A stretch of 64,000 nt of DNA from Acidobacteriota bacterium (lineage in GTDB: Bacteria; Acidobacteriota; Terriglobia; Terriglobales; Acidobacteriaceae), in assembly GCA_041690775.1 (NCBI GenBank), contig JBEPVW010000001.1:7343-71342 (forward strand). The letters are read 5' to 3'. Position numbers and translations under genes: made by a program. This document shows, piece after piece, positions 1 to 64,000 of the stretch. The notes beneath the pieces are model-generated. The model saw only the letters and a list, made by a program, of their open reading frames with translations, was not told the origin of the DNA and did no database searches. Numbering within the stretch: position 1 is the first letter of the stretch; the number at the start of each line of letters is the position of its first letter.

Positions 1-147
1 AGAGCATGGGAATAATTTTGGAATCCAATGAACGCATGCGAAAGAACTGAAGGAAGGAACTCCGGCCTGTAGCTCCTTCGGTTATCGCTTGCTCGGTAAG
101 AAGCTTCAAGGATATCTCTATATCGGCGTTGAGTATGCACGATTGAT

Positions 148-2487
148 TTAGAACTCACGGTCCGATGCCTGACTATGAAGAGTCGTTGTGTCCTGCCAGT
201 CAAACTTATCTTCACGAACGGGCAATTTATGAGAAGTTGCGTAACGATTCCGCACGTCCTGCACCTGATTCACCCAATCGCCGAGAGGTAACAGGAATTC
301 GCGGTCGATCAAGTAATCCAGACCCTCTTGCCGGCGGCGAGCGTCCTCGCTGGTTGCGGTGTCGACAAAGGGCTGTGGTTCGCGGGCCACGTGACGACCA
401 TTCGCCTCGCGCACTCGCGGAAACCAGGTTTTATACCAGGTGGTCGTAACTGCCTGCAACGTTTGATTGCGATCGTCTCGGATTTTTGTGGCAACATCGA
501 TCGCAGCATCCAGCGCGCCGATCGCCTCCGTATAGCGCAGTTTCATCGCCTCATTCCGGGCCGTTTCCAAATCACTGTTGATTTGCTCCAGACTCTTCAA
601 CAGCAACAGGTTATGACGACACAATTTTGCAATGGAAAGATAGACCTCGAGATTATATTGATGGAACTGAACTGCCTGTAGATTGCCGTAGAGAGAATCC
701 AGAAGCTCATCATTTTGTTCGAGGGATGCCTTCGCCAAGCTTATGCGGGGGGAATTTTCCTGGACCCAATCCCTGCCGGAGTAGAGGTAATCGCCGCTGG
801 GTACAGGAGGAAGTGGAAGTGTCTGGATATGCGGAACGAAAGGACCGGTGCCATACGAATAGCCGAAAATAAGGGGTAATGCGTTCGACGGCTTGCTGTC
901 CCAACTACTCGCAAAAAATTGGGCTTGCGTGCTCATCAATTGATAAAGCCGACCCATCTGGGTGCTTCCCTGGCCATAGAAGAGTGGGTAGAAACTTGCG
1001 GCCAGTTCACGCGGGTCCGGTGAACCAGGATGCCACGCAGCAGCAGCCCCAACCGCATATCCCAGCCAGAAGGTTTCGGGATGCGGTCCCTCATCACCCC
1101 ACGCATAAACTCCTGCTCCGATGATCTCCGCGTCCTTGCGAGCCGAACTAAAAGATATCTCATTGAAGACCTGCGACTGCCGGTCCTCCGTCGCTCGCGG
1201 ATGAACTTCTTTTTGTGGAGCAAGGACTGTGTTTACCGGAAACAGGGGATCGTCAGGCTGAGAATTTGTGTAGATCATCTGCGCGATGCCGTGTGCCCGG
1301 AACGCTCTGTTGTAGTCAGGACTGTAAACTTCTCCATTGATCAGCCCCATCGGCAATAATGGAATATCCTCGACTTGCAATGGAGTTTCACCCCAGAAGA
1401 TGACCTTACGCCCGCGAGCCTGCAGGTAAGAAGCGGTTTTCTGCGTGTATTCCACCCACATTTTGCTGGGGTTCCCCAACACCTTTGCCCGTTCAGCCTC
1501 GTGACACTGATCGTTGTCCGCCTTCCCGATAAACCATGCTTCATCCGTGGAAAGATGGAAATACTGCACACCCTTGGTAGCGTTTATCAGGTCTTGTTGC
1601 ATCCCTTCCAAAAGGCTGTAGGTCTCTGGATTTGTAGAACACATCTCAAATGCACTCTCTGGAAATTCCCTGAGATGTTTATATGCCTGATGTTCCAGGA
1701 TAAAGTTCACATGGGCGGGGCCGTCCAAATATGGGATGACTTGAAGGTGATAGTGCAATCCATAATTGGTCAGTTCCTGAAGTTGAGCCGGGGAAAGGGC
1801 ATAGGGAGCAACGAGCGCCGGAGCGCTGGAATATTGAAAATATTCATTCAATCGCAGCGCAAGCGCATTGATTTTGAAGGATGCAGCACGGCGGATAGCC
1901 TGCTTCAAAACATCGAAATGGTCCAGGTGCATCTGTTCGTCCCAAAATATTTCACGCAGTTTGACATCCGGCCAATCCACGATTTCGCCTTCTGGAAGCC
2001 ATAGCTCTCCCTGCTTCGGCTTTACCAGTTGGGCCAGCGTTTCGACGCCGTAGAAAAGTCCGGCAGGTGCGTTCGCAATAATCGAAACGGATTGCGGCTT
2101 CAGATCAATGCGATAGGCTTGTTTTTCGAGCTCGTTCCGGTTTGCGTCCTGCGCTGTGCCGATCTGCACACTGCCCGGCGCGATGCGCAGCGAGATCATT
2201 CCGCTGGAACTGCCACGTGCGTCCAGCGTCACATCAAACCTCTCCTGAAGGACCTGTCGCAGTGTTTCGACAGCCACGTCGTTGGCGGGCACGCTAGAAT
2301 CGAGCTTCACCCGCCAGCCGGTGCCGAACCGAAAATCCTTCGACTCCAGCGTTACCTTCTGCGGCTCGGGAATGGTCGTATAGCCGCGCGCATACAGGGG
2401 GGAAACCGTCGTTGCCCAGCAGCCTCCACAGAACCCGCCGCAAAGGAGCGCAATCCACAAAGGCCAGCCGCGATGCATACGTTTCAT
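148..2487 (-). CDS. Secreted glycoside hydrolase family 20-like protein (beta-N-acetylhexosaminidase family), paralog A
   Basis: ORF 148..2523. The likely start is ATG 2487, giving the signal peptide MKRMHRGWPLWIALLCGGFCGG. GH20b-like N-domain motif AYRIDL..ANAPAGLFYGVETLAQL. Catalytic-domain motifs DWPD..R, FKINAL, IPYLDGPAHV and an acidic D-E pair in FHLSTDEAWF. Clear paralog of 6815..9145. Confidence 0.7.
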   Translation of the reverse strand: MKRMHRGWPLWIALLCGGFCGGCWATTVSPLYARGYTTIPEPQKVTLESKDFRFGTGWRVKLDSSVPANDVAVETLRQVLQERFDVTLDARGSSSGMISLRIAPGSVQIGTAQDANRNELEKQAYRIDLKPQSVSIIANAPAGLFYGVETLAQLVKPKQGELWLPEGEIVDWPDVKLREIFWDEQMHLDHFDVLKQAIRRAASFKINALALRLNEYFQYSSAPALVAPYALSPAQLQELTNYGLHYHLQVIPYLDGPAHVNFILEHQAYKHLREFPESAFEMCSTNPETYSLLEGMQQDLINATKGVQYFHLSTDEAWFIGKADNDQCHEAERAKVLGNPSKMWVEYTQKTASYLQARGRKVIFWGETPLQVEDIPLLPMGLINGEVYSPDYNRAFRAHGIAQMIYTNSQPDDPLFPVNTVLAPQKEVHPRATEDRQSQVFNEISFSSARKDAEIIGAGVYAWGDEGPHPETFWLGYAVGAAAAWHPGSPDPRELAASFYPLFYGQGSTQMGRLYQLMSTQAQFFASSWDSKPSNALPLIFGYSYGTGPFVPHIQTLPLPPVPSGDYLYSGRDWVQENSPRISLAKASLEQNDELLDSLYGNLQAVQFHQYNLEVYLSIAKLCRHNLLLLKSLEQINSDLETARNEAMKLRYTEAIGALDAAIDVATKIRDDRNQTLQAVTTTWYKTWFPRVREANGRHVAREPQPFVDTATSEDARRRQEGLDYLIDREFLLPLGDWVNQVQDVRNRYATSHKLPVREDKFDWQDTTTLHSQASDREF

Positions 2488-2545
2488 CCCGATAGGGCCT
2501 CCCGCGCCCCCAATTACAGCCACAGCGCGCAGTGTCTGCGGGTGC

Positions 2546-5500
2546 TCACCATAACAGCTTCATTCCGAGCTGCAGCTCCCGTCCCTGATGGCCCGGATTT
2601 GTGGTGGAGCGGATTACTCCGAAAGCGCTGGAGCTGGCGTTCGAGCTCGGATTCGCGAAGTTCACCTGGTTGAACGTGTTGAAGCTTTCCAGCCGGAACT
2701 GCAAGCGGAAGGTGGCGGGCAGAGCAAACGTCTTCAGAACCGATGCATCCGTATTTGCATAGGCCGGGCCGTAGATAAAGCCGCGGCTTGTGTTTCCATA
2801 CGTACCCAGTGGCGTGTCGTTGGGGTTTTGAAACGCCGCCGTGTTGAAAAACTCCGCCACCATCGCGGGCCGGTTCGGGTGGCTCACCCGGACTGTGTTG
2901 GCCGACTGGCCTGGCAGAAGCTGCGCGTGCTGGGCGCCGCTGCCGGTACCGTCCACAGCCACGTCCTGACCGGCACGAAACGTAATCGGCAGACCGCTCT
3001 GGACCGTTTGAATGGCGGTCACCGTCCAACCGCCCAGCAGGCTGTTCGCGACCTGATTCGAAAAATGGATTGGGAGGTTATACAGCCAGGAGACGACAAA
3101 GGTATTTGTCCGGTTGAAATCCGACAGGCCGTAATCTGCTTCGAGATTGAACGGGTTGGCAATGTCTCCGCTGGAGTTGTTATTAGAGATCATGTCCAGC
3201 GACCTCGCCCAGGTGTAACTGGCCAGGATCGTCGCCCCGTTGCCGAAGCGCTTGGTGCCCTGGACTTCCAGGGCGTTATAGTTGCTGTGCATGTAATTCT
3301 CGTAGGTGTAACCCGCCGGGCCCAGAATGCCGGGTTCGTCTTTGACGCGGTCATTCACGTTACCTTCCGAGGGCGGGTCGCCGGTGATCGGGTCCGGAAT
3401 GAACAGAGCCGGATTTTTGGGAACATATCCGGGAATGCGCGAGCCTTTGTTTCCCACGTAGGAGGCTTCAACCATCAGCGTCGACGTAATCTGCCTCTGC
3501 ACGGAGAAGTCGTACTCCTGATAATAGGGCAGTTTCAGATTGGTGCTGTTGTAGAGTCCGCTCAGCGGCAGTGGAAAGATCCCGCAGTCGTAAAAGGGAT
3601 AGGTGGGGATCTTCGTACAATCGAATTTTCCAGGCAGGGAAACCGGCGGATTCGACAGGCCGGTCGACGTAAACGGATCGGCCGCATCGCCCCGAAAAGC
3701 CGACTGCGTACCGGCGTAGGGCGCATTGATCTGCGCGAGCGAGTCCGCGTTGATCGCGTTATAGAAAATTCCGTAGCCGCCGCGGACGCTCGTCTTGCCA
3801 TCTCCGAAGACGTCCCAGGCGAATCCGACGCGGGGAGCAAAGTTCTTCAGATCGGCCGGTGAAATTCCCTTGGCGATGCCAGGATCGCCCGGAAACAGAA
3901 TGCCGGGAGGTGCTCCCGGATTGACCACTGATTGACGACCGGGGATCGACGTGGTCAGCGCGTTGTTCTTGGCCGTCCACGGCAGGAACGGTTCCCATCG
4001 GAGGCCGTAAGTTAGGGTTACGCGGGGCGTCGCCCGCCAAGTGTCCTGAGCGTAAATGGAGTTGTACCAGGTACGGTCATCGTTGACCGCCAATCCAAAG
4101 GCCACCGTGGTCGTATCGTAGGCCCCCAGGATGAAATCGGCGACTGGATCTCCGCTCCGGACCCCATCGAATTCAAAACTCGGCGGGTAAAGAAATGCCT
4201 GGTAGAAGTGGAGCTTTAAAGCCTGAAATCCGAGCTCGAAGGTGTGATTGCCCTGTATCCAGGTTACATCGTCGGCAAATTGATAGTTTTGCCCGGAATA
4301 TTGGGTTACGTTGCCTCCCCCGAGGGTGAATTGGCCGGCAACATCTACGTTGACGGCGCCAGACGGAGAAAACGCCGCAAGATAATTCGGCAGGTTAATT
4401 TTCAGGCTTGCGTTCGAGACGCTCGTGCTCGGTCCGTCTTCCGAAAATGGGTTCATCACGGAAAAGGTCGCCTGGTTGAGGAGATTGGGGCTGAAAGTGT
4501 AGATGTCGTTGACCACCCCTTCCTTGATATTCACCCTGTTGGTTGTGCCCACGTATCCGGGAATGTTCCCTCCGGCAAAAGGCGTGGAAGTGTTTTCTTC
4601 CATCTGGTAATAGTGGCCATAAATCAGGTTTCTCGCGCTTTGATGCCAATCCACCCGGATGTTGCCCAGGTTGCTCGTGATCGGACTCGCGCCCAGCGAG
4701 ACCAGAGTTCCGGATGAGGTTTGGGGCACATAGTTCAGCAGAGCTGTTGCGACCGGGCTGATGCAGCCGGGGATAACTTGGTTCGCGTTGACGCAGGGAG
4801 TTCCGTTGGCGTCAGTCAGGGGCAGCCCGGTAATGGGATCTACCGGATCGGCCAAGGTTGTGCTGGAGCTGGTGAAGTCGCCGCTGCGCTCAGCCGCGCT
4901 GGGAAGGATAGCCTCCTGGCTCTGGGCTTCGCCATGGTCGGTCAGGCCTTGATACGACGCGTAGAAAAATAGCTTGTTTCTTACGATGGGTCCGCCGAGC
5001 GCGGCGCCGAACTGGTTTTGCTTTTCCGCGGGCACTGTCGGCGAGAAATAATCGCGCGCATTCAAAGCGTCGTTTCGCAGAAATTCCCAGGCGGCGCCGT
5101 GAAAGGAATTAGTCCCGCCTTTCGAGACAACCTGAACCTGCGCGCCGGAATTGAAGCCATATTGTGCTTCGAAATTCGTCGTCAGAATGCGGAATTGCGC
5201 AATCGCGTCCGGTGGCGGCATGTTGATGCCCGTGTTGCGGGACGGATTATTGAAATACGCCCCGTCGAACGTATAGAAGGCGGCGTTCGGCAACCCACCG
5301 CTGACGTCCATCTCAGGTCCGCCACGCGCGCCGTCTCCCTGCACCATCGTTTGCGGCGCCTGGACGTTCGTGACGCCGGGAAGAATTCCCGCCAAGCTCA
5401 TCACATTCCGCCCGTTCAGCGGCAGGTCCACGATCCGCCGGTCGTCCACCAAGCCCGATAACGTATTGGAGGTGGTGTCGACCAGCGGTACCGTGCTGGT

Positions 5501-5920
5501 TACGTTGACTTTGCTCTGGACGGAGCCGACCTTCAATTGCGAGTCGGCGCGTACGTTTTGCGAGACGGTCAGCTGGACGCCTGACTGCGCTTCCGTCTGG
5601 AAACCGGGCGCTTCGAAGGTAAGGGTGTAGGTGCCAGGAAGCAGGGCGGTGAAGCGATAGAATCCAGAGGCGTCTGAGTTGGCTGTTCGGATGCTGTGCT
5701 GCTCGGTCATCGTCGCCGTAACCTTGGCGCCAGTCAGCGCCGCGCCGGCAGGATCGCGTACAAAGCCGGAAATGGTTCCAGTACTCTGCGCGAGCGCGAT
5801 GGGGGCAATCGTCAGAAGTATGACAATTAGCCATGCAAGCAGTGGCGGCGCGCCATGCCGCGTTCGTGATGTAACAGGATGTGTCGAAATAAAAACGGAA
5901 GAGGTTATGCAACTTGTCAT
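2546..5920 (-). CDS. TonB-dependent receptor-like outer-membrane protein with N-terminal carboxypeptidase-regulatory-like domain
   Basis: 1124-aa ORF. Signal/TM segment, then a CarboxypepD_reg-type beta-sandwich (GTISGFVRDPAGAALTGAKVTATMTEQ..SGFYRFTALLPGTYTLTFEAPGFQ). A long G/Y/N/F-rich strand-like region follows, with a C-terminal aromatic residue (..LQLGMKLLW). Confidence 0.85.
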   Translation of the reverse strand: MTSCITSSVFISTHPVTSRTRHGAPPLLAWLIVILLTIAPIALAQSTGTISGFVRDPAGAALTGAKVTATMTEQHSIRTANSDASGFYRFTALLPGTYTLTFEAPGFQTEAQSGVQLTVSQNVRADSQLKVGSVQSKVNVTSTVPLVDTTSNTLSGLVDDRRIVDLPLNGRNVMSLAGILPGVTNVQAPQTMVQGDGARGGPEMDVSGGLPNAAFYTFDGAYFNNPSRNTGINMPPPDAIAQFRILTTNFEAQYGFNSGAQVQVVSKGGTNSFHGAAWEFLRNDALNARDYFSPTVPAEKQNQFGAALGGPIVRNKLFFYASYQGLTDHGEAQSQEAILPSAAERSGDFTSSSTTLADPVDPITGLPLTDANGTPCVNANQVIPGCISPVATALLNYVPQTSSGTLVSLGASPITSNLGNIRVDWHQSARNLIYGHYYQMEENTSTPFAGGNIPGYVGTTNRVNIKEGVVNDIYTFSPNLLNQATFSVMNPFSEDGPSTSVSNASLKINLPNYLAAFSPSGAVNVDVAGQFTLGGGNVTQYSGQNYQFADDVTWIQGNHTFELGFQALKLHFYQAFLYPPSFEFDGVRSGDPVADFILGAYDTTTVAFGLAVNDDRTWYNSIYAQDTWRATPRVTLTYGLRWEPFLPWTAKNNALTTSIPGRQSVVNPGAPPGILFPGDPGIAKGISPADLKNFAPRVGFAWDVFGDGKTSVRGGYGIFYNAINADSLAQINAPYAGTQSAFRGDAADPFTSTGLSNPPVSLPGKFDCTKIPTYPFYDCGIFPLPLSGLYNSTNLKLPYYQEYDFSVQRQITSTLMVEASYVGNKGSRIPGYVPKNPALFIPDPITGDPPSEGNVNDRVKDEPGILGPAGYTYENYMHSNYNALEVQGTKRFGNGATILASYTWARSLDMISNNNSSGDIANPFNLEADYGLSDFNRTNTFVVSWLYNLPIHFSNQVANSLLGGWTVTAIQTVQSGLPITFRAGQDVAVDGTGSGAQHAQLLPGQSANTVRVSHPNRPAMVAEFFNTAAFQNPNDTPLGTYGNTSRGFIYGPAYANTDASVLKTFALPATFRLQFRLESFNTFNQVNFANPSSNASSSAFGVIRSTTNPGHQGRELQLGMKLLW

Positions 5921-6814
5921 GAATTACCTCCAAGCAAACCTCACAGTTATTGAGAGAAGGTTGACGTGCAGACAAGAAGATCCAATGTTTAATGACACAT
6001 TTTTTGGTGACAGATAAAGCTACTTTCCTATTGAGCAATAGCCACCGTATACCGCGTTTCAAATCGGTGTCAAGCCCAAAAAGTACTCGGTTGAAAGTAG
6101 GTTCGCACCACCGCTTCAGGTTCCGTGCCTTGTGGTTGAGTAATTCCGCGCGCGGGTCAGGAGGGGAGAATGAGTCGCCCCAAAGAAGAATATTGTTCGT
6201 ATCACTATCCGCTGCGATTCATCAGATAGTGCACTACGGTGCGCGCATCCTTCGAACGTTGACCTAGACGGTGGCGCCGTGCATCCTTTCGTTTGCTGCC
6301 AGCGCGGTGCTCGATTTCTCGCGTACGCCTGTGCCAGAGCCATGTTCGACGCGCGCCTTGAAGCACGAATACCCGGCGCTGTTCCTCCAATTCCTCGAAC
6401 ATCGCCCAGACAAACTTCGATACCCTTGCCTCAACAATGCTGAAATATCGTTACACTGCTGTCTAAGGAACGCTTCTTTGCCAGCTTGTACAAAAGCAAC
6501 CACGACGGGAGAGCACTGTCCCGCGGTAGCCGGGGTTTGATCAGGAACAAGAGGACTGCGATACCCGGAGCAGTATCGAGTGTGATGGCATCGACTGCCA
6601 CCACCACCCGGTCAGGCTTAGATCAAAACAACCTGCTGATACACGACACTTAGCTAGCCGCAGTACACAGATGAGCTTTGTACAGAACGATTACGGTGTG
6701 CATACCCCTTTTCGTTCTCCCAAGAGCAGCTTGGATCCGGTTGGATTGGCAGGTTGACGGCATTATTATTGCTCCATTAAGTGTTCCGGTCTTTCGAGGA
6801 GGGGGTTGTTGCTT

Positions 6815-9145
6815 ATGAAGTCTTTCTTAATTGCCGTTATTATCGGTTCGCTTGGTTCCGGCGCTGTAGCGCAAACAGTATCTCCGCTGTTTGCCCGCGG
6901 TTATACGGTGCTTCCCGAGCCACAGAAGATTTTCCTGCAAGACCACGACTTCGCCTTTGGCGAGGGCTGGCAATTGAAGCTCGACAAGAGTGTTGCTTCG
7001 AACGATGTTGCGGTACAGGTTCTGCGGGAAGACCTTGCCGACAGGTTCGATGTCACTCTAGACGCGGCAGGAAAGCAGGCTGGTGTTCTCATACTAAGGA
7101 TAGCCAAAGACAGTGTGACGATCGGCAACGCACAGGACAACAATAAAGCAGCGCTGGAGGAGCAGGCCTATCGCATCGACCTCCACAAAAATTCCGTGGC
7201 GATTACCGCCAATGCTCCGACAGGCCTTTTCTACGGAGTCGAAACTCTAGTGCAACTGGTAAAGCTGGAAAAAGGAAAACTATGGCTGCCGGAAGGCAGC
7301 ATTGTGGACTGGCCCGATCTCCAGTTGCGTCAGATTTATTGGGACAACAACCATCACCTGGAGAGGATGAACGCCTTCAAACATGCCCTGCGCCAGGCCT
7401 CCTTCTATAAGATCAACGGATTCGTGGTCAAACTGAATGGCCACTTCCAATACAAGAGCGCGCCCGCTGTGGTCCAACCGTATGCGCTAAGTCCGGCCCA
7501 GCTCCAGGAACTCACGGACTATGGACTGCGGTATCACATCCAGCTTATTCCCTATCTGGACGGTCCGGCACATGTCGCCTTTATTCTGAAGCATCCTGAA
7601 TACAAGCATCTCAGGGCATTTCCCGACAGCAATTACGAAATTTGCGTGACCAATCCGGCTTCTTATAAGTTGCTCGAAGGCATGTATCAGGACATGCTGG
7701 ATGCCAACAAAGGTGTGAAGTATTTTTACCTATCGACGGATGAACCTTACTTTTTGGGTATGTCGCACAACTCGCAATGCAACGAAGCAGATCTCGCCAA
7801 ACAATTGGGATCTCCGGGGCAAGTGTTTGCACATTTTGTCACCAAATCAAGCGATTATCTGCATGATCGAGGAAGAACGGTAATATTCTGGGGAGAATCC
7901 CCGTTGACGCCGAGCGATATCCCAGCCCTTCCATCGTATTTGGTCAATGGCGAGGTCTACGGACCCACTTTCGATAAAGCTTTCCGCCAACATGGCATCC
8001 GACAGATGATTTACACCTCCACCCAGGGTGCAGAAGAGATGTTCCCCGATTACTCGATCTTGCCTCAGCGCAAACGCCTGCACCAAGGCGAATCGGATGA
8101 TGAGTTTGCGGATCATCAGAGCGATCCAATAATCGGCACTATCTTCAATAAAATCTCGAGCGATTCGTCGCGCCTCGACTCCGATCTTATTGGTGAGATT
8201 AATGCGGGTTGGGGTGATAGTGGATTGCATCCGGAAACATTTTGGCTCGGGTATGTTGCCAGCGGTGCGGCAGGGTGGCATCCCGGGTCTCCCAGTCCGC
8301 AGGAAGTAATGAGTACTTTCTATCCCCTGTTCTACGGCTCACGGGTCGTGAGCATGAACCGTATTTACAAGTTGATGAGTTGGCAGGCCCAGGCATGGTC
8401 GGATAGCTGGGACCCAACGCCGTCGAAGGCTCGGAAGCCGCTCTGGGGATCGTATTATGGAATCTTTACTCCCCCTCATCTCGCGCACGACCAAACCCTG
8501 CCGCTGCCCCCGGTTCCTGGTGCCGATCTAAACTACAGCTCCACATGGTCCACCACGAACGCCAGACGAATTTCATTGATCTCACGCGCAGCAGAACGCA
8601 ACGATGATTTGTTGGGCCTGCTCAATGAAAACATGCAGAGGGCACAATTCGACCGCTACAATCTCGAAGTTTATCTATCGATCGCCGCATTCTATCGCCA
8701 GAACGTTGAAATGATCGCCGGAATCCATCGGATGGATATGGATCTTGCTTCCGCGTCGCAAATTAAAGACAAGGATCCGAAGGAAGCAATCGCCGATGTA
8801 GATCGGGCCCTCGATACAGCTACCTCTATTTTGGCAGAGCGCAACCAGGCGTTGCAGAATGCAATTACCACCTGGGGTAAGACCTGGCATCCGCGTGTAA
8901 CCGAGGCCAATAGCCGACACTTCCTGCACGAGATGGATGACGTAAAAGATCATCTCCCCGATCGCACCGTCGATATGACCTATCTGGTGTATCGCGAGAA
9001 GATTCTTCCCTTCGGGAAATGGGTAAATGCGATTACGGCGGCAAGAAACCAGTTCGCCCAGGCGCACCATCTTCCGACAAGAGAGTACCAGCTGGCATGG
9101 GAGGATTTCATTGTCACACCACAGGTGATAACTCGCGGAGATTGA
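6815..9145 (+). CDS. Secreted glycoside hydrolase family 20-like protein, paralog B
   Basis: ORF 6806..9145. ATG 6815 is preceded by GAGGAGGGGG. Signal peptide MKSFLIAVIIGSLGSGAVAQ. Same motif set as paralog A (AYRIDL..ANAPTGLFYGVETLVQL, DWPDLQLR, IPYLDGPAHV, FYLSTDEPYF). Confidence 0.7.
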   Translation: MKSFLIAVIIGSLGSGAVAQTVSPLFARGYTVLPEPQKIFLQDHDFAFGEGWQLKLDKSVASNDVAVQVLREDLADRFDVTLDAAGKQAGVLILRIAKDSVTIGNAQDNNKAALEEQAYRIDLHKNSVAITANAPTGLFYGVETLVQLVKLEKGKLWLPEGSIVDWPDLQLRQIYWDNNHHLERMNAFKHALRQASFYKINGFVVKLNGHFQYKSAPAVVQPYALSPAQLQELTDYGLRYHIQLIPYLDGPAHVAFILKHPEYKHLRAFPDSNYEICVTNPASYKLLEGMYQDMLDANKGVKYFYLSTDEPYFLGMSHNSQCNEADLAKQLGSPGQVFAHFVTKSSDYLHDRGRTVIFWGESPLTPSDIPALPSYLVNGEVYGPTFDKAFRQHGIRQMIYTSTQGAEEMFPDYSILPQRKRLHQGESDDEFADHQSDPIIGTIFNKISSDSSRLDSDLIGEINAGWGDSGLHPETFWLGYVASGAAGWHPGSPSPQEVMSTFYPLFYGSRVVSMNRIYKLMSWQAQAWSDSWDPTPSKARKPLWGSYYGIFTPPHLAHDQTLPLPPVPGADLNYSSTWSTTNARRISLISRAAERNDDLLGLLNENMQRAQFDRYNLEVYLSIAAFYRQNVEMIAGIHRMDMDLASASQIKDKDPKEAIADVDRALDTATSILAERNQALQNAITTWGKTWHPRVTEANSRHFLHEMDDVKDHLPDRTVDMTYLVYREKILPFGKWVNAITAARNQFAQAHHLPTREYQLAWEDFIVTPQVITRGD

Positions 9146-9289
9146 CCCGGTCTCTAACGGTGGCTGGATTGAAATACTTGGTGAGCCACAAATCTAATTG
9201 GGCTGTCTGAAACCTCGTACAGAGAAGCCTTGAAAGAAAGGTTTCCATGCTCGTTTAAAGATTTCTTTGGATGTCTTCGAATAGGTTCA

Positions 9290-9380
9290 TGGCGGAGGGA
9301 GAGGGATTCGAACCCCCGTTACCCTTGCGGGGTAAAGCGGTTTTCAAGACCGCCTGTTTCAACCGCTCACACATCCCTCC
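9290..9380 (-). tRNA. tRNA-Ser (anticodon UGA), type II with long variable arm
   Basis: The reverse complement reads GGAGGGA..GCGGT-CTTGAAA-ACCGC..long variable arm..GGGGGTTCGAATCCCTC-TCCCTCC-G-CCA. There is a 7-bp acceptor stem, the anticodon loop CU-UGA-AA, a T-loop TTCGAAT and an encoded CCA. Confidence 0.9.
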
Positions 9381-9479
9381 GCGGGAGTGAAGGTGTTTGC
9401 TTTCGTCATTGTATGATGACTTCGACTTTTGCTTCTTCAGCCCTGGTCGCATATTGGTTGCGCACTACCGTTAGCTGCT

Positions 9480-9866
9480 CTATTTTTCGTCAACGATGAC
9501 GAGATTCCACGGCTGCACGGTGACGGTTTGCCCGTGAGCAATGGGTCGTGACGTGGGCAAGTCGACTCTATCAGCATAAGGATAGACAAACTGCCTCGCG
9601 GAATTTGTGTAATTCAGGTAGTAATCGATGCGCTTGCCGAAACGGTTTACACCATGCTTCACGTGAATCGACGATGGCAGCGCCTGATCCGGACCTGTCA
9701 GGCCGGCATGCTGCAGTACATCCATGACCACTCGACGTTGCAGTTCATCGGATAAGTAAGTGCCTTCGTAGGTAAGCGTACCGGATCCATAGTGATTGCG
9801 GGTAATCGCTGGCCACCTGCCGAAAAAGGGATCGTCATACCAGGCCAGCGCCGTGGCGTGCCTGAT
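9480..9866 (-). pseudogene. 3' remnant of a GH42 beta-galactosidase gene (C-terminal ~128 codons only)
   Basis: The minus-strand frame opens just after an in-frame TGA (rc of 9867..9869). It reads IRHATALAWYDDPFFGRWPAITRNHYGSGTLTYEGTYLSDELQRRVVMDVLQHAGL..GQTVTVQPWNLVIVDEK*. This resembles only the C-terminal domain of GH42 enzymes. No catalytic N-terminal part is present upstream in any frame. Confidence 0.55.
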
Positions 9867-9893
9867 TCAGATGCGAAATGCACGAGATGTTCA

Positions 9894-9907
9894 GGTAAAT
9901 GTTTACC
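9894..9907. promoter_or_regulatory. LacI-type palindromic operator candidate (distal)
   Basis: GGTAAATGTTTACC has perfect 6+6 inverted arms (GGTAAA / TTTACC). The same core recurs at 10026..10039. A LacI-family regulator gene lies 1.9 kb downstream. Confidence 0.4.
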
Positions 9908-9985
9908 ATAAGACTGCCCTGACTTCGAATGAATTGAACAGTCAAAACCACCATTTGATAAAAAATACGTCCTGCAAACTCAGTA

Positions 9986-10015
9986 TTGACAGAGAGTAGA
10001 AAATCTCATTATAGT
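9986..10015 (+). promoter_or_regulatory. Sigma70-like promoter candidate for the isomerase gene
   Basis: TTGACA (9986..9991), an 18-nt spacer, then TATAGT (10010..10015). It sits in an AT-rich intergenic region and is oriented toward 10221..11645. Confidence 0.4.
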
Positions 10016-10025
10016 AATTCACTAA

Positions 10026-10039
10026 GGTAAATGTTTACT
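10026..10039. promoter_or_regulatory. LacI-type operator candidate (proximal, overlapping predicted transcription start)
   Basis: GGTAAATGTTTACT lies ~11 nt downstream of the TATAGT -10 box. It shares the 13-nt core GGTAAATGTTTAC with the site at 9894..9907. Confidence 0.4.
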
Positions 10040-10220
10040 AGAAATGACAATTGCACAGGAAAGATGTTTCCATCTGGCTTTTCAGCGGCGCGCTCCTGAT
10101 TATCTATGGGCTAATTATGAATGGCTACGGAGTCTATGAATTGGTCAGCGACGCGCTGCTGGCCGTGGGACTGTTCTAACGCGTAAAGTTCCTAACGGGA
10201 AAACGACGCAGGAGAAAAGG

Positions 10221-11645
10221 ATGAGCAGGAGACAGCTTACATTTGGAATGATCGTTGGCAACCGCGGATTTTTCCCCGGACATCTGGCCAAGGAGGGCCG
10301 GGAGGAGATGCTGCAGGTGCTCGACGGAGCGGGTATCGGCGTGATCGCGCTGACGCCGGAGGAGTCGAAGTACGGCGCCGTCGAAACACACGAAGAAGCG
10401 CGCCGCTGCGGCGATCTGTTTCGCCGGCACCGCGATGAGATCGATGGCGTCATCGTCACGTTGCCAAACTTCGGCGACGAACGCGCCATCGCGGATGCCA
10501 TGCGCTACTCCACGTTGAAGGTGCCGGTGCTGGTCCAGGCCACGCCGGACAAGACATCAAAAATGTCGATCGCCTTTCGCCGCGACAGCTTCTGCGGAAA
10601 AATGTCGGCGTGCAACAATCTGATGCAATACGGCATTCCTTACTCACTGACGAAACTGCACACAGTGTCGCCCAGCTCCGATGGGTTCAAAAAAGATCTG
10701 GCCTGGTTCTCTGCCGTCTGCCGAATCGTGCGTGGGCTGACCAATTTGCGCATTGGCTCGATCGGCGCGCGGCCAGCGGCGTTCAACACTGTTCGCTACA
10801 GTGAAAAGCTGCTCGAAGCCAGCGGCATTTCGGTAGAGCCCATCGATCTATCGGAAATTCTGGGCCGCATCGATCGGCTGAAAAATGGCGACAGCAATGT
10901 TGAAGCCAAGCTGGCGGCGATCAAAAGCTACGTCAAAACCGGCGACGTTCCCGAACCGGCGCTGGTCAAAATGGCCAAGCTGGGCTGGGTGATCGAGCAG
11001 TGGATGCAGCAGACGCAAACCACGATCAGCGCTGTCCAGTGCTGGACCTCGCTCGAAGAATATTTCGGCGTCGTGCCATGCACCATCATGAGCATGATGA
11101 GCGAGAATCTGATTCCATCGGCCTGCGAAGTCGATGTGGTCGGCACTCTCAGCATGCACGCGTTGGCGCTGGCGTCGGAAACGCCGAGCGCTCTGCTGGA
11201 CTGGAACAACAACTACGGCGACGACCCAGACAAGGCCGTCTGCTTCCATTGTTCGAACCTGCCCAAGCACTTCTTCAACGATGTCATCATGGATTTTCAG
11301 GCCATTATTGCCGGAACCGTGGGCAAGGAGAACACGTTCGGCACCTGCGTGGGCCGCGTCAAAGCCGGCGCTATGAGCTATGCGCGTTTCTCGACGGACG
11401 ATCGCAACGGAGAAATGCGCGGCTACGTCGGAGAGGGTCGCTTTACGAACGATCCACTGGAAACCTTTGGGGGTGCCGGTGTCGTCGAAATTCCACGCAT
11501 GCAGCGCCTGCTGCGTTTTATCTGCGAAGAAGGCTTCGAACACCATGTCGCCGCCAACTTCTCTGAAACCGCCCCCGCCGTCTATGAGGCGGCCAGTAAT
11601 TACCTCGACTGGAATATTTATTTTCACGAACCGGATGAAGAATAG
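10221..11645 (+). CDS. L-fucose/L-arabinose isomerase family protein
   Basis: 474-aa ORF with AGGAGAAAAGG upstream. The N-terminus MSRRQLTFGMIVGNRGFFPGHLAKEGREEM..GVIVTLPNFGDE and the overall size are typical of the ~470-aa FucI-like isomerase family. Confidence 0.75.
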   Translation: MSRRQLTFGMIVGNRGFFPGHLAKEGREEMLQVLDGAGIGVIALTPEESKYGAVETHEEARRCGDLFRRHRDEIDGVIVTLPNFGDERAIADAMRYSTLKVPVLVQATPDKTSKMSIAFRRDSFCGKMSACNNLMQYGIPYSLTKLHTVSPSSDGFKKDLAWFSAVCRIVRGLTNLRIGSIGARPAAFNTVRYSEKLLEASGISVEPIDLSEILGRIDRLKNGDSNVEAKLAAIKSYVKTGDVPEPALVKMAKLGWVIEQWMQQTQTTISAVQCWTSLEEYFGVVPCTIMSMMSENLIPSACEVDVVGTLSMHALALASETPSALLDWNNNYGDDPDKAVCFHCSNLPKHFFNDVIMDFQAIIAGTVGKENTFGTCVGRVKAGAMSYARFSTDDRNGEMRGYVGEGRFTNDPLETFGGAGVVEIPRMQRLLRFICEEGFEHHVAANFSETAPAVYEAASNYLDWNIYFHEPDEE

Positions 11646-11787
11646 GGACCGTTACATCGCAAACACCAACCAATCAGTTCTTGTGTGGGTCAATTGAACA
11701 GATATTGATGGAATAGCTCCAGCGAAAAGATAGCTACTTCAATAACTAATTTTCTTCGGTAAGTTATAGCGAAACCGCTTAAAGTTC

Positions 11788-12864
11788 ATGGCGCACAAAA
11801 AACGCAAGCCGCGCACTAGAAAGCCTGCCAGGATGGATATCCGCACGGTTGCGACCCATGCTCGAGTCTCAATCGCCACGGTTTCGCGCACCATCAACCA
11901 TATCCCGACGGTCGACCCAGCGATGGCCAAACGGGTCTGGCAGGCAATAGAGGAACTCAATTATTTTCCTAACACGCAGGCCAGGGCGCTGGTTTCCGGT
12001 AAGAGCCACATCCTTGGGCTTATCGTTTCGGAAATCACCAATCCGTTTTTCCCGGAATTGATCCAGCGCTTTGAGGAGTGCGCTGTGGAGCAGGGATATG
12101 AAATTCTGATTACCTCGACCAATTATGATCCAAAACGTATGGCTTCGTGCGTCCGCAGAATGATCGAACGTAAAGTGGAAGGCGTCGCAGTAATGACCTT
12201 CGGCATCGAAGAGCCTCTGCTGGAGCAGTTAGCCCATCGAAATATTTCGCTGGTTTATGTCGATTCCAGACCGAAGCAACCTGCCGCTATGACATTAAAT
12301 GTGGACTATAAGCACGGCATTTGGCAGGGCGTTCAGCATCTCGCGGTATTAGGACACAGAAAGATCGCATTTCTCCGCGGACCTTTAAACCTGCATACCG
12401 CACAGCTTCGGCATCACGCATTCGTGGACTCGCTCAAGCAGATTGGCATCAAGCCCAATCCGGCATGGCTCATCGAAGGTGACCATACGCTGGAAGGTGG
12501 TCTCCGTGGGATGGAACACATCCTGCAATCGAACGACATGCCAACCGCGGTCATGTGCTCTAACGACATGACCGCGATTGGGGTGATGCATGCTATCCTC
12601 GGCGCGGGATTGCGCATTCCAGATGACTTCTCGGTCGTCGGCTTTGATGATGTTCACATCGCTCAGTTCACCTTCCCGCCACTGACGACGATTCGTATGT
12701 CCTGTCTTGATTTAGCTCGAGGTGTCATCGCCCTGTTGCGTCCTGCATTGGAAGCGAAAGCATCGGCGGCCGAGAACAATTTAACTATTCCGACCGAATT
12801 GATTGTCCGTCGTACCACCGATATCCCCAGAGATACGATACAGATTCTAAAGCCTCTTCTATGA
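11788..12864 (+). CDS. LacI family transcriptional regulator
   Basis: HTH_LacI motif IRTVATHARVSIATVSRTINH..VWQAIEELNYFPNTQARAL, followed by a periplasmic-binding-protein-like sugar-binding core. An alternative start at ATG 11833 (MDIRTV..) would remove the Lys/Arg-rich leader. Confidence 0.9.
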   Translation: MAHKKRKPRTRKPARMDIRTVATHARVSIATVSRTINHIPTVDPAMAKRVWQAIEELNYFPNTQARALVSGKSHILGLIVSEITNPFFPELIQRFEECAVEQGYEILITSTNYDPKRMASCVRRMIERKVEGVAVMTFGIEEPLLEQLAHRNISLVYVDSRPKQPAAMTLNVDYKHGIWQGVQHLAVLGHRKIAFLRGPLNLHTAQLRHHAFVDSLKQIGIKPNPAWLIEGDHTLEGGLRGMEHILQSNDMPTAVMCSNDMTAIGVMHAILGAGLRIPDDFSVVGFDDVHIAQFTFPPLTTIRMSCLDLARGVIALLRPALEAKASAAENNLTIPTELIVRRTTDIPRDTIQILKPLL

Positions 12865-13242
12865 AAATTGTCGAACGAACTCTGATTCGAGGGGGAGATT
12901 ACGCGGCTCTGCGGGAAGGTTGGAGAGGTTTGACATCTGCGGAAGTCCATCGAAAAACTCCGAGACGTGAGCCGCCAAGCACACTTCAAGGATCCGGATA
13001 GACGAGCATGAGAGAGCGTAAGCCACTACGACGATCTAAGAGCAATCTTTCGTAAAACTGTATGTTTTGGACTGGCAGCGGCCCTGCGTGCGTGGCTCAT
13101 TGCTGTTGTTCATCTACGGTGGATGATTCATCGCGCGAGGCAAGCTGCCGGTGATGAGTCAAGTCTGCATCGGATTAGTCACCGCGCCAAGTTTAGGAGC
13201 GATTTTTCTTCTGTCGACTTCGGATTGCTCTCCACGGCATGT

Positions 13243-15000
13243 TTACGGGTGAGGACGCTCCTCCTGGCGTTGCTGCGGCTGAGCCTGCGGCCTTGGTTGC
13301 TGTTCCGGGCGGAATTGCTGTTGGGGCCTGGCCTGCTGCTGCGGTCGAGCCTGTGGCGCTGCTTGCTGCTGGGGACGGAATTGCTGTTGGGGCCTGGCCT
13401 GCTGCTGCGGTCGAGCCTGTGGCGCTGCTTGCTGCTGGGGACGGAATTGCTGTTGAGGACGAGGCTGTGGTTGCGGGCGTGCTTCCGGTCTTTGCTGTAT
13501 CGGTCGAGCCTCTTGCGGTTGAGCTTGCGGCCTCGGTTGCACGGGACGGAATTGCTGCTGAGGACGGGTCTGAGGTGTCGGTTGTACGGGCCGAGCCTGT
13601 GGTCCTTGTTGCTCTGGGCGGACTTGCTGAGTCTGGCGGCCTGGGTTTGGACGCGGCTGCTCCAGGGGACGAGTCGTTGGAGTTGGTCGATTTATCGCCG
13701 GCGCAGGCCGATTACCTCCTGGCTGATTGTTGGCTGGCCGAGCTGCGTTTGGCTGAGTGATTCCCGGGCGGATTGGTCCGGGTCGATTTCCGTTTGGCTG
13801 ATTTGGCTGCGCAGGCCGTGCTCCGTTTGGCGGAGTAACTCCTGGCCGCGTTGTTCCCGGCCGATTTCCATTTGGCCGATTGTTGGCGGGCCGGTTCGGG
13901 ATGGCTGGAGGCCGCGGAGCCGGAGTTTTATAAGACGTCGCCAAGGGCCGTGCCGCAGCCAAAGTAGCTGGGCGTCCGCGATTCACTGAGGCAAACTGCT
14001 GACGGTTCGCGGCTGCCGAACGTGCCTGTTGAGTCTGCGCGGGCAATGGGGCTAGGCGACGATCACGCGTCGCTACAGCTTCCCGGGCTGTCGGCTGTGC
14101 ATTGATCCCGCCTCGGCCGCCGTTATAACTCACGCGGTTGTAAGTCGTGCGGTTGTTGATGACGGTCCGGTTGTACACATTGCGGACTACTCTTATGTTT
14201 ACGTTTGTAACGGAGCGGTTATAGCGGAATCCGCCTCGGTCCCAGTAGCCGCCATAATAGCCTCGCCCGGTATACCCAAACCCATAATTCACGCCGCCGT
14301 AGAAGCCGATGTAGGGGCCCCAGTAGCCGTGGTGAAACCGATAGTAGCTGCCGCCCCAGCCCCAGTATCCTGGCGTCCAAAGCGCCCCAACGAAAGGAGC
14401 GAGAACCCATGCTCCAGGAACCCAATAGTATCCGCCGGGGCCCCAGTACCAATATCCTGGCGTCCACATGAAGTCATCCCCAGGGCAGGGTGGCTGGTTA
14501 TACACCGGCAAAATCGGAGGCGGCTGAACAGCCTGTACTGCCTCCTCATCATCCTGGTACTGCTGATCGTCATACTGTTGATTGTCGTACTGCTGGTTCT
14601 GCTGATTGTCGTACTGCTGGTTCTGCTGATTGTCATACTGCTGTGGCGGCGGTTGATTGTCATACTGCTGCGGAGGTGGTTGATTGTCGTACTGCTGAGA
14701 CTGGTCGTAGTTCTGGCTGTCCTGCGGAGGGGGTGGAGCATTCTGCGGAGCCGGCTGATTGGAATAGTCCTGCGCGGGCTGGCTGGCGACAGAAGCGGTA
14801 TTTTCAGCCTGTTGGCCCGCCTGATCCTGCCCATTTAACGGCGCCAGATTACCGTCCGCCGCATCGCCCGCCTGTGCCTGTGGGCTGGACCCATCTAAAT
14901 TCTGAGCGCGCCCTTGATGATGACATCCCGCCATAACCAGCAGCGCCGCTGCCAGGGTACACACTGGGAGGGGCCCAAATTTTCCGATCGTGCTCTTCAT
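13243..15000 (-). CDS. Pro/Gln-rich lipoprotein with central WXXGXW/YXWGXW-repeat region
   Basis: ORF 13243..15072. The likely start is ATG 15000, giving MKSTIGKFGPLPVCTLAAALLVMAGC (lipobox). It has QQYDNQ repeats and an aromatic/Gly core (TPGYWYWGPGGYYWVPGAW..TPGYWGWGG..HHGYWGPYIGFYGG). The C-terminal tail is RPQQQ/RPNG-type low complexity. Confidence 0.7.
   Translation of the reverse strand: MKSTIGKFGPLPVCTLAAALLVMAGCHHQGRAQNLDGSSPQAQAGDAADGNLAPLNGQDQAGQQAENTASVASQPAQDYSNQPAPQNAPPPPQDSQNYDQSQQYDNQPPPQQYDNQPPPQQYDNQQNQQYDNQQNQQYDNQQYDDQQYQDDEEAVQAVQPPPILPVYNQPPCPGDDFMWTPGYWYWGPGGYYWVPGAWVLAPFVGALWTPGYWGWGGSYYRFHHGYWGPYIGFYGGVNYGFGYTGRGYYGGYWDRGGFRYNRSVTNVNIRVVRNVYNRTVINNRTTYNRVSYNGGRGGINAQPTAREAVATRDRRLAPLPAQTQQARSAAANRQQFASVNRGRPATLAAARPLATSYKTPAPRPPAIPNRPANNRPNGNRPGTTRPGVTPPNGARPAQPNQPNGNRPGPIRPGITQPNAARPANNQPGGNRPAPAINRPTPTTRPLEQPRPNPGRQTQQVRPEQQGPQARPVQPTPQTRPQQQFRPVQPRPQAQPQEARPIQQRPEARPQPQPRPQQQFRPQQQAAPQARPQQQARPQQQFRPQQQAAPQARPQQQARPQQQFRPEQQPRPQAQPQQRQEERPHP
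13311..13442. repeat. Perfect 2 x 66-bp tandem duplication inside the Pro/Gln-rich lipoprotein gene
   Basis: 13311..13376 and 13377..13442 are identical (ggaattgctgttggggcctggcctgctgctgcggtcgagcctgtggcgctgcttgctgctggggac). A third degenerate unit starts at 13443. The unit encodes a 22-aa repeat, RPQQQFRPQQQAAPQARPQQQA. Confidence 0.95.
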
Positions 15001-15117
15001 GTTTTTTCTCCGCAACCAAGTTGCAACTACTTTAGATGCAAAAGATGGTGGGTCGATGATGCACTTTTCCACAATAATTCGGAAGCTTTTTTTTGAATGT
15101 CATCCGCTGGACCCGGC

Positions 15118-16968
15118 TCAGTTGGCGGAAGTGTCCGGCGGTCTCTCCGCGCTCGTAACTCCGAAGTCGCGGGTTTCTTCCTCCATCAGCCAGCGCCGCA
15201 GTTGCAGGATGTCGTTCGCGCGGGCGATCCCGATGGGTACTCGCGCGCCGCTCGACTCGACGACAACCACATTCTCTAGATTTTTCAACATCATGTCGCG
15301 ATGCACCTGGTCAACCGATTCGCCGGGAAAGGCCAGCACGTAATCCTGCCGGGCAAGCTCGCGCATTTTGAAGTGGTGATCGGGAGACTCCATTCTCAGC
15401 AAGTCATGCGCGTCCAGGATTCCCACCAAAGTCCCATCCTGTTCCACCACGGGAATCAAAGCCATATCCGAAGGAGAAAACTTTTGCAGCACGGCGTGCA
15501 ATTCGTCCTCGGCCTGGAACACGTCGAACTTTTTATGCATCACCTGATCGATCCGCGCGCGCATCATCACAGGAACGGAATAATCCTGAAGCACGATCAG
15601 ACCGCGCTTGACCAGCTTCACAGTCATAATCGAATCTCGGCTGAATAGCCGCACGAAACCGTCCGAGATCATGACGCAGACGATGAGCGGAAGCAGAGAA
15701 TTGGGGTTATGACTCAGCTCAAACAAAAAAACGATGCTGGTGAACGGCGCGCGCGCGATGCCTCCAAACACGGCCGCCATCGCCACCAGCGCATAAAACG
15801 CGGGATTGCTGACCAGGTGCGGAAACACATGCTGGCAGCCGATGGCGAAGACCGCGCCGATGCCTCCGCCGACTACTAGGGAGGGAGCAAAGACGCCGCC
15901 GGTAGTTCCAGACCCGAGAGAGACAACCAGCGCCCAGAACTTCGCCACGGAAATGCCCACCAGTTGATGAACGGTCAGCCGGTCATTCAACATATCACGG
16001 ATGGTGTCGTAGCTGGTGCCGAAGACCTGCGGATAAAAATATCCGATCGCACCCAGAATTAAAGCTCCGACAACCGGTGCCCAGATCAGGGGACGCTTGA
16101 TCGGAAACGCGTCGAAAAAGTCTTCCAGCCAGGACAGTACCCGGATCATCGCGATGCCGATCAGCCCCATCACAATGCCCATCAAAGCGAACAGCCACAG
16201 TTCATTCATGCTGGTCAGCTTGTAATGCGGCGTGGGAAATAGAGGAGTCCATCCCACGAAGTGAATGCGAACGCCGGTCGCAACCGCGGCGGCGAGCGCA
16301 ACGGGAATGAAAGAACGGGCGCGAAGCTCGAAAAGCAATAACTCAATCGCGACCAGAATGCCGGCAAGCGGCGCGGTGAATGTGGCCGCCATGCCGGCCG
16401 CCGCCCCCGAGGCAAGTAAAACCCGCCTGTAATACGGTGTAAGGCCAACCGCCTGGCCAAAGAGAGACCCGAGCGCGGCCCCGGTTTGAATGATGGGGCC
16501 CTCCGCTCCGAACGGCCCGCCGGTTCCAATCGCAAATGCTGTTGCCAGCGGCTTCAGCAGCGCCACGCGAATCCGCATACGGCTGTGCCCGAACAGCACC
16601 GCCTCCATTGCCTCGGGGATTCCGTGGCCTTTCAGTGTGGGCTCCCAATAGTGGATCATGATGCCAACCAGCAGGCCGCCGATGGCCGGGATCAGAATCA
16701 CCCATAAGCCAAGATGGTTGTGGGCAGGATCGGTGATGCGGAAGGAGAATTTGCCGTAGAAGAAGATGTTGGTGAAAAAGTAGATGAGTTCGAGCAGCCC
16801 TTGTGCGACAAGGCCGCCGACAAATCCAACCAGCATTGCGTAAGCGCATATCTTGATAACTTCAGGCTCGAGTGCGACGCCGAACTGGCCCTTTTTCTGC
16901 GGTTTCAATCCAGTATCGTTCGGTGTTTTAGTGAATGGGAAATCACCCACGAGGGAACCTCCTGACAT
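15118..16968 (-). CDS. ClC family chloride channel / H+-Cl- antiporter with C-terminal CBS domain pair
   Basis: 616 aa, multi-pass. ClC selectivity motifs GTGGPFGAEGPIIQTGAA and GSGTTGGVFAPSL are present. The C-terminal soluble region is CBS-like (IMTVKLV.., LIPVVEQDGTLVGIL, VVVVESSGARVPIGIA). Confidence 0.9.
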   Translation of the reverse strand: MSGGSLVGDFPFTKTPNDTGLKPQKKGQFGVALEPEVIKICAYAMLVGFVGGLVAQGLLELIYFFTNIFFYGKFSFRITDPAHNHLGLWVILIPAIGGLLVGIMIHYWEPTLKGHGIPEAMEAVLFGHSRMRIRVALLKPLATAFAIGTGGPFGAEGPIIQTGAALGSLFGQAVGLTPYYRRVLLASGAAAGMAATFTAPLAGILVAIELLLFELRARSFIPVALAAAVATGVRIHFVGWTPLFPTPHYKLTSMNELWLFALMGIVMGLIGIAMIRVLSWLEDFFDAFPIKRPLIWAPVVGALILGAIGYFYPQVFGTSYDTIRDMLNDRLTVHQLVGISVAKFWALVVSLGSGTTGGVFAPSLVVGGGIGAVFAIGCQHVFPHLVSNPAFYALVAMAAVFGGIARAPFTSIVFLFELSHNPNSLLPLIVCVMISDGFVRLFSRDSIMTVKLVKRGLIVLQDYSVPVMMRARIDQVMHKKFDVFQAEDELHAVLQKFSPSDMALIPVVEQDGTLVGILDAHDLLRMESPDHHFKMRELARQDYVLAFPGESVDQVHRDMMLKNLENVVVVESSGARVPIGIARANDILQLRRWLMEEETRDFGVTSAERPPDTSAN

Positions 16969-17017
16969 TCATTTCACGTTGTTCAATTGGCAATGACATA
17001 CAATAGCTATCAACCTG

Positions 17018-17434
17018 ATGGAGCTATTACTCAACCTTACATGGTTGGCAATTTCCGCTACCCTCGGCGTGCTATTGCTGGCTTCAAGACCCGGATGTGA
17101 AGTTGTGTCAGGCAAGTGCGCCTACGCGCGATCCACCGCGTGGCTATCGTATTTCATTTTGATCGCCCTGCTGCTGCCAGCCATTTCCATGACTGACGAC
17201 ATGATGGCCATGGTGGCTCCCGCGGATGGTGAGCAGATCGCGCGACGCTATGAGGTTTCTGCGGGTGGCCAACGTAACGTAGATTTTCACGTTGCACTTT
17301 TTTGTGTTGTTCCTGACGTATCTTACATGCGGCTTGTTTGCATCGGTGTTCAGGAAGTCATACCTTCTTCCCGTGCCTTCTGTTTGTCGACTCGACAACA
17401 TACACGAGACCGCGCGCCTCCCGTAGCCGCTTAA
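17018..17434 (+). CDS. Hypothetical small membrane protein upstream of the RND operon
   Basis: 138-aa ORF. There are two predicted TM helices (LTWLAISATLGVLLLA; LSYFILIALLLPAISM) followed by an acidic DDMMAM motif. The C-terminal half has no recognisable features. Coding status is uncertain. Confidence 0.35.
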   Translation: MELLLNLTWLAISATLGVLLLASRPGCEVVSGKCAYARSTAWLSYFILIALLLPAISMTDDMMAMVAPADGEQIARRYEVSAGGQRNVDFHVALFCVVPDVSYMRLVCIGVQEVIPSSRAFCLSTRQHTRDRAPPVAA

Positions 17435-17584
17435 TTCACTTGCTTATATATCTTTAACGCTTTCCTTATAAGTTTCTTATCACCATTGCACTAAGCTCAG
17501 GTGAGTTGCAACTGGATGGGGCGTTCCGCGTGCCGGGAACTTACGCTGTGCACTTTCTTATCTGAACATTTGCAAGGAATTATC

Positions 17585-18838
17585 ATGAAGCTCTCCCGAA
17601 TGTTGAACATGGGAGTTTGCGTTCTGCTGTTGCTGTTTTTGCCGCAGGCGCCAGCGCAGACGACTCTCGTCCCCCTTACGTTGCAGCAAGCGGTCGCGCT
17701 TGCGCGCGGCAGAAACCCCGGACTGCTAGCAGCCCAGCGGAATCTTGAGTCAACGCGCGCAGGAGAGATTACAGCGAGCCTCCGTCAAAACCCGGCCTTG
17801 ACACTGAATGGCTCAAACATCACATTGCCCGCCGACAATCCGGCCAGCCCCTATTCGTATTCAGTGGATATGTCGCGATTGTTTGAGCGTGGGCAAAAAC
17901 GCCGCTGGCGCTTGGATAGCGCGCGCGCAACCACGAAGGTGACGGAAAGCCAATATCGCGACCTCGAGCGCCAAACCGTGCTCGCCGTCGAACAGGCATT
18001 TACGAATATGCTGCTGGCGAAGGCCGCTCTCCAATTGGCGGACAAAAACCTGGCAAGCTATCGTCAGACCGTGGAGCTTAGCCATGTGCGCCTCGATGCC
18101 GGAGCAATCAGCAATACCGACTTCCAGCGGATCGATCTGCAATTGGCAAGCTTTGAGTCGGATGCCTCCAACGCACAGGTCAGTTTGATCCAGAGCAGCG
18201 ATCAGCTGCAGCAATTGCTGGGAACCGGCAACCCGAGCCGCAGTTTTGACATTGCAGGAACGCTCGATCCTCCAGAACTGACACTATCGCTTCCAACCCT
18301 TGAACAAAATGCTCTGGCTGCGCGGCCGGACTACCTCGCGGCGCAACAAGCAATTCAAGTGGCGGATGCCGACATCAAGCTGGCAAGCGCTAACGGCACC
18401 GCGGACCCCACGCTGGATGCCGGGTATGACCGCAGCGGTACCTATAATTCTGTCGGATTCAATGTCAACATCCCACTGCGCATTTTCGACCGCAATCAAG
18501 GAGAGAAGCAAGCCTCGCGATTCACGGCGCAGGCCGAGCGCTTTTCGGAGATGGCAGCCCGCAATCAGGTTTTCTCCGACGTAGATCAGGCGTGGGCTGC
18601 GTATGGGTCAGCGCAAACGCTGGCTCTGCGTTACAACACTCACTATCTGGCAGAGGCCGGTCACGTCTTAAACAATCTTGAATTTGGATATCGCAACGGC
18701 AGCACCACATTGCTCGATTATCTGAATGCGCTGCACGATTACCGGCAAACCAGTTTAGACGCATTGAAGGCGAATGCACAGGTATGGCTGAGTATCCATC
18801 AGCTCAGCTTCGCGACCGCGACGGAGGTCCTTCCATGA
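17585..18838 (+). CDS. TolC-family outer membrane efflux protein (CzcC-like)
   Basis: ORF 17501..18838. The likely start ATG 17585 gives the signal peptide MKLSRMLNMGVCVLLLLFLPQAPAQ. Two OEP-type repeats carry typical coiled-coil segments. Its stop overlaps the next start (ATGA at 18835..18838). Confidence 0.85.
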   Translation: MKLSRMLNMGVCVLLLLFLPQAPAQTTLVPLTLQQAVALARGRNPGLLAAQRNLESTRAGEITASLRQNPALTLNGSNITLPADNPASPYSYSVDMSRLFERGQKRRWRLDSARATTKVTESQYRDLERQTVLAVEQAFTNMLLAKAALQLADKNLASYRQTVELSHVRLDAGAISNTDFQRIDLQLASFESDASNAQVSLIQSSDQLQQLLGTGNPSRSFDIAGTLDPPELTLSLPTLEQNALAARPDYLAAQQAIQVADADIKLASANGTADPTLDAGYDRSGTYNSVGFNVNIPLRIFDRNQGEKQASRFTAQAERFSEMAARNQVFSDVDQAWAAYGSAQTLALRYNTHYLAEAGHVLNNLEFGYRNGSTTLLDYLNALHDYRQTSLDALKANAQVWLSIHQLSFATATEVLP

Positions 18839-19911
18839 AATCGCTCGATCTGACAGCGGCCATTTCTCTCGCATTCTGCATAGCGGGCTGCGGCTCGCGA
18901 AATTCGTCCTCTAGTCCTCCACCCGCGGCAAAAACGATCGTGCAAACCGTAACAGTCCACAGCCAGAAGGTGGTCGATCGGTTGGACATCCCGGCACGCG
19001 TCACCGCCAACCCAACGAAGGTCGTGCAGATTTTCCCTCCTCTTAGCGGTCGCATCGTGCGGTTTTCTGTGCTGCCGGGCCAAGCCGTGCGGGCTGGACA
19101 GGAAATTGCGGTTCTGCAAAGCGCAGAAATTGCGCAGGCCCGCTCGGATTTCGAAAAATCCAAAATTCAAGTGACGCTTGCCGATGCCGCTCTAAAACGC
19201 GGGAAGATGCTGTTGCAGCATGAAGTTCTGGCGGCAGCCGACTATGAGCAACTCGTCGCCGCTGCAGACGCGGCGCACTCCGAGCAGGAACGCGCCCGGC
19301 AGCGGATACACGAGCTGGGCTTTTCGGAAAACGACAATAGCGATCAAGCGCCTATTCGCACTCCGATCAGCGGGGTGGTGCTCGACACCGGCGGGGCTGC
19401 GGGAGAAATGCAGAGGTCGCTCGACAACGCCGCACCGCTCGCCACTATCGCCAATCTGAATCAGGTCTGGGTTCTCGGCGATACCTATCAAAATGATCTG
19501 GCAAGTATTCAGGCAGGCCGCCCCGTTACTGTAACCATTCCGTCTTATCCCGGTCTGTTATTGCCGGGAAAGGTGGACAACGTGTCCCAATCGCTCGACC
19601 CCAACACGTTGGCGGTGAGGGTGCGCGTTGTTCTCGCGAATCCGCAATTCAAGTTAAAGCCGCAAATGTTTGCGACTATCTCCATCGATCGTTCTACGGT
19701 CGAAGGTTTCTTAGTGCCATCCTCCGCAGTGATCCATGAAAACAACAGTGACTCGGTGTTCGTTCAGACCTCGCCTGGCCAATATGAAAAAAGAAACGTG
19801 AAGGTGGGTCAGATGCAGCAGGAGAACATCGTCGTCCTGAATGGTCTCCATGACGGAGACCAGGTCGTTACCCTCGGTGCTGCGCTGCTGCGCACGCCTT
19901 CCGGAGAGTGA
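18835..19911 (+). CDS. Efflux RND periplasmic adaptor (membrane fusion) lipoprotein
   Basis: The start MKSLDLTAAISLAFCIAGC (lipobox) overlaps the upstream stop. HlyD/CzcB-like motifs are present: barrel-sandwich (IFPPLSGRIVRFSVLPGQAVRAGQEIAVLQS), an alpha-hairpin, and RTPISGVVLD. Confidence 0.85.
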   Translation: MKSLDLTAAISLAFCIAGCGSRNSSSSPPPAAKTIVQTVTVHSQKVVDRLDIPARVTANPTKVVQIFPPLSGRIVRFSVLPGQAVRAGQEIAVLQSAEIAQARSDFEKSKIQVTLADAALKRGKMLLQHEVLAAADYEQLVAAADAAHSEQERARQRIHELGFSENDNSDQAPIRTPISGVVLDTGGAAGEMQRSLDNAAPLATIANLNQVWVLGDTYQNDLASIQAGRPVTVTIPSYPGLLLPGKVDNVSQSLDPNTLAVRVRVVLANPQFKLKPQMFATISIDRSTVEGFLVPSSAVIHENNSDSVFVQTSPGQYEKRNVKVGQMQQENIVVLNGLHDGDQVVTLGAALLRTPSGE

Positions 19912-19912
19912 T

Positions 19913-22900
19913 ATGGGCGCGTTAATCCGAAGGCTGATCGAATATCGCGCAATCGTGCTGATTATCTTTGTAGCCTCGCTGCTGGTGGGCGGCTTCGCGT
20001 ATACCAGGCTCGACATTGAGGCATATCCTGACCCCTCGCCGCCTCTGGTAGAAATCATCACTCAAAATCCAGCCTGGTCCGCGGAAGAGATGGAGCAGCA
20101 GGTGACTGTTCCGGTCGAGAACGCCATCTACGGTTCGCCGCATCTCGAGCAGGTGCGCTCCACCAGCATCTTCGGGCTGAGTGATGTGAAACTCTATTTC
20201 AGCTTCGACAGCGACTATTTCCATGATCGCGAGGAGGTCCTGTACCACCTGCAGACGCTCACCCTCCCCAACAACCTGCAACCGCAGTTGTCACCCTGGT
20301 CCCCGATTGGAGAAATCTACCGCTACATCCTTTCCGGCCCCGGGTATTCGTTAAACGAAATAAAGGCGACACAGGATTGGCTGGTCACGCGGGAACTCAA
20401 GCAGGTACCCGGCATCATCGACGTGACAACGTTTGGCGGGACCACACGGCAGTATCAGGTGATCGTCGACCCGGGCAAGTTGCTTGCGCATCATGTGACG
20501 CTCACGCAGGTGATCGGCGCAATCCAGAGCAGCAATGCCAATGTCGGCGGTGACTACCTCACGCTGGGCGCACAGAGTGTGAACGTGCGCGCAATTGGCT
20601 TGCTGAAGAACGTCGACGACATCGCGGCGATTGTTGTCGCGGAGCACAACAACGTGCCGGTGCTGGTGCGAGATGTAGCGGAAGTGAAAGAAGGCTATCA
20701 GCCGCCAATGGGCCGGGTGGGAAGAAACAACAATAGCAACGTGGTTCAAGGCATTGTCCTGCTGCAGAAAAACGAACAATCTCTTCCAGCGTTGCGAGCA
20801 TTGAAGAAGAAAGTTTTCGAGCTAAACCGCGGCAACCTACTGCCGCCGGGCATGCAGATCAAGCCTTATTACGATCGCACCAGGCTGATCAACGTCACCA
20901 CGGACACAGTGAAGCACATTATTCTGACGGGCCTTCTGCTGGTTACGATTGTTCTTTTTATAACCATCGGCGATTTCCGCACAACTCTCCTGGCAGTTCT
21001 AACTATCCCTTTCGCTGTCCTGTTCGCCCTGACCTTGATGGTCATGACGGGCCATTCCGCCAATTTGATCTCGATCGGGGCCATCGATTTTGGCATCCTC
21101 GTCGACGCTTCGATCGTCGTGCTTGAAAGTGTGTACCGGAAGCTTTCCCGTCGGATGCAAGAGGAGAGTACCGCCGATCTGATTGTCGAAGGCGTCACAC
21201 AAAGCGCAAAGCCGGTCATTTACGCAACGATCATCATCCTCATCTCCTTCATCCCGCTATTCACCATGCAGGGAGTGCCGGGCAGAATCTTCGCGCCCAT
21301 GTCGATGACGTATGGCTTTGCGCTGATCGGCGCCTTGATCTACGCCGTTATTTTTGCGCCGGTGCTTGGATTTATCACAGCCTCGAAGGAACCTACGACC
21401 GGCAAGGAAACCTGGCTCATCCGAAACATACTCCGCGTCTATGAGCCGTCGTTGAAGTTCGCGGTAAAACATTCTCGCCTGGTATGGACGGGGGCCATCA
21501 TAGCCCTGTTGCTTACCGCATTTTCGTTTCATTTCATCGGCGGCGAATTTATGCCGGCATTGGAAGAGGGCAACCTCTGGATTCGCGCTACCCTGCCGCA
21601 GGATATTTCCCTTCCGCAGGCGGTGGCTGTGGCGGATTCTATGCGCACCACGTTAAGTCAATTTCCAGAGGTTGCCCAGACAGTTTCGCAGGTCGGGCGT
21701 CCCGATAACGGGACCGACGTCACAACCTTCAACAATGTCGAGGTCTATGCAGATCTGAAGCCCGCAAGCCAGTGGCCCGCAAATCTGCATGGCAGCAAAG
21801 ATAAATTGATTGAGGAAATGCAAGCCAGGCTCGCCAAGTACCCCGGCGTGGTGCTCGGCTTTTCTCAAAACATTCAGGACAATGTCGAGGAGGCCATGTC
21901 CGGAGTAAAAGGCGAAAATTCGCTCAAACTTTTCGGCAATAACTTCGATGTGCTGTCCAGATTGTCCGATCAGATTCTCGGCATCATGCAGTCCGTCCCC
22001 GGAGTGCAGGACGCCGGCATTTTCAAGGTCGGCGGTCAACCCAATCTCATCATCCAGATCGACCGTGCCCGCGCGGCGCGGTACGGTTTGGCCGCTCAGG
22101 ACATCAACGCCGCAATCCAGGCCGCAGTCGGCGGAGCTGCCGTTACGCAGATGATTCTTGAGGACCGCCGCTTTGATCTTGTGGTGCGCTTTCCCTTGGC
22201 GGATCGCAACAACCCAGCGGTGATTCGCAACATAATGCTGCCAACCCCGGACGGCAGCATGGTTCCGTTGGGAGAAGTCGCCAATGTCAGCCTTCGGGAT
22301 GGTGCCTTCGCCATTTACCGCGAGGGAGGGCGGCGATATGTCCCCATCAAATTCAGCGTTCGCGGACGCGATCTTCAAAGTACGATCCGCGATCTGCAGG
22401 GTCGGCTGGAGAACCAGGTCAAGCTGCCGCCCGGATATGAGTACACCTGGGCCGGCGAATTCGACAGCCTGCAAAAGGAATTGCGTCGCCTCTCCTTCAT
22501 TGTGCCGATCAGCCTGCTCATGATCCTCGGCCTGCTCTACATCCTGTTTCTTTCTTTCCGCGATGCGTTGATCGTGATGGCCGTAATCCCATTCGGCATG
22601 ATCGGGGGCGCGCTTTCGCTGCTGATTACGCATACACCCTTCAGCATCTCGGCAGCCGTCGGATTCACGTCTGTGCTGGGACTGAACACCCTGGGCGCGG
22701 TTGTCTTTTTGCGCGGCGTGCGTCATTCGCAGCACGAATTGGGAGAAGAGGCCGGACTGCTGCACGGATGTATTGAGGAGACCCGGCCAATTGTGATGGC
22801 ATGTCTATGTGCCGCGCTCGGTCTGCTGCCCGCCGCCATATCGAATGGAATTGGAGCGCAGGCGCAACAACCGCTGGCCCGCGTAGTCGTTGGAGGCATG

Positions 22901-23014
22901 GCCACCACACTGTTCGCGGTACTATTCGTAACGCCACTACTGGCCCGTCACCTGCCGGGGGATGCGCAGTCGGACAGCACGGATGCGGAACTCGATGTCA
23001 GCGGCGTTTCCTAG
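19913..23014 (+). CDS. Heavy-metal efflux RND transporter, CzcA/CusA family
   Basis: ORF 19841..23014. The likely start ATG 19913 (MGALIRRLIEYRAIVLIIF) is typical of this family. ~1030 aa, 12 TM with two large periplasmic loops. The TM4 motif is AIDFGILVDASIVVLES. Confidence 0.9.
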   Translation: MGALIRRLIEYRAIVLIIFVASLLVGGFAYTRLDIEAYPDPSPPLVEIITQNPAWSAEEMEQQVTVPVENAIYGSPHLEQVRSTSIFGLSDVKLYFSFDSDYFHDREEVLYHLQTLTLPNNLQPQLSPWSPIGEIYRYILSGPGYSLNEIKATQDWLVTRELKQVPGIIDVTTFGGTTRQYQVIVDPGKLLAHHVTLTQVIGAIQSSNANVGGDYLTLGAQSVNVRAIGLLKNVDDIAAIVVAEHNNVPVLVRDVAEVKEGYQPPMGRVGRNNNSNVVQGIVLLQKNEQSLPALRALKKKVFELNRGNLLPPGMQIKPYYDRTRLINVTTDTVKHIILTGLLLVTIVLFITIGDFRTTLLAVLTIPFAVLFALTLMVMTGHSANLISIGAIDFGILVDASIVVLESVYRKLSRRMQEESTADLIVEGVTQSAKPVIYATIIILISFIPLFTMQGVPGRIFAPMSMTYGFALIGALIYAVIFAPVLGFITASKEPTTGKETWLIRNILRVYEPSLKFAVKHSRLVWTGAIIALLLTAFSFHFIGGEFMPALEEGNLWIRATLPQDISLPQAVAVADSMRTTLSQFPEVAQTVSQVGRPDNGTDVTTFNNVEVYADLKPASQWPANLHGSKDKLIEEMQARLAKYPGVVLGFSQNIQDNVEEAMSGVKGENSLKLFGNNFDVLSRLSDQILGIMQSVPGVQDAGIFKVGGQPNLIIQIDRARAARYGLAAQDINAAIQAAVGGAAVTQMILEDRRFDLVVRFPLADRNNPAVIRNIMLPTPDGSMVPLGEVANVSLRDGAFAIYREGGRRYVPIKFSVRGRDLQSTIRDLQGRLENQVKLPPGYEYTWAGEFDSLQKELRRLSFIVPISLLMILGLLYILFLSFRDALIVMAVIPFGMIGGALSLLITHTPFSISAAVGFTSVLGLNTLGAVVFLRGVRHSQHELGEEAGLLHGCIEETRPIVMACLCAALGLLPAAISNGIGAQAQQPLARVVVGGMATTLFAVLFVTPLLARHLPGDAQSDSTDAELDVSGVS

Positions 23015-23042
23015 AGTGTGTTCAAAATAGATTTGTCATTCC

Positions 23043-23155
23043 GAGCGAAGCGTAGCAAAGTCGAGGAACCTCGCGCTTTGCTGGCAACCACCAGATTCTT
23101 CGCCGAGTTTACCCTCAGCATAGCCGAACGGGCTCAGAACGACAATTAGGTACGC
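23043..23155. repeat. REP/MITE-like intergenic element bounded by imperfect inverted repeats
   Basis: TTGTCATTCCGAGC (23043..23056) and the reverse complement of GCTCAGAACGACAA (23142..23155) match at 12 of 14 positions. The interior has GC-rich self-complementary stretches (gcaaagtcgaggaacctcgcgctttgc). Confidence 0.5.
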
Positions 23156-23318
23156 TTAAAGCAATTTCTCTGATGCTGTAAGGAAGAAGTAGAGCTTTTG
23201 AAGGGTCGAGACTTCAGTCCCACCGTAGAGACTAAACTACACGCAGGGCTTCAGCCCCTGAGGCACACCCTAGCAACGCGAAAAATGCTCCAGCATTCTT
23301 GAAACACACGAGTGAGTC

Positions 23319-24575
23319 ATGGTTCCAGCCCGTCCCCACAATCCGTCATTTGCCCGAACGCTCGCCAGCGCCAAGAAGACCATGGTGTTCAGCGAGATCA
23401 TTTCTCTTGCCATCGATAGTTTCCGCGCTAATAAAATACGTTTCGCGCTCACGGCCCTGGGAATGGTAATGGGCTCCGCCTCCGTCATCCTGGTCGTTAC
23501 TATCGGGCTGACTGGCAAACAGTACGCGATCAATTACATCCAGGGCATTGGCGCGAACATGATTACCGCGGACTATCCGGGCGGCGACAATGGCAATCCA
23601 GATCCCCTGACAAAAGACGATTTGACCGCGGTCATGAATCAGGTTCCCGGCATCACCGCCAGTTCGCCAATGCTGCAGATTCACGATCCCATCAGCTTCG
23701 GCAATGGCAACGTGAAAGATGTGCTAGTGCTCGGGGTCTCGCCGCAATATAAACAGGTACGCAACCTGGTGGTCCTTTCAGGTCGTTTTTTCGACGATCA
23801 GGACGCGACCAGCCATGCGAAGGTAGCGGTCGTGACCCTTCCGTTTGCGGAAAACCTGTTTGGCAGTGCGGATGCCGCGCTCAATCAAAGCTTTTCCATC
23901 AAAGGCATTCCGTTCACCATTATTGGAATCTTCAAGGAGCGTGTCGACACCTACGGTCAGATGGAAATCGCCAAACAGACCATCCTTATCCCATACCCGG
24001 TGGCACGGTACTTTACCGGCACCGACGTAGTCAAAGCAATATTCTTTTCCGTGCAGGACTTTAACGATGTCCCAAGGGCGAGGAACGATATTGCGCGCGC
24101 GATCCAGTCGCGGCATCGGGCAAACTCCGTCTATAACGTGAATGAAAATGCGGCTCTGCTCACGACCGTGGAACAGATCGCAAATATTTTAACTTTGGTT
24201 CTCCTGCTCGTCTCCGCAGTTACGCTGGCCGTCAGCGGCGTGGGCATCATGAACATCATGCTGGCGACAGTCCGATCCCGGATTCGCGAAATCGGCATCC
24301 GTAAAGCCGTCGGCGCGACATATCGAGAAATTCAACTGCAATTTCTAACCGAAGCAGTCCTAATCTCCTTGAGCGGCGGTATCGTCGGGACGCTCCTCGG
24401 TCTCGCACTCCCGCTCTCCGTTCGCTTTTTTCTTCCTGCATATCTGATTCCTATTTCCCCTTGGTCCGTCGTCATTTCACTGGGAACTGCAATGTTGGTA
24501 GGAATTTTATTCGGGACCTTGCCCGCCACCCGCGCCGCCCAGATGGATCCTGTGGAAGCCTTGAAATATGAGTAG
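23319..24575 (+). CDS. ABC transporter permease, MacB/FtsX family
   Basis: An N-terminal TM (alternative start MVFSEIISLAIDSFRANKIRFALTALGMVMG at 23382), then a MacB-like periplasmic core domain. The C-terminal FtsX 3-TM module includes REIGIRKAVGAT. No cognate ATPase gene is adjacent. Confidence 0.85.
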   Translation: MVPARPHNPSFARTLASAKKTMVFSEIISLAIDSFRANKIRFALTALGMVMGSASVILVVTIGLTGKQYAINYIQGIGANMITADYPGGDNGNPDPLTKDDLTAVMNQVPGITASSPMLQIHDPISFGNGNVKDVLVLGVSPQYKQVRNLVVLSGRFFDDQDATSHAKVAVVTLPFAENLFGSADAALNQSFSIKGIPFTIIGIFKERVDTYGQMEIAKQTILIPYPVARYFTGTDVVKAIFFSVQDFNDVPRARNDIARAIQSRHRANSVYNVNENAALLTTVEQIANILTLVLLLVSAVTLAVSGVGIMNIMLATVRSRIREIGIRKAVGATYREIQLQFLTEAVLISLSGGIVGTLLGLALPLSVRFFLPAYLIPISPWSVVISLGTAMLVGILFGTLPATRAAQMDPVEALKYE

Positions 24576-24587
24576 CGCCGACGAAGT

Positions 24588-26093
24588 TTAAGCAGTTCTG
24601 CTTGCATCGGACACCACAATGTTCAAAAGAGCAGCAATCATTTCACGTGCGGCGCTCCTCCCGCCGCGAATCAAATCCGGCAAACCCACCCCGCGATAGG
24701 CATTTCCGATGAGCCGTAATTGCGGCAGTTTGGCGACGCACGATTCAAGCTCAGCAATGCGGTCCAAATGTCCAACAGAGTAGAGCGGCAGGGAATCCGG
24801 CCAGCGGCGATCCACGGCGATGCCTGGTTCGGGCAGCGCACCTAAGATATTTCCCAACGCAGTGTGCGCCAGCCTGCGCAGTATGGAGTCACTTTCCCCC
24901 AGCAGAGCTGGAGCGGCAGGCCCCCCGAAAAACGCGCGCAGCAGCACCGCACCCGCGGGAGCACGATGCGAAAATTTCTGATCGACAAATGTGCAGGCGA
25001 GAAGGGCCCGTTGCGCAAGCTCTTCCAGATTTGTGTGGCCGCCTTCATGCAGGCTGGCATCCGTCCCGCCACGCTGCGGAACCAGAAATCCAAAGCCCTT
25101 TGGAATTTGGAGGAACTGCGCCTGCTCTGCCGAAAAAGCGAACGCTACCACAATGGCTGAAGATGAATGTTGCGGCAACAGGTCCACCATGTGCGGATTG
25201 AGAGGAGCGAGCAATTGCGCGGTTGTTTTCGAAGGAGTGGCAATCAGAAGCCCGTCGAATCGCTCCGGGGCTTGGTCGCATGCTCCTGCGATACGCCAGG
25301 AATCGCCTACCCATTCGATGGAGTCCACAGCAAATCCCCGCCGAATGTTGCGCGCTGGAATGCGAGACTCCATACCTGCGATCAGTCCTGACAACCCGTT
25401 TCGCAACGTACTGAAAATCGGCGCGGTCGATTCCGCGGATTGCTTGCGCTGCTGCAAACCAAGAATCAAACTGCCGTATTCGTATTCAAGCGCGACGTAG
25501 GCAGGCAGTACAGCTCGGGCGCTCAGGGTAGCAATATCTCCGCCAAACACGCCAGCAAGCAGCGGAGCTGCAATCGTATCGGCAACCTCTGCGCCAAAGT
25601 GACGGGCGACGAAGTCCTTTACTGATTCGTCGCGCGGAGGCCGCGAGGCGAGGAGCGCTGTAGTCTTCAGTTGTCCCGCAATCCCTGGCTCCCGCAGGTA
25701 GCCAAGCTTTGCCTGCTGGCTGAGCAATGTCGAATCGAGGACCCTCGCCCATTCGACCGGCACCATCATGCGCATGCCATCCGGAATCGCGTGCAGGCCG
25801 CTCCGTTCGGCGAGGTAGGTTTTGCGATGTTTGTCCTGGGAAAAAATAATCTCAGATTCGAGCCCCAGTTCCACCGCTAGCTCTCGGGCCCACGGTTTCT
25901 CCGTGACCCAGCTATCGGGACCGCACTCAATGACGAACTCGCCGTGGTGCTCCGTCTCCACGATGCCGCCAAGACGGTTCGTGGCCTCAAACAAAATAAA
26001 TTCAACTGCCGCGCCCGCACGCTGTTGGCGCGCAAGTTCGTATGCGGCAGAAAGTCCCGAAATGCCGCCGCCCAGAATGGCAATGTGTTTCAT
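24588..26093 (-). CDS. hemY: Protoporphyrinogen/coproporphyrinogen III oxidase, HemY (CgoX) type
   Basis: ORF 24588..26414. The plausible start ATG 26093 (MKHIAILGGGISGLSAAYEL, an FAD Rossmann GxGxxG) overlaps the hemH stop (ATGA). The amine-oxidase-fold length is ~500 aa. Confidence 0.85.
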   Translation of the reverse strand: MKHIAILGGGISGLSAAYELARQQRAGAAVEFILFEATNRLGGIVETEHHGEFVIECGPDSWVTEKPWARELAVELGLESEIIFSQDKHRKTYLAERSGLHAIPDGMRMMVPVEWARVLDSTLLSQQAKLGYLREPGIAGQLKTTALLASRPPRDESVKDFVARHFGAEVADTIAAPLLAGVFGGDIATLSARAVLPAYVALEYEYGSLILGLQQRKQSAESTAPIFSTLRNGLSGLIAGMESRIPARNIRRGFAVDSIEWVGDSWRIAGACDQAPERFDGLLIATPSKTTAQLLAPLNPHMVDLLPQHSSSAIVVAFAFSAEQAQFLQIPKGFGFLVPQRGGTDASLHEGGHTNLEELAQRALLACTFVDQKFSHRAPAGAVLLRAFFGGPAAPALLGESDSILRRLAHTALGNILGALPEPGIAVDRRWPDSLPLYSVGHLDRIAELESCVAKLPQLRLIGNAYRGVGLPDLIRGGRSAAREMIAALLNIVVSDASRTA

Positions 26094-27193
26094 GCTGAGC
26101 GGGGTACTGGCGCCGGAGAATGGATTGTGAGCTGTGCCAGGCCTTGGGAAGCGAGATCCGCAAGCGCATCGATCAGCATGGGCGAAGCATTCAAAGACTC
26201 CGGCCGAAACAGTTTTAAATCCAGCTTGCGTGCCAGTTGCTGAAAAGCGATGTCGATGTCGTACAAAATTTCGACGTGGTCGCACAGGAAACCGATCGGC
26301 TGCAAAACCGCTCCGCGATGGTCTTCCTGCTGCAAGGCCTGAAGAGTGTCTTCCACTGTAGGACCAAGCCACGGGCCACCGGAAAGCCCTTGGCTCTGAA
26401 ACGCAAAATACCAATCCCGCCGCGTAAGGCCATCGGATGCCAGACGCTCCGCAACCAGGGCCGCAGTCTGTTTTGTCTCGATGGCATAGAGGTCGGGATC
26501 GTGAGATGCATCGGCCGGAACTGCGTAGGAACGTTCAGGCACCGTTGGCCGCACGGGCCCGGCGATACAGGTGGCAGCATCTGGCGTCTGCGGCGCAAGG
26601 GGCGATGCATTGGCTGTTTGGTTTTGAATTGTCCGGCACGGAACACTATGCGCCGTGAACACCACGGGAACTTTTTCGCCGACAGCCTGGCAGGCGCTCA
26701 GCCATGTTGGCCGAAGCCGCTCGGCAAAAGCGTCGATCAGGCAAGGGTGATTTGCCCACGCATCAATAAAGTGAAGACGGAGCGCCGTGCCCGCTTCGGC
26801 ATACGCAGCCCGGCGATACAGCCCCACACTCGTGCGTGAGTTCTGCGGAGCCAGACAGATTGCGACAGCATCCGTCACGCCCTCATCACGCATTTGGCGG
26901 ACGGTGTCTGAGATGTACGGTTTCCAGTTGCGCATCCCCACATAGACTGGCAGCTTCAGTTTTTCCTGAAGCAACGCGGCTTCGCGTAGTGTCCATTCCG
27001 TTAGCGGACTTTTGCCGATCTCCGCATACCTGTGCTGAATCTCTTCCACAACTTGCTGCGGGATCGCTCGCCCGCTCACAACATTCTTCAGGTACTCAGG
27101 AATTTCTTCCACCGTTTCCGGCGTCCCGTGGGCCAGCAGCAGCACGGCAAATTTCCGATCTGACAATCCTTCGAGATTGTTTCCAATCGTCAC
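26090..27193 (-). CDS. hemH: Ferrochelatase (HemH / coproporphyrin ferrochelatase-type)
   Basis: Motifs AVLLLAHGTPE, YVGMRNWKPYI, FTAHSVP and QPIGFLCDHVEILYDID. It carries an unusually long insert after HSVP (see findings). The 4-nt overlap 27190..27193 joins the hemE stop to the hemH start. Confidence 0.88.
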   Translation of the reverse strand: MTIGNNLEGLSDRKFAVLLLAHGTPETVEEIPEYLKNVVSGRAIPQQVVEEIQHRYAEIGKSPLTEWTLREAALLQEKLKLPVYVGMRNWKPYISDTVRQMRDEGVTDAVAICLAPQNSRTSVGLYRRAAYAEAGTALRLHFIDAWANHPCLIDAFAERLRPTWLSACQAVGEKVPVVFTAHSVPCRTIQNQTANASPLAPQTPDAATCIAGPVRPTVPERSYAVPADASHDPDLYAIETKQTAALVAERLASDGLTRRDWYFAFQSQGLSGGPWLGPTVEDTLQALQQEDHRGAVLQPIGFLCDHVEILYDIDIAFQQLARKLDLKLFRPESLNASPMLIDALADLASQGLAQLTIHSPAPVPRSA

Positions 27194-28239
27194 GCGGACT
27201 CCGTTTTGACCTGGGCGCAGATTTCACGCACCCAGCGAACAACCCGCTGCACATTTTCGACGGGCGTTCCTGGCACAATGCCGTGGCCGACATTGAAAAT
27301 ATGCCCTGGCATTCCGCCAGCTTGACGCAAGACTTCTTCCACGCGAGCATGCAGCAGGGCCTCCGGCGCGAACAGCGTTATCGGGTCGAGATTCCCTTGC
27401 ACCGCGCAGTTCCCGCCCACGGCCTGCCGGCCTATGTCGAGCGGAATTCGCCAGTCAAGCCCGATCACATCCGCGCCAGTCTCGCGCATCGCTGGCAGCA
27501 ACGTTGCCGTGTCCACGCCAAAGTAGATGACCGGCACTCCGTTGGCCTGAATCTGCTGAACCAAGGACTTCGTAATTGGCAAGACATACTGTCGATAATC
27601 GGTGACAGAAAGCGCACCAGCCCAGCTATCGAAGACCTGGATCACATCCGCGCCGGCTTCCACCTGTTGGGTCGCATACTCCGCGAGCACGATTGCCAAC
27701 TTCTGCATGAGAGCCTGCCACGCGGCAAAATCGGAGTACATCAGGCGCTTGGTTTCGATGTAGTTGCGGGAGCCGCCGCCTTCAATCATGTAACTGGCCA
27801 GCGTAAATGGCGCGCCGCAGAAGCCGATCATCCCCAGACGGTCGCCGAAATGTTTCTGCACGCGGCGGACTGCTTCTGAGACATAGCCGAGATCGGCGGT
27901 GCGGTTCGTCCGCAGCGCAGCAATGTCAGCTGCCGTGCGAACGGGCCGATGCACCACCGGCCCTTCGCCCGCCAGAAACGTGAAATCCAGACCCATTGGT
28001 TCCAGCGGCAAAAGAAGATCGGCAAAAATAATCGCCGCATCCACGTCGAGCTTTTCCGCGGCGGTGATCGTCACCTCGGCGGCAAGCTCAGGCGATTTGC
28101 ATATTTCAACCAGCGAGTGAGTCCGCCGGACCGCCTGATATTCCGGCATGTAACGGCCTGCCTGCCGCAGGAACCATACGGGCGTACAGTCCACCGGCTG
28201 CCGCAAACATGCGCGGAGAAAGCGGCTGCCGCCAGTCAT
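27190..28239 (-). CDS. hemE: Uroporphyrinogen decarboxylase
   Basis: ORF 27190..28422. The family-typical start is ATG 28239 (MTGGSRFLRACLRQPVDCTPVWFLRQAGRYMPEYQ). ~349 aa with URO-D signatures throughout. Confidence 0.9.
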   Translation of the reverse strand: MTGGSRFLRACLRQPVDCTPVWFLRQAGRYMPEYQAVRRTHSLVEICKSPELAAEVTITAAEKLDVDAAIIFADLLLPLEPMGLDFTFLAGEGPVVHRPVRTAADIAALRTNRTADLGYVSEAVRRVQKHFGDRLGMIGFCGAPFTLASYMIEGGGSRNYIETKRLMYSDFAAWQALMQKLAIVLAEYATQQVEAGADVIQVFDSWAGALSVTDYRQYVLPITKSLVQQIQANGVPVIYFGVDTATLLPAMRETGADVIGLDWRIPLDIGRQAVGGNCAVQGNLDPITLFAPEALLHARVEEVLRQAGGMPGHIFNVGHGIVPGTPVENVQRVVRWVREICAQVKTESA

Positions 28240-28565
28240 CGGCGCTTCTGCCGGTGTGCCTTGGCGGGTTATGTCTGCCACACCATGCGTTGTCGATTTC
28301 TCGGCAGGATCAGGCGCGGAGGCTGGAATACAAGTCTTCAATTGCTCTCCAAAAACTTCGACAACCCTCAAACTTAAAAGACTAGCATCGCACAGCCCCA
28401 GCTCAATCATCGCCATCGGCAAACAGTTCGAGCAGGTGGAGTCTGGAAAACTGGCTTAGGATCAAGGAACGAGTCGACTCTGCCTGGTACTTCTATTTGA
28501 CCCTGCAAAAATGCGGGTGCTACCGTAAAGGGTTCGCATCGTCCGCCTCACAAGGATCCACTGTC

Positions 28566-29714
28566 ATGTCAACTTCCGTCGTTCCCGCGGCTGCTCCGAT
28601 TTTTCGCAAGACCTCTTTAAACACCGTTCATCGCAAGTCTGGCGCAAAGATGGTCGATTTCGGTGGCTGGGACATGCCCGTGGAATACTCCGGCTTGATC
28701 GCCGAACACATGGCTGTGCGCACGCGCGTGGGCCTGTTTGACGTGAGCCACATGGGAGAAATTCAACTTCGCGGGCCGGAGGCGCTCGATGCCGTCCAGT
28801 TCGTTTCGATGAACGACGCATCGAAGCTGAGCGAAGGGCAAGCGCAATACTCCGCTCTGCTGACGCCCGACGGGACCTTTGTCGATGACATTCTGGTCTA
28901 TAAATTCAGCCCAAACGATTACCTGCTTGTCGTCAACGCAGGCACCCGAACCAAAGATTTCGGCTGGATCAAGAAACACGCGCAACGCTTCCACTGCCAC
29001 GTCAGCGATTACAGCGACTACTACTCGCAGCTGGCAATTCAAGGCCCGCAAGCCTTGGCCGTGCTGCGGAAATTGACCAATGTCGATCTTGAAAGTATTA
29101 AGAATTACCGCTCAGTCTGGGGCCAGGTCTGCGGTCTTCATAACGTTTTGATCTCGCGCACCGGCTACACCGGCGAGGATGGCTTCGAAATTTACATCCC
29201 TTCCGATGAAGCGACCAGCGTCCGCGTTTGGAATGAAATTCTTGAAGCTGGACGCGAGTTCGATATTTTGCCCTGCGGTTTGGGAGCACGCAATACTCTG
29301 CGGCTCGAAGCCTCGATGCCGCTCTACGGCCACGAAATCACGGAAGAAACGAACGTCTTCGAGGCTGGCCTGGATCGCTTCTGCAAGCTCGATAAACCGG
29401 AGTTTCTAGGCCAGGCCACTCTTAGAAAAATTCAGGGAACCGGCGGGGTTCAGCGCCAACTGGTTGGCATGGAGATCATTGAACGGGGAATTGCGCGGGA
29501 TGGATATCCGGTATGCACCGTCGAGGGCGAAGAGATTGGAAACGTCACCAGCGGCTCGCCGGCCCCGTTTTTGAAGAAGAACATCGCGCTGGCCTACATA
29601 CCGGCAACGTACGGTCAGATCGACAACGTATTGTCCGTCCAGATTCGCGGTCAGAATGTGCGCGCCCGGATCGTCGCCCAGCCGTTCTATCGCCGTCCCA
29701 GGAAACAGCAGTGA
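28566..29714 (+). CDS. gcvT: Glycine cleavage system aminomethyltransferase (T protein)
   Basis: ORF 28497..29714 with a likely start at ATG 28566. Motifs [38 protein letters not shown] and [11 protein letters not shown]. Confidence 0.92.
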
Positions 29715-29778
29715 CGGTTGAGGCAGCGAAACCAACCTCGCAATTCCTCTCGACATACAATAGAAAGTGACAAATCCT

Positions 29779-30168
29779 ATGGCATATCCCACCCATTACC
29801 GCTATACCCGCGAACATGAATGGATCAACGTAGATGGCATTGTCGGCACGGTAGGAATCACCGACTATGCCCAAAACTCACTGGGCGACATTGTGTTTGT
29901 CGATGCGCCTTCGGTGGGCACTAAGGTCGAAGAAGGCAAAGTTTTTGGCAGCGTAGAGTCGGTGAAAGCCGTTTCCGATTTGTATTCTCCAGTCAGCGGC
30001 ATGGTGACGGCGGTGAATGAGGAACTTGCCAATGCGCCGGAAAAGATCAATCAGGATGCCCATGAGGCTTGGATTATCAAGGTGCAGCTTGAGAAACCAT
30101 CCCAGGTCGATTCGCTGATGAGCGCCGAGGATTACGAAAAATTTATCTCAGAAGAAACCGCGCATTAG
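29779..30168 (+). CDS. gcvH: Glycine cleavage system H protein
   Basis: YTREHEWI.., and the lipoyl-lysine motif GSVESVKAVSDLYSPVSG. An alternative GTG start lies at 29767. Confidence 0.92.
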   Translation: MAYPTHYRYTREHEWINVDGIVGTVGITDYAQNSLGDIVFVDAPSVGTKVEEGKVFGSVESVKAVSDLYSPVSGMVTAVNEELANAPEKINQDAHEAWIIKVQLEKPSQVDSLMSAEDYEKFISEETAH

Positions 30169-30230
30169 ACATGCGCCAGGCATGGCCTCGTTGCAGAAGT
30201 TGATACTGGAAGTACAGGAAGATTCGAACC

Positions 30231-31601
30231 ATGCGCTATTTGCCCAAATCCCCAGCCGACCGCACCGACATGCTCACTGAAATCGGCGTCGGGTCGATTG
30301 ACGATCTTTTTTCCAGCATTCCGGCTGAATATCGCCTCACGGGCGATCTGAACATTCCACGGCAGATGGGCGAGCAGGAAATTGTTGAATTCTTTCGCAA
30401 AGCCGCCGACCGCAATGCCAATGGCTACGCCAGTTTTCTCGGCGCGGGCGCGTATCACCACTATCGGCCGGTGGTCATTGACGCACTGGTGCAACGCGGC
30501 GAATTTCTCACTTCGTACACACCGTACCAAGCGGAAATTTCCCAGGGTACGCTGCAGGCCATCTTTGAATTCCAGACCATGATCTGCGAGCTGACCGGGA
30601 TGGAGATCGCGAACGCGTCCATGTACGACGGCTCGACGGGCTCGGCGGAATCGGTGATGATGGCAGCGCGCGTAACTGGACGCAGTCATGTCGTGGTGGC
30701 CCAAACCGTGCATCCGGAGTACCGCGAGGTTCTGAAAACCTACGCGCAACATCAGGGACTGACGAAGCAGATTGCCGGCTATGGTGCTGATGGCCGCGTG
30801 AATCTGGAAAAACTGGAAGCCGCCATCACCGATCAGACCGCGTGCGTACTGATCCAGTCGCCCAACTTCTTTGGCGTGATTGAAGACGTTGAGGCTATCG
30901 CGGAGCTTGCGCACGCCAAAGGTGCGCTACTAATCGTGTCCATTGCGGAAGCGCTCTCGCTTGGCATTGTGCGCCCGCCAGTTGAGGCCGACATCGTGTC
31001 TCTCGAGGCGCAGTCGCTGGGGGTGCCCGTCGGCTACGGCGGCCCTTACTGTGGAGTGCTGGCCTGCAAGGAGAAATTCATCCGTCAGATGCCCGGACGC
31101 CTCACCGGAGCGACCGTCGATAAGCAGGGTCGCCGCGGATTTGTTCTGACTCTCTCGACGCGTGAGCAGCATATTCGCAGGGAAAAGGCGACATCGAATA
31201 TCTGCACGAACCAGGCCTTGGTCGCGCTGATGACCTGCATCTATCTCACGATTTATGGACGCGCGGGGATGCGCGAACTGGCCGAACAGAATCTGGCCAA
31301 AGCGCATTATGCCGCGCAGACGCTGGCGGCCACTCCGGGCAGCAAGCTTCTTTTTGCAGGATCGCCGCGCTTCAATGAATTCGTTTTGTCCACAAAGGTG
31401 CCACCAGAGGACCTGAACGCCCGGCTATTGAAGCAGAAGATTATCGGCGGGTTGTCGCTGGCGAAGTGGTATCCGGAGCTGCCGAATGCGTCCCTGTGGT
31501 GCGCTACGGAGCAGAACTCGCGAGAGCAAATCGACACCGCGGCTTTGGTCCTTGCAGGCGAGCAAGCAAAGAAACACGCATCGACACTGGCGTACGCGTA
31601 G
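30231..31601 (+). CDS. gcvPA: Glycine dehydrogenase (decarboxylating) subunit 1
   Basis: The N-terminus [20 protein letters not shown].., [21 protein letters not shown] and the 456-aa length are typical of a split P-protein alpha subunit. Confidence 0.92.
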
Positions 31602-31619
31602 ATACAGATTGGGGGTTGA

Positions 31620-33224
31620 ATGGCGACAGAAACATCGGCAGGGAACCCAACGAATTCCAGCACAGAAGCACCTTTTGTCGGGGAGCGGCACAAAGTTTCG
31701 AGCCACATCAGTCAGAATGAAGGGCTGATCTTCGAGAAGTCCTCGCCGGGGAAAAAGGCTTATCGGCTTTCGCAGCTGGACGTTCCGGCGGTCGATGCAA
31801 AGGCGCTGCTGGGGAAGGCCGCACGCGCAGATCTGGGCCTATTGCCGGAGGTGAGCGAGATAGAGATCATCCGCCACTTCACTCGTCTTTCAACATGGAA
31901 TTACGCCATCGATCTCGGAATGTATCCGTTGGGCAGCTGCACAATGAAGTACAACCCACGCGTCAACGAATTTGTCGCGCGGCTGTCCGGGATCGCCGAG
32001 GCGCATCCATATCAGCCGGAGGCGCTTTCGCAGGGTGCGATGCGGGTCATGTGGATGCTGCAGGAATGCCTGAAAGAGATCACCGGCATGGATGCCATCA
32101 CGCTGCAACCGGCGGCTGGCGCGCATGGCGAGTTCACAGGAATCCTGCTGATCCGCGCGTTTCACGCATCGAAAGGCAATCCGCGCAGAAAAATTCTGAT
32201 TCCCGACTCGGCACACGGGACCAATCCAGCGACCGCAGCAATCTGCGGCTACCAGGTGCAGAATTTAAAGTCGAACAGCCAGGGCATGGTTGACCTTGCC
32301 GAACTGGAGCAGCTCGTCGACGAAGAGACAGCCGCATTGATGTTGACGAACCCTTCCACCATTGGCGTGTTTGAGAGTGAGATTCATAAGATTGCAGATA
32401 TCCTGCACGCGAAAGGCGCGTTGCTGTACATGGACGGCGCGAACATGAATGCGCTGGTCGGAAAAACACGGCCCGGAGACTTTGGCGCTGACGTGATGCA
32501 CCTGAACCTGCACAAGACTTTTTCCACGCCGCACGGTGGGGGCGGTCCGGGTTCAGGGCCGGTGTGCTGCAAGGAGATTCTGGAACCTTTCTTGCCTACG
32601 CCGGTGCTAATCGAAAACTCCGACGGCACGCTGACCTTCCGCTATGACAATCCGCAGTCCGTCGGTCGCGTCCGCATGTTTTATGGCAACTACGGAATGT
32701 TCGTCCGCGCGTTGGCGTACATTCTCGCGAATGGTCCGGACGGCCTCCGTCAGACCACGGAAGACGCGGTGCTGAACGCCAACTACATTCGAAAAAAACT
32801 GGAAGACGTCTATGAGCTTCCCTACAAAACGGCCACGCTGCATGAGGTAGTCTTCAGCGATCGTCGTCAGGCCCGCAATGGTGTCAAGACCGGCGACATC
32901 GCCAAGCGCCTTATCGATTACGGCTTTCATCCCTACACGACTTCTTTCCCCATGATCGTCTCAGGCGCGCTGATGATTGAACCTACCGAGAGCGAGTCAA
33001 AGGAAGAGCTCGACCAGTTGATCGACGCGTTGCGCCAGATTGCGCGGGAGGCGGAAGAAAATCCAACGATTGTCCTGGGTGCGCCGTCCGCAACGCGGGT
33101 CTCGCGAATGGATGAAGTTGCCGCAGCAAGGAGGCCTGTCCTGCGCTGGCGGCCTGACACCCCGACTGGAGAAACCGCTGCAAAGGATGCGCTGGTTCCA
33201 GCCTCTCCCGCTGCGGAATACTAG
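31620..33224 (+). CDS. gcvPB: Glycine dehydrogenase (decarboxylating) subunit 2
   Basis: Motifs YPLGSCTMKYNP and NLHKTFSTPHGGGGPGSGPV (PLP-lysine region). It immediately follows gcvPA. Confidence 0.92.
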   Translation: MATETSAGNPTNSSTEAPFVGERHKVSSHISQNEGLIFEKSSPGKKAYRLSQLDVPAVDAKALLGKAARADLGLLPEVSEIEIIRHFTRLSTWNYAIDLGMYPLGSCTMKYNPRVNEFVARLSGIAEAHPYQPEALSQGAMRVMWMLQECLKEITGMDAITLQPAAGAHGEFTGILLIRAFHASKGNPRRKILIPDSAHGTNPATAAICGYQVQNLKSNSQGMVDLAELEQLVDEETAALMLTNPSTIGVFESEIHKIADILHAKGALLYMDGANMNALVGKTRPGDFGADVMHLNLHKTFSTPHGGGGPGSGPVCCKEILEPFLPTPVLIENSDGTLTFRYDNPQSVGRVRMFYGNYGMFVRALAYILANGPDGLRQTTEDAVLNANYIRKKLEDVYELPYKTATLHEVVFSDRRQARNGVKTGDIAKRLIDYGFHPYTTSFPMIVSGALMIEPTESESKEELDQLIDALRQIAREAEENPTIVLGAPSATRVSRMDEVAAARRPVLRWRPDTPTGETAAKDALVPASPAAEY

Positions 33225-33275
33225 TAGTCCGCGTCCGATTAGGCCCAGTTCCACGCGTGATACTCTCAAATTGAC

Positions 33276-33352
33276 GCGCCCGTAGCTCAGATGGATAGAG
33301 CGAACGCCTCCGAAGCGTTAGGTCGCAAGTTCGAATCTTGCCGGGCGCACCA
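33276..33352 (+). tRNA. tRNA-Arg (anticodon CCG)
   Basis: GCGCCCG-TA-GCTC-AGATGGATA-GAGC-G-AACGC-CTCCGAA-GCGTT-AGGTC-GCAAG-TTCGAAT-CTTGC-CGGGCGC-A-CCA. This is a canonical 77-nt cloverleaf. Confidence 0.9.
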
Positions 33353-33763
33353 CTCCTGCACACAGCACAGCCAACAATTTTTCCCCTCTGCCATGGCGAG
33401 CAGAACCTTGCGCAATTGTCGATGGCGATTTTCTGAACTCGCAACGTTGGTTGGAATCCCAGCCTCAATTATTGCCCCGCTCACGTGGAACGGGCGTAGT
33501 CATGCTTATTGCATAGTGCTTGTCGATACTTCGAACGCGCTCTCCACGGCGACGCGCCGCGAGGGCTGCTGAAAAAAAGCGATTGGCGATCTGCATCGTG
33601 TTGCGAGTATGTAAAAACTGCTCGGGCTGCGATTGAATAGAACTCGCGTCAGCAACGAGCAGGGAACTAATGGACTGATAACAAAAGTGTGCAAACAATT
33701 GCATAGCTTGGTCAATGAATTGCTATCTCGATTGAAAACCCCTCAAGATAGCAAGGAGCATCT

Positions 33764-35515
33764 TTGAATCAGCTATTCGCAATTTCAGCCCTCCTCTTCG
33801 TACTTGGCGCAACCACAGTTCAGGCTCAACCCGCCTGCCAAAACACCGCAAATTCCAAATGCACAACTCCGGTTATCTCTCTCTTGTCGGCTACCCCTGC
33901 GACAATAATCGCTGGCCAAAGCACGGTATTGTCCTGGAATGTGAGCGGACAAACTGCACTTACATTCTCCAGCGGAAATCTCAGAGCTCCAGTAACCCAG
34001 GCTTCCCCTGCCACGATCAGGCCTCAAGCTATTGCGACCTATACTCTGACCGCAACCAATGCCGCTGGCAGTACTTCCAGATCTGTCACGGTTACCGTGG
34101 AACCACCCGGGGTCACGCCGCCATCTCCAGCTCCTGCTCCGGGAGCTGCAAAGCTTACCGCTTGTGGAGACATCACAAGGAGTGGTGCATATTATCTGGC
34201 AAATGACGTATCCAGCACCGTCGGCTGCTTCGATATCGACGCTAATGGGGTAACACTGAATTTAAACGGCCACACGATCACCTACGACACCGGTGGAAGC
34301 AATAACTCGCCCGCCATTCAAGGGCATGATTGCTGGTCTACGACGAACCCGGTTATCTCCGGAAACTGCGGGAATAGCCATGGCGGTCTGGAAGTTTACG
34401 GCGGCACCATCCGGCAAGCCGTCAGCGGAGCTACGTTCAGCCCGGTATTCGAATTCGGCCAGTCGAATTCAATTTCGCCGGCTCCCTATGTCCACAACAT
34501 CACTGCAGTTTTCCAAAACACCGGGGCCCAGTTTTATCTTTCCCGGGACCTGCCTCCCGGCGCGAGGATCGAAAACAACACAATCTATGACAACGTAACG
34601 ACCATCAACCGGCCAGGGCAGGGTGCGCTATCGGCGCGATCCGATTTTCAGGGGCAGGCCATCTTCATCGGCCAGGGCCGGAACTATCCGGGTAGCGGCG
34701 ATCGGATCGAAGGCAACACGATTATCGGTTCTCCCCAGGGAGGGGTGTATTCCGACGATCAGTACACGATAGTGAGCGGGAACGACATCAGCATGAACGC
34801 CATAGATTCGAACGATTTTTGCGACGTGATTGCAGCGGACCATCAGGTCTTCGATCACAACAACTGCCATCCGAAAAGCGGACGCGGCGTCCATACAAAT
34901 TCCAGCTATAGCGTCATCTCCAACAACACCATCGCGGTTACAGAATTAAAGCAGAACGCGGAATACAACGGCTGCGAAGGTGGAGGTGCATTCGGCGTGC
35001 AAGTCGAGTATGACAAGGGCTTCATGCCGACTCCGCCCACGGGAATCAAGGTCACAGGGAACACCATTACGGCAAAAGCCGGGGCGTGCGACGCAATCGG
35101 GTTTCGCATCACCAGTACGTCGCCGAAAGTGAACGCTGCCTTTACCGGTAATACCGTCACTACAACGAGTGGCGGGGGTGCTGGTCAGGACCTGGGCATC
35201 AGTCTGGATTCCGAGGATGGATCGGGCCTGACATTTACGGGGAATACATTTCAATCTTCGTATGCCTACGCTGGCGGGGATTGGGACGGCTATAGCAACA
35301 CCCACATAGGGCACAACACCTGGCAAGGGAAACCGGCATACACCTTTGTTGCCGCGGATGGTGGATGCAACCCCGCGGTGCATGACAACCTGAAGGTCTG
35401 TCCAGTGGACATTACTTTCACCGATAATTTACCAAACACGGTACGTTGCGGTAACCAAAGCGAGGCCACTGTCACGATCGGAAGTCAGGTGAAGAGGTGT
35501 GGAACGGCACACTAA
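33764..35515 (+). CDS. Secreted protein: one Ig-like module + right-handed parallel beta-helix domain
   Basis: TTG start 5 nt after AAGGAG. Signal peptide ..LLFVLGATTVQAQ. The Ig-like module (ATPATIIAGQSTVLSWNVSG..ATYTLTATNAAGSTSRSVTVTV) is homologous to the repeats in 36030 and 59514. It is followed by PbH1-type repeats (NNTIYDN, EGNTIIG, SGNDIS, SNNTIAV, TGNTITA, TGNTVTT, TGNTFQS). Confidence 0.7.
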   Translation: MNQLFAISALLFVLGATTVQAQPACQNTANSKCTTPVISLLSATPATIIAGQSTVLSWNVSGQTALTFSSGNLRAPVTQASPATIRPQAIATYTLTATNAAGSTSRSVTVTVEPPGVTPPSPAPAPGAAKLTACGDITRSGAYYLANDVSSTVGCFDIDANGVTLNLNGHTITYDTGGSNNSPAIQGHDCWSTTNPVISGNCGNSHGGLEVYGGTIRQAVSGATFSPVFEFGQSNSISPAPYVHNITAVFQNTGAQFYLSRDLPPGARIENNTIYDNVTTINRPGQGALSARSDFQGQAIFIGQGRNYPGSGDRIEGNTIIGSPQGGVYSDDQYTIVSGNDISMNAIDSNDFCDVIAADHQVFDHNNCHPKSGRGVHTNSSYSVISNNTIAVTELKQNAEYNGCEGGGAFGVQVEYDKGFMPTPPTGIKVTGNTITAKAGACDAIGFRITSTSPKVNAAFTGNTVTTTSGGGAGQDLGISLDSEDGSGLTFTGNTFQSSYAYAGGDWDGYSNTHIGHNTWQGKPAYTFVAADGGCNPAVHDNLKVCPVDITFTDNLPNTVRCGNQSEATVTIGSQVKRCGTAH

Positions 35516-35552
35516 GTCAAGCGGCCCTCCAGTGCATTAGAAAAGTCGTTAT

Positions 35553-35586
35553 CGGGCACCCAAAGCAGGATGGTTTTGGGTGCCCG
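35553..35586 (+). terminator. Strong stem-loop downstream of 33764..35515
   Basis: CGGGCACCCAAA (35553..35564) pairs perfectly with TTTGGGTGCCCG (35575..35586) around a 10-nt loop. It starts 38 nt after the stop codon. No clear U-tract follows. Confidence 0.55.
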
Positions 35587-36029
35587 GCGATTTAGGTTCG
35601 AAATATAGTGGCACACCGGGGCGTCGCCTGTTTTGCCCGGGCCTCAAGCCATGCCCCAGTGGATTACGCGATGAATTGGTCTCCGAAGGATCCTCCTCGG
35701 CTCAAAGTCCCTGTTTATTACTTAACCTGCCTTGCGCCCCGACAGGGACCACACGGATGACACCTGCTAACAGGCCCGGCGGCGATTATTACCCATACCC
35801 TCAACTGCGCTATACTAATATGCCGCTGGTACAAAATATCGGCAGCCGATTCGCAATAGGGAAGCACCAGATTTTCGAATAAGAAAAGCAGCCAATTGCG
35901 AATCGAGACAAATAATAGTGAGCGTTGCCGGCTGTCGTCTGCACGACTGAATCATCTGCGTTTCGGGTTAATGTTCTGCTAGGGTTCGTTTCTAAACGTG
36001 CCGCGGCCCCCTTTGAAGGATGGTGAAGC

Positions 36030-37772
36030 GTGCGTGTACGTACTAAGTGCTTGTCATTTGTCGCGGTATGTATCTGGGCAGGGCTCATGTCCGGCTGCCG
36101 CGGTGTTGGTTTGCTGCCCTCGTTGCCCCCAGCAGCTCCGACGGCTGTATTCACGGCCGCCCCGGCGACAGTCATCACCGGAAATCCTGCAACGCTGACC
36201 TGGTCGACCACGAATGCCACCACAGTTACTATCGATCAGGGCATAGGGACCGTGGCGGCGTCAGGATCAACGACGGTGAAGCCGTCCACCACCACGCAAT
36301 ACACATTGACAGCAACCGGCGCCAACGGCACCACGACTGCAGTCGCCACTGTCACCGTTCAATCGAACGCTCCGACAGCTACCATCACTGTCTCGCCTGC
36401 GACAATCGTCGCCGGAAACTCTGCAACGTTGACGTGGACGACCACGAATGCCACCACTGTTTCCATCGATCAGGGAATTGGAATCGTTTCAGCGTCGGGA
36501 TCGACGGTCGTAATGCCAACCGTCACCACGCAATACACATTGACGGCCACGGGCACCGGCGGCAGCGTGACTGCCGCGACTACACTCACCGTGCAATCGC
36601 AGGGATTCACCAACTCGCCCATTTACCATCTCATTATCCTGATGATGCAAAACCACTCGCTGGACAATCTGTTCGGCACTTATCCGGGTGTGAACGGATT
36701 GGATTCGAAATTGCCCAGCTATCACCAGGTAGACGCGCAGGGGAACACGGTTTCGCCGAGCCTGGTGCAGACGCTGAACACTACAGATCTCAACCACGAC
36801 CGGCCGACATATCTCGCGAGCTGGGATCACGGCGCAATGGACAAGTTTGCCTTCACAAATGGCGATCTTTCCATGCAATATTACGACAACACCATCAGCG
36901 GTCTCGCCACCGACAAAAAACCGTACGGCATCAATACCCTGTGGTCCTATGCCCAGCAATATGCCCTGGCGGATAATTTTTTCATGTCTGCCATGGCCAC
37001 GGAACCGGCCCAGGAGTTGTACATGGTCGCTGCCACTGTGCATGACCTCCGCACCTCTGGAAGCCTGCCTTTCTATGACCCTTGCAGTGCTGTAGAGCAG
37101 AAAAAAAATGGCGGCGGCAGCACCATCGCAGTTCCCCTGACGGAGACCAACGTCGGGGACCAGATGACGGCGAAGCAGGTTCCGTGGGTTTTCTATCAGA
37201 CGAATTTCGCCAATTCGCAGAGCGGGACATGCACGGATTACGTCCCGCAGGAAAATCCATTCCAGTACTTCACGACCACGCAAAACTCTTCCAATATCCA
37301 GGACTTTAAGATGGCGTCGTTCAAGACCGTGCTGAGCAGCGGGACCCTGCCATCCGTGGTCTGGATCACTGAGGACGGGGCACACGACATGCATCCGGGT
37401 GGAGGCAATATTCTGGATGGAATCGAGTTTATCGATGAAATTGCGCAAGAAGTGAAAAGTTCGAGTGCGTGGCAAAACACCGCCATTGTCGTTCTATTCG
37501 ATGAGAGCGGCGGATGGTATGACCATGTGCCGCCGCCGCAGCTCGCCAATACAATCGGGCTGGGAATGCGCGTGCCGGTCATCATCATTTCTCCCTACGC
37601 GAAGACCAACTACATCTCGCATCAGCAAATGGATTTCGTCTCGATCCTCCGATTCATTCAATGGAATTGGAATTTGGGACAAATCCCTGCTGCGGGGCAG
37701 GCGGCACGGGAGCAGCAGACCGGCGATCTATGCGATCTCCTTACGTCACCCTGCGCAGCACCTGCACCGTAA
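36030..37772 (+). CDS. Lipoprotein: 2 Ig-like modules + phosphoesterase family domain (phospholipase C / AcpA acid phosphatase family)
   Basis: GTG start and lipobox ..WAGLMSGC. It has two ~85-aa repeats (PATVITGNPATLTWSTTNATTVTIDQGIG..TTQYTLTATGANG..). The catalytic domain carries IYHLIILMMQNHSLDNLFGTYPG, LADNFF, DMHPGG, LFDESGGWYDHVPPP and GMRVPVIIISPY. Confidence 0.8.
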   Translation: MRVRTKCLSFVAVCIWAGLMSGCRGVGLLPSLPPAAPTAVFTAAPATVITGNPATLTWSTTNATTVTIDQGIGTVAASGSTTVKPSTTTQYTLTATGANGTTTAVATVTVQSNAPTATITVSPATIVAGNSATLTWTTTNATTVSIDQGIGIVSASGSTVVMPTVTTQYTLTATGTGGSVTAATTLTVQSQGFTNSPIYHLIILMMQNHSLDNLFGTYPGVNGLDSKLPSYHQVDAQGNTVSPSLVQTLNTTDLNHDRPTYLASWDHGAMDKFAFTNGDLSMQYYDNTISGLATDKKPYGINTLWSYAQQYALADNFFMSAMATEPAQELYMVAATVHDLRTSGSLPFYDPCSAVEQKKNGGGSTIAVPLTETNVGDQMTAKQVPWVFYQTNFANSQSGTCTDYVPQENPFQYFTTTQNSSNIQDFKMASFKTVLSSGTLPSVVWITEDGAHDMHPGGGNILDGIEFIDEIAQEVKSSSAWQNTAIVVLFDESGGWYDHVPPPQLANTIGLGMRVPVIIISPYAKTNYISHQQMDFVSILRFIQWNWNLGQIPAAGQAAREQQTGDLCDLLTSPCAAPAP

Positions 37773-37856
37773 CTACGTGAGGTTAGACAATTCGGCCGTT
37801 GCCAAGCGCCGCGCTGCATCCGGCCCGCCGTTGTAACTAGTCTTGTCCCTGCTTAG

Positions 37857-38099
37857 ACAGCCAATGCGGCGCACTCAGTGTGCCGTATTGGCAATCCTCA
37901 GCCGACTAAAACTTCCGTCAAATCTGATCTACAAATCCATAGAACTGAATGGGCAACCTACACGCTGAATAAAGGTGATCCAGCGGGCGCCGCTCCCGCC
38001 AACTGGTGGGGAGTCACTGTCAATTACCAGATGGATGGGAATTCGAAAGCGTCGCCAAATGCCACCTATCTCGATAACTTCAGTTTCACCCACTCCTAA
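37857..38099 (+). pseudogene. Possible C-terminal relic of a further Ig/jelly-roll paralog
   Basis: This short open frame ends ..WWGVTVNYQMDGNSKASPNATYLDNFSFTHS*. It aligns by eye with the C-termini of the three downstream paralogs (..LSTNFQIDGRGASGSITVYLDNLTIYRW*). An in-frame TAG lies at 37854, and no N-terminal part is present. Confidence 0.3.
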
Positions 38100-38972
38100 G
38101 TGCCGGGCACGAACCCATCAACATTGTTCGTGCCAGCAGTACTTCTCTTCTGACCTCTAAGGGTCCGCGGTAACAGCAGCGGTAGCGAACGAAATATTTC
38201 TGGTCCCAGACAAAAAACATGCGAGCAAATCCCGCAGATGGTTACGTTGTTTTATTTCTTTATGGCGGGGTTTGGTTCATGCAATGTGAAATCCGCCGTA
38301 GAAAATTGCAGATTGTGAATCGCTATGTTTGCCCATGTGGATCGAGTATTTCAGCGGTGCATTCTGGGCCCTACTAGGCAGGCTCGTACAGAAGGCGCGT
38401 AAAGGTCAATTACAGGTTTATACCCTCTGAAAGTCGCGTCGTGTGATTGACGCTGGTATGTAAATTCCTCCAGCAGCTGCGCGTATTTTTTTCCAAAGCG
38501 AGCACAATTTCCACATCTCCTGAAAAGGATGCCTGCAATCCACAATTTTCTTCACAATTTTCTGAAAAAGGCTTTTTTACTTCCAAGAATTATGTATTAT
38601 CCATCTAGAAATCACTTGCATATTTTTGTACTTGCATATTCTGCTTTAGGCCCCCGAAGCAAGTCTTAAGACGAAATGTTAAGCGGCTGACTTAGTGCTG
38701 TAGAGAATTGCACATAAGCCCTCCGCAACATGTTCGCCCTTGAGTCAGACTTTGGTCTGGCCTAGTTGGAGATTGCATACCTCTGCATTCCGCAGCGGTG
38801 TGCAAAAAATGAGGTTGTCGAGTTTTTGTCAGGCGCATGGCGTTTGTCGCTCAGACCGGCCCAATGGTATTGGCGAACTTATTCGACTTCCCCGCACTGA
38901 CACTTGTGCAGTGGGAGGAGCCAAACGCAACCCTCAACATGCACGTGCTCGAATAACGTGCGAGGCTGATTC

Positions 38973-39998
38973 ATGAAATACTTTTCTTTCCCCGTCCTGA
39001 TACTTTTTGCGTTCACCGCACCCGCATTCGCCGGCGTTTCCATCAGCACCCCATCCAATGGCGATCATGTAAGTTCACCTTTCTCCCTCTCGGCTTCGAG
39101 TACTTCCTGTTCGTCCCAGTCGGTCAGTTCAATGGACTATTCGCTCGACAGCAGCAGCGATGTAACGGCCGTGCAAAACACCTCCATCGATACCACAGTC
39201 TCTTCTCCCATTGGCACCCACACGCTCCATGTCAAGGCATTGGGCGACAAGGGTGCTGTATGCGTCACCGATGTCTCCTTCACTGTCACAAATGCTACAG
39301 ACGATGTGACAGCCAATACTTCCATCATCCCCTCGGGTGCAATCAGTGTCAGCGGCCTCCAGTCGCTGAGGGGCTGGACGGCAAGTCACGATAAAGGCGC
39401 CCACGGAAGTGCAAGTGGAAAAACCAGCCTGGTTGGCTCACCGTCGCATAGTGGTCCGGCGCGCGGCTTCGCAGCCAGCTACAAGAACGGCGGCGCTGAA
39501 CGTTTCTCGGTCTCCTTCGGAGACAATACAACGTCCACCAACTTTATGTATGACGCGTGGGTGTACGTCACAAGTTCCGTCAACCACATTGCCAATCTGG
39601 AAATGGATGTAAATCAGACAATGGCGAATGGCGATACCGTGATCTTCGGCGTCCAGTGCGACAATTCCACCGGTACATGGGATTACACCGAGAATCTGGG
39701 GTCCGCTCGGCATCCGAAAGGCCATTGGGCGCACTCGAGGTTGGGTTGCAATATGAATAACTGGAGCAAGAACAAATGGCATCACATCCAGATCAGCTAT
39801 TCACGCAGCAGCACTGGCCACATCACATATAAAACCGTGTACTTCGATGGCGCCAAATCGACCATCAATGCCACTGTATTTGGAGCACGCGCGCTCGGAT
39901 GGGGGTCGAGCTTATCGACCAACTTCCAGATCGACGGGCGTGGCTCAAGTGGGTCAGCCACTGTATACCTGGGTGGCCTGACCATCTATCGATGGTGA
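38973..39998 (+). CDS. Secreted Ig-like (Big_7-like) + beta-jelly-roll-like domain protein, tandem copy 1
   Basis: Signal peptide MKYFSFPVLILFAFTAPAFA. Ig-like domain GVSISTPSNGDHVSSPFSLSASSTSCSSQ..GTHTLHVKALGDKGAVCVTDVSFTV. The C-terminal ~220 aa carry WVYVTSSVNHIANLEMDVNQ, FGVQCD, KWHHIQISYSR, and NFQIDGRGSSGSATVYLGGLTIYRW. Confidence 0.8.
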   Translation: MKYFSFPVLILFAFTAPAFAGVSISTPSNGDHVSSPFSLSASSTSCSSQSVSSMDYSLDSSSDVTAVQNTSIDTTVSSPIGTHTLHVKALGDKGAVCVTDVSFTVTNATDDVTANTSIIPSGAISVSGLQSLRGWTASHDKGAHGSASGKTSLVGSPSHSGPARGFAASYKNGGAERFSVSFGDNTTSTNFMYDAWVYVTSSVNHIANLEMDVNQTMANGDTVIFGVQCDNSTGTWDYTENLGSARHPKGHWAHSRLGCNMNNWSKNKWHHIQISYSRSSTGHITYKTVYFDGAKSTINATVFGARALGWGSSLSTNFQIDGRGSSGSATVYLGGLTIYRW

Positions 39999-40203
39999 GA
40001 AACAAAAAGCAAGTTTCAGAGTTAAGCGGCTCATCGTAAGAGTTTGAATACCCCCGGATGGATTCGGTGAAGTAGATTTCGGAATTTGACAGTCGATGTC
40101 ATGAGCGATCTCTACCGACTTCACACACGGAAAATGTCCGGGGGATGGGCCCCACGCAACCTCAAACAGGCACGCGCTTTAAATGACGTGCCGAGGCCGA
40201 TTC

Positions 40204-41226
40204 ATGAAAAATTATTTTTCCGCCGTCCTGATTTGTTTAGTTTCCGCAGCACCTGCATTCGCCGGCGTTTCCATCAGCACCCCATCCAATGGCGATCATG
40301 TAAGTTCACCTTTTTCCCTCTCCGCTTCCGCCAGTTCCTGCTCGTCTCAGTCGGTCAGTTCGATTGGCTATTCTCTCGATAATAGCGGCAACACAACAAT
40401 CGTCCACAACACATCAGTCGACGCCAAAGTCTCGTCTCCGCTTGGCACGCATACGCTCCACGTCAAGGCGTGGGGAGATAAAGGCGCTGTATGCGTCACC
40501 GATACCTCCTTCACGGTCTCAAATGTCACAAATGACCCCTCGGGTAACTCTTCGGTCGTCCCCTCCGGAGCAATCAGCGTCAGCAGCATCGAGGCGCTGA
40601 AGAACTGGACGGCAAGCCATGACACTGGAGCCAACGGAAAGGCAAGCGGAAAAACGAGTCTGGTTGGCTCGCCATCCCACAGTGGTTCTTCGCGAGGATT
40701 TGCGACCAGCTTCTCGAAGAACGGCGCAGAACGTTATTCGGTCGGCTTCGGAGACAATACAACCGCGACCAACTTCTTTTACGACGCCTGGGTATACTTC
40801 ACAAGTACAGCCAGTCACATCGCCAATCTGGAAATGGATATCAATCAGACAATGCCCAACGGGCAGACCGTGATTTTCGGTATCCAATGCAGCGGCTATT
40901 CCCGCAGGTGGGAGTACACGGAGAATCTGGGAACCGCTTCGCATCCGCGAGGCCATTGGGCGGCTTCGAGCGCGCCGTGCAGCCCACCTAGCTGGAGCAA
41001 ATACAAATGGCATCACGTTCAGATGAGCTATTCCCGGACCAGCACCGGCCACATAATCTATAAATATGTGTGGTTCGATGGCGTGAGGTCGACCATAAAT
41101 AAGACCGTGTTTGGGGCCCGCGCGCTTGGTTGGAGTTCCACCATGTCGACCAACTTCCAGATTGACGGGGCTGGCACCGGGTCAGCCACTGTGTACCTGG
41201 ACGGCCTCAAAATCTCTCGCTGGTGA
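40204..41226 (+). CDS. Secreted Ig-like + beta-jelly-roll-like domain protein, tandem copy 2
   Basis: ORF 40183..41226. ATG 40204 is homologous to the copy-1 start (GAGGC-GATTC-ATGAAA). Collinear with copy 1, including a 59-nt identical run (40255..40313 = 39024..39082). Confidence 0.8.
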   Translation: MKNYFSAVLICLVSAAPAFAGVSISTPSNGDHVSSPFSLSASASSCSSQSVSSIGYSLDNSGNTTIVHNTSVDAKVSSPLGTHTLHVKAWGDKGAVCVTDTSFTVSNVTNDPSGNSSVVPSGAISVSSIEALKNWTASHDTGANGKASGKTSLVGSPSHSGSSRGFATSFSKNGAERYSVGFGDNTTATNFFYDAWVYFTSTASHIANLEMDINQTMPNGQTVIFGIQCSGYSRRWEYTENLGTASHPRGHWAASSAPCSPPSWSKYKWHHVQMSYSRTSTGHIIYKYVWFDGVRSTINKTVFGARALGWSSTMSTNFQIDGAGTGSATVYLDGLKISRW

Positions 41227-41434
41227 GACGAAAAGGCAAGCCTTACTGTTAAAGACTTCAACATAAGAATCTGACCAATTCATCGGATTACAAAAATGTC
41301 CACCAATCCCAGGTGGACATTTTTGTATTAGGCTGAAAACTGCGCCATATATGGCTCCTCCAGTTGAGCAAGGAATAATCAAGAATTCGTTCATGTGGCA
41401 TTGACCAAAAGTCTCCCATATCCAACACAATTTT

Positions 41435-42460
41435 ATGAAAATTTATTTGTATGTGATCCTGACTTCTTTGGTGTTCACTACATCCGCATTTGCAGATGTG
41501 ACCATCAGCAGGCCGTCGAGCGGTGAGACAGTCAGTTCACCATTCTCCCTTTCCGCCAAGGCTGCATCCTGCTCATCTCAGCCCACTCGTTCCATCGGCT
41601 ATTCGCTCGATAACAGTCACGACACAACCATCATGAAAGGTACGTCCCTGGACCTTCGGCTTACGTCTTCGGCTGGCACGCACAAAGTGCATGTCAAGGC
41701 ATGGGGCTACAACGGGGCGGTATGCGTCGCCGAGGTTGCCATCACGGTTTCAAGCGTCAAAGATAACGCCGCCGCGGGCAATTCTCTTGTTCCCGCGGAT
41801 GCAATCCCCTCCAGCCATCTTGAGCGGCTGAAGAATTGGATTGCAGCCCACGACAGGACCAGTGACGGCAGATCAAGCGGAAAAATGCGCATGGTTGACT
41901 CGCCATCCCGAAGCGGCACCGCGCGCGAGTTCACGACCACCTATACTGACTCCGGCGACGAGCGGTACGCGGTCTTTTTCGGCAGCGATCCGACGGCCCA
42001 TAACTTTCTGTACGATGCATGGGTCTATTTCACCAACTCCGCGAGCCAGATCGCCAACCTGGAACTGGATGTAAATCAGACGATGTCGAATCGCGAGACT
42101 GTGATCTTCGGCATCCAATGCGACGGCTACTCCGGGACATGGGACTACTCGGCGAATAAGGGAACTCCCTCCGAGCCTTCCGGCGACTGGGTGCACACGA
42201 AAGCGGCCTGCAATCCGCGAAAATGGAGCACAAACGAGTGGCATCACGTTCAGATGAGCTATTCCCGCGATGACGCAGGCAGGATCACTTATAAATCTGT
42301 GTATCTCGATGGCGTTGAATCGCCCTTGAACGCTACGGTATTGGGAGCGCGCGCACTCGGATGGCGCCCGAATTTATCGACCAACTTCCAGATTGATGGG
42401 CGCGGCGCAAGCGGGTCAATCACCGTGTACCTGGATAATCTGACCATCTATCGCTGGTGA
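41435..42460 (+). CDS. Secreted Ig-like + beta-jelly-roll-like domain protein, tandem copy 3
   Basis: A more diverged copy. Signal peptide MKIYLYVILTSLVFTTSAFA. Same domain order and conserved motifs (WVYFTNSASQIANLELDVNQ, FGIQCDGYSGTWDY, EWHHVQMSYSR, NFQIDGRGASGSITVYLDNLTIYRW). Confidence 0.8.
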   Translation: MKIYLYVILTSLVFTTSAFADVTISRPSSGETVSSPFSLSAKAASCSSQPTRSIGYSLDNSHDTTIMKGTSLDLRLTSSAGTHKVHVKAWGYNGAVCVAEVAITVSSVKDNAAAGNSLVPADAIPSSHLERLKNWIAAHDRTSDGRSSGKMRMVDSPSRSGTAREFTTTYTDSGDERYAVFFGSDPTAHNFLYDAWVYFTNSASQIANLELDVNQTMSNRETVIFGIQCDGYSGTWDYSANKGTPSEPSGDWVHTKAACNPRKWSTNEWHHVQMSYSRDDAGRITYKSVYLDGVESPLNATVLGARALGWRPNLSTNFQIDGRGASGSITVYLDNLTIYRW

Positions 42461-42500
42461 AACACAAAGGCAAGTCTCGCGACCCAACGGCCTGCCGAGC

Positions 42501-43193
42501 CTAAGTGGACACTTCCGTGTGGGGATGAAGCTCGAATGAAATCGCTTTCATCGCGTGCTTCAAGACCTCCCGCTCGGCGTCCCGGATTGGCATCGGAGGA
42601 ATGAGTGTCATTCCCGCAAGATTGCAGAGAGCCAGATACGAGGCACGGTTGATGTGGAGAAAATCGAGAGGGTACTCAGGCTTTCGCGCACGGGCTTGAA
42701 CCGGGTCCGCATCCAGCAGGAAACTCACGTCCGGCTTCGGAGCGATCTTCAGAATCATCCGGGCATACGCGCGAGCGCCTGTAGTGTTCAGCGACAGGTT
42801 CGCGAGCTCGTCATAAGCATATCGATCGCAAATCACCACATCCGCTCCTGAACGCATCGCTTTCTTCACGACCCCCCGGAGCGAAAGGGCGTCGATCAGG
42901 TAAAGGCCTAGCCTCAGCTGGCTCATCGGCCAGGACTGCACGTTTTTGTCTCGCCGGTTGATCGGTGCTTCCGGCTTTCCAACACCCTTGTCCCCTTTAA
43001 ATAGGGTGTGGCCGGTCACTTCGCGGACACGAGTCAATCTCGCCACCTCGTCCCAAAAGGGAATCAGCCGGACCCGCAGGCCAGCCTCTTTCAGCCGGGC
43101 GCAAAGGGCTTCGATCTGAGTGCCTTTCCCGGCGCCATCAATGCCCGAAAAGCTTACAAGTTTGCAGCGCCGATTTTCCCGCTTCGTACCCAT
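42501..43193 (-). CDS. Thymidylate kinase-like P-loop protein (dTMP kinase family, atypical)
   Basis: Walker A FSGIDGAGKGTQ, a DRY-type motif (VICDRYAYDE) and a lid/C-terminal motif PDVSFLLDADPVQARAR. The nucleoside-binding stretch is divergent. ATG 43193 (TTG 43196 is an alternative). Confidence 0.6.
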   Translation of the reverse strand: MGTKRENRRCKLVSFSGIDGAGKGTQIEALCARLKEAGLRVRLIPFWDEVARLTRVREVTGHTLFKGDKGVGKPEAPINRRDKNVQSWPMSQLRLGLYLIDALSLRGVVKKAMRSGADVVICDRYAYDELANLSLNTTGARAYARMILKIAPKPDVSFLLDADPVQARARKPEYPLDFLHINRASYLALCNLAGMTLIPPMPIRDAEREVLKHAMKAISFELHPHTEVST

Positions 43194-43254
43194 CAATATG
43201 CTCCTACGTATGTTTTAGAGTGTTCTTCGCTATTTATAGGCATTACGGCCTCGA

Positions 43255-43752
43255 TTAACGTGGCCTGCTGGGGCTCGCGCTGGACAGTCCTACTACTGTT
43301 CCAATGGCAACGGCGGCTCCCAGAAGTATCCCCACCCGAATCAGAATGGAACGCTTTCGCCGCTGTTTTGCTGGAGCAATCACCGCCCCCGCGGGCCTCG
43401 ACGCCGCATTTCCTGTAGTTTTCTCATACGGTGCCGCAGCTGTGCCTACCGGGTTTGAGTTCTGCTGTTGTTCCGGAGCGGACTGAGAAGCTCCGGAATT
43501 CTTATTGGGATCGACAGCCTGCGGGTGTGTAGTGTCCGGCCCGTCAGGGGACACTTGAGATTGAGTCGCGTCCACGGCAGGCTTGTCGGTTGTGCTATCG
43601 GAGTTTGGGGGCTGTGCCTGTACGGAACCCGCCTGTTGGCCTGACCATGCTGGCTGCGGCCGGGTTGTGGCTGCTTCCCCGAACGGCAGAGCTACGATCG
43701 TCACAAGGCAGCTGGCGATGGTTCGCCGCAGCCAATACACCGAGATTCTCAT
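43255..43752 (-). CDS. Hypothetical exported Pro/Gln/Ala-rich protein with C-terminal TM anchor
   Basis: N-terminal signal (RRTIASCLVTIVALPFGEA), a disordered low-complexity middle, and a basic patch plus TM at the C-terminus (KQRRKRSILIRVGILLGAAVAIGTVVGL). Confidence 0.5.
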   Translation of the reverse strand: MRISVYWLRRTIASCLVTIVALPFGEAATTRPQPAWSGQQAGSVQAQPPNSDSTTDKPAVDATQSQVSPDGPDTTHPQAVDPNKNSGASQSAPEQQQNSNPVGTAAAPYEKTTGNAASRPAGAVIAPAKQRRKRSILIRVGILLGAAVAIGTVVGLSSASPSRPR

Positions 43753-43813
43753 TTGTTTCCCTCGAATCCGCTGACACTTTGCGCATGTCAGAATGAGACT
43801 ATCCCAAAACCGA

Positions 43814-44212
43814 TTACGCCGAGTCTCGCGGCCCGTGACCGGAACGCGCAGCCCCGGAGGACTGCGAAACTTTGCTTGCGTGAAGCTGGTGAAAGCTGTT
43901 CACCGCGGCAGCCGTCGTGTCATAGACATCAAAGAGACGGTTTGCTCCGGTTTGCTCCAGGATCGCCGCCGCTCCGGGAGGCAAGCTGGCAAGTTTGACA
44001 TTGCCATTGCGCTTCATCGCCTCCTCCAGACAACACAGCAACAGGTGGATAACTGACTTGTCCAGTTTGCGCAGATTCGAGCAGTCGAGCACCATGCGAG
44101 GACGGTCTACATCCATGGAGTTCTGGATCTCACGAAGAAATACGCGCTCCTGCTTTGGACTCAGCGTGGCCGGCAGCTGCTTCACCATCACATTACGCTC
44201 TCGAATTGTCAT
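43814..44212 (-). CDS. STAS domain protein (anti-sigma-factor-antagonist-like)
   Basis: 132 aa. ATG is preceded by GGAGAG. STAS-like pattern ..RMVLDCSNLRKLDKSVIHLLLCCLEEAMKRNGNVKLASLPPGAAAILEQTGANRLFDVYDT. Confidence 0.65.
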   Translation of the reverse strand: MTIRERNVMVKQLPATLSPKQERVFLREIQNSMDVDRPRMVLDCSNLRKLDKSVIHLLLCCLEEAMKRNGNVKLASLPPGAAAILEQTGANRLFDVYDTTAAAVNSFHQLHASKVSQSSGAARSGHGPRDSA

Positions 44213-44269
44213 CTCTCCACATCCTCAGCAAAAATCCGGTGCAACTGCGCGATCACACGCCGACATTGG

Positions 44270-46306
44270 CTATCCAGAACTCTCCAGGAGACGCGCGAGC
44301 TCAGCTTTGGGCCGGCGCACAGAGTTCTTCAGAACGTTTTTCCCGTATCGAAAGAGGGTTACGAAGTTCGTGTTGTACCAACAGCACTCCATCATCCTCG
44401 GCGAAAATCCGCACAAAAAACGAAGATTGTTCACTCTGCTGGGCGTTGCCAGCATGGCCGCCACCAACCGGTGATTCCCATCCAGAATCGTTAGACGTTC
44501 GCTCTCGTTCCTGCCGACGAGGATCACAGGGCCCAGGTCGCCAGCCTCCACGACAAGCCGATCGCGTATCTCGTCGATCTTAGAGTCAAATCGGCTGTCG
44601 ACAAAGTTTTGACCCTGGCGCATGGATTCGGCAACTTCGATGATCGACAACTTGCCCTTCGCGATTTTCCGCCACTGGGCCCTGGGGAAGACTCTGACCT
44701 GGTCGAGGTTCATTTCGCCCAATTCCATCTCATACCATTCCGTTCCAGAAGGAAGCTCGCTCCACAATGCAAGGTGTCGAATCGAGAAAAGAGCGCGCCG
44801 CTTTGCATTTTCACCGGTATTGTCGAGGTCAGGCGTGACTACAAGTTCATGCAGCCCCTCCTGATAACCGCGGAAGGCCGGATTGTGGAAATCACTCTTC
44901 AGGAATTCCGCGATCACCTCATCTTCCGCGACGGGCCGAATCACGCGAAGTGGCCGATACAGCTCAGGCACTTCAGCCTCGTCGGAGAAATTCAGCTGTT
45001 GAAATAAGAACGGCAATGCCACCAGGATGAATAAAACAACCATTAACACCAGTTGGACCAGGATGACCTGCCGCAAGGACGAATGGAAGAGGCAGATTCC
45101 CCCGATGACAACGCCGCTGAACGCCAACTGGATCAAGCTGGTGTTGGCGATCTTGTAAGACATCTCATACGCGATGACGACCGCGCTGAGCGAATAGATG
45201 ACAGTGGTGATGGCATACAGAGCCAGCAGATATGGAAGGCTGTACTTCCCGGCTATGGCAAATCTGGCTCCAAAAAAATCTGTCCAGAGCCAGGCGGGGG
45301 TCAGGCGTAGGGTGAGCGCCAGAGCGGAACCGATCCCCAACACCAGCAACAGGGAAGTTGCGATGACTGTCAGATCTTTCCGTTCCTCTTCGTGAGTGCC
45401 GGCAACGAGAGGAAACATACTGTTCACAATCGCCTGGGAGAAGGAAAAGATCACTCGGCCCACCATTGCCACGGCGGCATATAGTCCTGCCGCTTCTGGA
45501 ACAAAAAAATGTTTCACCAGTACGATGTCACAGTTGTTGATCAGCACCTGGCCGGAAAAAAAGACCATCGCCTGCGACATTTCGCGAAGTGCATGGGATC
45601 GATGAAGTGGGTTCGGAATGCGGCCCGCGACTGCGGGCACAATGGCAAAATAGGCCACCACCACAGCTGCGGAATTGGCCGCGATCACTCCCCGGACGCC
45701 GAAGCCCAGGAGGATCAGCACAAGCGAACCGCCGAGTCGAACCGCTCCCTCTGTGACGAGACTTGTGGCCAGACGACGGAAGCCGTAGGCGCCCTGCAGA
45801 TAGCCCCGCCGCGACCCCAGAGGAATATAGAAGGCGATCCCGACGGAGAGAAGGGCTACGAGAAGCGGATCCGAGAGATTCAAATAGTCCGAAATTGTTC
45901 TCTGAAACAGCAGCAATAGCAGTGCAGCGGAGATGCCGCATATCCAGGCGCCACCGTGGAACCCTCGATAGCCCGCATACTTTCCGTCCGCAGACTTCTG
46001 TTGCGCCACGATCTTGGCAGAAACGATCTGGAATGAGAGCGTTACCGCCGACAGCAAGGTGAGCAGAGTGTAAACGGCGGTAGCGTTGCCGAAGCCCTTT
46101 GGTCCGAGGAATCGCGCGACGGCGATGTTGTAGGCGAGGTTGATTGCGGTAGCGAGTCCGGAGCCGGAGAGCAATATGAAGCTCCCCGACAGGACGCGAG
46201 CCCGTAATGTTTTCGTCTTCAGAGTCGGACTGTTCGGCACGTTCTTGAGTCTCCAGCTTCCAAACGGGGAGAAATTTGATGAAGTCTGGCCTGCAAAGGT
46301 CAGCAA
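44270..46306 (-). CDS. MOP/Wzx-like polysaccharide-transporter-family membrane protein fused to a C-terminal ParB/Srx-like domain
   Basis: 678 aa. The first ~440 aa have ~12-14 TM helices with the flippase-family look (LLSGSGLATAINLAYNIAVARFLGPKGFG.., LYAAVAMVGRVIFSFSQAIVNSMFPLVAG). The cytosolic C-terminal ~230 aa end with GPVILVGRNESERLTILDGNHRLVAAM, which fits the P-x-I/V..x-L-x-DG-x-HR-x-x-A ParB/sulfiredoxin-fold signature (DGNHR = 44468..44482). Confidence 0.65.
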   Translation of the reverse strand: MLTFAGQTSSNFSPFGSWRLKNVPNSPTLKTKTLRARVLSGSFILLSGSGLATAINLAYNIAVARFLGPKGFGNATAVYTLLTLLSAVTLSFQIVSAKIVAQQKSADGKYAGYRGFHGGAWICGISAALLLLLFQRTISDYLNLSDPLLVALLSVGIAFYIPLGSRRGYLQGAYGFRRLATSLVTEGAVRLGGSLVLILLGFGVRGVIAANSAAVVVAYFAIVPAVAGRIPNPLHRSHALREMSQAMVFFSGQVLINNCDIVLVKHFFVPEAAGLYAAVAMVGRVIFSFSQAIVNSMFPLVAGTHEEERKDLTVIATSLLLVLGIGSALALTLRLTPAWLWTDFFGARFAIAGKYSLPYLLALYAITTVIYSLSAVVIAYEMSYKIANTSLIQLAFSGVVIGGICLFHSSLRQVILVQLVLMVVLFILVALPFLFQQLNFSDEAEVPELYRPLRVIRPVAEDEVIAEFLKSDFHNPAFRGYQEGLHELVVTPDLDNTGENAKRRALFSIRHLALWSELPSGTEWYEMELGEMNLDQVRVFPRAQWRKIAKGKLSIIEVAESMRQGQNFVDSRFDSKIDEIRDRLVVEAGDLGPVILVGRNESERLTILDGNHRLVAAMLATPSRVNNLRFLCGFSPRMMECCWYNTNFVTLFRYGKNVLKNSVRRPKAELARLLESSG

Positions 46307-46462
46307 GGGCTGCCGGAAAGGCTCAGGGGCGCGGTTCTAATCCGCAATAACTGTTCGATGCAAAAACCGGCATTCCGACTGCTCGAAATGGCCGGATGGC
46401 CCGATTATATCCTGCAATGGCGGTGACGCTGGTACTCTTGTTTGCTTGTAAAATGTATTCTT

Positions 46463-47464
46463 ATGCTGGTCCGCGCAAGCATTCTACTTTCTCTTCTCCT
46501 TTTCCCCCATGGCTGCTCCGGTCATGGATCTCCCCCGGCGGTACAGCTGAAATACAAGGCCGCTGGAAACTCTCCGGAAGTCCTGGCAGTGTACGAAGCA
46601 TGGTTCGGACATCCCAGCCACATCTCTGCCGCCTCTGTCGGCTATTCGTCGCATGATCCCGCTGTGATACGCCGACAGATGCAGGAAGCGAAAGCCATGG
46701 GAATTTCCGCGTTTGTGGTGGACTGGTATGGGGATCGTGAGCCCTTTATCGATCAAAGCTATGCCCTGATGCAGCCAATCGCCGCAAAAAGCAAGTTTCA
46801 TGTTGCCATGATGTACGACGAGCCCAAGGAAGAAGATGGCGCGACAGACGAAACTATCGCGGATTTGACGATGTTTCACGAAACGTATCTTACTCAGAAG
46901 GCGGCGGGACACAATGCGTACCTCACCTATCAGGGCCACCCCGTAATCTTCATCTTCCCCACCGGGGGCCATACCGACTGGAAACAGGTGAGGACAGTAG
47001 TCAACAAATGGAAACCTGCACCCTTGCTTATCCAGGAAAACCTGCCGGGGAAGTATGCGGAGTCGTTGGACGGATTTTATGCGTGGATTAACCCTGGGCC
47101 GAAGGGGTGGGCCGCAGACGGCAGCAACTGGGGAGACAAATATCTCAGCAATTTCTATCAGACGATGCTCTCGAAATATCCTGACAAGATAATCGTCGGC
47201 ACTGCGTGGGCCAGGTTCGACGACAGCAAAGCGTCCTGGAGCCTGAACCGGCACATGTCTGCGCGCTGCGGCCAGACCTACCAGGACACGTTCAACTTCT
47301 GGCGGAAGTATTTCCCTGCCGATCAGCCGATTCCCTTTGTCATGATCGCAACCTGGAACGATTACGAGGAGAGCTCGGCGATTGAACCGGGTATCCCCAC
47401 CTGCGGAAACGCATCGCCACAGCCGAAAGCGAAGAGCCAAGACACTAATTCGTCAGGAAAATAA
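46463..47464 (+). CDS. Secreted TIM-barrel-type glycoside hydrolase candidate (GH71/GH99-like)
   Basis: ORF 46442..47464. ATG 46463 gives the signal MLVRASILLSLLLFPHGC. Motifs VYEAWFGHP, GISAFVVDWYG and VMIATWNDYEESSAIEP resemble the WN(D/E)(Y/W)xE signature of the GH71/GH99-type clan. Family assignment is tentative. Confidence 0.5.
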   Translation: MLVRASILLSLLLFPHGCSGHGSPPAVQLKYKAAGNSPEVLAVYEAWFGHPSHISAASVGYSSHDPAVIRRQMQEAKAMGISAFVVDWYGDREPFIDQSYALMQPIAAKSKFHVAMMYDEPKEEDGATDETIADLTMFHETYLTQKAAGHNAYLTYQGHPVIFIFPTGGHTDWKQVRTVVNKWKPAPLLIQENLPGKYAESLDGFYAWINPGPKGWAADGSNWGDKYLSNFYQTMLSKYPDKIIVGTAWARFDDSKASWSLNRHMSARCGQTYQDTFNFWRKYFPADQPIPFVMIATWNDYEESSAIEPGIPTCGNASPQPKAKSQDTNSSGK

Positions 47465-47514
47465 AATTGTAGAAATCCCACGATGGGTGCAAGGAGCGGG
47501 GGAGAGTAGAAAGC

Positions 47515-47545
47515 AAATCGCCTCCAGCATTGCTGGAGGCGATTT
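47515..47545. terminator. Bidirectional hairpin between convergent genes
   Basis: AAATCGCCTCCAGCA-T-TGCTGGAGGCGATTT forms a perfect 15-bp stem flanked by A/T runs. It lies between the stop of 46463..47464 (+) and the stop of 47552..48568 (-). Confidence 0.7.
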
Positions 47546-47551
47546 GTGATC

Positions 47552-48568
47552 CTAGCCGACTCGCATTTTGAATGCGATCACGGGCTCTGTCTCGTCGTAC
47601 TCGATGCTGGAATTTGCCTCTTTGTATTTGGTCCTGGATTGAGTGGCAACCATCGCCGGAGCACAATAGACATCATTGATGATGGACATGGGCCGGCTTC
47701 GCACCTCGTCATACACGCGTCCGACATATTCGCCCAGCACACCCAGGCTGAGGAGCAGGATACATCCCACCAGGAATATTGCGGCAGACACGCCGAATCC
47801 CACGGTATAGATTGGGCTCCTTGCGAAAATAGAGCACAGGGCGAGAACTCCCGCGATGCCCATCGAGACGCAGCATAACGCGAAGGACATGCGCAGCGGC
47901 TTATAGCTGAAGCTTGTAATCGCATCCATCGCATACTTGACTCGGCTGACGAAGGACAGTTTTCCTTCACCGGCAGCGCGATCCTGGCGATCGTAGTAAA
48001 CGACGGCATTCTTGTAACCTATCCAGGCTCGCAAACCGGGCAGGTAACGATTGCCTTCGCGCAAGCCATTGATAGAGTCGACGGCTTGACGATCCAACAG
48101 GCCGAAGATGCCGGCGTTCAAGGGAATCGGATAGTCGGAGAGCGCCGCCAGAACACGATAGAAAAGAGGAAAGAGTTTCGCCAGTATTTTGCGCCGTTCC
48201 TGGCGGCTCTTTCTCACTGCGACCACCACCTGCGCGCCGTCGCGCCACGTATCGATCAGCTGCGGCAGAACTTCCGGCGGATCCTGAAAATCTCCGTCCA
48301 TCAGAATCACTGCTTCGCCGCGCGCGGTCCGCAGGCCAGCGGAGATTGCCCCCATGTGTCCCCAGTTGCGTGACAGATCAACTACCACTACATGGGAATC
48401 GACAGCTTGCAAATCCCGCAGCAGTTCCAGGGAGGAATCTTTCGACCCATCGTTCACGTATACAACTTCCCACTCTTCGCCCACGTCGCTCAAGGCGGCG
48501 GCAACAGCCTCATTAAATGGGGAAATGAGCTCCTCTTCGTTGTAGATGGGTACGACTACAGAAATCAT
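47552..48568 (-). CDS. Polyprenyl-phosphate glycosyltransferase, GT2 (DPM1/GtrB/ArnC-like)
   Basis: MISVVVPIYNEEE.., YVNDGSKDSS, VILMDGDFQDPPE (DxD region), and two C-terminal TM helices (LRMSFALCCVSMGIAGVLAL; AAIFLVGCILLLSLGVLGEY). The RBS GAGGAGG lies 4 nt upstream. Confidence 0.8.
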   Translation of the reverse strand: MISVVVPIYNEEELISPFNEAVAAALSDVGEEWEVVYVNDGSKDSSLELLRDLQAVDSHVVVVDLSRNWGHMGAISAGLRTARGEAVILMDGDFQDPPEVLPQLIDTWRDGAQVVVAVRKSRQERRKILAKLFPLFYRVLAALSDYPIPLNAGIFGLLDRQAVDSINGLREGNRYLPGLRAWIGYKNAVVYYDRQDRAAGEGKLSFVSRVKYAMDAITSFSYKPLRMSFALCCVSMGIAGVLALCSIFARSPIYTVGFGVSAAIFLVGCILLLSLGVLGEYVGRVYDEVRSRPMSIINDVYCAPAMVATQSRTKYKEANSSIEYDETEPVIAFKMRVG

Positions 48569-48975
48569 CTTGCCTCCTCGAATAATTCACTTAATTCACT
48601 AAAAAAATTCACTACAAATAAACATTTGCCACTGCGTTATTTTGATGCGCCGAACTCTGTTTTCATTTGTCTGACATGTTCAGGGAATCTTGAATCATGC
48701 CGTCGCCCATCAACTATCCCGCAGCGGGAGAAGGGGGCGACCGCTTCTCCAGTTTGAGCACGTTCAGGTGCACGATCACCTTATTGCAATTGCAAGGCCA
48801 AACTGCATTGATTTCAGAAGATGGGGATTCATCCGGCGTTCACATTGCATTCAGTAGGATGCCGAGATCTACTGATTCGTTTTATGTGCAGCGTTTTGCA
48901 TATGCAGTGGGCGAGTGGAGCAGAATTTACTCAAGGATTGGGGCACGCATGCCTTCGATTTGCGCAGGATCTGTT

Positions 48976-49476
48976 CTATTCGGGCTGTGCCTGGAAAACC
49001 CGAACTCTCCATCGCAGCTCGGCCGGGGTCATGACGACGATGTAGCGTGCGCGTACCCGCTGTGTTGTCAGGACTTTGTCCTTGCTGAGGACCTGCTCAT
49101 CGTATTCAACGTTGTCGATCAGCTGAATCGATAACCCTTCCGGCGAATAGAAAACGATCTGGAGATTGTGCGCACGATCCCGGTAACGGGTGTGAATCCC
49201 CAGCTTGGCCTGCTCGTGAACGGTATCGGCCAGTTTATCTCGTGCAGTTCCCACAAAATCCGGATCGAGCAGATCGGCACGATTTTGCTCAAGCGCTGCC
49301 CTCATACTTTGCCAGGATTGTAAATAGTCGCGAATCACCGCCGTCCCGGTCTGTTCCTGGAGCGGACGGGGCCCATGCAGGTTCGGCGGCTCCACATGGA
49401 CGGCCATCTGATCCGCCTGGAGAGCGAATGGCATAGCCAGGATCGCGAAAATGACCAGCAGGGATTTGATCGTCAT
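48976..49476 (-). CDS. Hypothetical exported protein
   Basis: ATG 49476 overlaps the upstream stop (ATGA). Signal peptide MTIKSLLVIFAILAMPFALQA. At ~140 aa mature it may be NTF2/SnoaL-like. No motif was recognised. Confidence 0.5.
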   Translation of the reverse strand: MTIKSLLVIFAILAMPFALQADQMAVHVEPPNLHGPRPLQEQTGTAVIRDYLQSWQSMRAALEQNRADLLDPDFVGTARDKLADTVHEQAKLGIHTRYRDRAHNLQIVFYSPEGLSIQLIDNVEYDEQVLSKDKVLTTQRVRARYIVVMTPAELRWRVRVFQAQPE

Positions 49477-50342
49477 TTTTGCCAATGAATCTCATTTCCC
49501 AGTACAACGCCGCTCGCCACGGATATTTTTGCTCCGTTGTTGGCGGGCATTTCCACCTGTGCAATTCCCCGTTTGAGAGGAACGTCCACCGTGGTTTGAG
49601 TGTTGTTATAGTTTTCGATGAATGTCACGATCGTACCGTCGGGCACGGCATTGCCGCTACAATCGCGTACCGGATCCGTCTTCAACTCAAGCTGCCGGCC
49701 CGACTGCTGGGCCGTCATTTTTAACCCGCATGGATCGCCCGGAACCTGCTCTATGACGCGTGTGCTGGAAACTCCATCCACTTGGGCCAGGAATTTGGCA
49801 ATGCCTTCTTTGTCGGTAGAGTCCATTTCGGTCGAGGCGACCCCATTCTGGGTGACGACTGTGCGCTTCTGCACAGGTCCGGATGGATTCGACAGCTCAA
49901 AGGAAACCGGCGTGGCCGCCGTGATCAGATTGCGATAAGCATCGAAGACGTACACGGTGCCGCTGATGCCGTTATGCCGAGCGACAGGAAGGCGGGAAGG
50001 TTTCGCAAAAAAAGCCACGTCAGCGGGCCGCTTTGCAGGCACAACATTGAATGAGCCATGGTCCGTGGAGGATGCTCCTACCAGAATGGCCAGATAATGG
50101 CCGGCATTGTAAAGGGATCCAGCGGGGAAGTACGTCGCTTGTCCGGGCTCCACATCGCGTTGCAGCGCGTGTCCTGGACCGACGATGTACAGAACTGCTT
50201 TCCCGCTCCCCGTGCTCTGAATTGAGAACGCGCTGCCGGCTTCCACGGTCGCGGGCAAGCTCATGCTCCCACTTTGCGCGCTAGCAATTTGTATGGTTGC
50301 GAGAGCCATGCCGCCAATCACAAAAGCGGACCTGAACCTCAC
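49473..50342 (-). CDS. Hypothetical exported protein with Ig-like (Big-like) beta-sandwich repeats
   Basis: The GTG start overlaps the upstream stop (GTGA). Signal MRFRSAFVIGGMALATIQIASAQ. Segments such as GISGTVYVFDAYRNLITAATPVSFELS and NAVPDGTIVTFIENYNN resemble invasin/Big_1-type domains. Confidence 0.5.
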   Translation of the reverse strand: MRFRSAFVIGGMALATIQIASAQSGSMSLPATVEAGSAFSIQSTGSGKAVLYIVGPGHALQRDVEPGQATYFPAGSLYNAGHYLAILVGASSTDHGSFNVVPAKRPADVAFFAKPSRLPVARHNGISGTVYVFDAYRNLITAATPVSFELSNPSGPVQKRTVVTQNGVASTEMDSTDKEGIAKFLAQVDGVSSTRVIEQVPGDPCGLKMTAQQSGRQLELKTDPVRDCSGNAVPDGTIVTFIENYNNTQTTVDVPLKRGIAQVEMPANNGAKISVASGVVLGNEIHWQK

Positions 50343-51490
50343 TGGAGGCCTCCGACGCTGTAGGTCGCGGTGACCGCTCGCTCGCTGCTGATTTTCTTCG
50401 CGACGTCCTCCGGAATATGAATGCTGAACGGGACCGGGATCTGGGGCAGCAGTGCGCGATCGGTATACTGGTCCGCCACCCAGACCACCTGGCCGGACTT
50501 ATCGTAAAAAGTCCCAAGAACGTGCGCGATGTTGACCACCTGGCCGCTTTGGTTCACCAGTTGTCCGGTCAGCGAAGCTCCCGGCGCAGGATTCAATTTC
50601 TGATTCTGGATTTCGATCACCGGGTCCGCCGAGGCTGAGACAAGACTCGAAAGAGGCTCCATACGGATGCTGCCGACGTCTGCCAGGGAAACGTCCGGAA
50701 AATTGATCAAATATGGCGTGACTTGTTTGGGTAGCAGAATGTGAGAAATCTTGTCGAAGCTTCCTTCGCTCGTGATCGTCGATCCGCTCTTCGACAGCAG
50801 GGTGGCCCTGACCGACACATAGGCAGGCACCACGTCCTCGTTTAGAAGTTCACCGAGGACGACCACTCCTCCCGCGCGTTGCACCGGGTGCATATCAACG
50901 ATGCGTACATGGGGAGCTTCCACGTCCTGGACACCCCAATCGTCTCCTGCCCCCCGGTAGATCACATCCCATCGCAGGTAATTCACTGCGAGGACCTGCG
51001 GCGGAACGATGGTTTGTTTCACCAGAGGCCAGTCCACACTCCAGCGATTTCCGTTCCTTACCACCCGAAGATCGCGCGTGTTGACGAAGTCGCCAACGAC
51101 AGAAGACCAATGCAGTCTCAGTCGAACCTGCGCTTCATCGGCGGACGCATGGAGAAGCCGTACATCGAAGCTTTCCAGACTCGCATAGGTCCGAAGGCTC
51201 AGCCGGTATCCCGTCAGGTCATGCACGAATTCCGATTCGGTGAATTCGGCCTTGTTGCCGAGGCTGGAATACGCATTTCCCCAGGCTTTCAGGCGAATCT
51301 CATCGCCCAGGTTCTCAACTGCCGCTTTCGGCGTGGAAGAGGGACGCAGGAAAGACTTGCCGCCAGCGTAGTTGATAGCCGTCTGAACCGGCCAGATCGT
51401 ACCGATCACAATCAATAGCACGGTTGCGACGGCGATCGAGACAGCCAGAAGACGGCCCTTGCCCTCAAGATGGTTCTCGATATTGTTCAC
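50339..51490 (-). CDS. Hypothetical membrane-anchored periplasmic protein
   Basis: The GTG start overlaps the upstream stop (GTGA). It has a single N-terminal TM (LLAVSIAVATVLLIVIGTIW) followed by ~340 aa of beta-rich sequence with no recognised motif. Confidence 0.5.
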   Translation of the reverse strand: MNNIENHLEGKGRLLAVSIAVATVLLIVIGTIWPVQTAINYAGGKSFLRPSSTPKAAVENLGDEIRLKAWGNAYSSLGNKAEFTESEFVHDLTGYRLSLRTYASLESFDVRLLHASADEAQVRLRLHWSSVVGDFVNTRDLRVVRNGNRWSVDWPLVKQTIVPPQVLAVNYLRWDVIYRGAGDDWGVQDVEAPHVRIVDMHPVQRAGGVVVLGELLNEDVVPAYVSVRATLLSKSGSTITSEGSFDKISHILLPKQVTPYLINFPDVSLADVGSIRMEPLSSLVSASADPVIEIQNQKLNPAPGASLTGQLVNQSGQVVNIAHVLGTFYDKSGQVVWVADQYTDRALLPQIPVPFSIHIPEDVAKKISSERAVTATYSVGGLQ

Positions 51491-53253
51491 GACGTCGCCC
51501 TCCCGGGCACAAGACTTTCCTGCGAGACGAAAGCATCGTCATCGCTGTCTTCGCGCCGCCTCCCGTCTGGAATGAGAACGACCAATATCGCAAGAAGGCT
51601 GCTGCCGAACGGGAATATCCCCCACATAATGCCCTGCCAGCGGGGAGGCATTTGCGGCGCATTCAACGGCATCGCCGGGGGCACTCCATCTTTGCCCCAT
51701 ACCGCGATGGTCTTGTTTTCCAGGCTATCCACCTGCCGCCAGCCGGCAAAGGTCAGCAGCGGGTCATAATAGGGGTCGCGCACGACGACCCATTTCAGTC
51801 CGTATCGGTCTGCATGGCGCAAAATTGCGCGTAGCGCATCCAGGCCGGCTTCGCCGAAATATTTTGAACTGGAAAGCGCGCCCGCGCCGTTCTTCGTCAG
51901 CTCGGGCAGCATGCGCCCGGAGTTCCACACGCCATCGACGCTGCCGGCGTCCGTTAGAACTGCCAGCCGGGAGATTTTGTCGCCAAATCCCAGGGTTACA
52001 TACCGGTACTTGTCGTGGCCATCGCGATTGAGCCATGTCGCAACCGAGTCCACCTCGATGTTTGCGCCTTCTGCCGGGCGAATCGTCACCCACGACACTG
52101 CAAATGCGCAGGTAAGAGCCGCCGCGACACCCAACCCGATAGCTGCCCGCATCCGATATCGATCGATCAGTTCCGTGGCCAGAAGTCCCACAAAAGGCAG
52201 CGCGAGCAAAGTGGCCCAATAGGTGAAGCGTTCCATGGTCAGCACTTCAAAAGCGCGGCCCAAAAGCAGATGGCCAACGGGGGTTGTCCCGCCCAGTCCA
52301 ATCAGAGCCGCCACCCAGAAGCCAAGCAGCAATGGCCGAAGCCGAACGACCCTCGACCCACGAAGCACGATGAACGGCAACGCCAGTATCATCGCTCCGT
52401 AGGGAGCTAGGAAGTAATTCAGCCCAAATATTGGACTCAGGATGTAATTCGACCGGCTGGGATGCGGAATTGGAGTCTGCGTGACGGGATAGTGAATCAG
52501 TGCAATCCAGAACGGAAGAAGCACGATTGCAATCGCAATGCTCACCACCACGACGATACTGACGGTGCGAAGGACGAAGGCCGGCGTCGAGACCCGCTCA
52601 CCATCCTGACGGTCGAGGATCACCAGCGCCAGGACGGGAACTGCAAAGAAAAACGAGCCGAATAGCAACGTCGCATGGTGTGCGGCCGCGGCGGCGGCAA
52701 ACAGAACGGCCGCTTTGAGGAACGATCGCCACTTGCCGTATCGAACCCACTCGAACAGATAGGGCAGGGCGTTTAAATAGATTGGCGCCGCGGATGTGGT
52801 GCCCAACTGTCCCGCGGAATAAACCAAAAAGCTCTCCGAGCCGAGAAAAACGCTTGCCAGGGCTGCGAACGATGCGGCGCGGGGACTCACCCAAAGCCGG
52901 GAAAACCGATAAACACCCAATACCAGCAGTAAGATAGCAGCCAGCTGCACGACCATATAGGCCATATCCAGCCCGGTGAGCCGAGAAATCACCGCTACCC
53001 ATTGTTGCGGCAACGGAGGATAGGTAGCCTGCGAAAAACCCGCATACCACTTTGGATTCCAGGGATTGAACCAATGATGAACATAGTGGGACGCGAAGAA
53101 AATATGGAAGTTTGCGTCGTACGACTTGAGCGGCAGCCTCATTAGCATCAGCGGCAGATGAACCGCTAAAGCCGCCAAGAGTATGAGGCTCATGGGTATA
53201 GGCCGCGTTAAGGGGGCGACGGCCGAATCAGGTCTATTCAAAGTGCCTCTCAA
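51487..53253 (-). CDS. Multi-pass integral membrane protein, GT-C-fold glycosyltransferase candidate
   Basis: 588 aa with ~11-13 TM helices. The first extracytoplasmic loop has the acidic/His motif KSYDANFHIFFASHYVHHW. A ~150-aa soluble domain sits between late TMs (NRDGHDKYRYVTLGFGD..YGLKWVVVRDPYYD). TTG start 53253 (ATG 53193 is an alternative). No family was firmly recognised. Confidence 0.5.
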   Translation of the reverse strand: MRGTLNRPDSAVAPLTRPIPMSLILLAALAVHLPLMLMRLPLKSYDANFHIFFASHYVHHWFNPWNPKWYAGFSQATYPPLPQQWVAVISRLTGLDMAYMVVQLAAILLLVLGVYRFSRLWVSPRAASFAALASVFLGSESFLVYSAGQLGTTSAAPIYLNALPYLFEWVRYGKWRSFLKAAVLFAAAAAAHHATLLFGSFFFAVPVLALVILDRQDGERVSTPAFVLRTVSIVVVVSIAIAIVLLPFWIALIHYPVTQTPIPHPSRSNYILSPIFGLNYFLAPYGAMILALPFIVLRGSRVVRLRPLLLGFWVAALIGLGGTTPVGHLLLGRAFEVLTMERFTYWATLLALPFVGLLATELIDRYRMRAAIGLGVAAALTCAFAVSWVTIRPAEGANIEVDSVATWLNRDGHDKYRYVTLGFGDKISRLAVLTDAGSVDGVWNSGRMLPELTKNGAGALSSSKYFGEAGLDALRAILRHADRYGLKWVVVRDPYYDPLLTFAGWRQVDSLENKTIAVWGKDGVPPAMPLNAPQMPPRWQGIMWGIFPFGSSLLAILVVLIPDGRRREDSDDDAFVSQESLVPGRATS

Positions 53254-53373
53254 AGGTCGTTAGATACAAGGTCACCGAAGCCGGTTGCTTTATAGTAAGT
53301 GCTGTCGTATGGCATCATCAACACTGAGCCAACGCTGTAAGCGATTCCAGAATCTTAGCTATTTAGACCTCGA

Positions 53374-56300
53374 TTGTACGCCGGTGACCTATTGATTGCT
53401 ACGCATGGATTTCTGAAGACTGCCTGTGTGTCCATGCTGGTTGTCGCGCTTGCCTACTCTCTTCAGGCGCAGACCTATCAGGTCGCGCCGGATTCTTCCG
53501 CAAAGCCTCCGACCCAGGCTGGTAAAAAGACCGGGAAAAAGCCTCCGGCCCCAACGGGCAAACAGTCCGGTAAACAGTCCGGTAACCCGGCGGCTTCCGG
53601 CCAATCGCTGGGCTTTGGATCAAATATTCAAAACGCGCGTCTCGGTCGCGCCGCGGAATTAGCACTGCAGCACGGTGATCGCGCGCAGGCGCTTAGCTAT
53701 GCGCAACGGGCCGCGGAAGCTGCCCCCAATGATCCCCGGCTCTGGTTCCTGGTTGGCTATGCAGCGCGGCTCAACGGCAGGTACCCGCTATCGATCGACG
53801 CCTACAATCGAGGCCTTCGCCTGAGCCCGTCCGCGGTGGAAGGACTTTCCGGCCTTGCCCAGACCTATAGTTTGACGGGCCGAACCGACGAGGCCGAAGG
53901 TCTCCTCAAGCAGGTGATTTCGTCGAACCCAAAGCGCAGCAGCGATGCGTTGCTCCTCGGAAACCTATACATGAAATCGGGGAACTATACCGAGGCGCTC
54001 AACTGGCTCAGCAGAGCGGAACGAATACGACCCGACGCTCGTTCGGAGTTGCTGCTGGCGATCTCTTATCAACGCCTGAAGCGGATGGATATGGCAAGCC
54101 GCTATCTCGAGATGGCCCGGCGGCGCGCGCCGAACAACCCCGACGTCCAGAGATCGCTGGCAGGCTACTACCGGGAGATTGGAAACTATCCGGCGGCAAT
54201 TGCCGCGCTTAAATCAATCCGCAACCCGAGACCGGATGTAAAGGCTGAACTTGCCTATACTTACCAGCTCGACGGTAAGCTGGATGAAACCGCCCGGCTT
54301 TACGCCCAAGCAGCCAATGCCGCACCCAGAAATCTCAGCTTGCAGCTTTCCGCAGCGCAGGCCGCAGTGGCGGTCGGATCGTTCGACCACGCGAATTCGT
54401 TTCTCCAGCGTGCCGCAGGGCTCAACGCCAACTATTATCGGCTGCACGCAATCCGCGGACAGATTGCGCACCTTCAAGAACATGATAGCGATGCCGTTCA
54501 GGAATACACCGCCGCCCTGTCTCATCTGCCTGCAAGTCCAGCCGAGGGACCGCTGTACGGCATTCAAATCCACATGGACCTCATGAGCCTTTATCGCAAT
54601 TTGGGCAACGAAGACGCTTCCCGCCAGCAACTCCAGACAGCACAGACAGAAATCGGCGCGCTCGACGAGCAGGGGCCCGGCAGAACACCGTTTCTGCGTC
54701 TGAGGGCCCTGATCAAAATGAATCTGGGCAACCTCGACAGTGCGCTCAAGGATATGAACGAAGCGCTCGCGCTAAGTCCGCACGACCCCAACAGTCTGCA
54801 ACTCGACGGCGATCTGTTGATGAAATTCGGACGTACGGAAGATGCGATCGCGGTTTACAAGCGGGTCCTCGCAATTGATTCGCGAAATCGATTTGCGCTG
54901 ACTTCGCTCGGATACGCATCCCGCGCCGTGGGTCGTGACCAGGATGCGAGGAGGTATTTCGAGCGATTGGCAAAAAATTATCCGACGTTATATGTGCCAT
55001 ATCTCGCGCTGGGGGACATGTACGCTGCCCACCGCGACTTCGCAAAAGCAGAGGCTTCCTATACAAAGGCTTACAAACTGGCCCCTCGGAACACCTTGAT
55101 TGTGGCCGGAGCGATGAATGCCGCAATTGAGGCGCAGAAGTTGGACCTCGCGGCTGTCTGGTTGAGCCGCGCCACGGCCAAAATGCAGCAGGAACCGCAA
55201 ATGCTTGCACAAAGAGAGAGATTCCTGCGCCTCAAGGGGGAATATCTGCAATCCGCCGAAGTTGGCCGGGAAGCCATCAAGGTGCTGCCGCAAAACAGGG
55301 ATGTCGTTGTTTATCTAGGCTATGACCTGCTCCAACTGGAGAAATATGACGAATTGCAGCAGTTGACCTCGAAATACGACAAGGCTTTCCCGAAAGACTC
55401 TGATATTCCACTTTTGGCCGGTTACGTGCATAAGCATAGCGGTGAGCTGGATAAGGCGCTCCAGGACTTTACTGAGGCACTGAAGCGCAACCCCGATGTA
55501 GTTACGGCGCACGTGAACCGCGGATATGTCTTGAATGACCTTCACCAACCCGAGGCAGCAGCAGCCGACTTCGAAGCCGCCCTGAAGCGGGAGCCGAAGA
55601 ATGGCCAGGCGCATCTGGGACTGGCATACGCGGACCTAAATCTGAATCGGCTGCAGGCAGCCGTACGCCAATCGCAATTGGCGGAACGGGACAGCGGCGA
55701 CTCGGAATTCGTACATCTGATTCGCGCGACCGCTTACGGGCGAGAGGGTCTGCTGACGAAAGAGATCGCGGAGTATCGCGCCGCCTTGAAATTCGCTCCC
55801 AACGATGGAGCGCTCTACCTTGGGCTCGGGAACGCGTTATTTTCCGGGCGACGCTATCGCGAAGCGGTGGACGCGCTGCAGATGGCCGTAAAACTCTCTC
55901 CCGACAATGCCGCCGTTTACGCTTTGCTCGCACGCGCCTATGCAAACCTGGGAGACCGGGGGCAAACACTGCACTATGTTCAGTTGGCAGAGCAGTCTGC
56001 CCAAATGACGCCCGCAGATAAAGCCAACACAGCCGCGGGACTCAGCGAAGTATATATCGCGACTGGGGAAGCCCTGAGCACGCTCGGAGACCAGAAAGCG
56101 GCGATGGAGCGCTTCGGAAAAGCGCTTACAGCGCCGGACAGCAACCGCATCAGCGTGCGGCTTGCCATCGCTCACCTGATGGCGCAGCAGGAGAATTACG
56201 ACGGCGCGCAGCGTCAGATTGCGCTGGCCCTGATGGAAGGCGAGGCAGGAGAAACGGCACCTCCGACCGGAAGCCAATACATTCAGGCAGCAGACATATT

Positions 56301-57678
56301 CCGGCAGATGCATGAGTATCAACTGTCACAGACCTACATCGCGCGTGCCAAGGCCGCGGGCGCATCGGATATAGTCGTGCGGGTCGGCCTGGCCAACAAC
56401 TACCTGGCATTGGGAGATACGGCCCGAGCCGCAGCGGAACTGGCGGCCGTCAGCAATGAAGCGGAGAATGCGTCCAACTACCAATATCTGCTGGTTCAGG
56501 CCAGCGTCTACCAGCAGGAACATCATGGTGCCCTGGCGCTCACGGCCCTGGCGCAGGCCGCATCTGTCGCCGGCGATGATCAGGCGGTTCAGCAGGACCT
56601 TCTCCGGACGGCGGCAAACGAGGGGTATCGAATCAATTCCAAGGTGAGTGTGCTGGGCAATTTCACCTTGCAGCCAATCTTTGAACCTACGACCGTGTAT
56701 GTTCTGGATTCCAAGCTCGATGGGCCCGTGCCGGTGCCTCCGACCGACCCGTCTCTTCTTCCTCCGCCACGTTCGTCCCTCTTCACTCAGGGAACCGGCG
56801 CATACCATTTGCATATTCCGCATTTCGTACCCGCCAGCGGCCTTTTCCAGGTCAGCAATGCACGCGGAACGATCTCGGTACCCGCTACCAGTTCCATCGT
56901 GCACCGTAGTACGACCGATACCTCGCTCAACTTCGGGCTGAATCCCACGGTTCATCTGGGCAGGAACTCGCTGACCTTCAACGGCGGCGTTCAGGGAACG
57001 ATCCGCCGTGATTCTCTGTCCCCGAAGCAATTGAATCAGAATCTTTTTCGAGCGTTTGGGTATGTATCCACGAATTCGTTCTTCAATGCGATTTCGATGA
57101 GCGGGCATCTAATCTGGGAAGCCGGCCCGTTTACTGAAAGCAATCTGCATTCTCGGGCGTTGGCAGCCGGCGTTGATTTTCGCGTGGGACAGCCATGGGG
57201 AAAGACCGCTCTCGTAACTGGATGGGGATCGATCGACCAGCAGTTCACGCCTGTGGGGATCGAAGACTACTACACATCTGCCTATGTTGGCCTAACCCAT
57301 CGGTTCTCGGACCGGTTGGACGTTGAGGCTCTTGCAGGAGATCTCCGGGCGTGGAGAGTCGTTGGAGCGCGGTCCGGAATTGCGCAGGCCCTTCGCCCGG
57401 CCGGAACCGTTAACTTCAGCCCAAGGCGCAATTGGCAACTTCAGGCGTCCAGCGCATACTTCAACAACAGAAGCTTCCATCCCTACGACGCGATCCAGAA
57501 TAGCTTTTCTGCCTCGTATACAAGGCCCTTCAACCGCACATTGAATGACGAATCCGGAGAAATCCACGTCCAATATCCGATTCGCTTCTCGGCGGGTTTT
57601 CAACAGGAGAGCTTCTACAACTTTAGTAACGGCCACAGCCAACAGTTCAGACCGTATGTGAGCATCACACTCTTTTGA
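53374..57678 (+). CDS. Giant TPR-repeat protein with C-terminal outer-membrane beta-barrel-like domain (PelB/BcsC/PgaA-type architecture)
   Basis: 1434 aa with an N-terminal signal-like segment (the exact start is uncertain: TTG 53374, TTG 53389 or ATG 53434). Roughly 1000 aa of TPR-type repeats follow (recurrent A..Y..AL...P.N motifs). The last ~400 aa have an alternating hydrophobic pattern rich in G/S/N/Y/F and end ..RPYVSITLF (terminal Phe). Confidence 0.7.
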   Translation: MYAGDLLIATHGFLKTACVSMLVVALAYSLQAQTYQVAPDSSAKPPTQAGKKTGKKPPAPTGKQSGKQSGNPAASGQSLGFGSNIQNARLGRAAELALQHGDRAQALSYAQRAAEAAPNDPRLWFLVGYAARLNGRYPLSIDAYNRGLRLSPSAVEGLSGLAQTYSLTGRTDEAEGLLKQVISSNPKRSSDALLLGNLYMKSGNYTEALNWLSRAERIRPDARSELLLAISYQRLKRMDMASRYLEMARRRAPNNPDVQRSLAGYYREIGNYPAAIAALKSIRNPRPDVKAELAYTYQLDGKLDETARLYAQAANAAPRNLSLQLSAAQAAVAVGSFDHANSFLQRAAGLNANYYRLHAIRGQIAHLQEHDSDAVQEYTAALSHLPASPAEGPLYGIQIHMDLMSLYRNLGNEDASRQQLQTAQTEIGALDEQGPGRTPFLRLRALIKMNLGNLDSALKDMNEALALSPHDPNSLQLDGDLLMKFGRTEDAIAVYKRVLAIDSRNRFALTSLGYASRAVGRDQDARRYFERLAKNYPTLYVPYLALGDMYAAHRDFAKAEASYTKAYKLAPRNTLIVAGAMNAAIEAQKLDLAAVWLSRATAKMQQEPQMLAQRERFLRLKGEYLQSAEVGREAIKVLPQNRDVVVYLGYDLLQLEKYDELQQLTSKYDKAFPKDSDIPLLAGYVHKHSGELDKALQDFTEALKRNPDVVTAHVNRGYVLNDLHQPEAAAADFEAALKREPKNGQAHLGLAYADLNLNRLQAAVRQSQLAERDSGDSEFVHLIRATAYGREGLLTKEIAEYRAALKFAPNDGALYLGLGNALFSGRRYREAVDALQMAVKLSPDNAAVYALLARAYANLGDRGQTLHYVQLAEQSAQMTPADKANTAAGLSEVYIATGEALSTLGDQKAAMERFGKALTAPDSNRISVRLAIAHLMAQQENYDGAQRQIALALMEGEAGETAPPTGSQYIQAADIFRQMHEYQLSQTYIARAKAAGASDIVVRVGLANNYLALGDTARAAAELAAVSNEAENASNYQYLLVQASVYQQEHHGALALTALAQAASVAGDDQAVQQDLLRTAANEGYRINSKVSVLGNFTLQPIFEPTTVYVLDSKLDGPVPVPPTDPSLLPPPRSSLFTQGTGAYHLHIPHFVPASGLFQVSNARGTISVPATSSIVHRSTTDTSLNFGLNPTVHLGRNSLTFNGGVQGTIRRDSLSPKQLNQNLFRAFGYVSTNSFFNAISMSGHLIWEAGPFTESNLHSRALAAGVDFRVGQPWGKTALVTGWGSIDQQFTPVGIEDYYTSAYVGLTHRFSDRLDVEALAGDLRAWRVVGARSGIAQALRPAGTVNFSPRRNWQLQASSAYFNNRSFHPYDAIQNSFSASYTRPFNRTLNDESGEIHVQYPIRFSAGFQQESFYNFSNGHSQQFRPYVSITLF

Positions 57679-57685
57679 GGCACGC

Positions 57686-59146
57686 ATGATGAAAATCTGT
57701 CTAGTCGCGACGTTCCCCCCCAGCGGACGGCAGCTGAATGAGTACGCGTTCCATATTGCGCGCGAACTGCAGCGCAATCCAGACATAAGTCTCACCATTC
57801 TCGCTGACGAGCTGACCGACTATGAGTTTGCCACCGACGCGAACGGCGACACGTTGAACGCACAGCAACAGCCGGAACTGCCCGGTTTCAACGTGATCCG
57901 CTGCTGGAAGTTTGGCAGCCTGGCAAATCCAGTGCGCCTGTTGAATGCCATTCGGAAACTGGAACCCGACGTGGTGTGGTTCAATCTAATCTTTTCGAGC
58001 TTTGCAACTCCTGAGAACCCGGTAGCCGCCTTTGCTGGGCTTTCCGCGACGGCTCTCACCCGGGCCTCCGGCTATTACACGCATATCACACTGCACCACA
58101 TCATCGAACATGTCGACTTCGACGCTGCTGGAGTCAAGCAGGGATGGATGTTGCGAATCGGCAGCCACGTGGCCACCCGGGCCCTGCTGCAGGCGCATTC
58201 CGTGTCTGTCCTGCTTTCCGCTTATCGGCGCACTCTAATGACGAAGTATTCCGCTCAGAATGTTCTGTTGGGCACCCACGGAACGTTCGCACCAACCCCC
58301 ACTCCACCGGATTTTTCGAAGCGCGGCAATCCCGAACTTCGCATTCTGGCGATCGGGCATTGGGGCACCTACAAACGGCTGGAGACGCTGATGGAGGCTT
58401 TTCCGGCTGTTCTGAAAAAAATCCCCAACGCCAGGCTGATCGTCGCGGGCGCCAATCATCACACCAAAGCCGGATATTGGGAATCGATACGCGAAGCGCA
58501 GCCCGCAGGCCTGCCGATCGAGTTCCGCGGGTATGTCCCGGAAGATGATATTCCAGAGCTTTTTCAGACAACTTCAATCCTCGTTCTACCCTACGACTCC
58601 GCTACTGGATCGAGCGGCCCGGCCCATCAGGCGTGCGAGTTTGGAGTTCCCATCGTCTGCGCCGACATCGCCGATCTTCGGGAAATGGCGACGGACGAAG
58701 ACATGGCCGCCAGGTTCTACAAGACAGGCGACGCGGCCGGTCTCGCCGAGCAACTGATTGCCATTCTTGAGTCTCCCGAGCTGCAGCGCAGCATGTCGGA
58801 ACACAACTTTGCGGCGGGGATCCAGATGACCATGGACAGCGTTGTCCGCAACTATCTTCGCTGGTTCGCACTCCATAAGTGCAAAAGGGAGATACGCACT
58901 CCAGGAATTTTTTCAAGGGGCCGCGGTATGTGGCCGCGTTCTCTATTTTCACGACCCGGCCAGGTGTTGCATCCGGGTCCTTTCATGGATGGTAAGAGTG
59001 GCGTGGAGAAGAGCCACCGCGTCGAACCGGTTGGGATCAACGCTCCGTCTATCGATTTGCCGAATTCCATTGCCTGGCGCAAATCGGAAACGTCCAAAAA
59101 TCATCCGGATGGCGATAGGTATCAGGCCAGCCCGGCTCTCGATTAA
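57686..59146 (+). CDS. Glycosyltransferase family 4 (GT-B, group 1)
   Basis: Starts 8 nt after the upstream stop (the GAGG RBS overlaps that stop). MMKICLVATFPP.. The C-terminal Rossmann half has GYVPEDDIPELFQTTSILVLPY..SGPAHQACEFGVPIV (EX7E-type region). A ~100-aa C-terminal extension has no recognisable features. Confidence 0.8.
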   Translation: MMKICLVATFPPSGRQLNEYAFHIARELQRNPDISLTILADELTDYEFATDANGDTLNAQQQPELPGFNVIRCWKFGSLANPVRLLNAIRKLEPDVVWFNLIFSSFATPENPVAAFAGLSATALTRASGYYTHITLHHIIEHVDFDAAGVKQGWMLRIGSHVATRALLQAHSVSVLLSAYRRTLMTKYSAQNVLLGTHGTFAPTPTPPDFSKRGNPELRILAIGHWGTYKRLETLMEAFPAVLKKIPNARLIVAGANHHTKAGYWESIREAQPAGLPIEFRGYVPEDDIPELFQTTSILVLPYDSATGSSGPAHQACEFGVPIVCADIADLREMATDEDMAARFYKTGDAAGLAEQLIAILESPELQRSMSEHNFAAGIQMTMDSVVRNYLRWFALHKCKREIRTPGIFSRGRGMWPRSLFSRPGQVLHPGPFMDGKSGVEKSHRVEPVGINAPSIDLPNSIAWRKSETSKNHPDGDRYQASPALD

Positions 59147-59513
59147 CTGATTTCCTCTACGGTGGGTGTGGGTAAATTGAACGCCCTGTACCCCGTCAGA
59201 CATGCAAATTGCTGCGCATAAATCGAACAGGCTGACATTTAAGCCTTACTTCTAGCGCGATACCCAATGATGCCTGCATCTTAGCTCGACAGAATTTGGC
59301 CCTGCACTTGCATCAAATTGGCTGGGGCCTGTCAGCTTCTCAATATTTCAGAGCCTGCTTTACCTATTTTTCGCGTTCAGACGATTGCCGGTAGCGTGTT
59401 TTCTCAATCTGGTTTATTTCTGGCCAGGAGAAAAGGCGAAACCCGGCGCGTGAATGTACTTGAATCTCGCAACAGCTCGACCGATGCGATCAAAAGACGG
59501 AGTTACCTAGCGC

Positions 59514-62500
59514 ATGTTTAATTTTTCTCCCCCCCTTTGGTGTAATTTTTCAGGCCAGTCTTCCTTCCGCAAGCAGGGGAAGAAGCACGCTGCGGTAAAA
59601 ATACGCTCGCGCTGGTCCCTCTCCCGCTTTCGTTCGCCTGTATCGCTTTTGGCCTGTCTATCAGTGTCCCTGCTGTTCACGGGATGCAGCGGCATGGCTC
59701 CCATCAATTCCGGCGGTTCGACTTCGGCGCCGACAATCACGGTCACTGCCAATCCCGCGTCAATCGGCTCGGGGGCTTCTGCAACATTAACCGTGGCTGC
59801 CACGAATGCCACCCAGGTGACAGTAGCCGGAACGGATGGCAGCACGTACACCTTGCAGCCAAGCGGCGGAACGCAGACCGTCAGCCCGACGGCGACGACG
59901 ACTTATACCGCGACCGCAACCGGAGCTGGAGGGAAAACCTCAGCGACTACGATCGTAACGATCGGATCGAGCGCGGCGCCCACCGTCAGCATTGCTGCGA
60001 ATCCCCCTTCGATTGATGCCGGAACTTCATCCACTTTGACCGTGACCGCGACGAATGCCACGCAAGTGACAGTGACGGGGTCGGATGGCACCACGTACAC
60101 GCTACAGCCGAGTGGCGGAACCCAGACGGTCAGCCCTGCGGTATCGACCACCTACACGGCGACCGCAACCGGATCGGGAGGAACCACCACGGCTACCGTC
60201 AACGTAGCGGTAGGACTGGCCCCATCCCCGACCGTCAACATGCTCGCCAATCCCACTTCGGTTGCTTCGGGGGGTTCTTCCACCTTGACTGTGACCGCGA
60301 CCGACGCCACAAGCGTGACCGTAACCGGAACGGATGGCAGCACGCATAACCTGCAGCCGACCGGCGGAACGGAAACCGTCAGCCCCACCGTGACCACGAC
60401 CTACACTGCGACTGCGACCGGAGCTGGAGGAACTGTTACGGCGACCGCCACCGTAACAGTAGTACCGCCTGTGCTGCCGACAGTCAGCATCGCTGCTAAC
60501 CCGACCTCGGTGGCTCCGGGGAGTTCATCCACGTTGACCGTGGCCGCGACCAACGCCACGCAGGTTGTAGTGACCGGATCGGACGGCAGCAGCTATACCT
60601 TGCAGCCGAACGGCGGCGCTCCGTCTGTTAGCCCCACTACGACAACGACTTACACCGTGACCGCGACCGGGCCGGGTGGACAGGCCACCGCGACCACGAC
60701 CGTGACCGTGAAAGCAAACCCCGCACCGACCGTCGGCATCACCGCCAATCCGACTTCCGTGGCTGCCGGAAGTTCATCGATTCTTACGGTAACGGCGACC
60801 AATGCCACTCAGGTGACCATCAGCGGAAGCGATGGCAGTACGTACACCCTGCAGGCCAGCGGCGGCACGCAGGCAGTCAGTCCGGCCGCGACAACAACGT
60901 ACACTGCGACCGCGACCGGAGCCGGAGGCACAATCACGGCGAGCGCGGTGCTCACAGTGACGCCGAACCCCCCGCCGACTGTCACCATCAGCGCAAGCCC
61001 TACCTCGATCGTCTCGGGAACCTCGTCTACATTAACCGTGGACACGACAAATGCCAACCAGGTGACGATAACCGGAACCGATGGCAGCAACTATACCCTG
61101 CCTTCAACCAGCGGAGCGCAGACCGTCAGCCCGACCGCGACAACGACGTACACTGCAACAGCGACCGGGGCCGGAGGAACGTCCTCGCAGGCCACAACGG
61201 TAACGGTGACGAAGAATCCGCCGCCGACCGTCAGCATTATCGCCAACCCCACGTCGGTCGTTTCAGGAAATCCTTCCACGTTGACCGTAACTGCGACGAA
61301 CGCTGCGCAGGTGACTGTGACCGGCACGGACGGCAGTTCGTACACCCTTCAGCCGAGCGGCGGAACGCAGGCAGTCAGCCCGACCGCGACAACGACCTAC
61401 ACCGCCACGGCGACTGGAGCGGGAGGAAATATGTCGGCGGAGGCCACCGTAGCGGTGGTGCCGCCAGGCAGTATTGACTCCATCAACCATGTCATCTTCA
61501 TGCTGCAGGAGAATCATTCGTTCGACAATTACTTCGGCATGCTGAATCCGTATCGCGTGGCGAAGGGCTGGACCCAAGGCGACAACGGCGTCACATATAC
61601 CGTAGATGGCATCGACGACAAGCTAACCACCATCAGCAACAAGGACGACGAAGGCGACATCTATACGCTTTTCAAGTTCAAGACCACTTGCATCGACGAT
61701 GACAGTTCGGATTGGCTGGCAAGTTTCGGAGATGTCAAGAAATATGATCGCCTCCCTACCCGTCCCATCCTTATGGATGGCTTTGTCCACAATGCTGAAG
61801 GCTTTGCCAAGGCATGCATTAAGTCCGGCACATGTTCCGGACTTTTCACCGACGTGACGGGTAAGCGTTCGATGGGGTACTACGATCAGAGTTACCTCAA
61901 CTACTACTACTACATGGCCTCCCAGTTCGCGGTATCCGACCGTTGGTTTTCCCCGGTGGCGAGCAAGAGCATTTCCAACCGTATCGCCGTCTATACCGGT
62001 GGCACCACTCAGGGCCTGGTCAAAGATCCCGGCAATGACCACCTCGCAGCGCTGAATATCGCGACTATCTTTCAGAAGCTTGATCAGGCAAACCATGTAT
62101 CGTGGAAAATTTACTACACCGCCACCGACGGTTTTTGTTTCGCGGACGGTGACTGCCCCGGCACCAGCAACGCTGCTTATCCTGCGATTTATCTCACTCA
62201 CCTGACGTATGCATACAAGTATGTGCATGGCAATACCCCCAGCACCCCCTGCACGGGTACCACGCAGCCGTCCAGCGTAGTTGGAGATTCCAAGAACTCC
62301 TTCTGCATCGACCCGAACCACATTGCGCCGTTAACCGATAAGACTTACGGATACTTCGCCGATCTAACTAACGGTACGCTTCCCAGCTTTTCCTTCATTG
62401 AAGCCGGGTACGGCATCGATGACGAGCATCCCGGGTCAAACGATTCAATCTTGACCGGCCAGGCGGATGTGGCAAAGATTGTGAACGCTCTCACTGCCAG

Positions 62501-63080
62501 TTCTGAATGGAAGGATTCTGTCTTCTTCTTCAGCTATGACGAAGGCGGTGGACCCTACGATCACGTCCCACCTGTAGCCGGCCACACGAACGATTTCACC
62601 GACGCCTCGCTTGGAATCAACACGGATATCTCATCGATCGCGGTGAACCCGGATCAGGCCAATGGGCTGGCGATTTACAACCCATGCGTGCCATCGACAC
62701 CCGGTACCCCAACGCTCCATTGCGACCTGGCGACGGATGACCCTGGAGCTAACCCGAACGATGCTGCGGCCAATCCAGATGGTTTGACCACGGGCAGGGG
62801 CTTCGCCGCCCAGCTCGGATTCCGCGTGCCGAATTTTGTCATCTCGCCCTTCGCCCGGCGGCACTATGTTTCGCACATCCCGATGGACCACACTGCGGTA
62901 ATAAAGTTCGTGGAGAACCGCTTTATCGGAGCCTCTGCGCATCTAACTTCCCGCGATGCCGTGCAACCAAACTTGCTGGACTTTTTCGATTTCAACAGCG
63001 TTCCCTGGGCCACGCCGCCAACGCCGCCAACGCCTTTCAGCTCGAAGACTACATGCACGCCAACGAGCATGGGGCCGTAG
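59514..63080 (+). CDS. Lipoprotein: 7 tandem Ig-like modules + phosphoesterase family domain (phospholipase C / acid phosphatase family)
   Basis: 1188 aa with lipobox LLFTGC and seven ~83-aa repeats. The catalytic domain has INHVIFMLQENHSFDNYFGML, VSDRWFSP, DDEHPGS, FSYDEGGGPYDHVPP and GFRVPNFVISPF. Confidence 0.85.
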   Translation: MFNFSPPLWCNFSGQSSFRKQGKKHAAVKIRSRWSLSRFRSPVSLLACLSVSLLFTGCSGMAPINSGGSTSAPTITVTANPASIGSGASATLTVAATNATQVTVAGTDGSTYTLQPSGGTQTVSPTATTTYTATATGAGGKTSATTIVTIGSSAAPTVSIAANPPSIDAGTSSTLTVTATNATQVTVTGSDGTTYTLQPSGGTQTVSPAVSTTYTATATGSGGTTTATVNVAVGLAPSPTVNMLANPTSVASGGSSTLTVTATDATSVTVTGTDGSTHNLQPTGGTETVSPTVTTTYTATATGAGGTVTATATVTVVPPVLPTVSIAANPTSVAPGSSSTLTVAATNATQVVVTGSDGSSYTLQPNGGAPSVSPTTTTTYTVTATGPGGQATATTTVTVKANPAPTVGITANPTSVAAGSSSILTVTATNATQVTISGSDGSTYTLQASGGTQAVSPAATTTYTATATGAGGTITASAVLTVTPNPPPTVTISASPTSIVSGTSSTLTVDTTNANQVTITGTDGSNYTLPSTSGAQTVSPTATTTYTATATGAGGTSSQATTVTVTKNPPPTVSIIANPTSVVSGNPSTLTVTATNAAQVTVTGTDGSSYTLQPSGGTQAVSPTATTTYTATATGAGGNMSAEATVAVVPPGSIDSINHVIFMLQENHSFDNYFGMLNPYRVAKGWTQGDNGVTYTVDGIDDKLTTISNKDDEGDIYTLFKFKTTCIDDDSSDWLASFGDVKKYDRLPTRPILMDGFVHNAEGFAKACIKSGTCSGLFTDVTGKRSMGYYDQSYLNYYYYMASQFAVSDRWFSPVASKSISNRIAVYTGGTTQGLVKDPGNDHLAALNIATIFQKLDQANHVSWKIYYTATDGFCFADGDCPGTSNAAYPAIYLTHLTYAYKYVHGNTPSTPCTGTTQPSSVVGDSKNSFCIDPNHIAPLTDKTYGYFADLTNGTLPSFSFIEAGYGIDDEHPGSNDSILTGQADVAKIVNALTASSEWKDSVFFFSYDEGGGPYDHVPPVAGHTNDFTDASLGINTDISSIAVNPDQANGLAIYNPCVPSTPGTPTLHCDLATDDPGANPNDAAANPDGLTTGRGFAAQLGFRVPNFVISPFARRHYVSHIPMDHTAVIKFVENRFIGASAHLTSRDAVQPNLLDFFDFNSVPWATPPTPPTPFSSKTTCTPTSMGP
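59727..61472 (+). repeat. Seven in-frame tandem repeats of ~249 bp (83 aa) encoding Ig-like modules
   Basis: Each unit fits P-T-V-x-I-x-A-N-P-x-S-[VI]-x-x-G-x-S-S-T-L-T-V-x-A-T-N-A-T-Q-V-T-V-x-G-[ST]-D-G-S-x-Y-T-L-Q-P-S-G-G-T-Q-x-V-S-P-x-x-T-T-T-Y-T-A-T-A-T-G-A-G-G. The units are conserved at protein level but carry many nucleotide differences. Confidence 0.9.
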
Positions 63081-63177
63081 TCCCCATTGTTCCTGCAACT
63101 CTTGACTTATTTCCTTCTTCGCGTGGAGAAAAGAGCGATAGAACGACCATCTTGAACGGACGTACGCGGAGTAAGTC

Positions 63178-64000
63178 ATGAAGATATTGCGGTGTAGCAG
63201 CTTGATACTTGTGGCGCTCGCGGCCCCGGCGTTCGCAAGTGTTACCGTCACCAGTCCAGCACCCGGTTCAACGGTCAGTTCGCCCGTGCATTACGTGGCG
63301 ACCTCCACCGCTCCGACTTGCTCCACAGGCGTGTCTTCCATGGGCATCTACGTCAACAATAAGCTGACGTACATGGCCCATGGAGCGCAAAAGATCGATA
63401 CCCAACTGAGTTTGGCTGCGGGTTATGAGCATACCGTCGTCCAGGAGTGGGACAAGTGCGGCGGTTCTACTTTCACCACCGTCAACATCACGGTGAGCGC
63501 ATCTTCGGGTCCGTCCGTCAGCTTGACTGCTACCCCGCCTTCGATTGAGTCGGGAAGTTCCTCCATGTTGACCGCGACCGCGACCAATACCACTCAGGTG
63601 GTCATCACGGGAACCGACGGCAGCTCGTATACCTTGCCGGGAACCGGAGGAAAGCAAGCCGTCGGCCCGAGTGCGACGACGACCTACACAGCGCAGGCCA
63701 GCGGGTCTCAAGGAAGCGCAATGACGACCGCAATCATCAGTGTGGTTCCGGCGGGCAGTGCGAACGCCATTGCACACGTCATCTTCCTGATGCAGGAGAA
63801 CCATTCGTTCGACAATTACTTCGGCATGTTGAATCCGTATCGCCAGTCGAAGGGCTGGACCAAAGGGGACGACGGTAAAACGTATACCGTGGATGGCATC
63901 GACGATAAGCTGACGACCATCAACAATGTGGACGATGCAGGCGACGTTTTTAAGCTTTACAAGTTCACTACTACCTGCATCGATGACGACAGCTCGGCTT
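63178..64000 (+). CDS. Secreted Big_7-like Ig + Ig-like repeat + phosphoesterase family protein (3'-truncated by window end)
   Basis: My own translation from ATG 63178 gives MKILRCSSLILVALAAPAFA|SVTVTSPAPGSTVSSPVHYVATSTAPTCSTG.. This Ig type is the same as the N-termini of 38973, 40204 and 41435. One repeat follows, of the 59514 type (SVSLTATPPSIESGSSSMLTATATNTTQVVITGTDGSSYTL..). Then comes AHVIFLMQENHSFDNYFGMLNPYRQSKGW.., and the frame is still open at 64000. Confidence 0.8.
   Translation, partial: MKILRCSSLILVALAAPAFASVTVTSPAPGSTVSSPVHYVATSTAPTCSTGVSSMGIYVNNKLTYMAHGAQKIDTQLSLAAGYEHTVVQEWDKCGGSTFTTVNITVSASSGPSVSLTATPPSIESGSSSMLTATATNTTQVVITGTDGSSYTLPGTGGKQAVGPSATTTYTAQASGSQGSAMTTAIISVVPAGSANAIAHVIFLMQENHSFDNYFGMLNPYRQSKGWTKGDDGKTYTVDGIDDKLTTINNVDDAGDVFKLYKFTTTCIDDDSSA

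Follow-up and report, generated by a model that had tools for sequence, protein, structure and literature searches.

A conserved twelve-gene locus of Acidobacteriaceae centred on a GT-C-like membrane protein: a possible system for sugar-polymer assembly and export

Twelve genes between 42.5 and 59.1 kb of the analysed Acidobacteriaceae DNA, a stretch of 64,000 nucleotides that is referred to here as the window, make up a locus that could well encode a single functionally linked and conserved system for the assembly and export of a sugar polymer in soil Acidobacteria, a reading of the sequences to which we give about an even chance. The core enzymes of the locus occur together in distant phyla too, and no published description of such a locus was found. 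The centre of the system appears to be a GT-C-like polytopic membrane protein rather than a Pel-type synthase, and the likeness to Pel is confined to the outer membrane. It is proposed, with middling confidence, that the glycan, either an envelope or a secreted one, is built on a polyprenyl-phosphate carrier and exported via a TPR-porin of the PgaA/PelB type. The original prediction for this region had combined a parts list, a terminal barrel and co-localisation in relatives with a Pel-like logic; all but the last of these hold.

Gene organisation

Every open reading frame named in the original prediction was found again in the same place:

42501..43196, minus strand: dTMP-kinase-like P-loop protein, 231 aa
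43255..43752, minus strand: LC165, rich in Pro/Gln/Ser and of low complexity, with a hydrophobic segment near the N-terminus and a TM helix at the C-terminus
43814..44212, minus strand: STAS-domain protein, 132 aa
44270..46306, minus strand: MOP/Wzx-type flippase (residues ~23-437, assigned from homologues) with a cytoplasmic 240-aa domain
46442..47464, plus strand: exported GH71/GH99-like hydrolase (start previously placed at the ATG at 46463)
47552..48568, minus strand: GT2 polyprenyl-phosphate glycosyltransferase of the GtrB/ArnC/PgfS type, 338 aa
48976..49485, minus strand: p169, small exported protein with a signal peptide
49473..50342, minus strand: p289, signal-peptide-bearing exported protein, weakly Ig-like (Invasin_D3/Big_1)
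50339..51490, minus strand: p383, TM-anchored periplasmic protein, 383 aa
51487..53253, minus strand: GT-C-like polytopic membrane protein, 588 aa
53374..57678, plus strand: TPR-barrel protein, 1434 aa, candidate outer-membrane exporter
57686..59146, plus strand: GT4 (GT-B fold), 486 aa, cytoplasmic and without a TM segment

The start/stop overlaps GTGA, GTGA and ATGA of the minus-strand operon 53253..48976 can be read in the sequence. The first, of 4 nt, couples the GT-C-like gene to p383 and the second lies at p289, while the ATGA overlap of p169 holds if the ATG at 49476 is its start. On the opposite strand 7 nt separate the TPR stop codon from the ATG of the GT4 gene.

Families were scanned in 36 open reading frames, comprising the twelve genes of the locus and most of the other long ones of the window, and most of the predicted family assignments stand, those to GT-C and to ParB/Srx less firmly than the others. 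The predicted lack of Wzy, Wza/Wzc, a polysaccharide ABC exporter and a BcsA-type synthase also holds for the 36 frames, canonical Wzy/Wza/Wzc partners having been searched for and none found. The sole ABC-type part is a MacB/FtsX permease (23319..24575), located beside an efflux cluster.

The GT-C-like protein and its coupled partners

The GT-C-like protein has at least nine hydrophobic segments in a hydropathy scan. Its N-terminus is positively charged, Asp46 and His50 just after TM1 are nearly invariant, and a soluble stretch (~390-540) is followed by the last TM segment and an Arg-rich tail, which is where the GT4 is fused in the distant member P0362; this predicted topology fits the model proposed below. 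The GT-C assignment is tentative and comes from sub-threshold matches to PF10131, a family that groups with STT3/PMT/Alg9 by HHpred (PMC7801869). The window protein scores 19.4 bits, six of 26 close homologues also match below threshold (best E 3.5e-6), and another distant member, P0363, reaches 25.8 bits against a cut-off of 26.4. A profile search of the PDB gave no match. The family numbers 840 representatives at 50% clustering.

Judging by its sequence, p383 may be NTF2-like at the N-terminus and contain a pair of beta-sandwich repeats; FxLYD/DUF3426 match it weakly, and a search of the PDB gave no sequence relative. Of 102 full-length distant representatives, 52 have GT-C and p383 in one gene, and p383 is a domain split off from the GT-C enzyme. 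The operon had been credited with three exported proteins, of which at least p383 is not an independent one. No Pfam or PDB match was obtained for p169.

Glycosyltransferases, hydrolase and exporter

The GT4 is recognised by Glycos_transf_1 (64.9 bits) and Glyco_trans_1_4 (67.1 bits), as predicted, and among PDB entries the PimA mannosyltransferases come closest to it (E 7e-4). The GT2 matches PF00535 at 104 bits and the NCBIfam models PgfS and ArnC at 248 and 148 bits, aligned over residues 2-300; a hydropathy scan places two C-terminal TM helices at 229-247 and 260-278. The GT2s of distant loci are shorter (245-287 aa) and without TM segments, and their matches across the whole catalytic domain include AglJ, among the top ones, PpgS and ArnC (NCBIfam). 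Because they align with the window GT2 only over the N-terminal 94-138 residues, the two groups may be non-orthologous.

The predicted glycoside hydrolase exceeds the GH71 cut-off of 34 with 44.6 bits and scores 31.8 bits for GH99. Its only PDB relative is the GH99 endo-alpha-mannosidase 4acz (E 7e-5, residues 68-319), and no deacetylase domain is found in it.

The TPR-barrel protein begins with a signal-like hydrophobic segment and matches many TPR families, the repeats extending to at least residue 1074. The remaining 360 aa (residues 1075-1434, encoded by 56596-57678 and ending in ...ITLF) have no match in a sequence-family search. That this region forms a membrane barrel had been predicted, with a test set beforehand, and is borne out by an AF2 model (pLDDT 86.4, pTM 0.79) of about 16 antiparallel strands and by Foldseek, which returned 126 PDB matches at E<=1e-3. 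The best 50 of the 126 are outer-membrane barrels, and the top TM-score among the matches listed belongs to the PgaA porin 4y25 (0.53/0.64), with AlgE a frequent match.

The flippase and its neighbours

No Pfam family matches the MOP protein of the window itself; homologues with 68-80% identity carry PF01943 and are named oligosaccharide flippases, in agreement with the MOP/Wzx-like prediction, and PF13440 is also found among homologues. The C-terminal domain (residues 436-678, encoded by 44270-45001) contains an invariant DGNHR motif and models at pLDDT 85. Thirteen of its top 17 Foldseek matches have the ParB/Srx fold, none of them significant, so that the motif and the run of non-significant matches point to the predicted ParB/Srx-like domain with some reserve. 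Other lineages encode this domain as an ORF of its own, ~245 aa long and directly downstream of the MOP gene.

The STAS protein (STAS/STAS_2, 38 bits, as predicted) has lost the DSxG serine, the canonical phosphorylatable Ser, in the window lineage (alignment A7). In the window, the P0368 context and locus L084 its gene is the direct neighbour of MOP; in L082, L086 and arrangement A (see below) the two belong to one operon, and in P0352, a protein of 811 aa, they are fused. A family search with LC165 gave no match. The dTMP-kinase-like assignment is confirmed by PF02223 (42.9 bits); the protein is probably not a housekeeping Tmk, because its TIGR00041 score of 46.7 bits is far below the equivalog cut-off of 83. 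A protein with a faint Thymidylate_kin match occupies the equivalent position in the P0368 context (40% identity).

Conservation and rearrangement

Co-localisation in relatives had been predicted and is strongly borne out. The close set contains 80 genome loci with a GT-C identity of 71-83%, and counts were made on 56 full-length Acidobacteriaceae loci. The block is syntenic in all 56, with median identities of 54-76%, the GT-C-like protein being the most conserved (76%). The exceptions are LC165 (49/56, 48% median identity), GT2 (48/56), p289 and p169 (55/56 each); p383, the hydrolase and the dTMP-kinase-like gene are present in every locus. The flanks are less conserved, with a PLC gene in 44 and LamG/Big genes in 24-26 of the 56.

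A metagenomic clade at ~55% identity has two other gene orders in which the genes are still clustered. Arrangement A reads TPR-GT4-STAS-MOP-ParB-like-LC165, with TPR-GT4-STAS-MOP consecutive on one strand, and the operon is followed by a second gene of GT-C-like type (PMT_2, weak). Arrangement B has TPR-MOP::ParB, and the hydrolase gene lies downstream of p169 on the same strand (12/12 loci). The clade retains the TPR-barrel in 35/35 loci, p383, p289 and p169 in 44/44 and MOP in 28/29, and the TPR-barrel gene is divergent from the GT-C operon here (35/35) as it is in the Acidobacteriaceae (56/56). In 17 arrangement-B loci neither GT4 nor STAS is found within 10 kb, and GT2 is missing in 8 of the 56 Acidobacteriaceae loci; these steps are therefore dispensable or encoded elsewhere.

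Three independent fusions join parts of the system: GT-C with p383, GT-C with GT4 (P0362, locus L081, in which a GT4 orthologue is fused onto the GT-C C-terminus) and MOP with STAS (P0352). In relatives of high GC content, which include at least one actinobacterium, GT-C is combined with GT4, a short GT2 of the polyprenyl-phosphate type, a Wzx-like MOP, STAS and a full partner-switching module. L086 is assigned to the Actinomycetota because its DapB falls into one cluster with that of Lapillicoccus jejuensis at >=90% identity; it shares with L082/L083 the gene order GT4-MOP-GT2-STAS-SpoIIE-RsbW-STAS-RR-...-GT-C::p383, and a weak p289 homologue follows its GT-C::p383 gene. L084 contains MOP-STAS, GT4-GT2 and a GT-C fusion, and the low-GC diderm L085 encodes a GH5-like hydrolase, TPR (with a beta-rich C-terminus)-GT4-GT-C and a GT2. 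GH5-like hydrolases replace the GH71/GH99-like one in L085 and L087. The GT4 orthologues that adjoin GT-C in L082, L084, L085 and L086 are full-length and 31-44% identical; in the set including L083 they align with the window GT4 over nearly their full length (E 1e-55 to 1e-99). MOP orthologues were found in L082, L084 and L086, the cross-phylum MOP alignments being likewise near full-length (E 1e-29 to 1e-37).

Relation to known systems

Like the locus, the Pel system (PelA-G of Pseudomonas aeruginosa and the Gram-positive pelDEADAFG) has an outer-membrane protein in which a porin follows the periplasmic TPRs, a GT4 in the cytoplasm, a MOP-superfamily protein in the inner membrane, a glycoside hydrolase in the periplasm and regulatory domains on the cytoplasmic side (PMC7112168, PMC12141448). 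Unlike Pel, the locus is without the PelC lipoprotein ring, the PelD c-di-GMP receptor, PelE and a deacetylase, whereas the GT-C-like enzyme, its p383 domain and the polyprenyl-phosphate GT2, all core members of the locus, are absent from Pel. Scans of the locus proteins gave no match to the PelA, PelF or PelG family models, and neither a PelC/D/E candidate nor a c-di-GMP receptor was seen. Membership of Pel was rejected on the missing family matches and PelC/D/E candidates. Pel as the organising logic of the locus is not supported either, in view of the missing family matches, the Wzx-type MOP, the GH71/99-like hydrolase without a deacetylase domain, the lack of a c-di-GMP receptor and the GT-C core shared across phyla.

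The synthase-dependent exporters PgaA, AlgK/AlgE, BcsC and NfrA have the same TPR plus beta-barrel architecture (PDB 4y25; PMC8669469), whereas the locus lacks a cognate c-di-GMP-controlled GT2 synthase (PgaC, BcsA, Alg8, NfrB), its TPR region is much longer (~1000 aa) and its barrel has no sequence-family match. Wzx/Wzy-dependent pathways share the MOP/Wzx-type flippase (PF01943) and cytoplasmic GT-A/GT-B enzymes, but no initiating phosphoglycosyltransferase, Wzy, PCP (Wzc) or OPX (Wza) occurs in the window or the related loci examined, nor was a processive synthase found in any of the latter. The three-component periplasmic glycosylation systems (GtrA/GtrB/Gtr*, ArnC/ArnEF/ArnT, GT136) likewise pair a polyprenyl-phosphate GT2 with a GT-C-type transferase outside the cytoplasm (PMC11127046). 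The locus differs in having a Wzx-type MOP with regulatory domains instead of a small GtrA/ArnEF-type flippase, in adding a GT4 physically coupled to GT-C, a dedicated hydrolase and an outer-membrane exporter, and in not being joined to an acceptor-supplying O-antigen or capsule locus. The evidence fits the suggested hybrid with a lipid-linked periplasmic glycosylation arm; since GT-C is conserved across phyla and fused to its partners, this arm is taken to be the core, and both arms one pathway.

A similar set of parts serves N-glycosylation in Haloferax volcanii, where AglJ and AglD are GT2s, AglR is a MOP flippase and AglS a Dol-P-Man transferase. The Agl pathway resembles the locus in its polyprenyl/dolichyl-monophosphate GT2, Wzx-like flippase and polytopic transferase outside the cytoplasm, but it is archaeal, targets a protein-linked glycan and has neither outer-membrane exporter nor STAS control.

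Proposed pathway

A lipid-carrier logic is supported by the type of the GT2, by the AglJ/PpgS/ArnC matches of the distant GT2s and by the lack of an initiating phosphoglycosyltransferase, a Wzy and a processive synthase in the loci examined. At the cytoplasmic face GT2 would place a sugar on undecaprenyl phosphate, and the GT4, tethered to the cytoplasmic C-terminus of GT-C, would extend or prime the lipid-linked intermediate. The Wzx-type MOP would then flip the intermediate, possibly gated by the ParB/Srx-like domain, STAS and perhaps the P-loop kinase-like protein, a role that in L082/L083 and the actinobacterial L086 may be taken by the complete STAS/SpoIIE/RsbW partner-switching module. 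On the periplasmic side the sugar would be transferred or polymerised by the GT-C-like enzyme together with its p383 domain and p289/p169; the GH71/99-like hydrolase could trim or release the chain in the manner of BcsZ, PelA or PslG, and the TPR scaffold and 16-strand barrel would let the polymer pass the outer membrane. The order of the steps is what we infer, and so is a polymerising rather than a decorating role for GT-C. Known MOP flippases have pyrophosphate-linked oligosaccharides as substrates, and no enzyme making one is present in the locus, which counts against this explanation.

Alternative explanations

The main competitor, which we nevertheless consider unlikely, is a Pel-like synthase-dependent system in which GT4 is the processive polymerase (cf. 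PelF), MOP and its partners move free polymer (cf. PelG), the hydrolase and TPR-porin act like PelA and PelB, and GT2 and GT-C merely decorate in the periplasm. The linkage of four Pel-like parts, with the 7-nt gap between TPR-barrel and GT4 and the consecutive genes of arrangement A, agrees with it, as do the PgaA/AlgE-like barrel, the absence of an initiating phosphoglycosyltransferase for a lipid carrier and the cytoplasmic domains on or near MOP, which could replace PelD. It is opposed by the missing Pel family matches, PelC/D/E candidates and deacetylase, by the Wzx-type PF01943/PF13440 homologues of MOP and by arrangement B, which keeps the TPR-barrel, MOP and GT-C without GT4 within 10 kb; a GT-C that is the most conserved and widespread component, and GT4-fused in P0362, is hard to square with a decorating arm.

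Two further readings are less probable again. One, which seems rather improbable, is glycosylation and surface display of proteins or lipoproteins, in which a PMT-like GT-C O-glycosylates p289, p169 and others with the polyprenyl-P-sugar of GT2 and the TPR-barrel surfaces the glycoproteins in a Slam-like manner. The best NCBIfam match of GT2 is indeed PgfS of the Streptococcus Pgf protein-glycosylation system, PF10131 is grouped with PMT/STT3, and translational coupling links exported Ig-like proteins to GT-C; however, a glycoside hydrolase recurs as partner, polysaccharide porins are the best TM-score matches of the barrel, p383 is an enzyme domain and not a substrate, and the weak TPR_Slam match (22.8 bits) is far below its cut-off of 35.2. 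The other, to which we give slightly less weight still, is a lipoglycan pathway of the mycobacterial PIM/LM/LAM kind, with GT4 making a glycolipid primer (cf. PimA), MOP flipping it, GT-C extending it with the polyprenyl-P-sugar of GT2 (cf. Ppm1, MptA/B) and the hydrolase freeing the glycan from its anchor for export. The PimA and endo-alpha-mannosidase relatives, the actinobacterial occurrence of the core and the second GT-C-like gene of arrangement A suit it, but these similarities are all weak (E 1e-3 to 1e-5) and uninformative on the acceptor, the locus contains no acyltransferase or inositol-related gene, and such a pathway would be a special case of the lipid-carrier explanation rather than a true alternative to it. 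That the genes are unrelated neighbouring transcription units, held together by shared ancestry in one family, is very improbable indeed: background synteny is expected among 80 loci that are all close relatives, yet the flanks are less conserved and the core turns up again in a low-GC diderm and in one or more actinobacterial relatives, and the three fusions and the reshuffled yet clustered arrangements at ~55% identity effectively refute it.

Gene content and layout of the locus

The locus comprises 12 genes between 42.5 and 59.1 kb:

42501..43196, minus strand: dTMP-kinase-like (dTMPK-like) P-loop protein
43255..43752, minus strand: LC165, a low-complexity protein
43814..44212, minus strand: STAS protein
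44270..46306, minus strand: MOP flippase-like protein fused to a ParB/Srx-like domain (MOP::ParB, 678 aa)
46442..47464, plus strand: GH71/GH99-like hydrolase (GH)
47552..48568, minus strand: GT2 glycosyltransferase
48976..49485, minus strand: p169, small exported protein
49473..50342, minus strand: p289, small exported protein
50339..51490, minus strand: p383, TM-anchored periplasmic protein
51487..53253, minus strand: GT-C-like multi-pass protein (588 aa)
53374..57678, plus strand: TPR-barrel protein (1434 aa)
57686..59146, plus strand: GT4 glycosyltransferase

Every open reading frame of the original prediction was recovered at its predicted coordinates, as were the GTGA, GTGA and ATGA start/stop overlaps within the minus-strand unit 53253..48976, the last of which needs an ATG at 49476. 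The TPR-barrel stop codon is separated from the ATG of GT4 by 7 nt. Pfam and NCBIfam support the predicted parts list for the GT4, GT2, hydrolase, STAS and TPR proteins, and weakly so for the dTMPK-like protein. The latter scores 46.7 bits against an equivalog cut-off of 83 bits, and was rejected as a housekeeping tmk gene because it reaches only about half of that cut-off and is linked to the locus. The hydrolase is GH71/GH99-like and has a single relative in the PDB, 4acz, which is an endo-alpha-mannosidase of family GH99 (E 7e-5). Searches with the small exported proteins gave nothing useful in Pfam at E<=10, and p383 and p169 have no sequence relatives in the PDB. The p169 and GT2 genes are separated by a 407-bp non-coding gap (48569-48975); this gap has no Rfam match, and Rfam at E<=0.1 over 40-64 kb detected neither a riboswitch nor any other RNA.

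Conservation and functional linkage

The Acidobacteriaceae rank with the most abundant bacteria of soil and have a reputation for forming capsules and producing EPS copiously; to our knowledge, the machinery behind their envelope glycans is essentially uncharacterised. The locus is widely conserved in this family. A scan of a collection with one genome per species yielded 583 matching stretches, and the best 80 of these 583, which were analysed, are all from Acidobacteriaceae/Terriglobales. The cultured strain Alloacidobacterium dinghuense is one of the carriers. Where the 10-kb flanks are complete, the gene order is kept in 56/56 loci, with one locus, L080, rearranged: GT4 downstream of the TPR-barrel gene in one direction; GT-C, p383, p289, p169 and (GT2) in the other; GH in the direction of the TPR-barrel gene; and MOP, STAS, LC165 and the dTMPK-like gene in the direction of GT-C. 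Both p289 and p169 occur in 55/56 loci, LC165 in 49/56 and GT2 in 48/56, the GT2 gene being missing at its position in the other 8/56. The median identities of the locus proteins are 48-76%, and GT-C is conserved best. Flanking genes are kept less often, those of the phospholipase C (PLC) family in 44/56 loci and those of the LamG/Big proteins in 24-26/56. Some metagenome-assembled genomes of Acidobacteriaceae carry two GT-C loci on different contigs (L009 and L024 in MFD02671.bin.3.52, L045 and L053 in MFD05513.bin.1.269), which represent either paralogous systems or bin contamination.

More distant loci were collected by scanning metagenomes with a 4-sequence alignment of relatives that share 40-56% identity with the window protein, which produced 80 loci with a median GT-C identity to the window of 55%. 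The loci compared in this analysis number roughly 170 in total. The TPR-barrel gene is present in 35/35 of those with enough upstream sequence, p383, p289 and p169 in 44/44 and MOP in 28/29. Two alternative gene orders were recognised. In arrangement A (12 loci) the genes run TPR-GT4-STAS-MOP-ParB-like-LC165, and p169 is followed by an additional GT-C-like gene and a short GT2. In the arrangement A locus L100 the second GT-C-like gene is smaller (14475-15929, plus strand; PMT_2 at 23 bits) and the GT2 lacks TM helices (16261-17031, plus strand); unlike arrangement A, the window has neither gene after p169. In arrangement B (17 loci) TPR is adjacent to MOP::ParB, GH lies directly 3' of p169 in 12/12 loci, and GT4 and STAS are absent within 10 kb in all 17. 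The order and content of still more distant loci are given in the table below. Their GT4 proteins align with the window GT4 over nearly the full length (E 1e-55 to 1e-99), as do their MOP proteins with the window MOP (E 1e-29 to 1e-37). L086 is assigned to the Actinomycetota because its DapB clusters with that of Lapillicoccus jejuensis, and L085, which encodes an LPS heptosyltransferase, belongs to a low-GC diderm.

Table. Gene content of distant loci (locus or protein context; GT-C identity to the window protein; genes)
L082/L083, L086; 37%; GT4-MOP-GT2-STAS-SpoIIE-RsbW-like-STAS-response regulator-...-GT-C::p383
L084; 42%; MOP-STAS, GT4-GT2, divergent GT-C fusion
P0368 context; 40%; dTMPK-like, 211 aa, 249 aa, MOP, STAS, divergent from GT-C, 364, 286 and 176 aa
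L085; 30%; GH5-like; TPR (779 aa, beta-rich C-terminus ending LFW)-GT4-GT-C; GT2
L087; 38%; GT2; GT-C::p383, 401 aa, GH5/GH2_C

Several of the genes are also found fused. GT-C::p383 fusions of about 1000 aa make up 52 of 102 full-length GT-C representatives, and in one of the 102, P0362, a full-length orthologue of the window GT4 is joined to the predicted cytoplasmic tail of GT-C. A predicted protein from a JGI metagenome (P0352, 811 aa) joins MOP/ParB-like and STAS and either is a true fusion or results from reading through two neighbouring genes. Linkage and fusions are established by these data, as are the protein families and, from its model, the barrel fold of the TPR-barrel protein. Since the genes are shuffled yet clustered and three independent fusions occur, their association reflects functional linkage rather than inherited synteny, and chance juxtaposition is ruled out by the fusions and the reshuffled arrangements. 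The predicted co-localisation of the units between 42.5 and 59.1 kb thus holds in relatives, which are syntenic in 56/56 loci and reordered but still together at about 55% identity. The core shared across phyla consists of GT-C (with p383), GT4, a polyprenyl-phosphate-type GT2, a Wzx-type MOP protein and STAS, to which the TPR-porin and a hydrolase are added in diderms. The gene fusions point to concrete and testable protein-protein contacts.

The putative outer-membrane exporter

The TPR-barrel protein comprises about 1000 residues of TPR repeats, as judged from Pfam, followed by a C-terminus for which Pfam gave nothing useful at E<=10, leaving the barrel without a sequence family. An AF2 model of residues 1075-1434, built from a 43-sequence alignment, shows about 16 antiparallel strands (pLDDT 86.4, pTM 0.79). 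A Foldseek search of the PDB with this model returned 126 matches at E<=1e-3, and the best 50 of the 126 are outer-membrane barrels throughout; the top TM-score is that of the PgaA porin 4y25 (0.53/0.64, rmsd 6.9), and matches to AlgE are numerous. A membrane barrel had been predicted for this C-terminus, and the model agrees. As modelled, the protein shares its architecture with the PgaA/BcsC/PelB/AlgK-E exporters.

The predicted MOP flippase, its ParB/Srx-like domain and STAS

The 678-aa MOP fusion has no Pfam match of its own and none in a PDB sequence search. Homologues that are 68-80% identical to it match PF01943 and in some cases also PF13440, and carry the source name oligosaccharide flippase. 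Its C-terminal 243 residues were modelled by AF2 with a pLDDT of 85.3. Used as a profile, this domain found nothing in Pfam or the PDB, and 13 of its top 17 Foldseek hits are proteins of the ParB/Srx fold (KorB, Noc, the sulfiredoxin Srx, SbnI, Spo0J, SerK and ParB), none of them significant (E >= 0.28, probability <= 0.6). Two cysteines and the motif DGNHR do not vary across the aligned homologues. A ParB/Srx-like identity of the domain is plausible but unproven. In other lineages the ParB-like domain is a separate ORF of about 245 aa immediately 3' of the MOP gene, and therefore the MOP::ParB fusion is lineage-specific.

The product of 43814..44212 has a STAS domain, in which the serine of the DSxG motif is replaced in the Acidobacteriaceae (D-K/Q/N/R), and the 12-gene locus contains no kinase or phosphatase partner for it. 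DSxG is intact in the STAS proteins of the high-GC loci L082/L083 and L086, which also encode a SpoIIE phosphatase and an RsbW-like kinase. In the Acidobacteriaceae the STAS serine has been lost, the ParB/Srx-like domain and the P-loop kinase-like protein being present instead. Because MOP and STAS are linked, STAS-type regulation can be inferred, which suggests a new regulatory connection, namely STAS or partner-switching control over a glycan flippase. In L082 (4637-7500), which is unplaced, and in the actinobacterial L086 (4742-7610) a complete partner-switching cassette of STAS, SpoIIE phosphatase, RsbW-like kinase, second STAS and response regulator sits inside the glycan locus between GT2 and GT-C::p383.

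Glycosyltransferases and the GT-C-like family

GT4 matches generic GT1/GT4 models alone in Pfam and NCBIfam. GT2 matches PgfS with 248 bits and ArnC with 148 bits over residues 2-300, both under the equivalog cut-offs, and a hydropathy scan places two TM helices at its C-terminus. Its match to PgaC in NCBIfam is limited to approximately the first 105 residues. On these scores GT2 is assigned to the polyprenyl-phosphate glycosyltransferases of the GtrB/ArnC/PgfS type, as to type but not as to substrate. In distant loci the GT2 catalytic domain is matched along its entire length by AglJ, PpgS and ArnC. Of the processive inner-membrane GT2 synthases that, together with a c-di-GMP-binding partner, serve TPR-porin export in the Pga, Bcs, Alg and Nfr systems, none was found, the sole GT2 of the locus being GtrB/ArnC/PgfS-like.

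The window GT-C matches PF10131 with 19.4 bits over 343 residues, which is below threshold. Sub-threshold matches also occur in 6/26 close homologues (best E 3.5e-6) and in 3/9 distant members, among them P0363 with 25.8 bits against a cut-off of 26.4. PF10131 clusters with the STT3, PMT and Alg9-type GT-C families by HHpred (PMC7801869). The N-terminus of the window GT-C is positively charged and its hydrophobic segments number at least nine; residues of about 390-540 make up a soluble stretch, and an Arg-rich tail comes after the final TM helix. Directly after TM1, Asp46...His50 is nearly invariant, and S-Y-D-x-N-F-H is invariant in close homologues. Neither the single sequence nor a 26-sequence profile found a PDB match, and a 37-sequence profile aligned to E. 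coli ArnT by hhalign gave a probability of 0.3%, which is uninformative as the template was a single sequence. The putative GT-C fold of 51487..53253 is thus assigned indirectly, from the sub-threshold PF10131 matches and the conserved Asp. A search of 1.84 billion cluster representatives with GT-C gave 840 matches at E<=1e-3, of which 370 are at E<=1e-30; these 840 clusters at 50% identity form a family that has no Pfam model and is not known to have a studied member.

Comparison with known systems and a possible pathway

The original prediction had read the locus as Pel-like; its parts list, its barrel and the linkage of the genes stand, whereas Pel as a frame does not. The likeness to Pel (PMC7112168, PMC12141448) lies at the outer membrane, in PelB-type TPRs with a barrel, and is one of architecture only, with no PelB-specific sequence match; a GT4, a MOP protein and a hydrolase are also common to both. 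However, the GT4 and MOP proteins match neither the PelF nor the PelG family in Pfam and NCBIfam: no Pel-named NCBIfam model is among the matches of GT4, and the PelG model does not match the MOP part even at E<=10. No PelA deacetylase (CE4), PelC-like, GGDEF or GAF (PelD) match was obtained for any of the 12 products, which also include no PelE candidate, and the hydrolase is GH71/99-like, with no match to the PelA family. With three-component periplasmic glycosylation (PMC11127046) the locus shares the logic of a GT2 plus a putative GT-C; in such systems the flippases are small, and the glycan that is modified comes from another pathway. No product of the locus, in which all ORFs >=90 aa are assigned, has a family match to a small GtrA/ArnE-F type flippase, and a MOP protein is found instead. 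Wzx/Wzy pathways have the flippase alone in common with it. None of the 36 window ORFs scanned is a Wzy, Wza/Wzc, polysaccharide ABC transporter or processive synthase, and Bac_transf, Glycos_transf_4, Wzy_C, Wzz and Poly_export had no match in these ORFs or in the Pfam-annotated distant loci. An ordinary Wzx/Wzy cluster was rejected on the absence of its partner genes from the window ORFs scanned and the related loci examined.

A lipid-carrier route is favoured because no locus examined encodes an initiating phosphoglycosyltransferase, Wzy or processive synthase, because the distant GT2s are AglJ/PpgS/ArnC-like and because GT4 can be fused at the GT-C tail. In such a route, for which we infer the substrates, the order of steps, the cargo and whether the activity is polymerising or decorating, GT2 and then GT4 would build a polyprenyl-phosphate-linked donor or primer, MOP would flip this intermediate, GT-C/p383 would carry out periplasmic transfer or polymerisation, and the hydrolase would trim the product for export by the TPR-porin. 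That polyprenyl-P-sugar routes can feed polymer synthesis is known from the GtrA/GtrB-dependent homopolysaccharide of Lactobacillus johnsonii (PMC7117936). The locus is made of known part families and is possibly a new pathway class. More specifically, it may be speculated, as a proposal that we regard as rather doubtful, that GT-C, p383 and a tethered GT4 form a periplasmic polymerase acting on polyprenyl-monophosphate-linked donors, that STAS/partner-switching gates the Wzx-type flippase, that the output in diderms passes to a synthase-type TPR-porin, and that this new class of polysaccharide pathway is ancient and present in Acidobacteriota, Actinomycetota and other phyla. If the lipid-carrier model holds, modules that usually belong to different pathway classes would be joined, namely lipid-carrier and GT-C assembly, a Wzx-type flippase and a synthase-type TPR-porin. 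Literature searches for the locus or its parts, of incomplete coverage, gave no published description of the locus, so that an earlier one may exist.

Neighbouring genes

Three tandem LamG/Big paralogues immediately adjoin the locus (38973-39998, 40183-41226 and 41435-42460, plus strand). They are secreted proteins of 341-347 aa, are 55-58% identical and have weak Big_7 and LamG/ConA-like lectin-glucanase matches, so they could be glycan-binding or matrix proteins. Proteins of the phosphoesterase/phospholipase C family are encoded at 36030-37772 and 59514-63080 (both plus strand); the latter, of 1188 aa, has an N-terminal extension of about 640 aa without a family match and adjoins GT4 in 44/56 related loci. 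The first 42 kb of the window contain GH20 genes, a TonB-type receptor, RND efflux, heme and glycine-cleavage genes. GH20 hexosaminidase paralogues at 148-2523 (minus strand) and 6806-9145 (plus strand) flank the TonB-type receptor at 2546-5920 (minus strand), which has CarboxypepD_reg and OMP_b-brl_4 domains, and this region resembles a locus for glycan uptake and seems to have no connection with the 12 genes.
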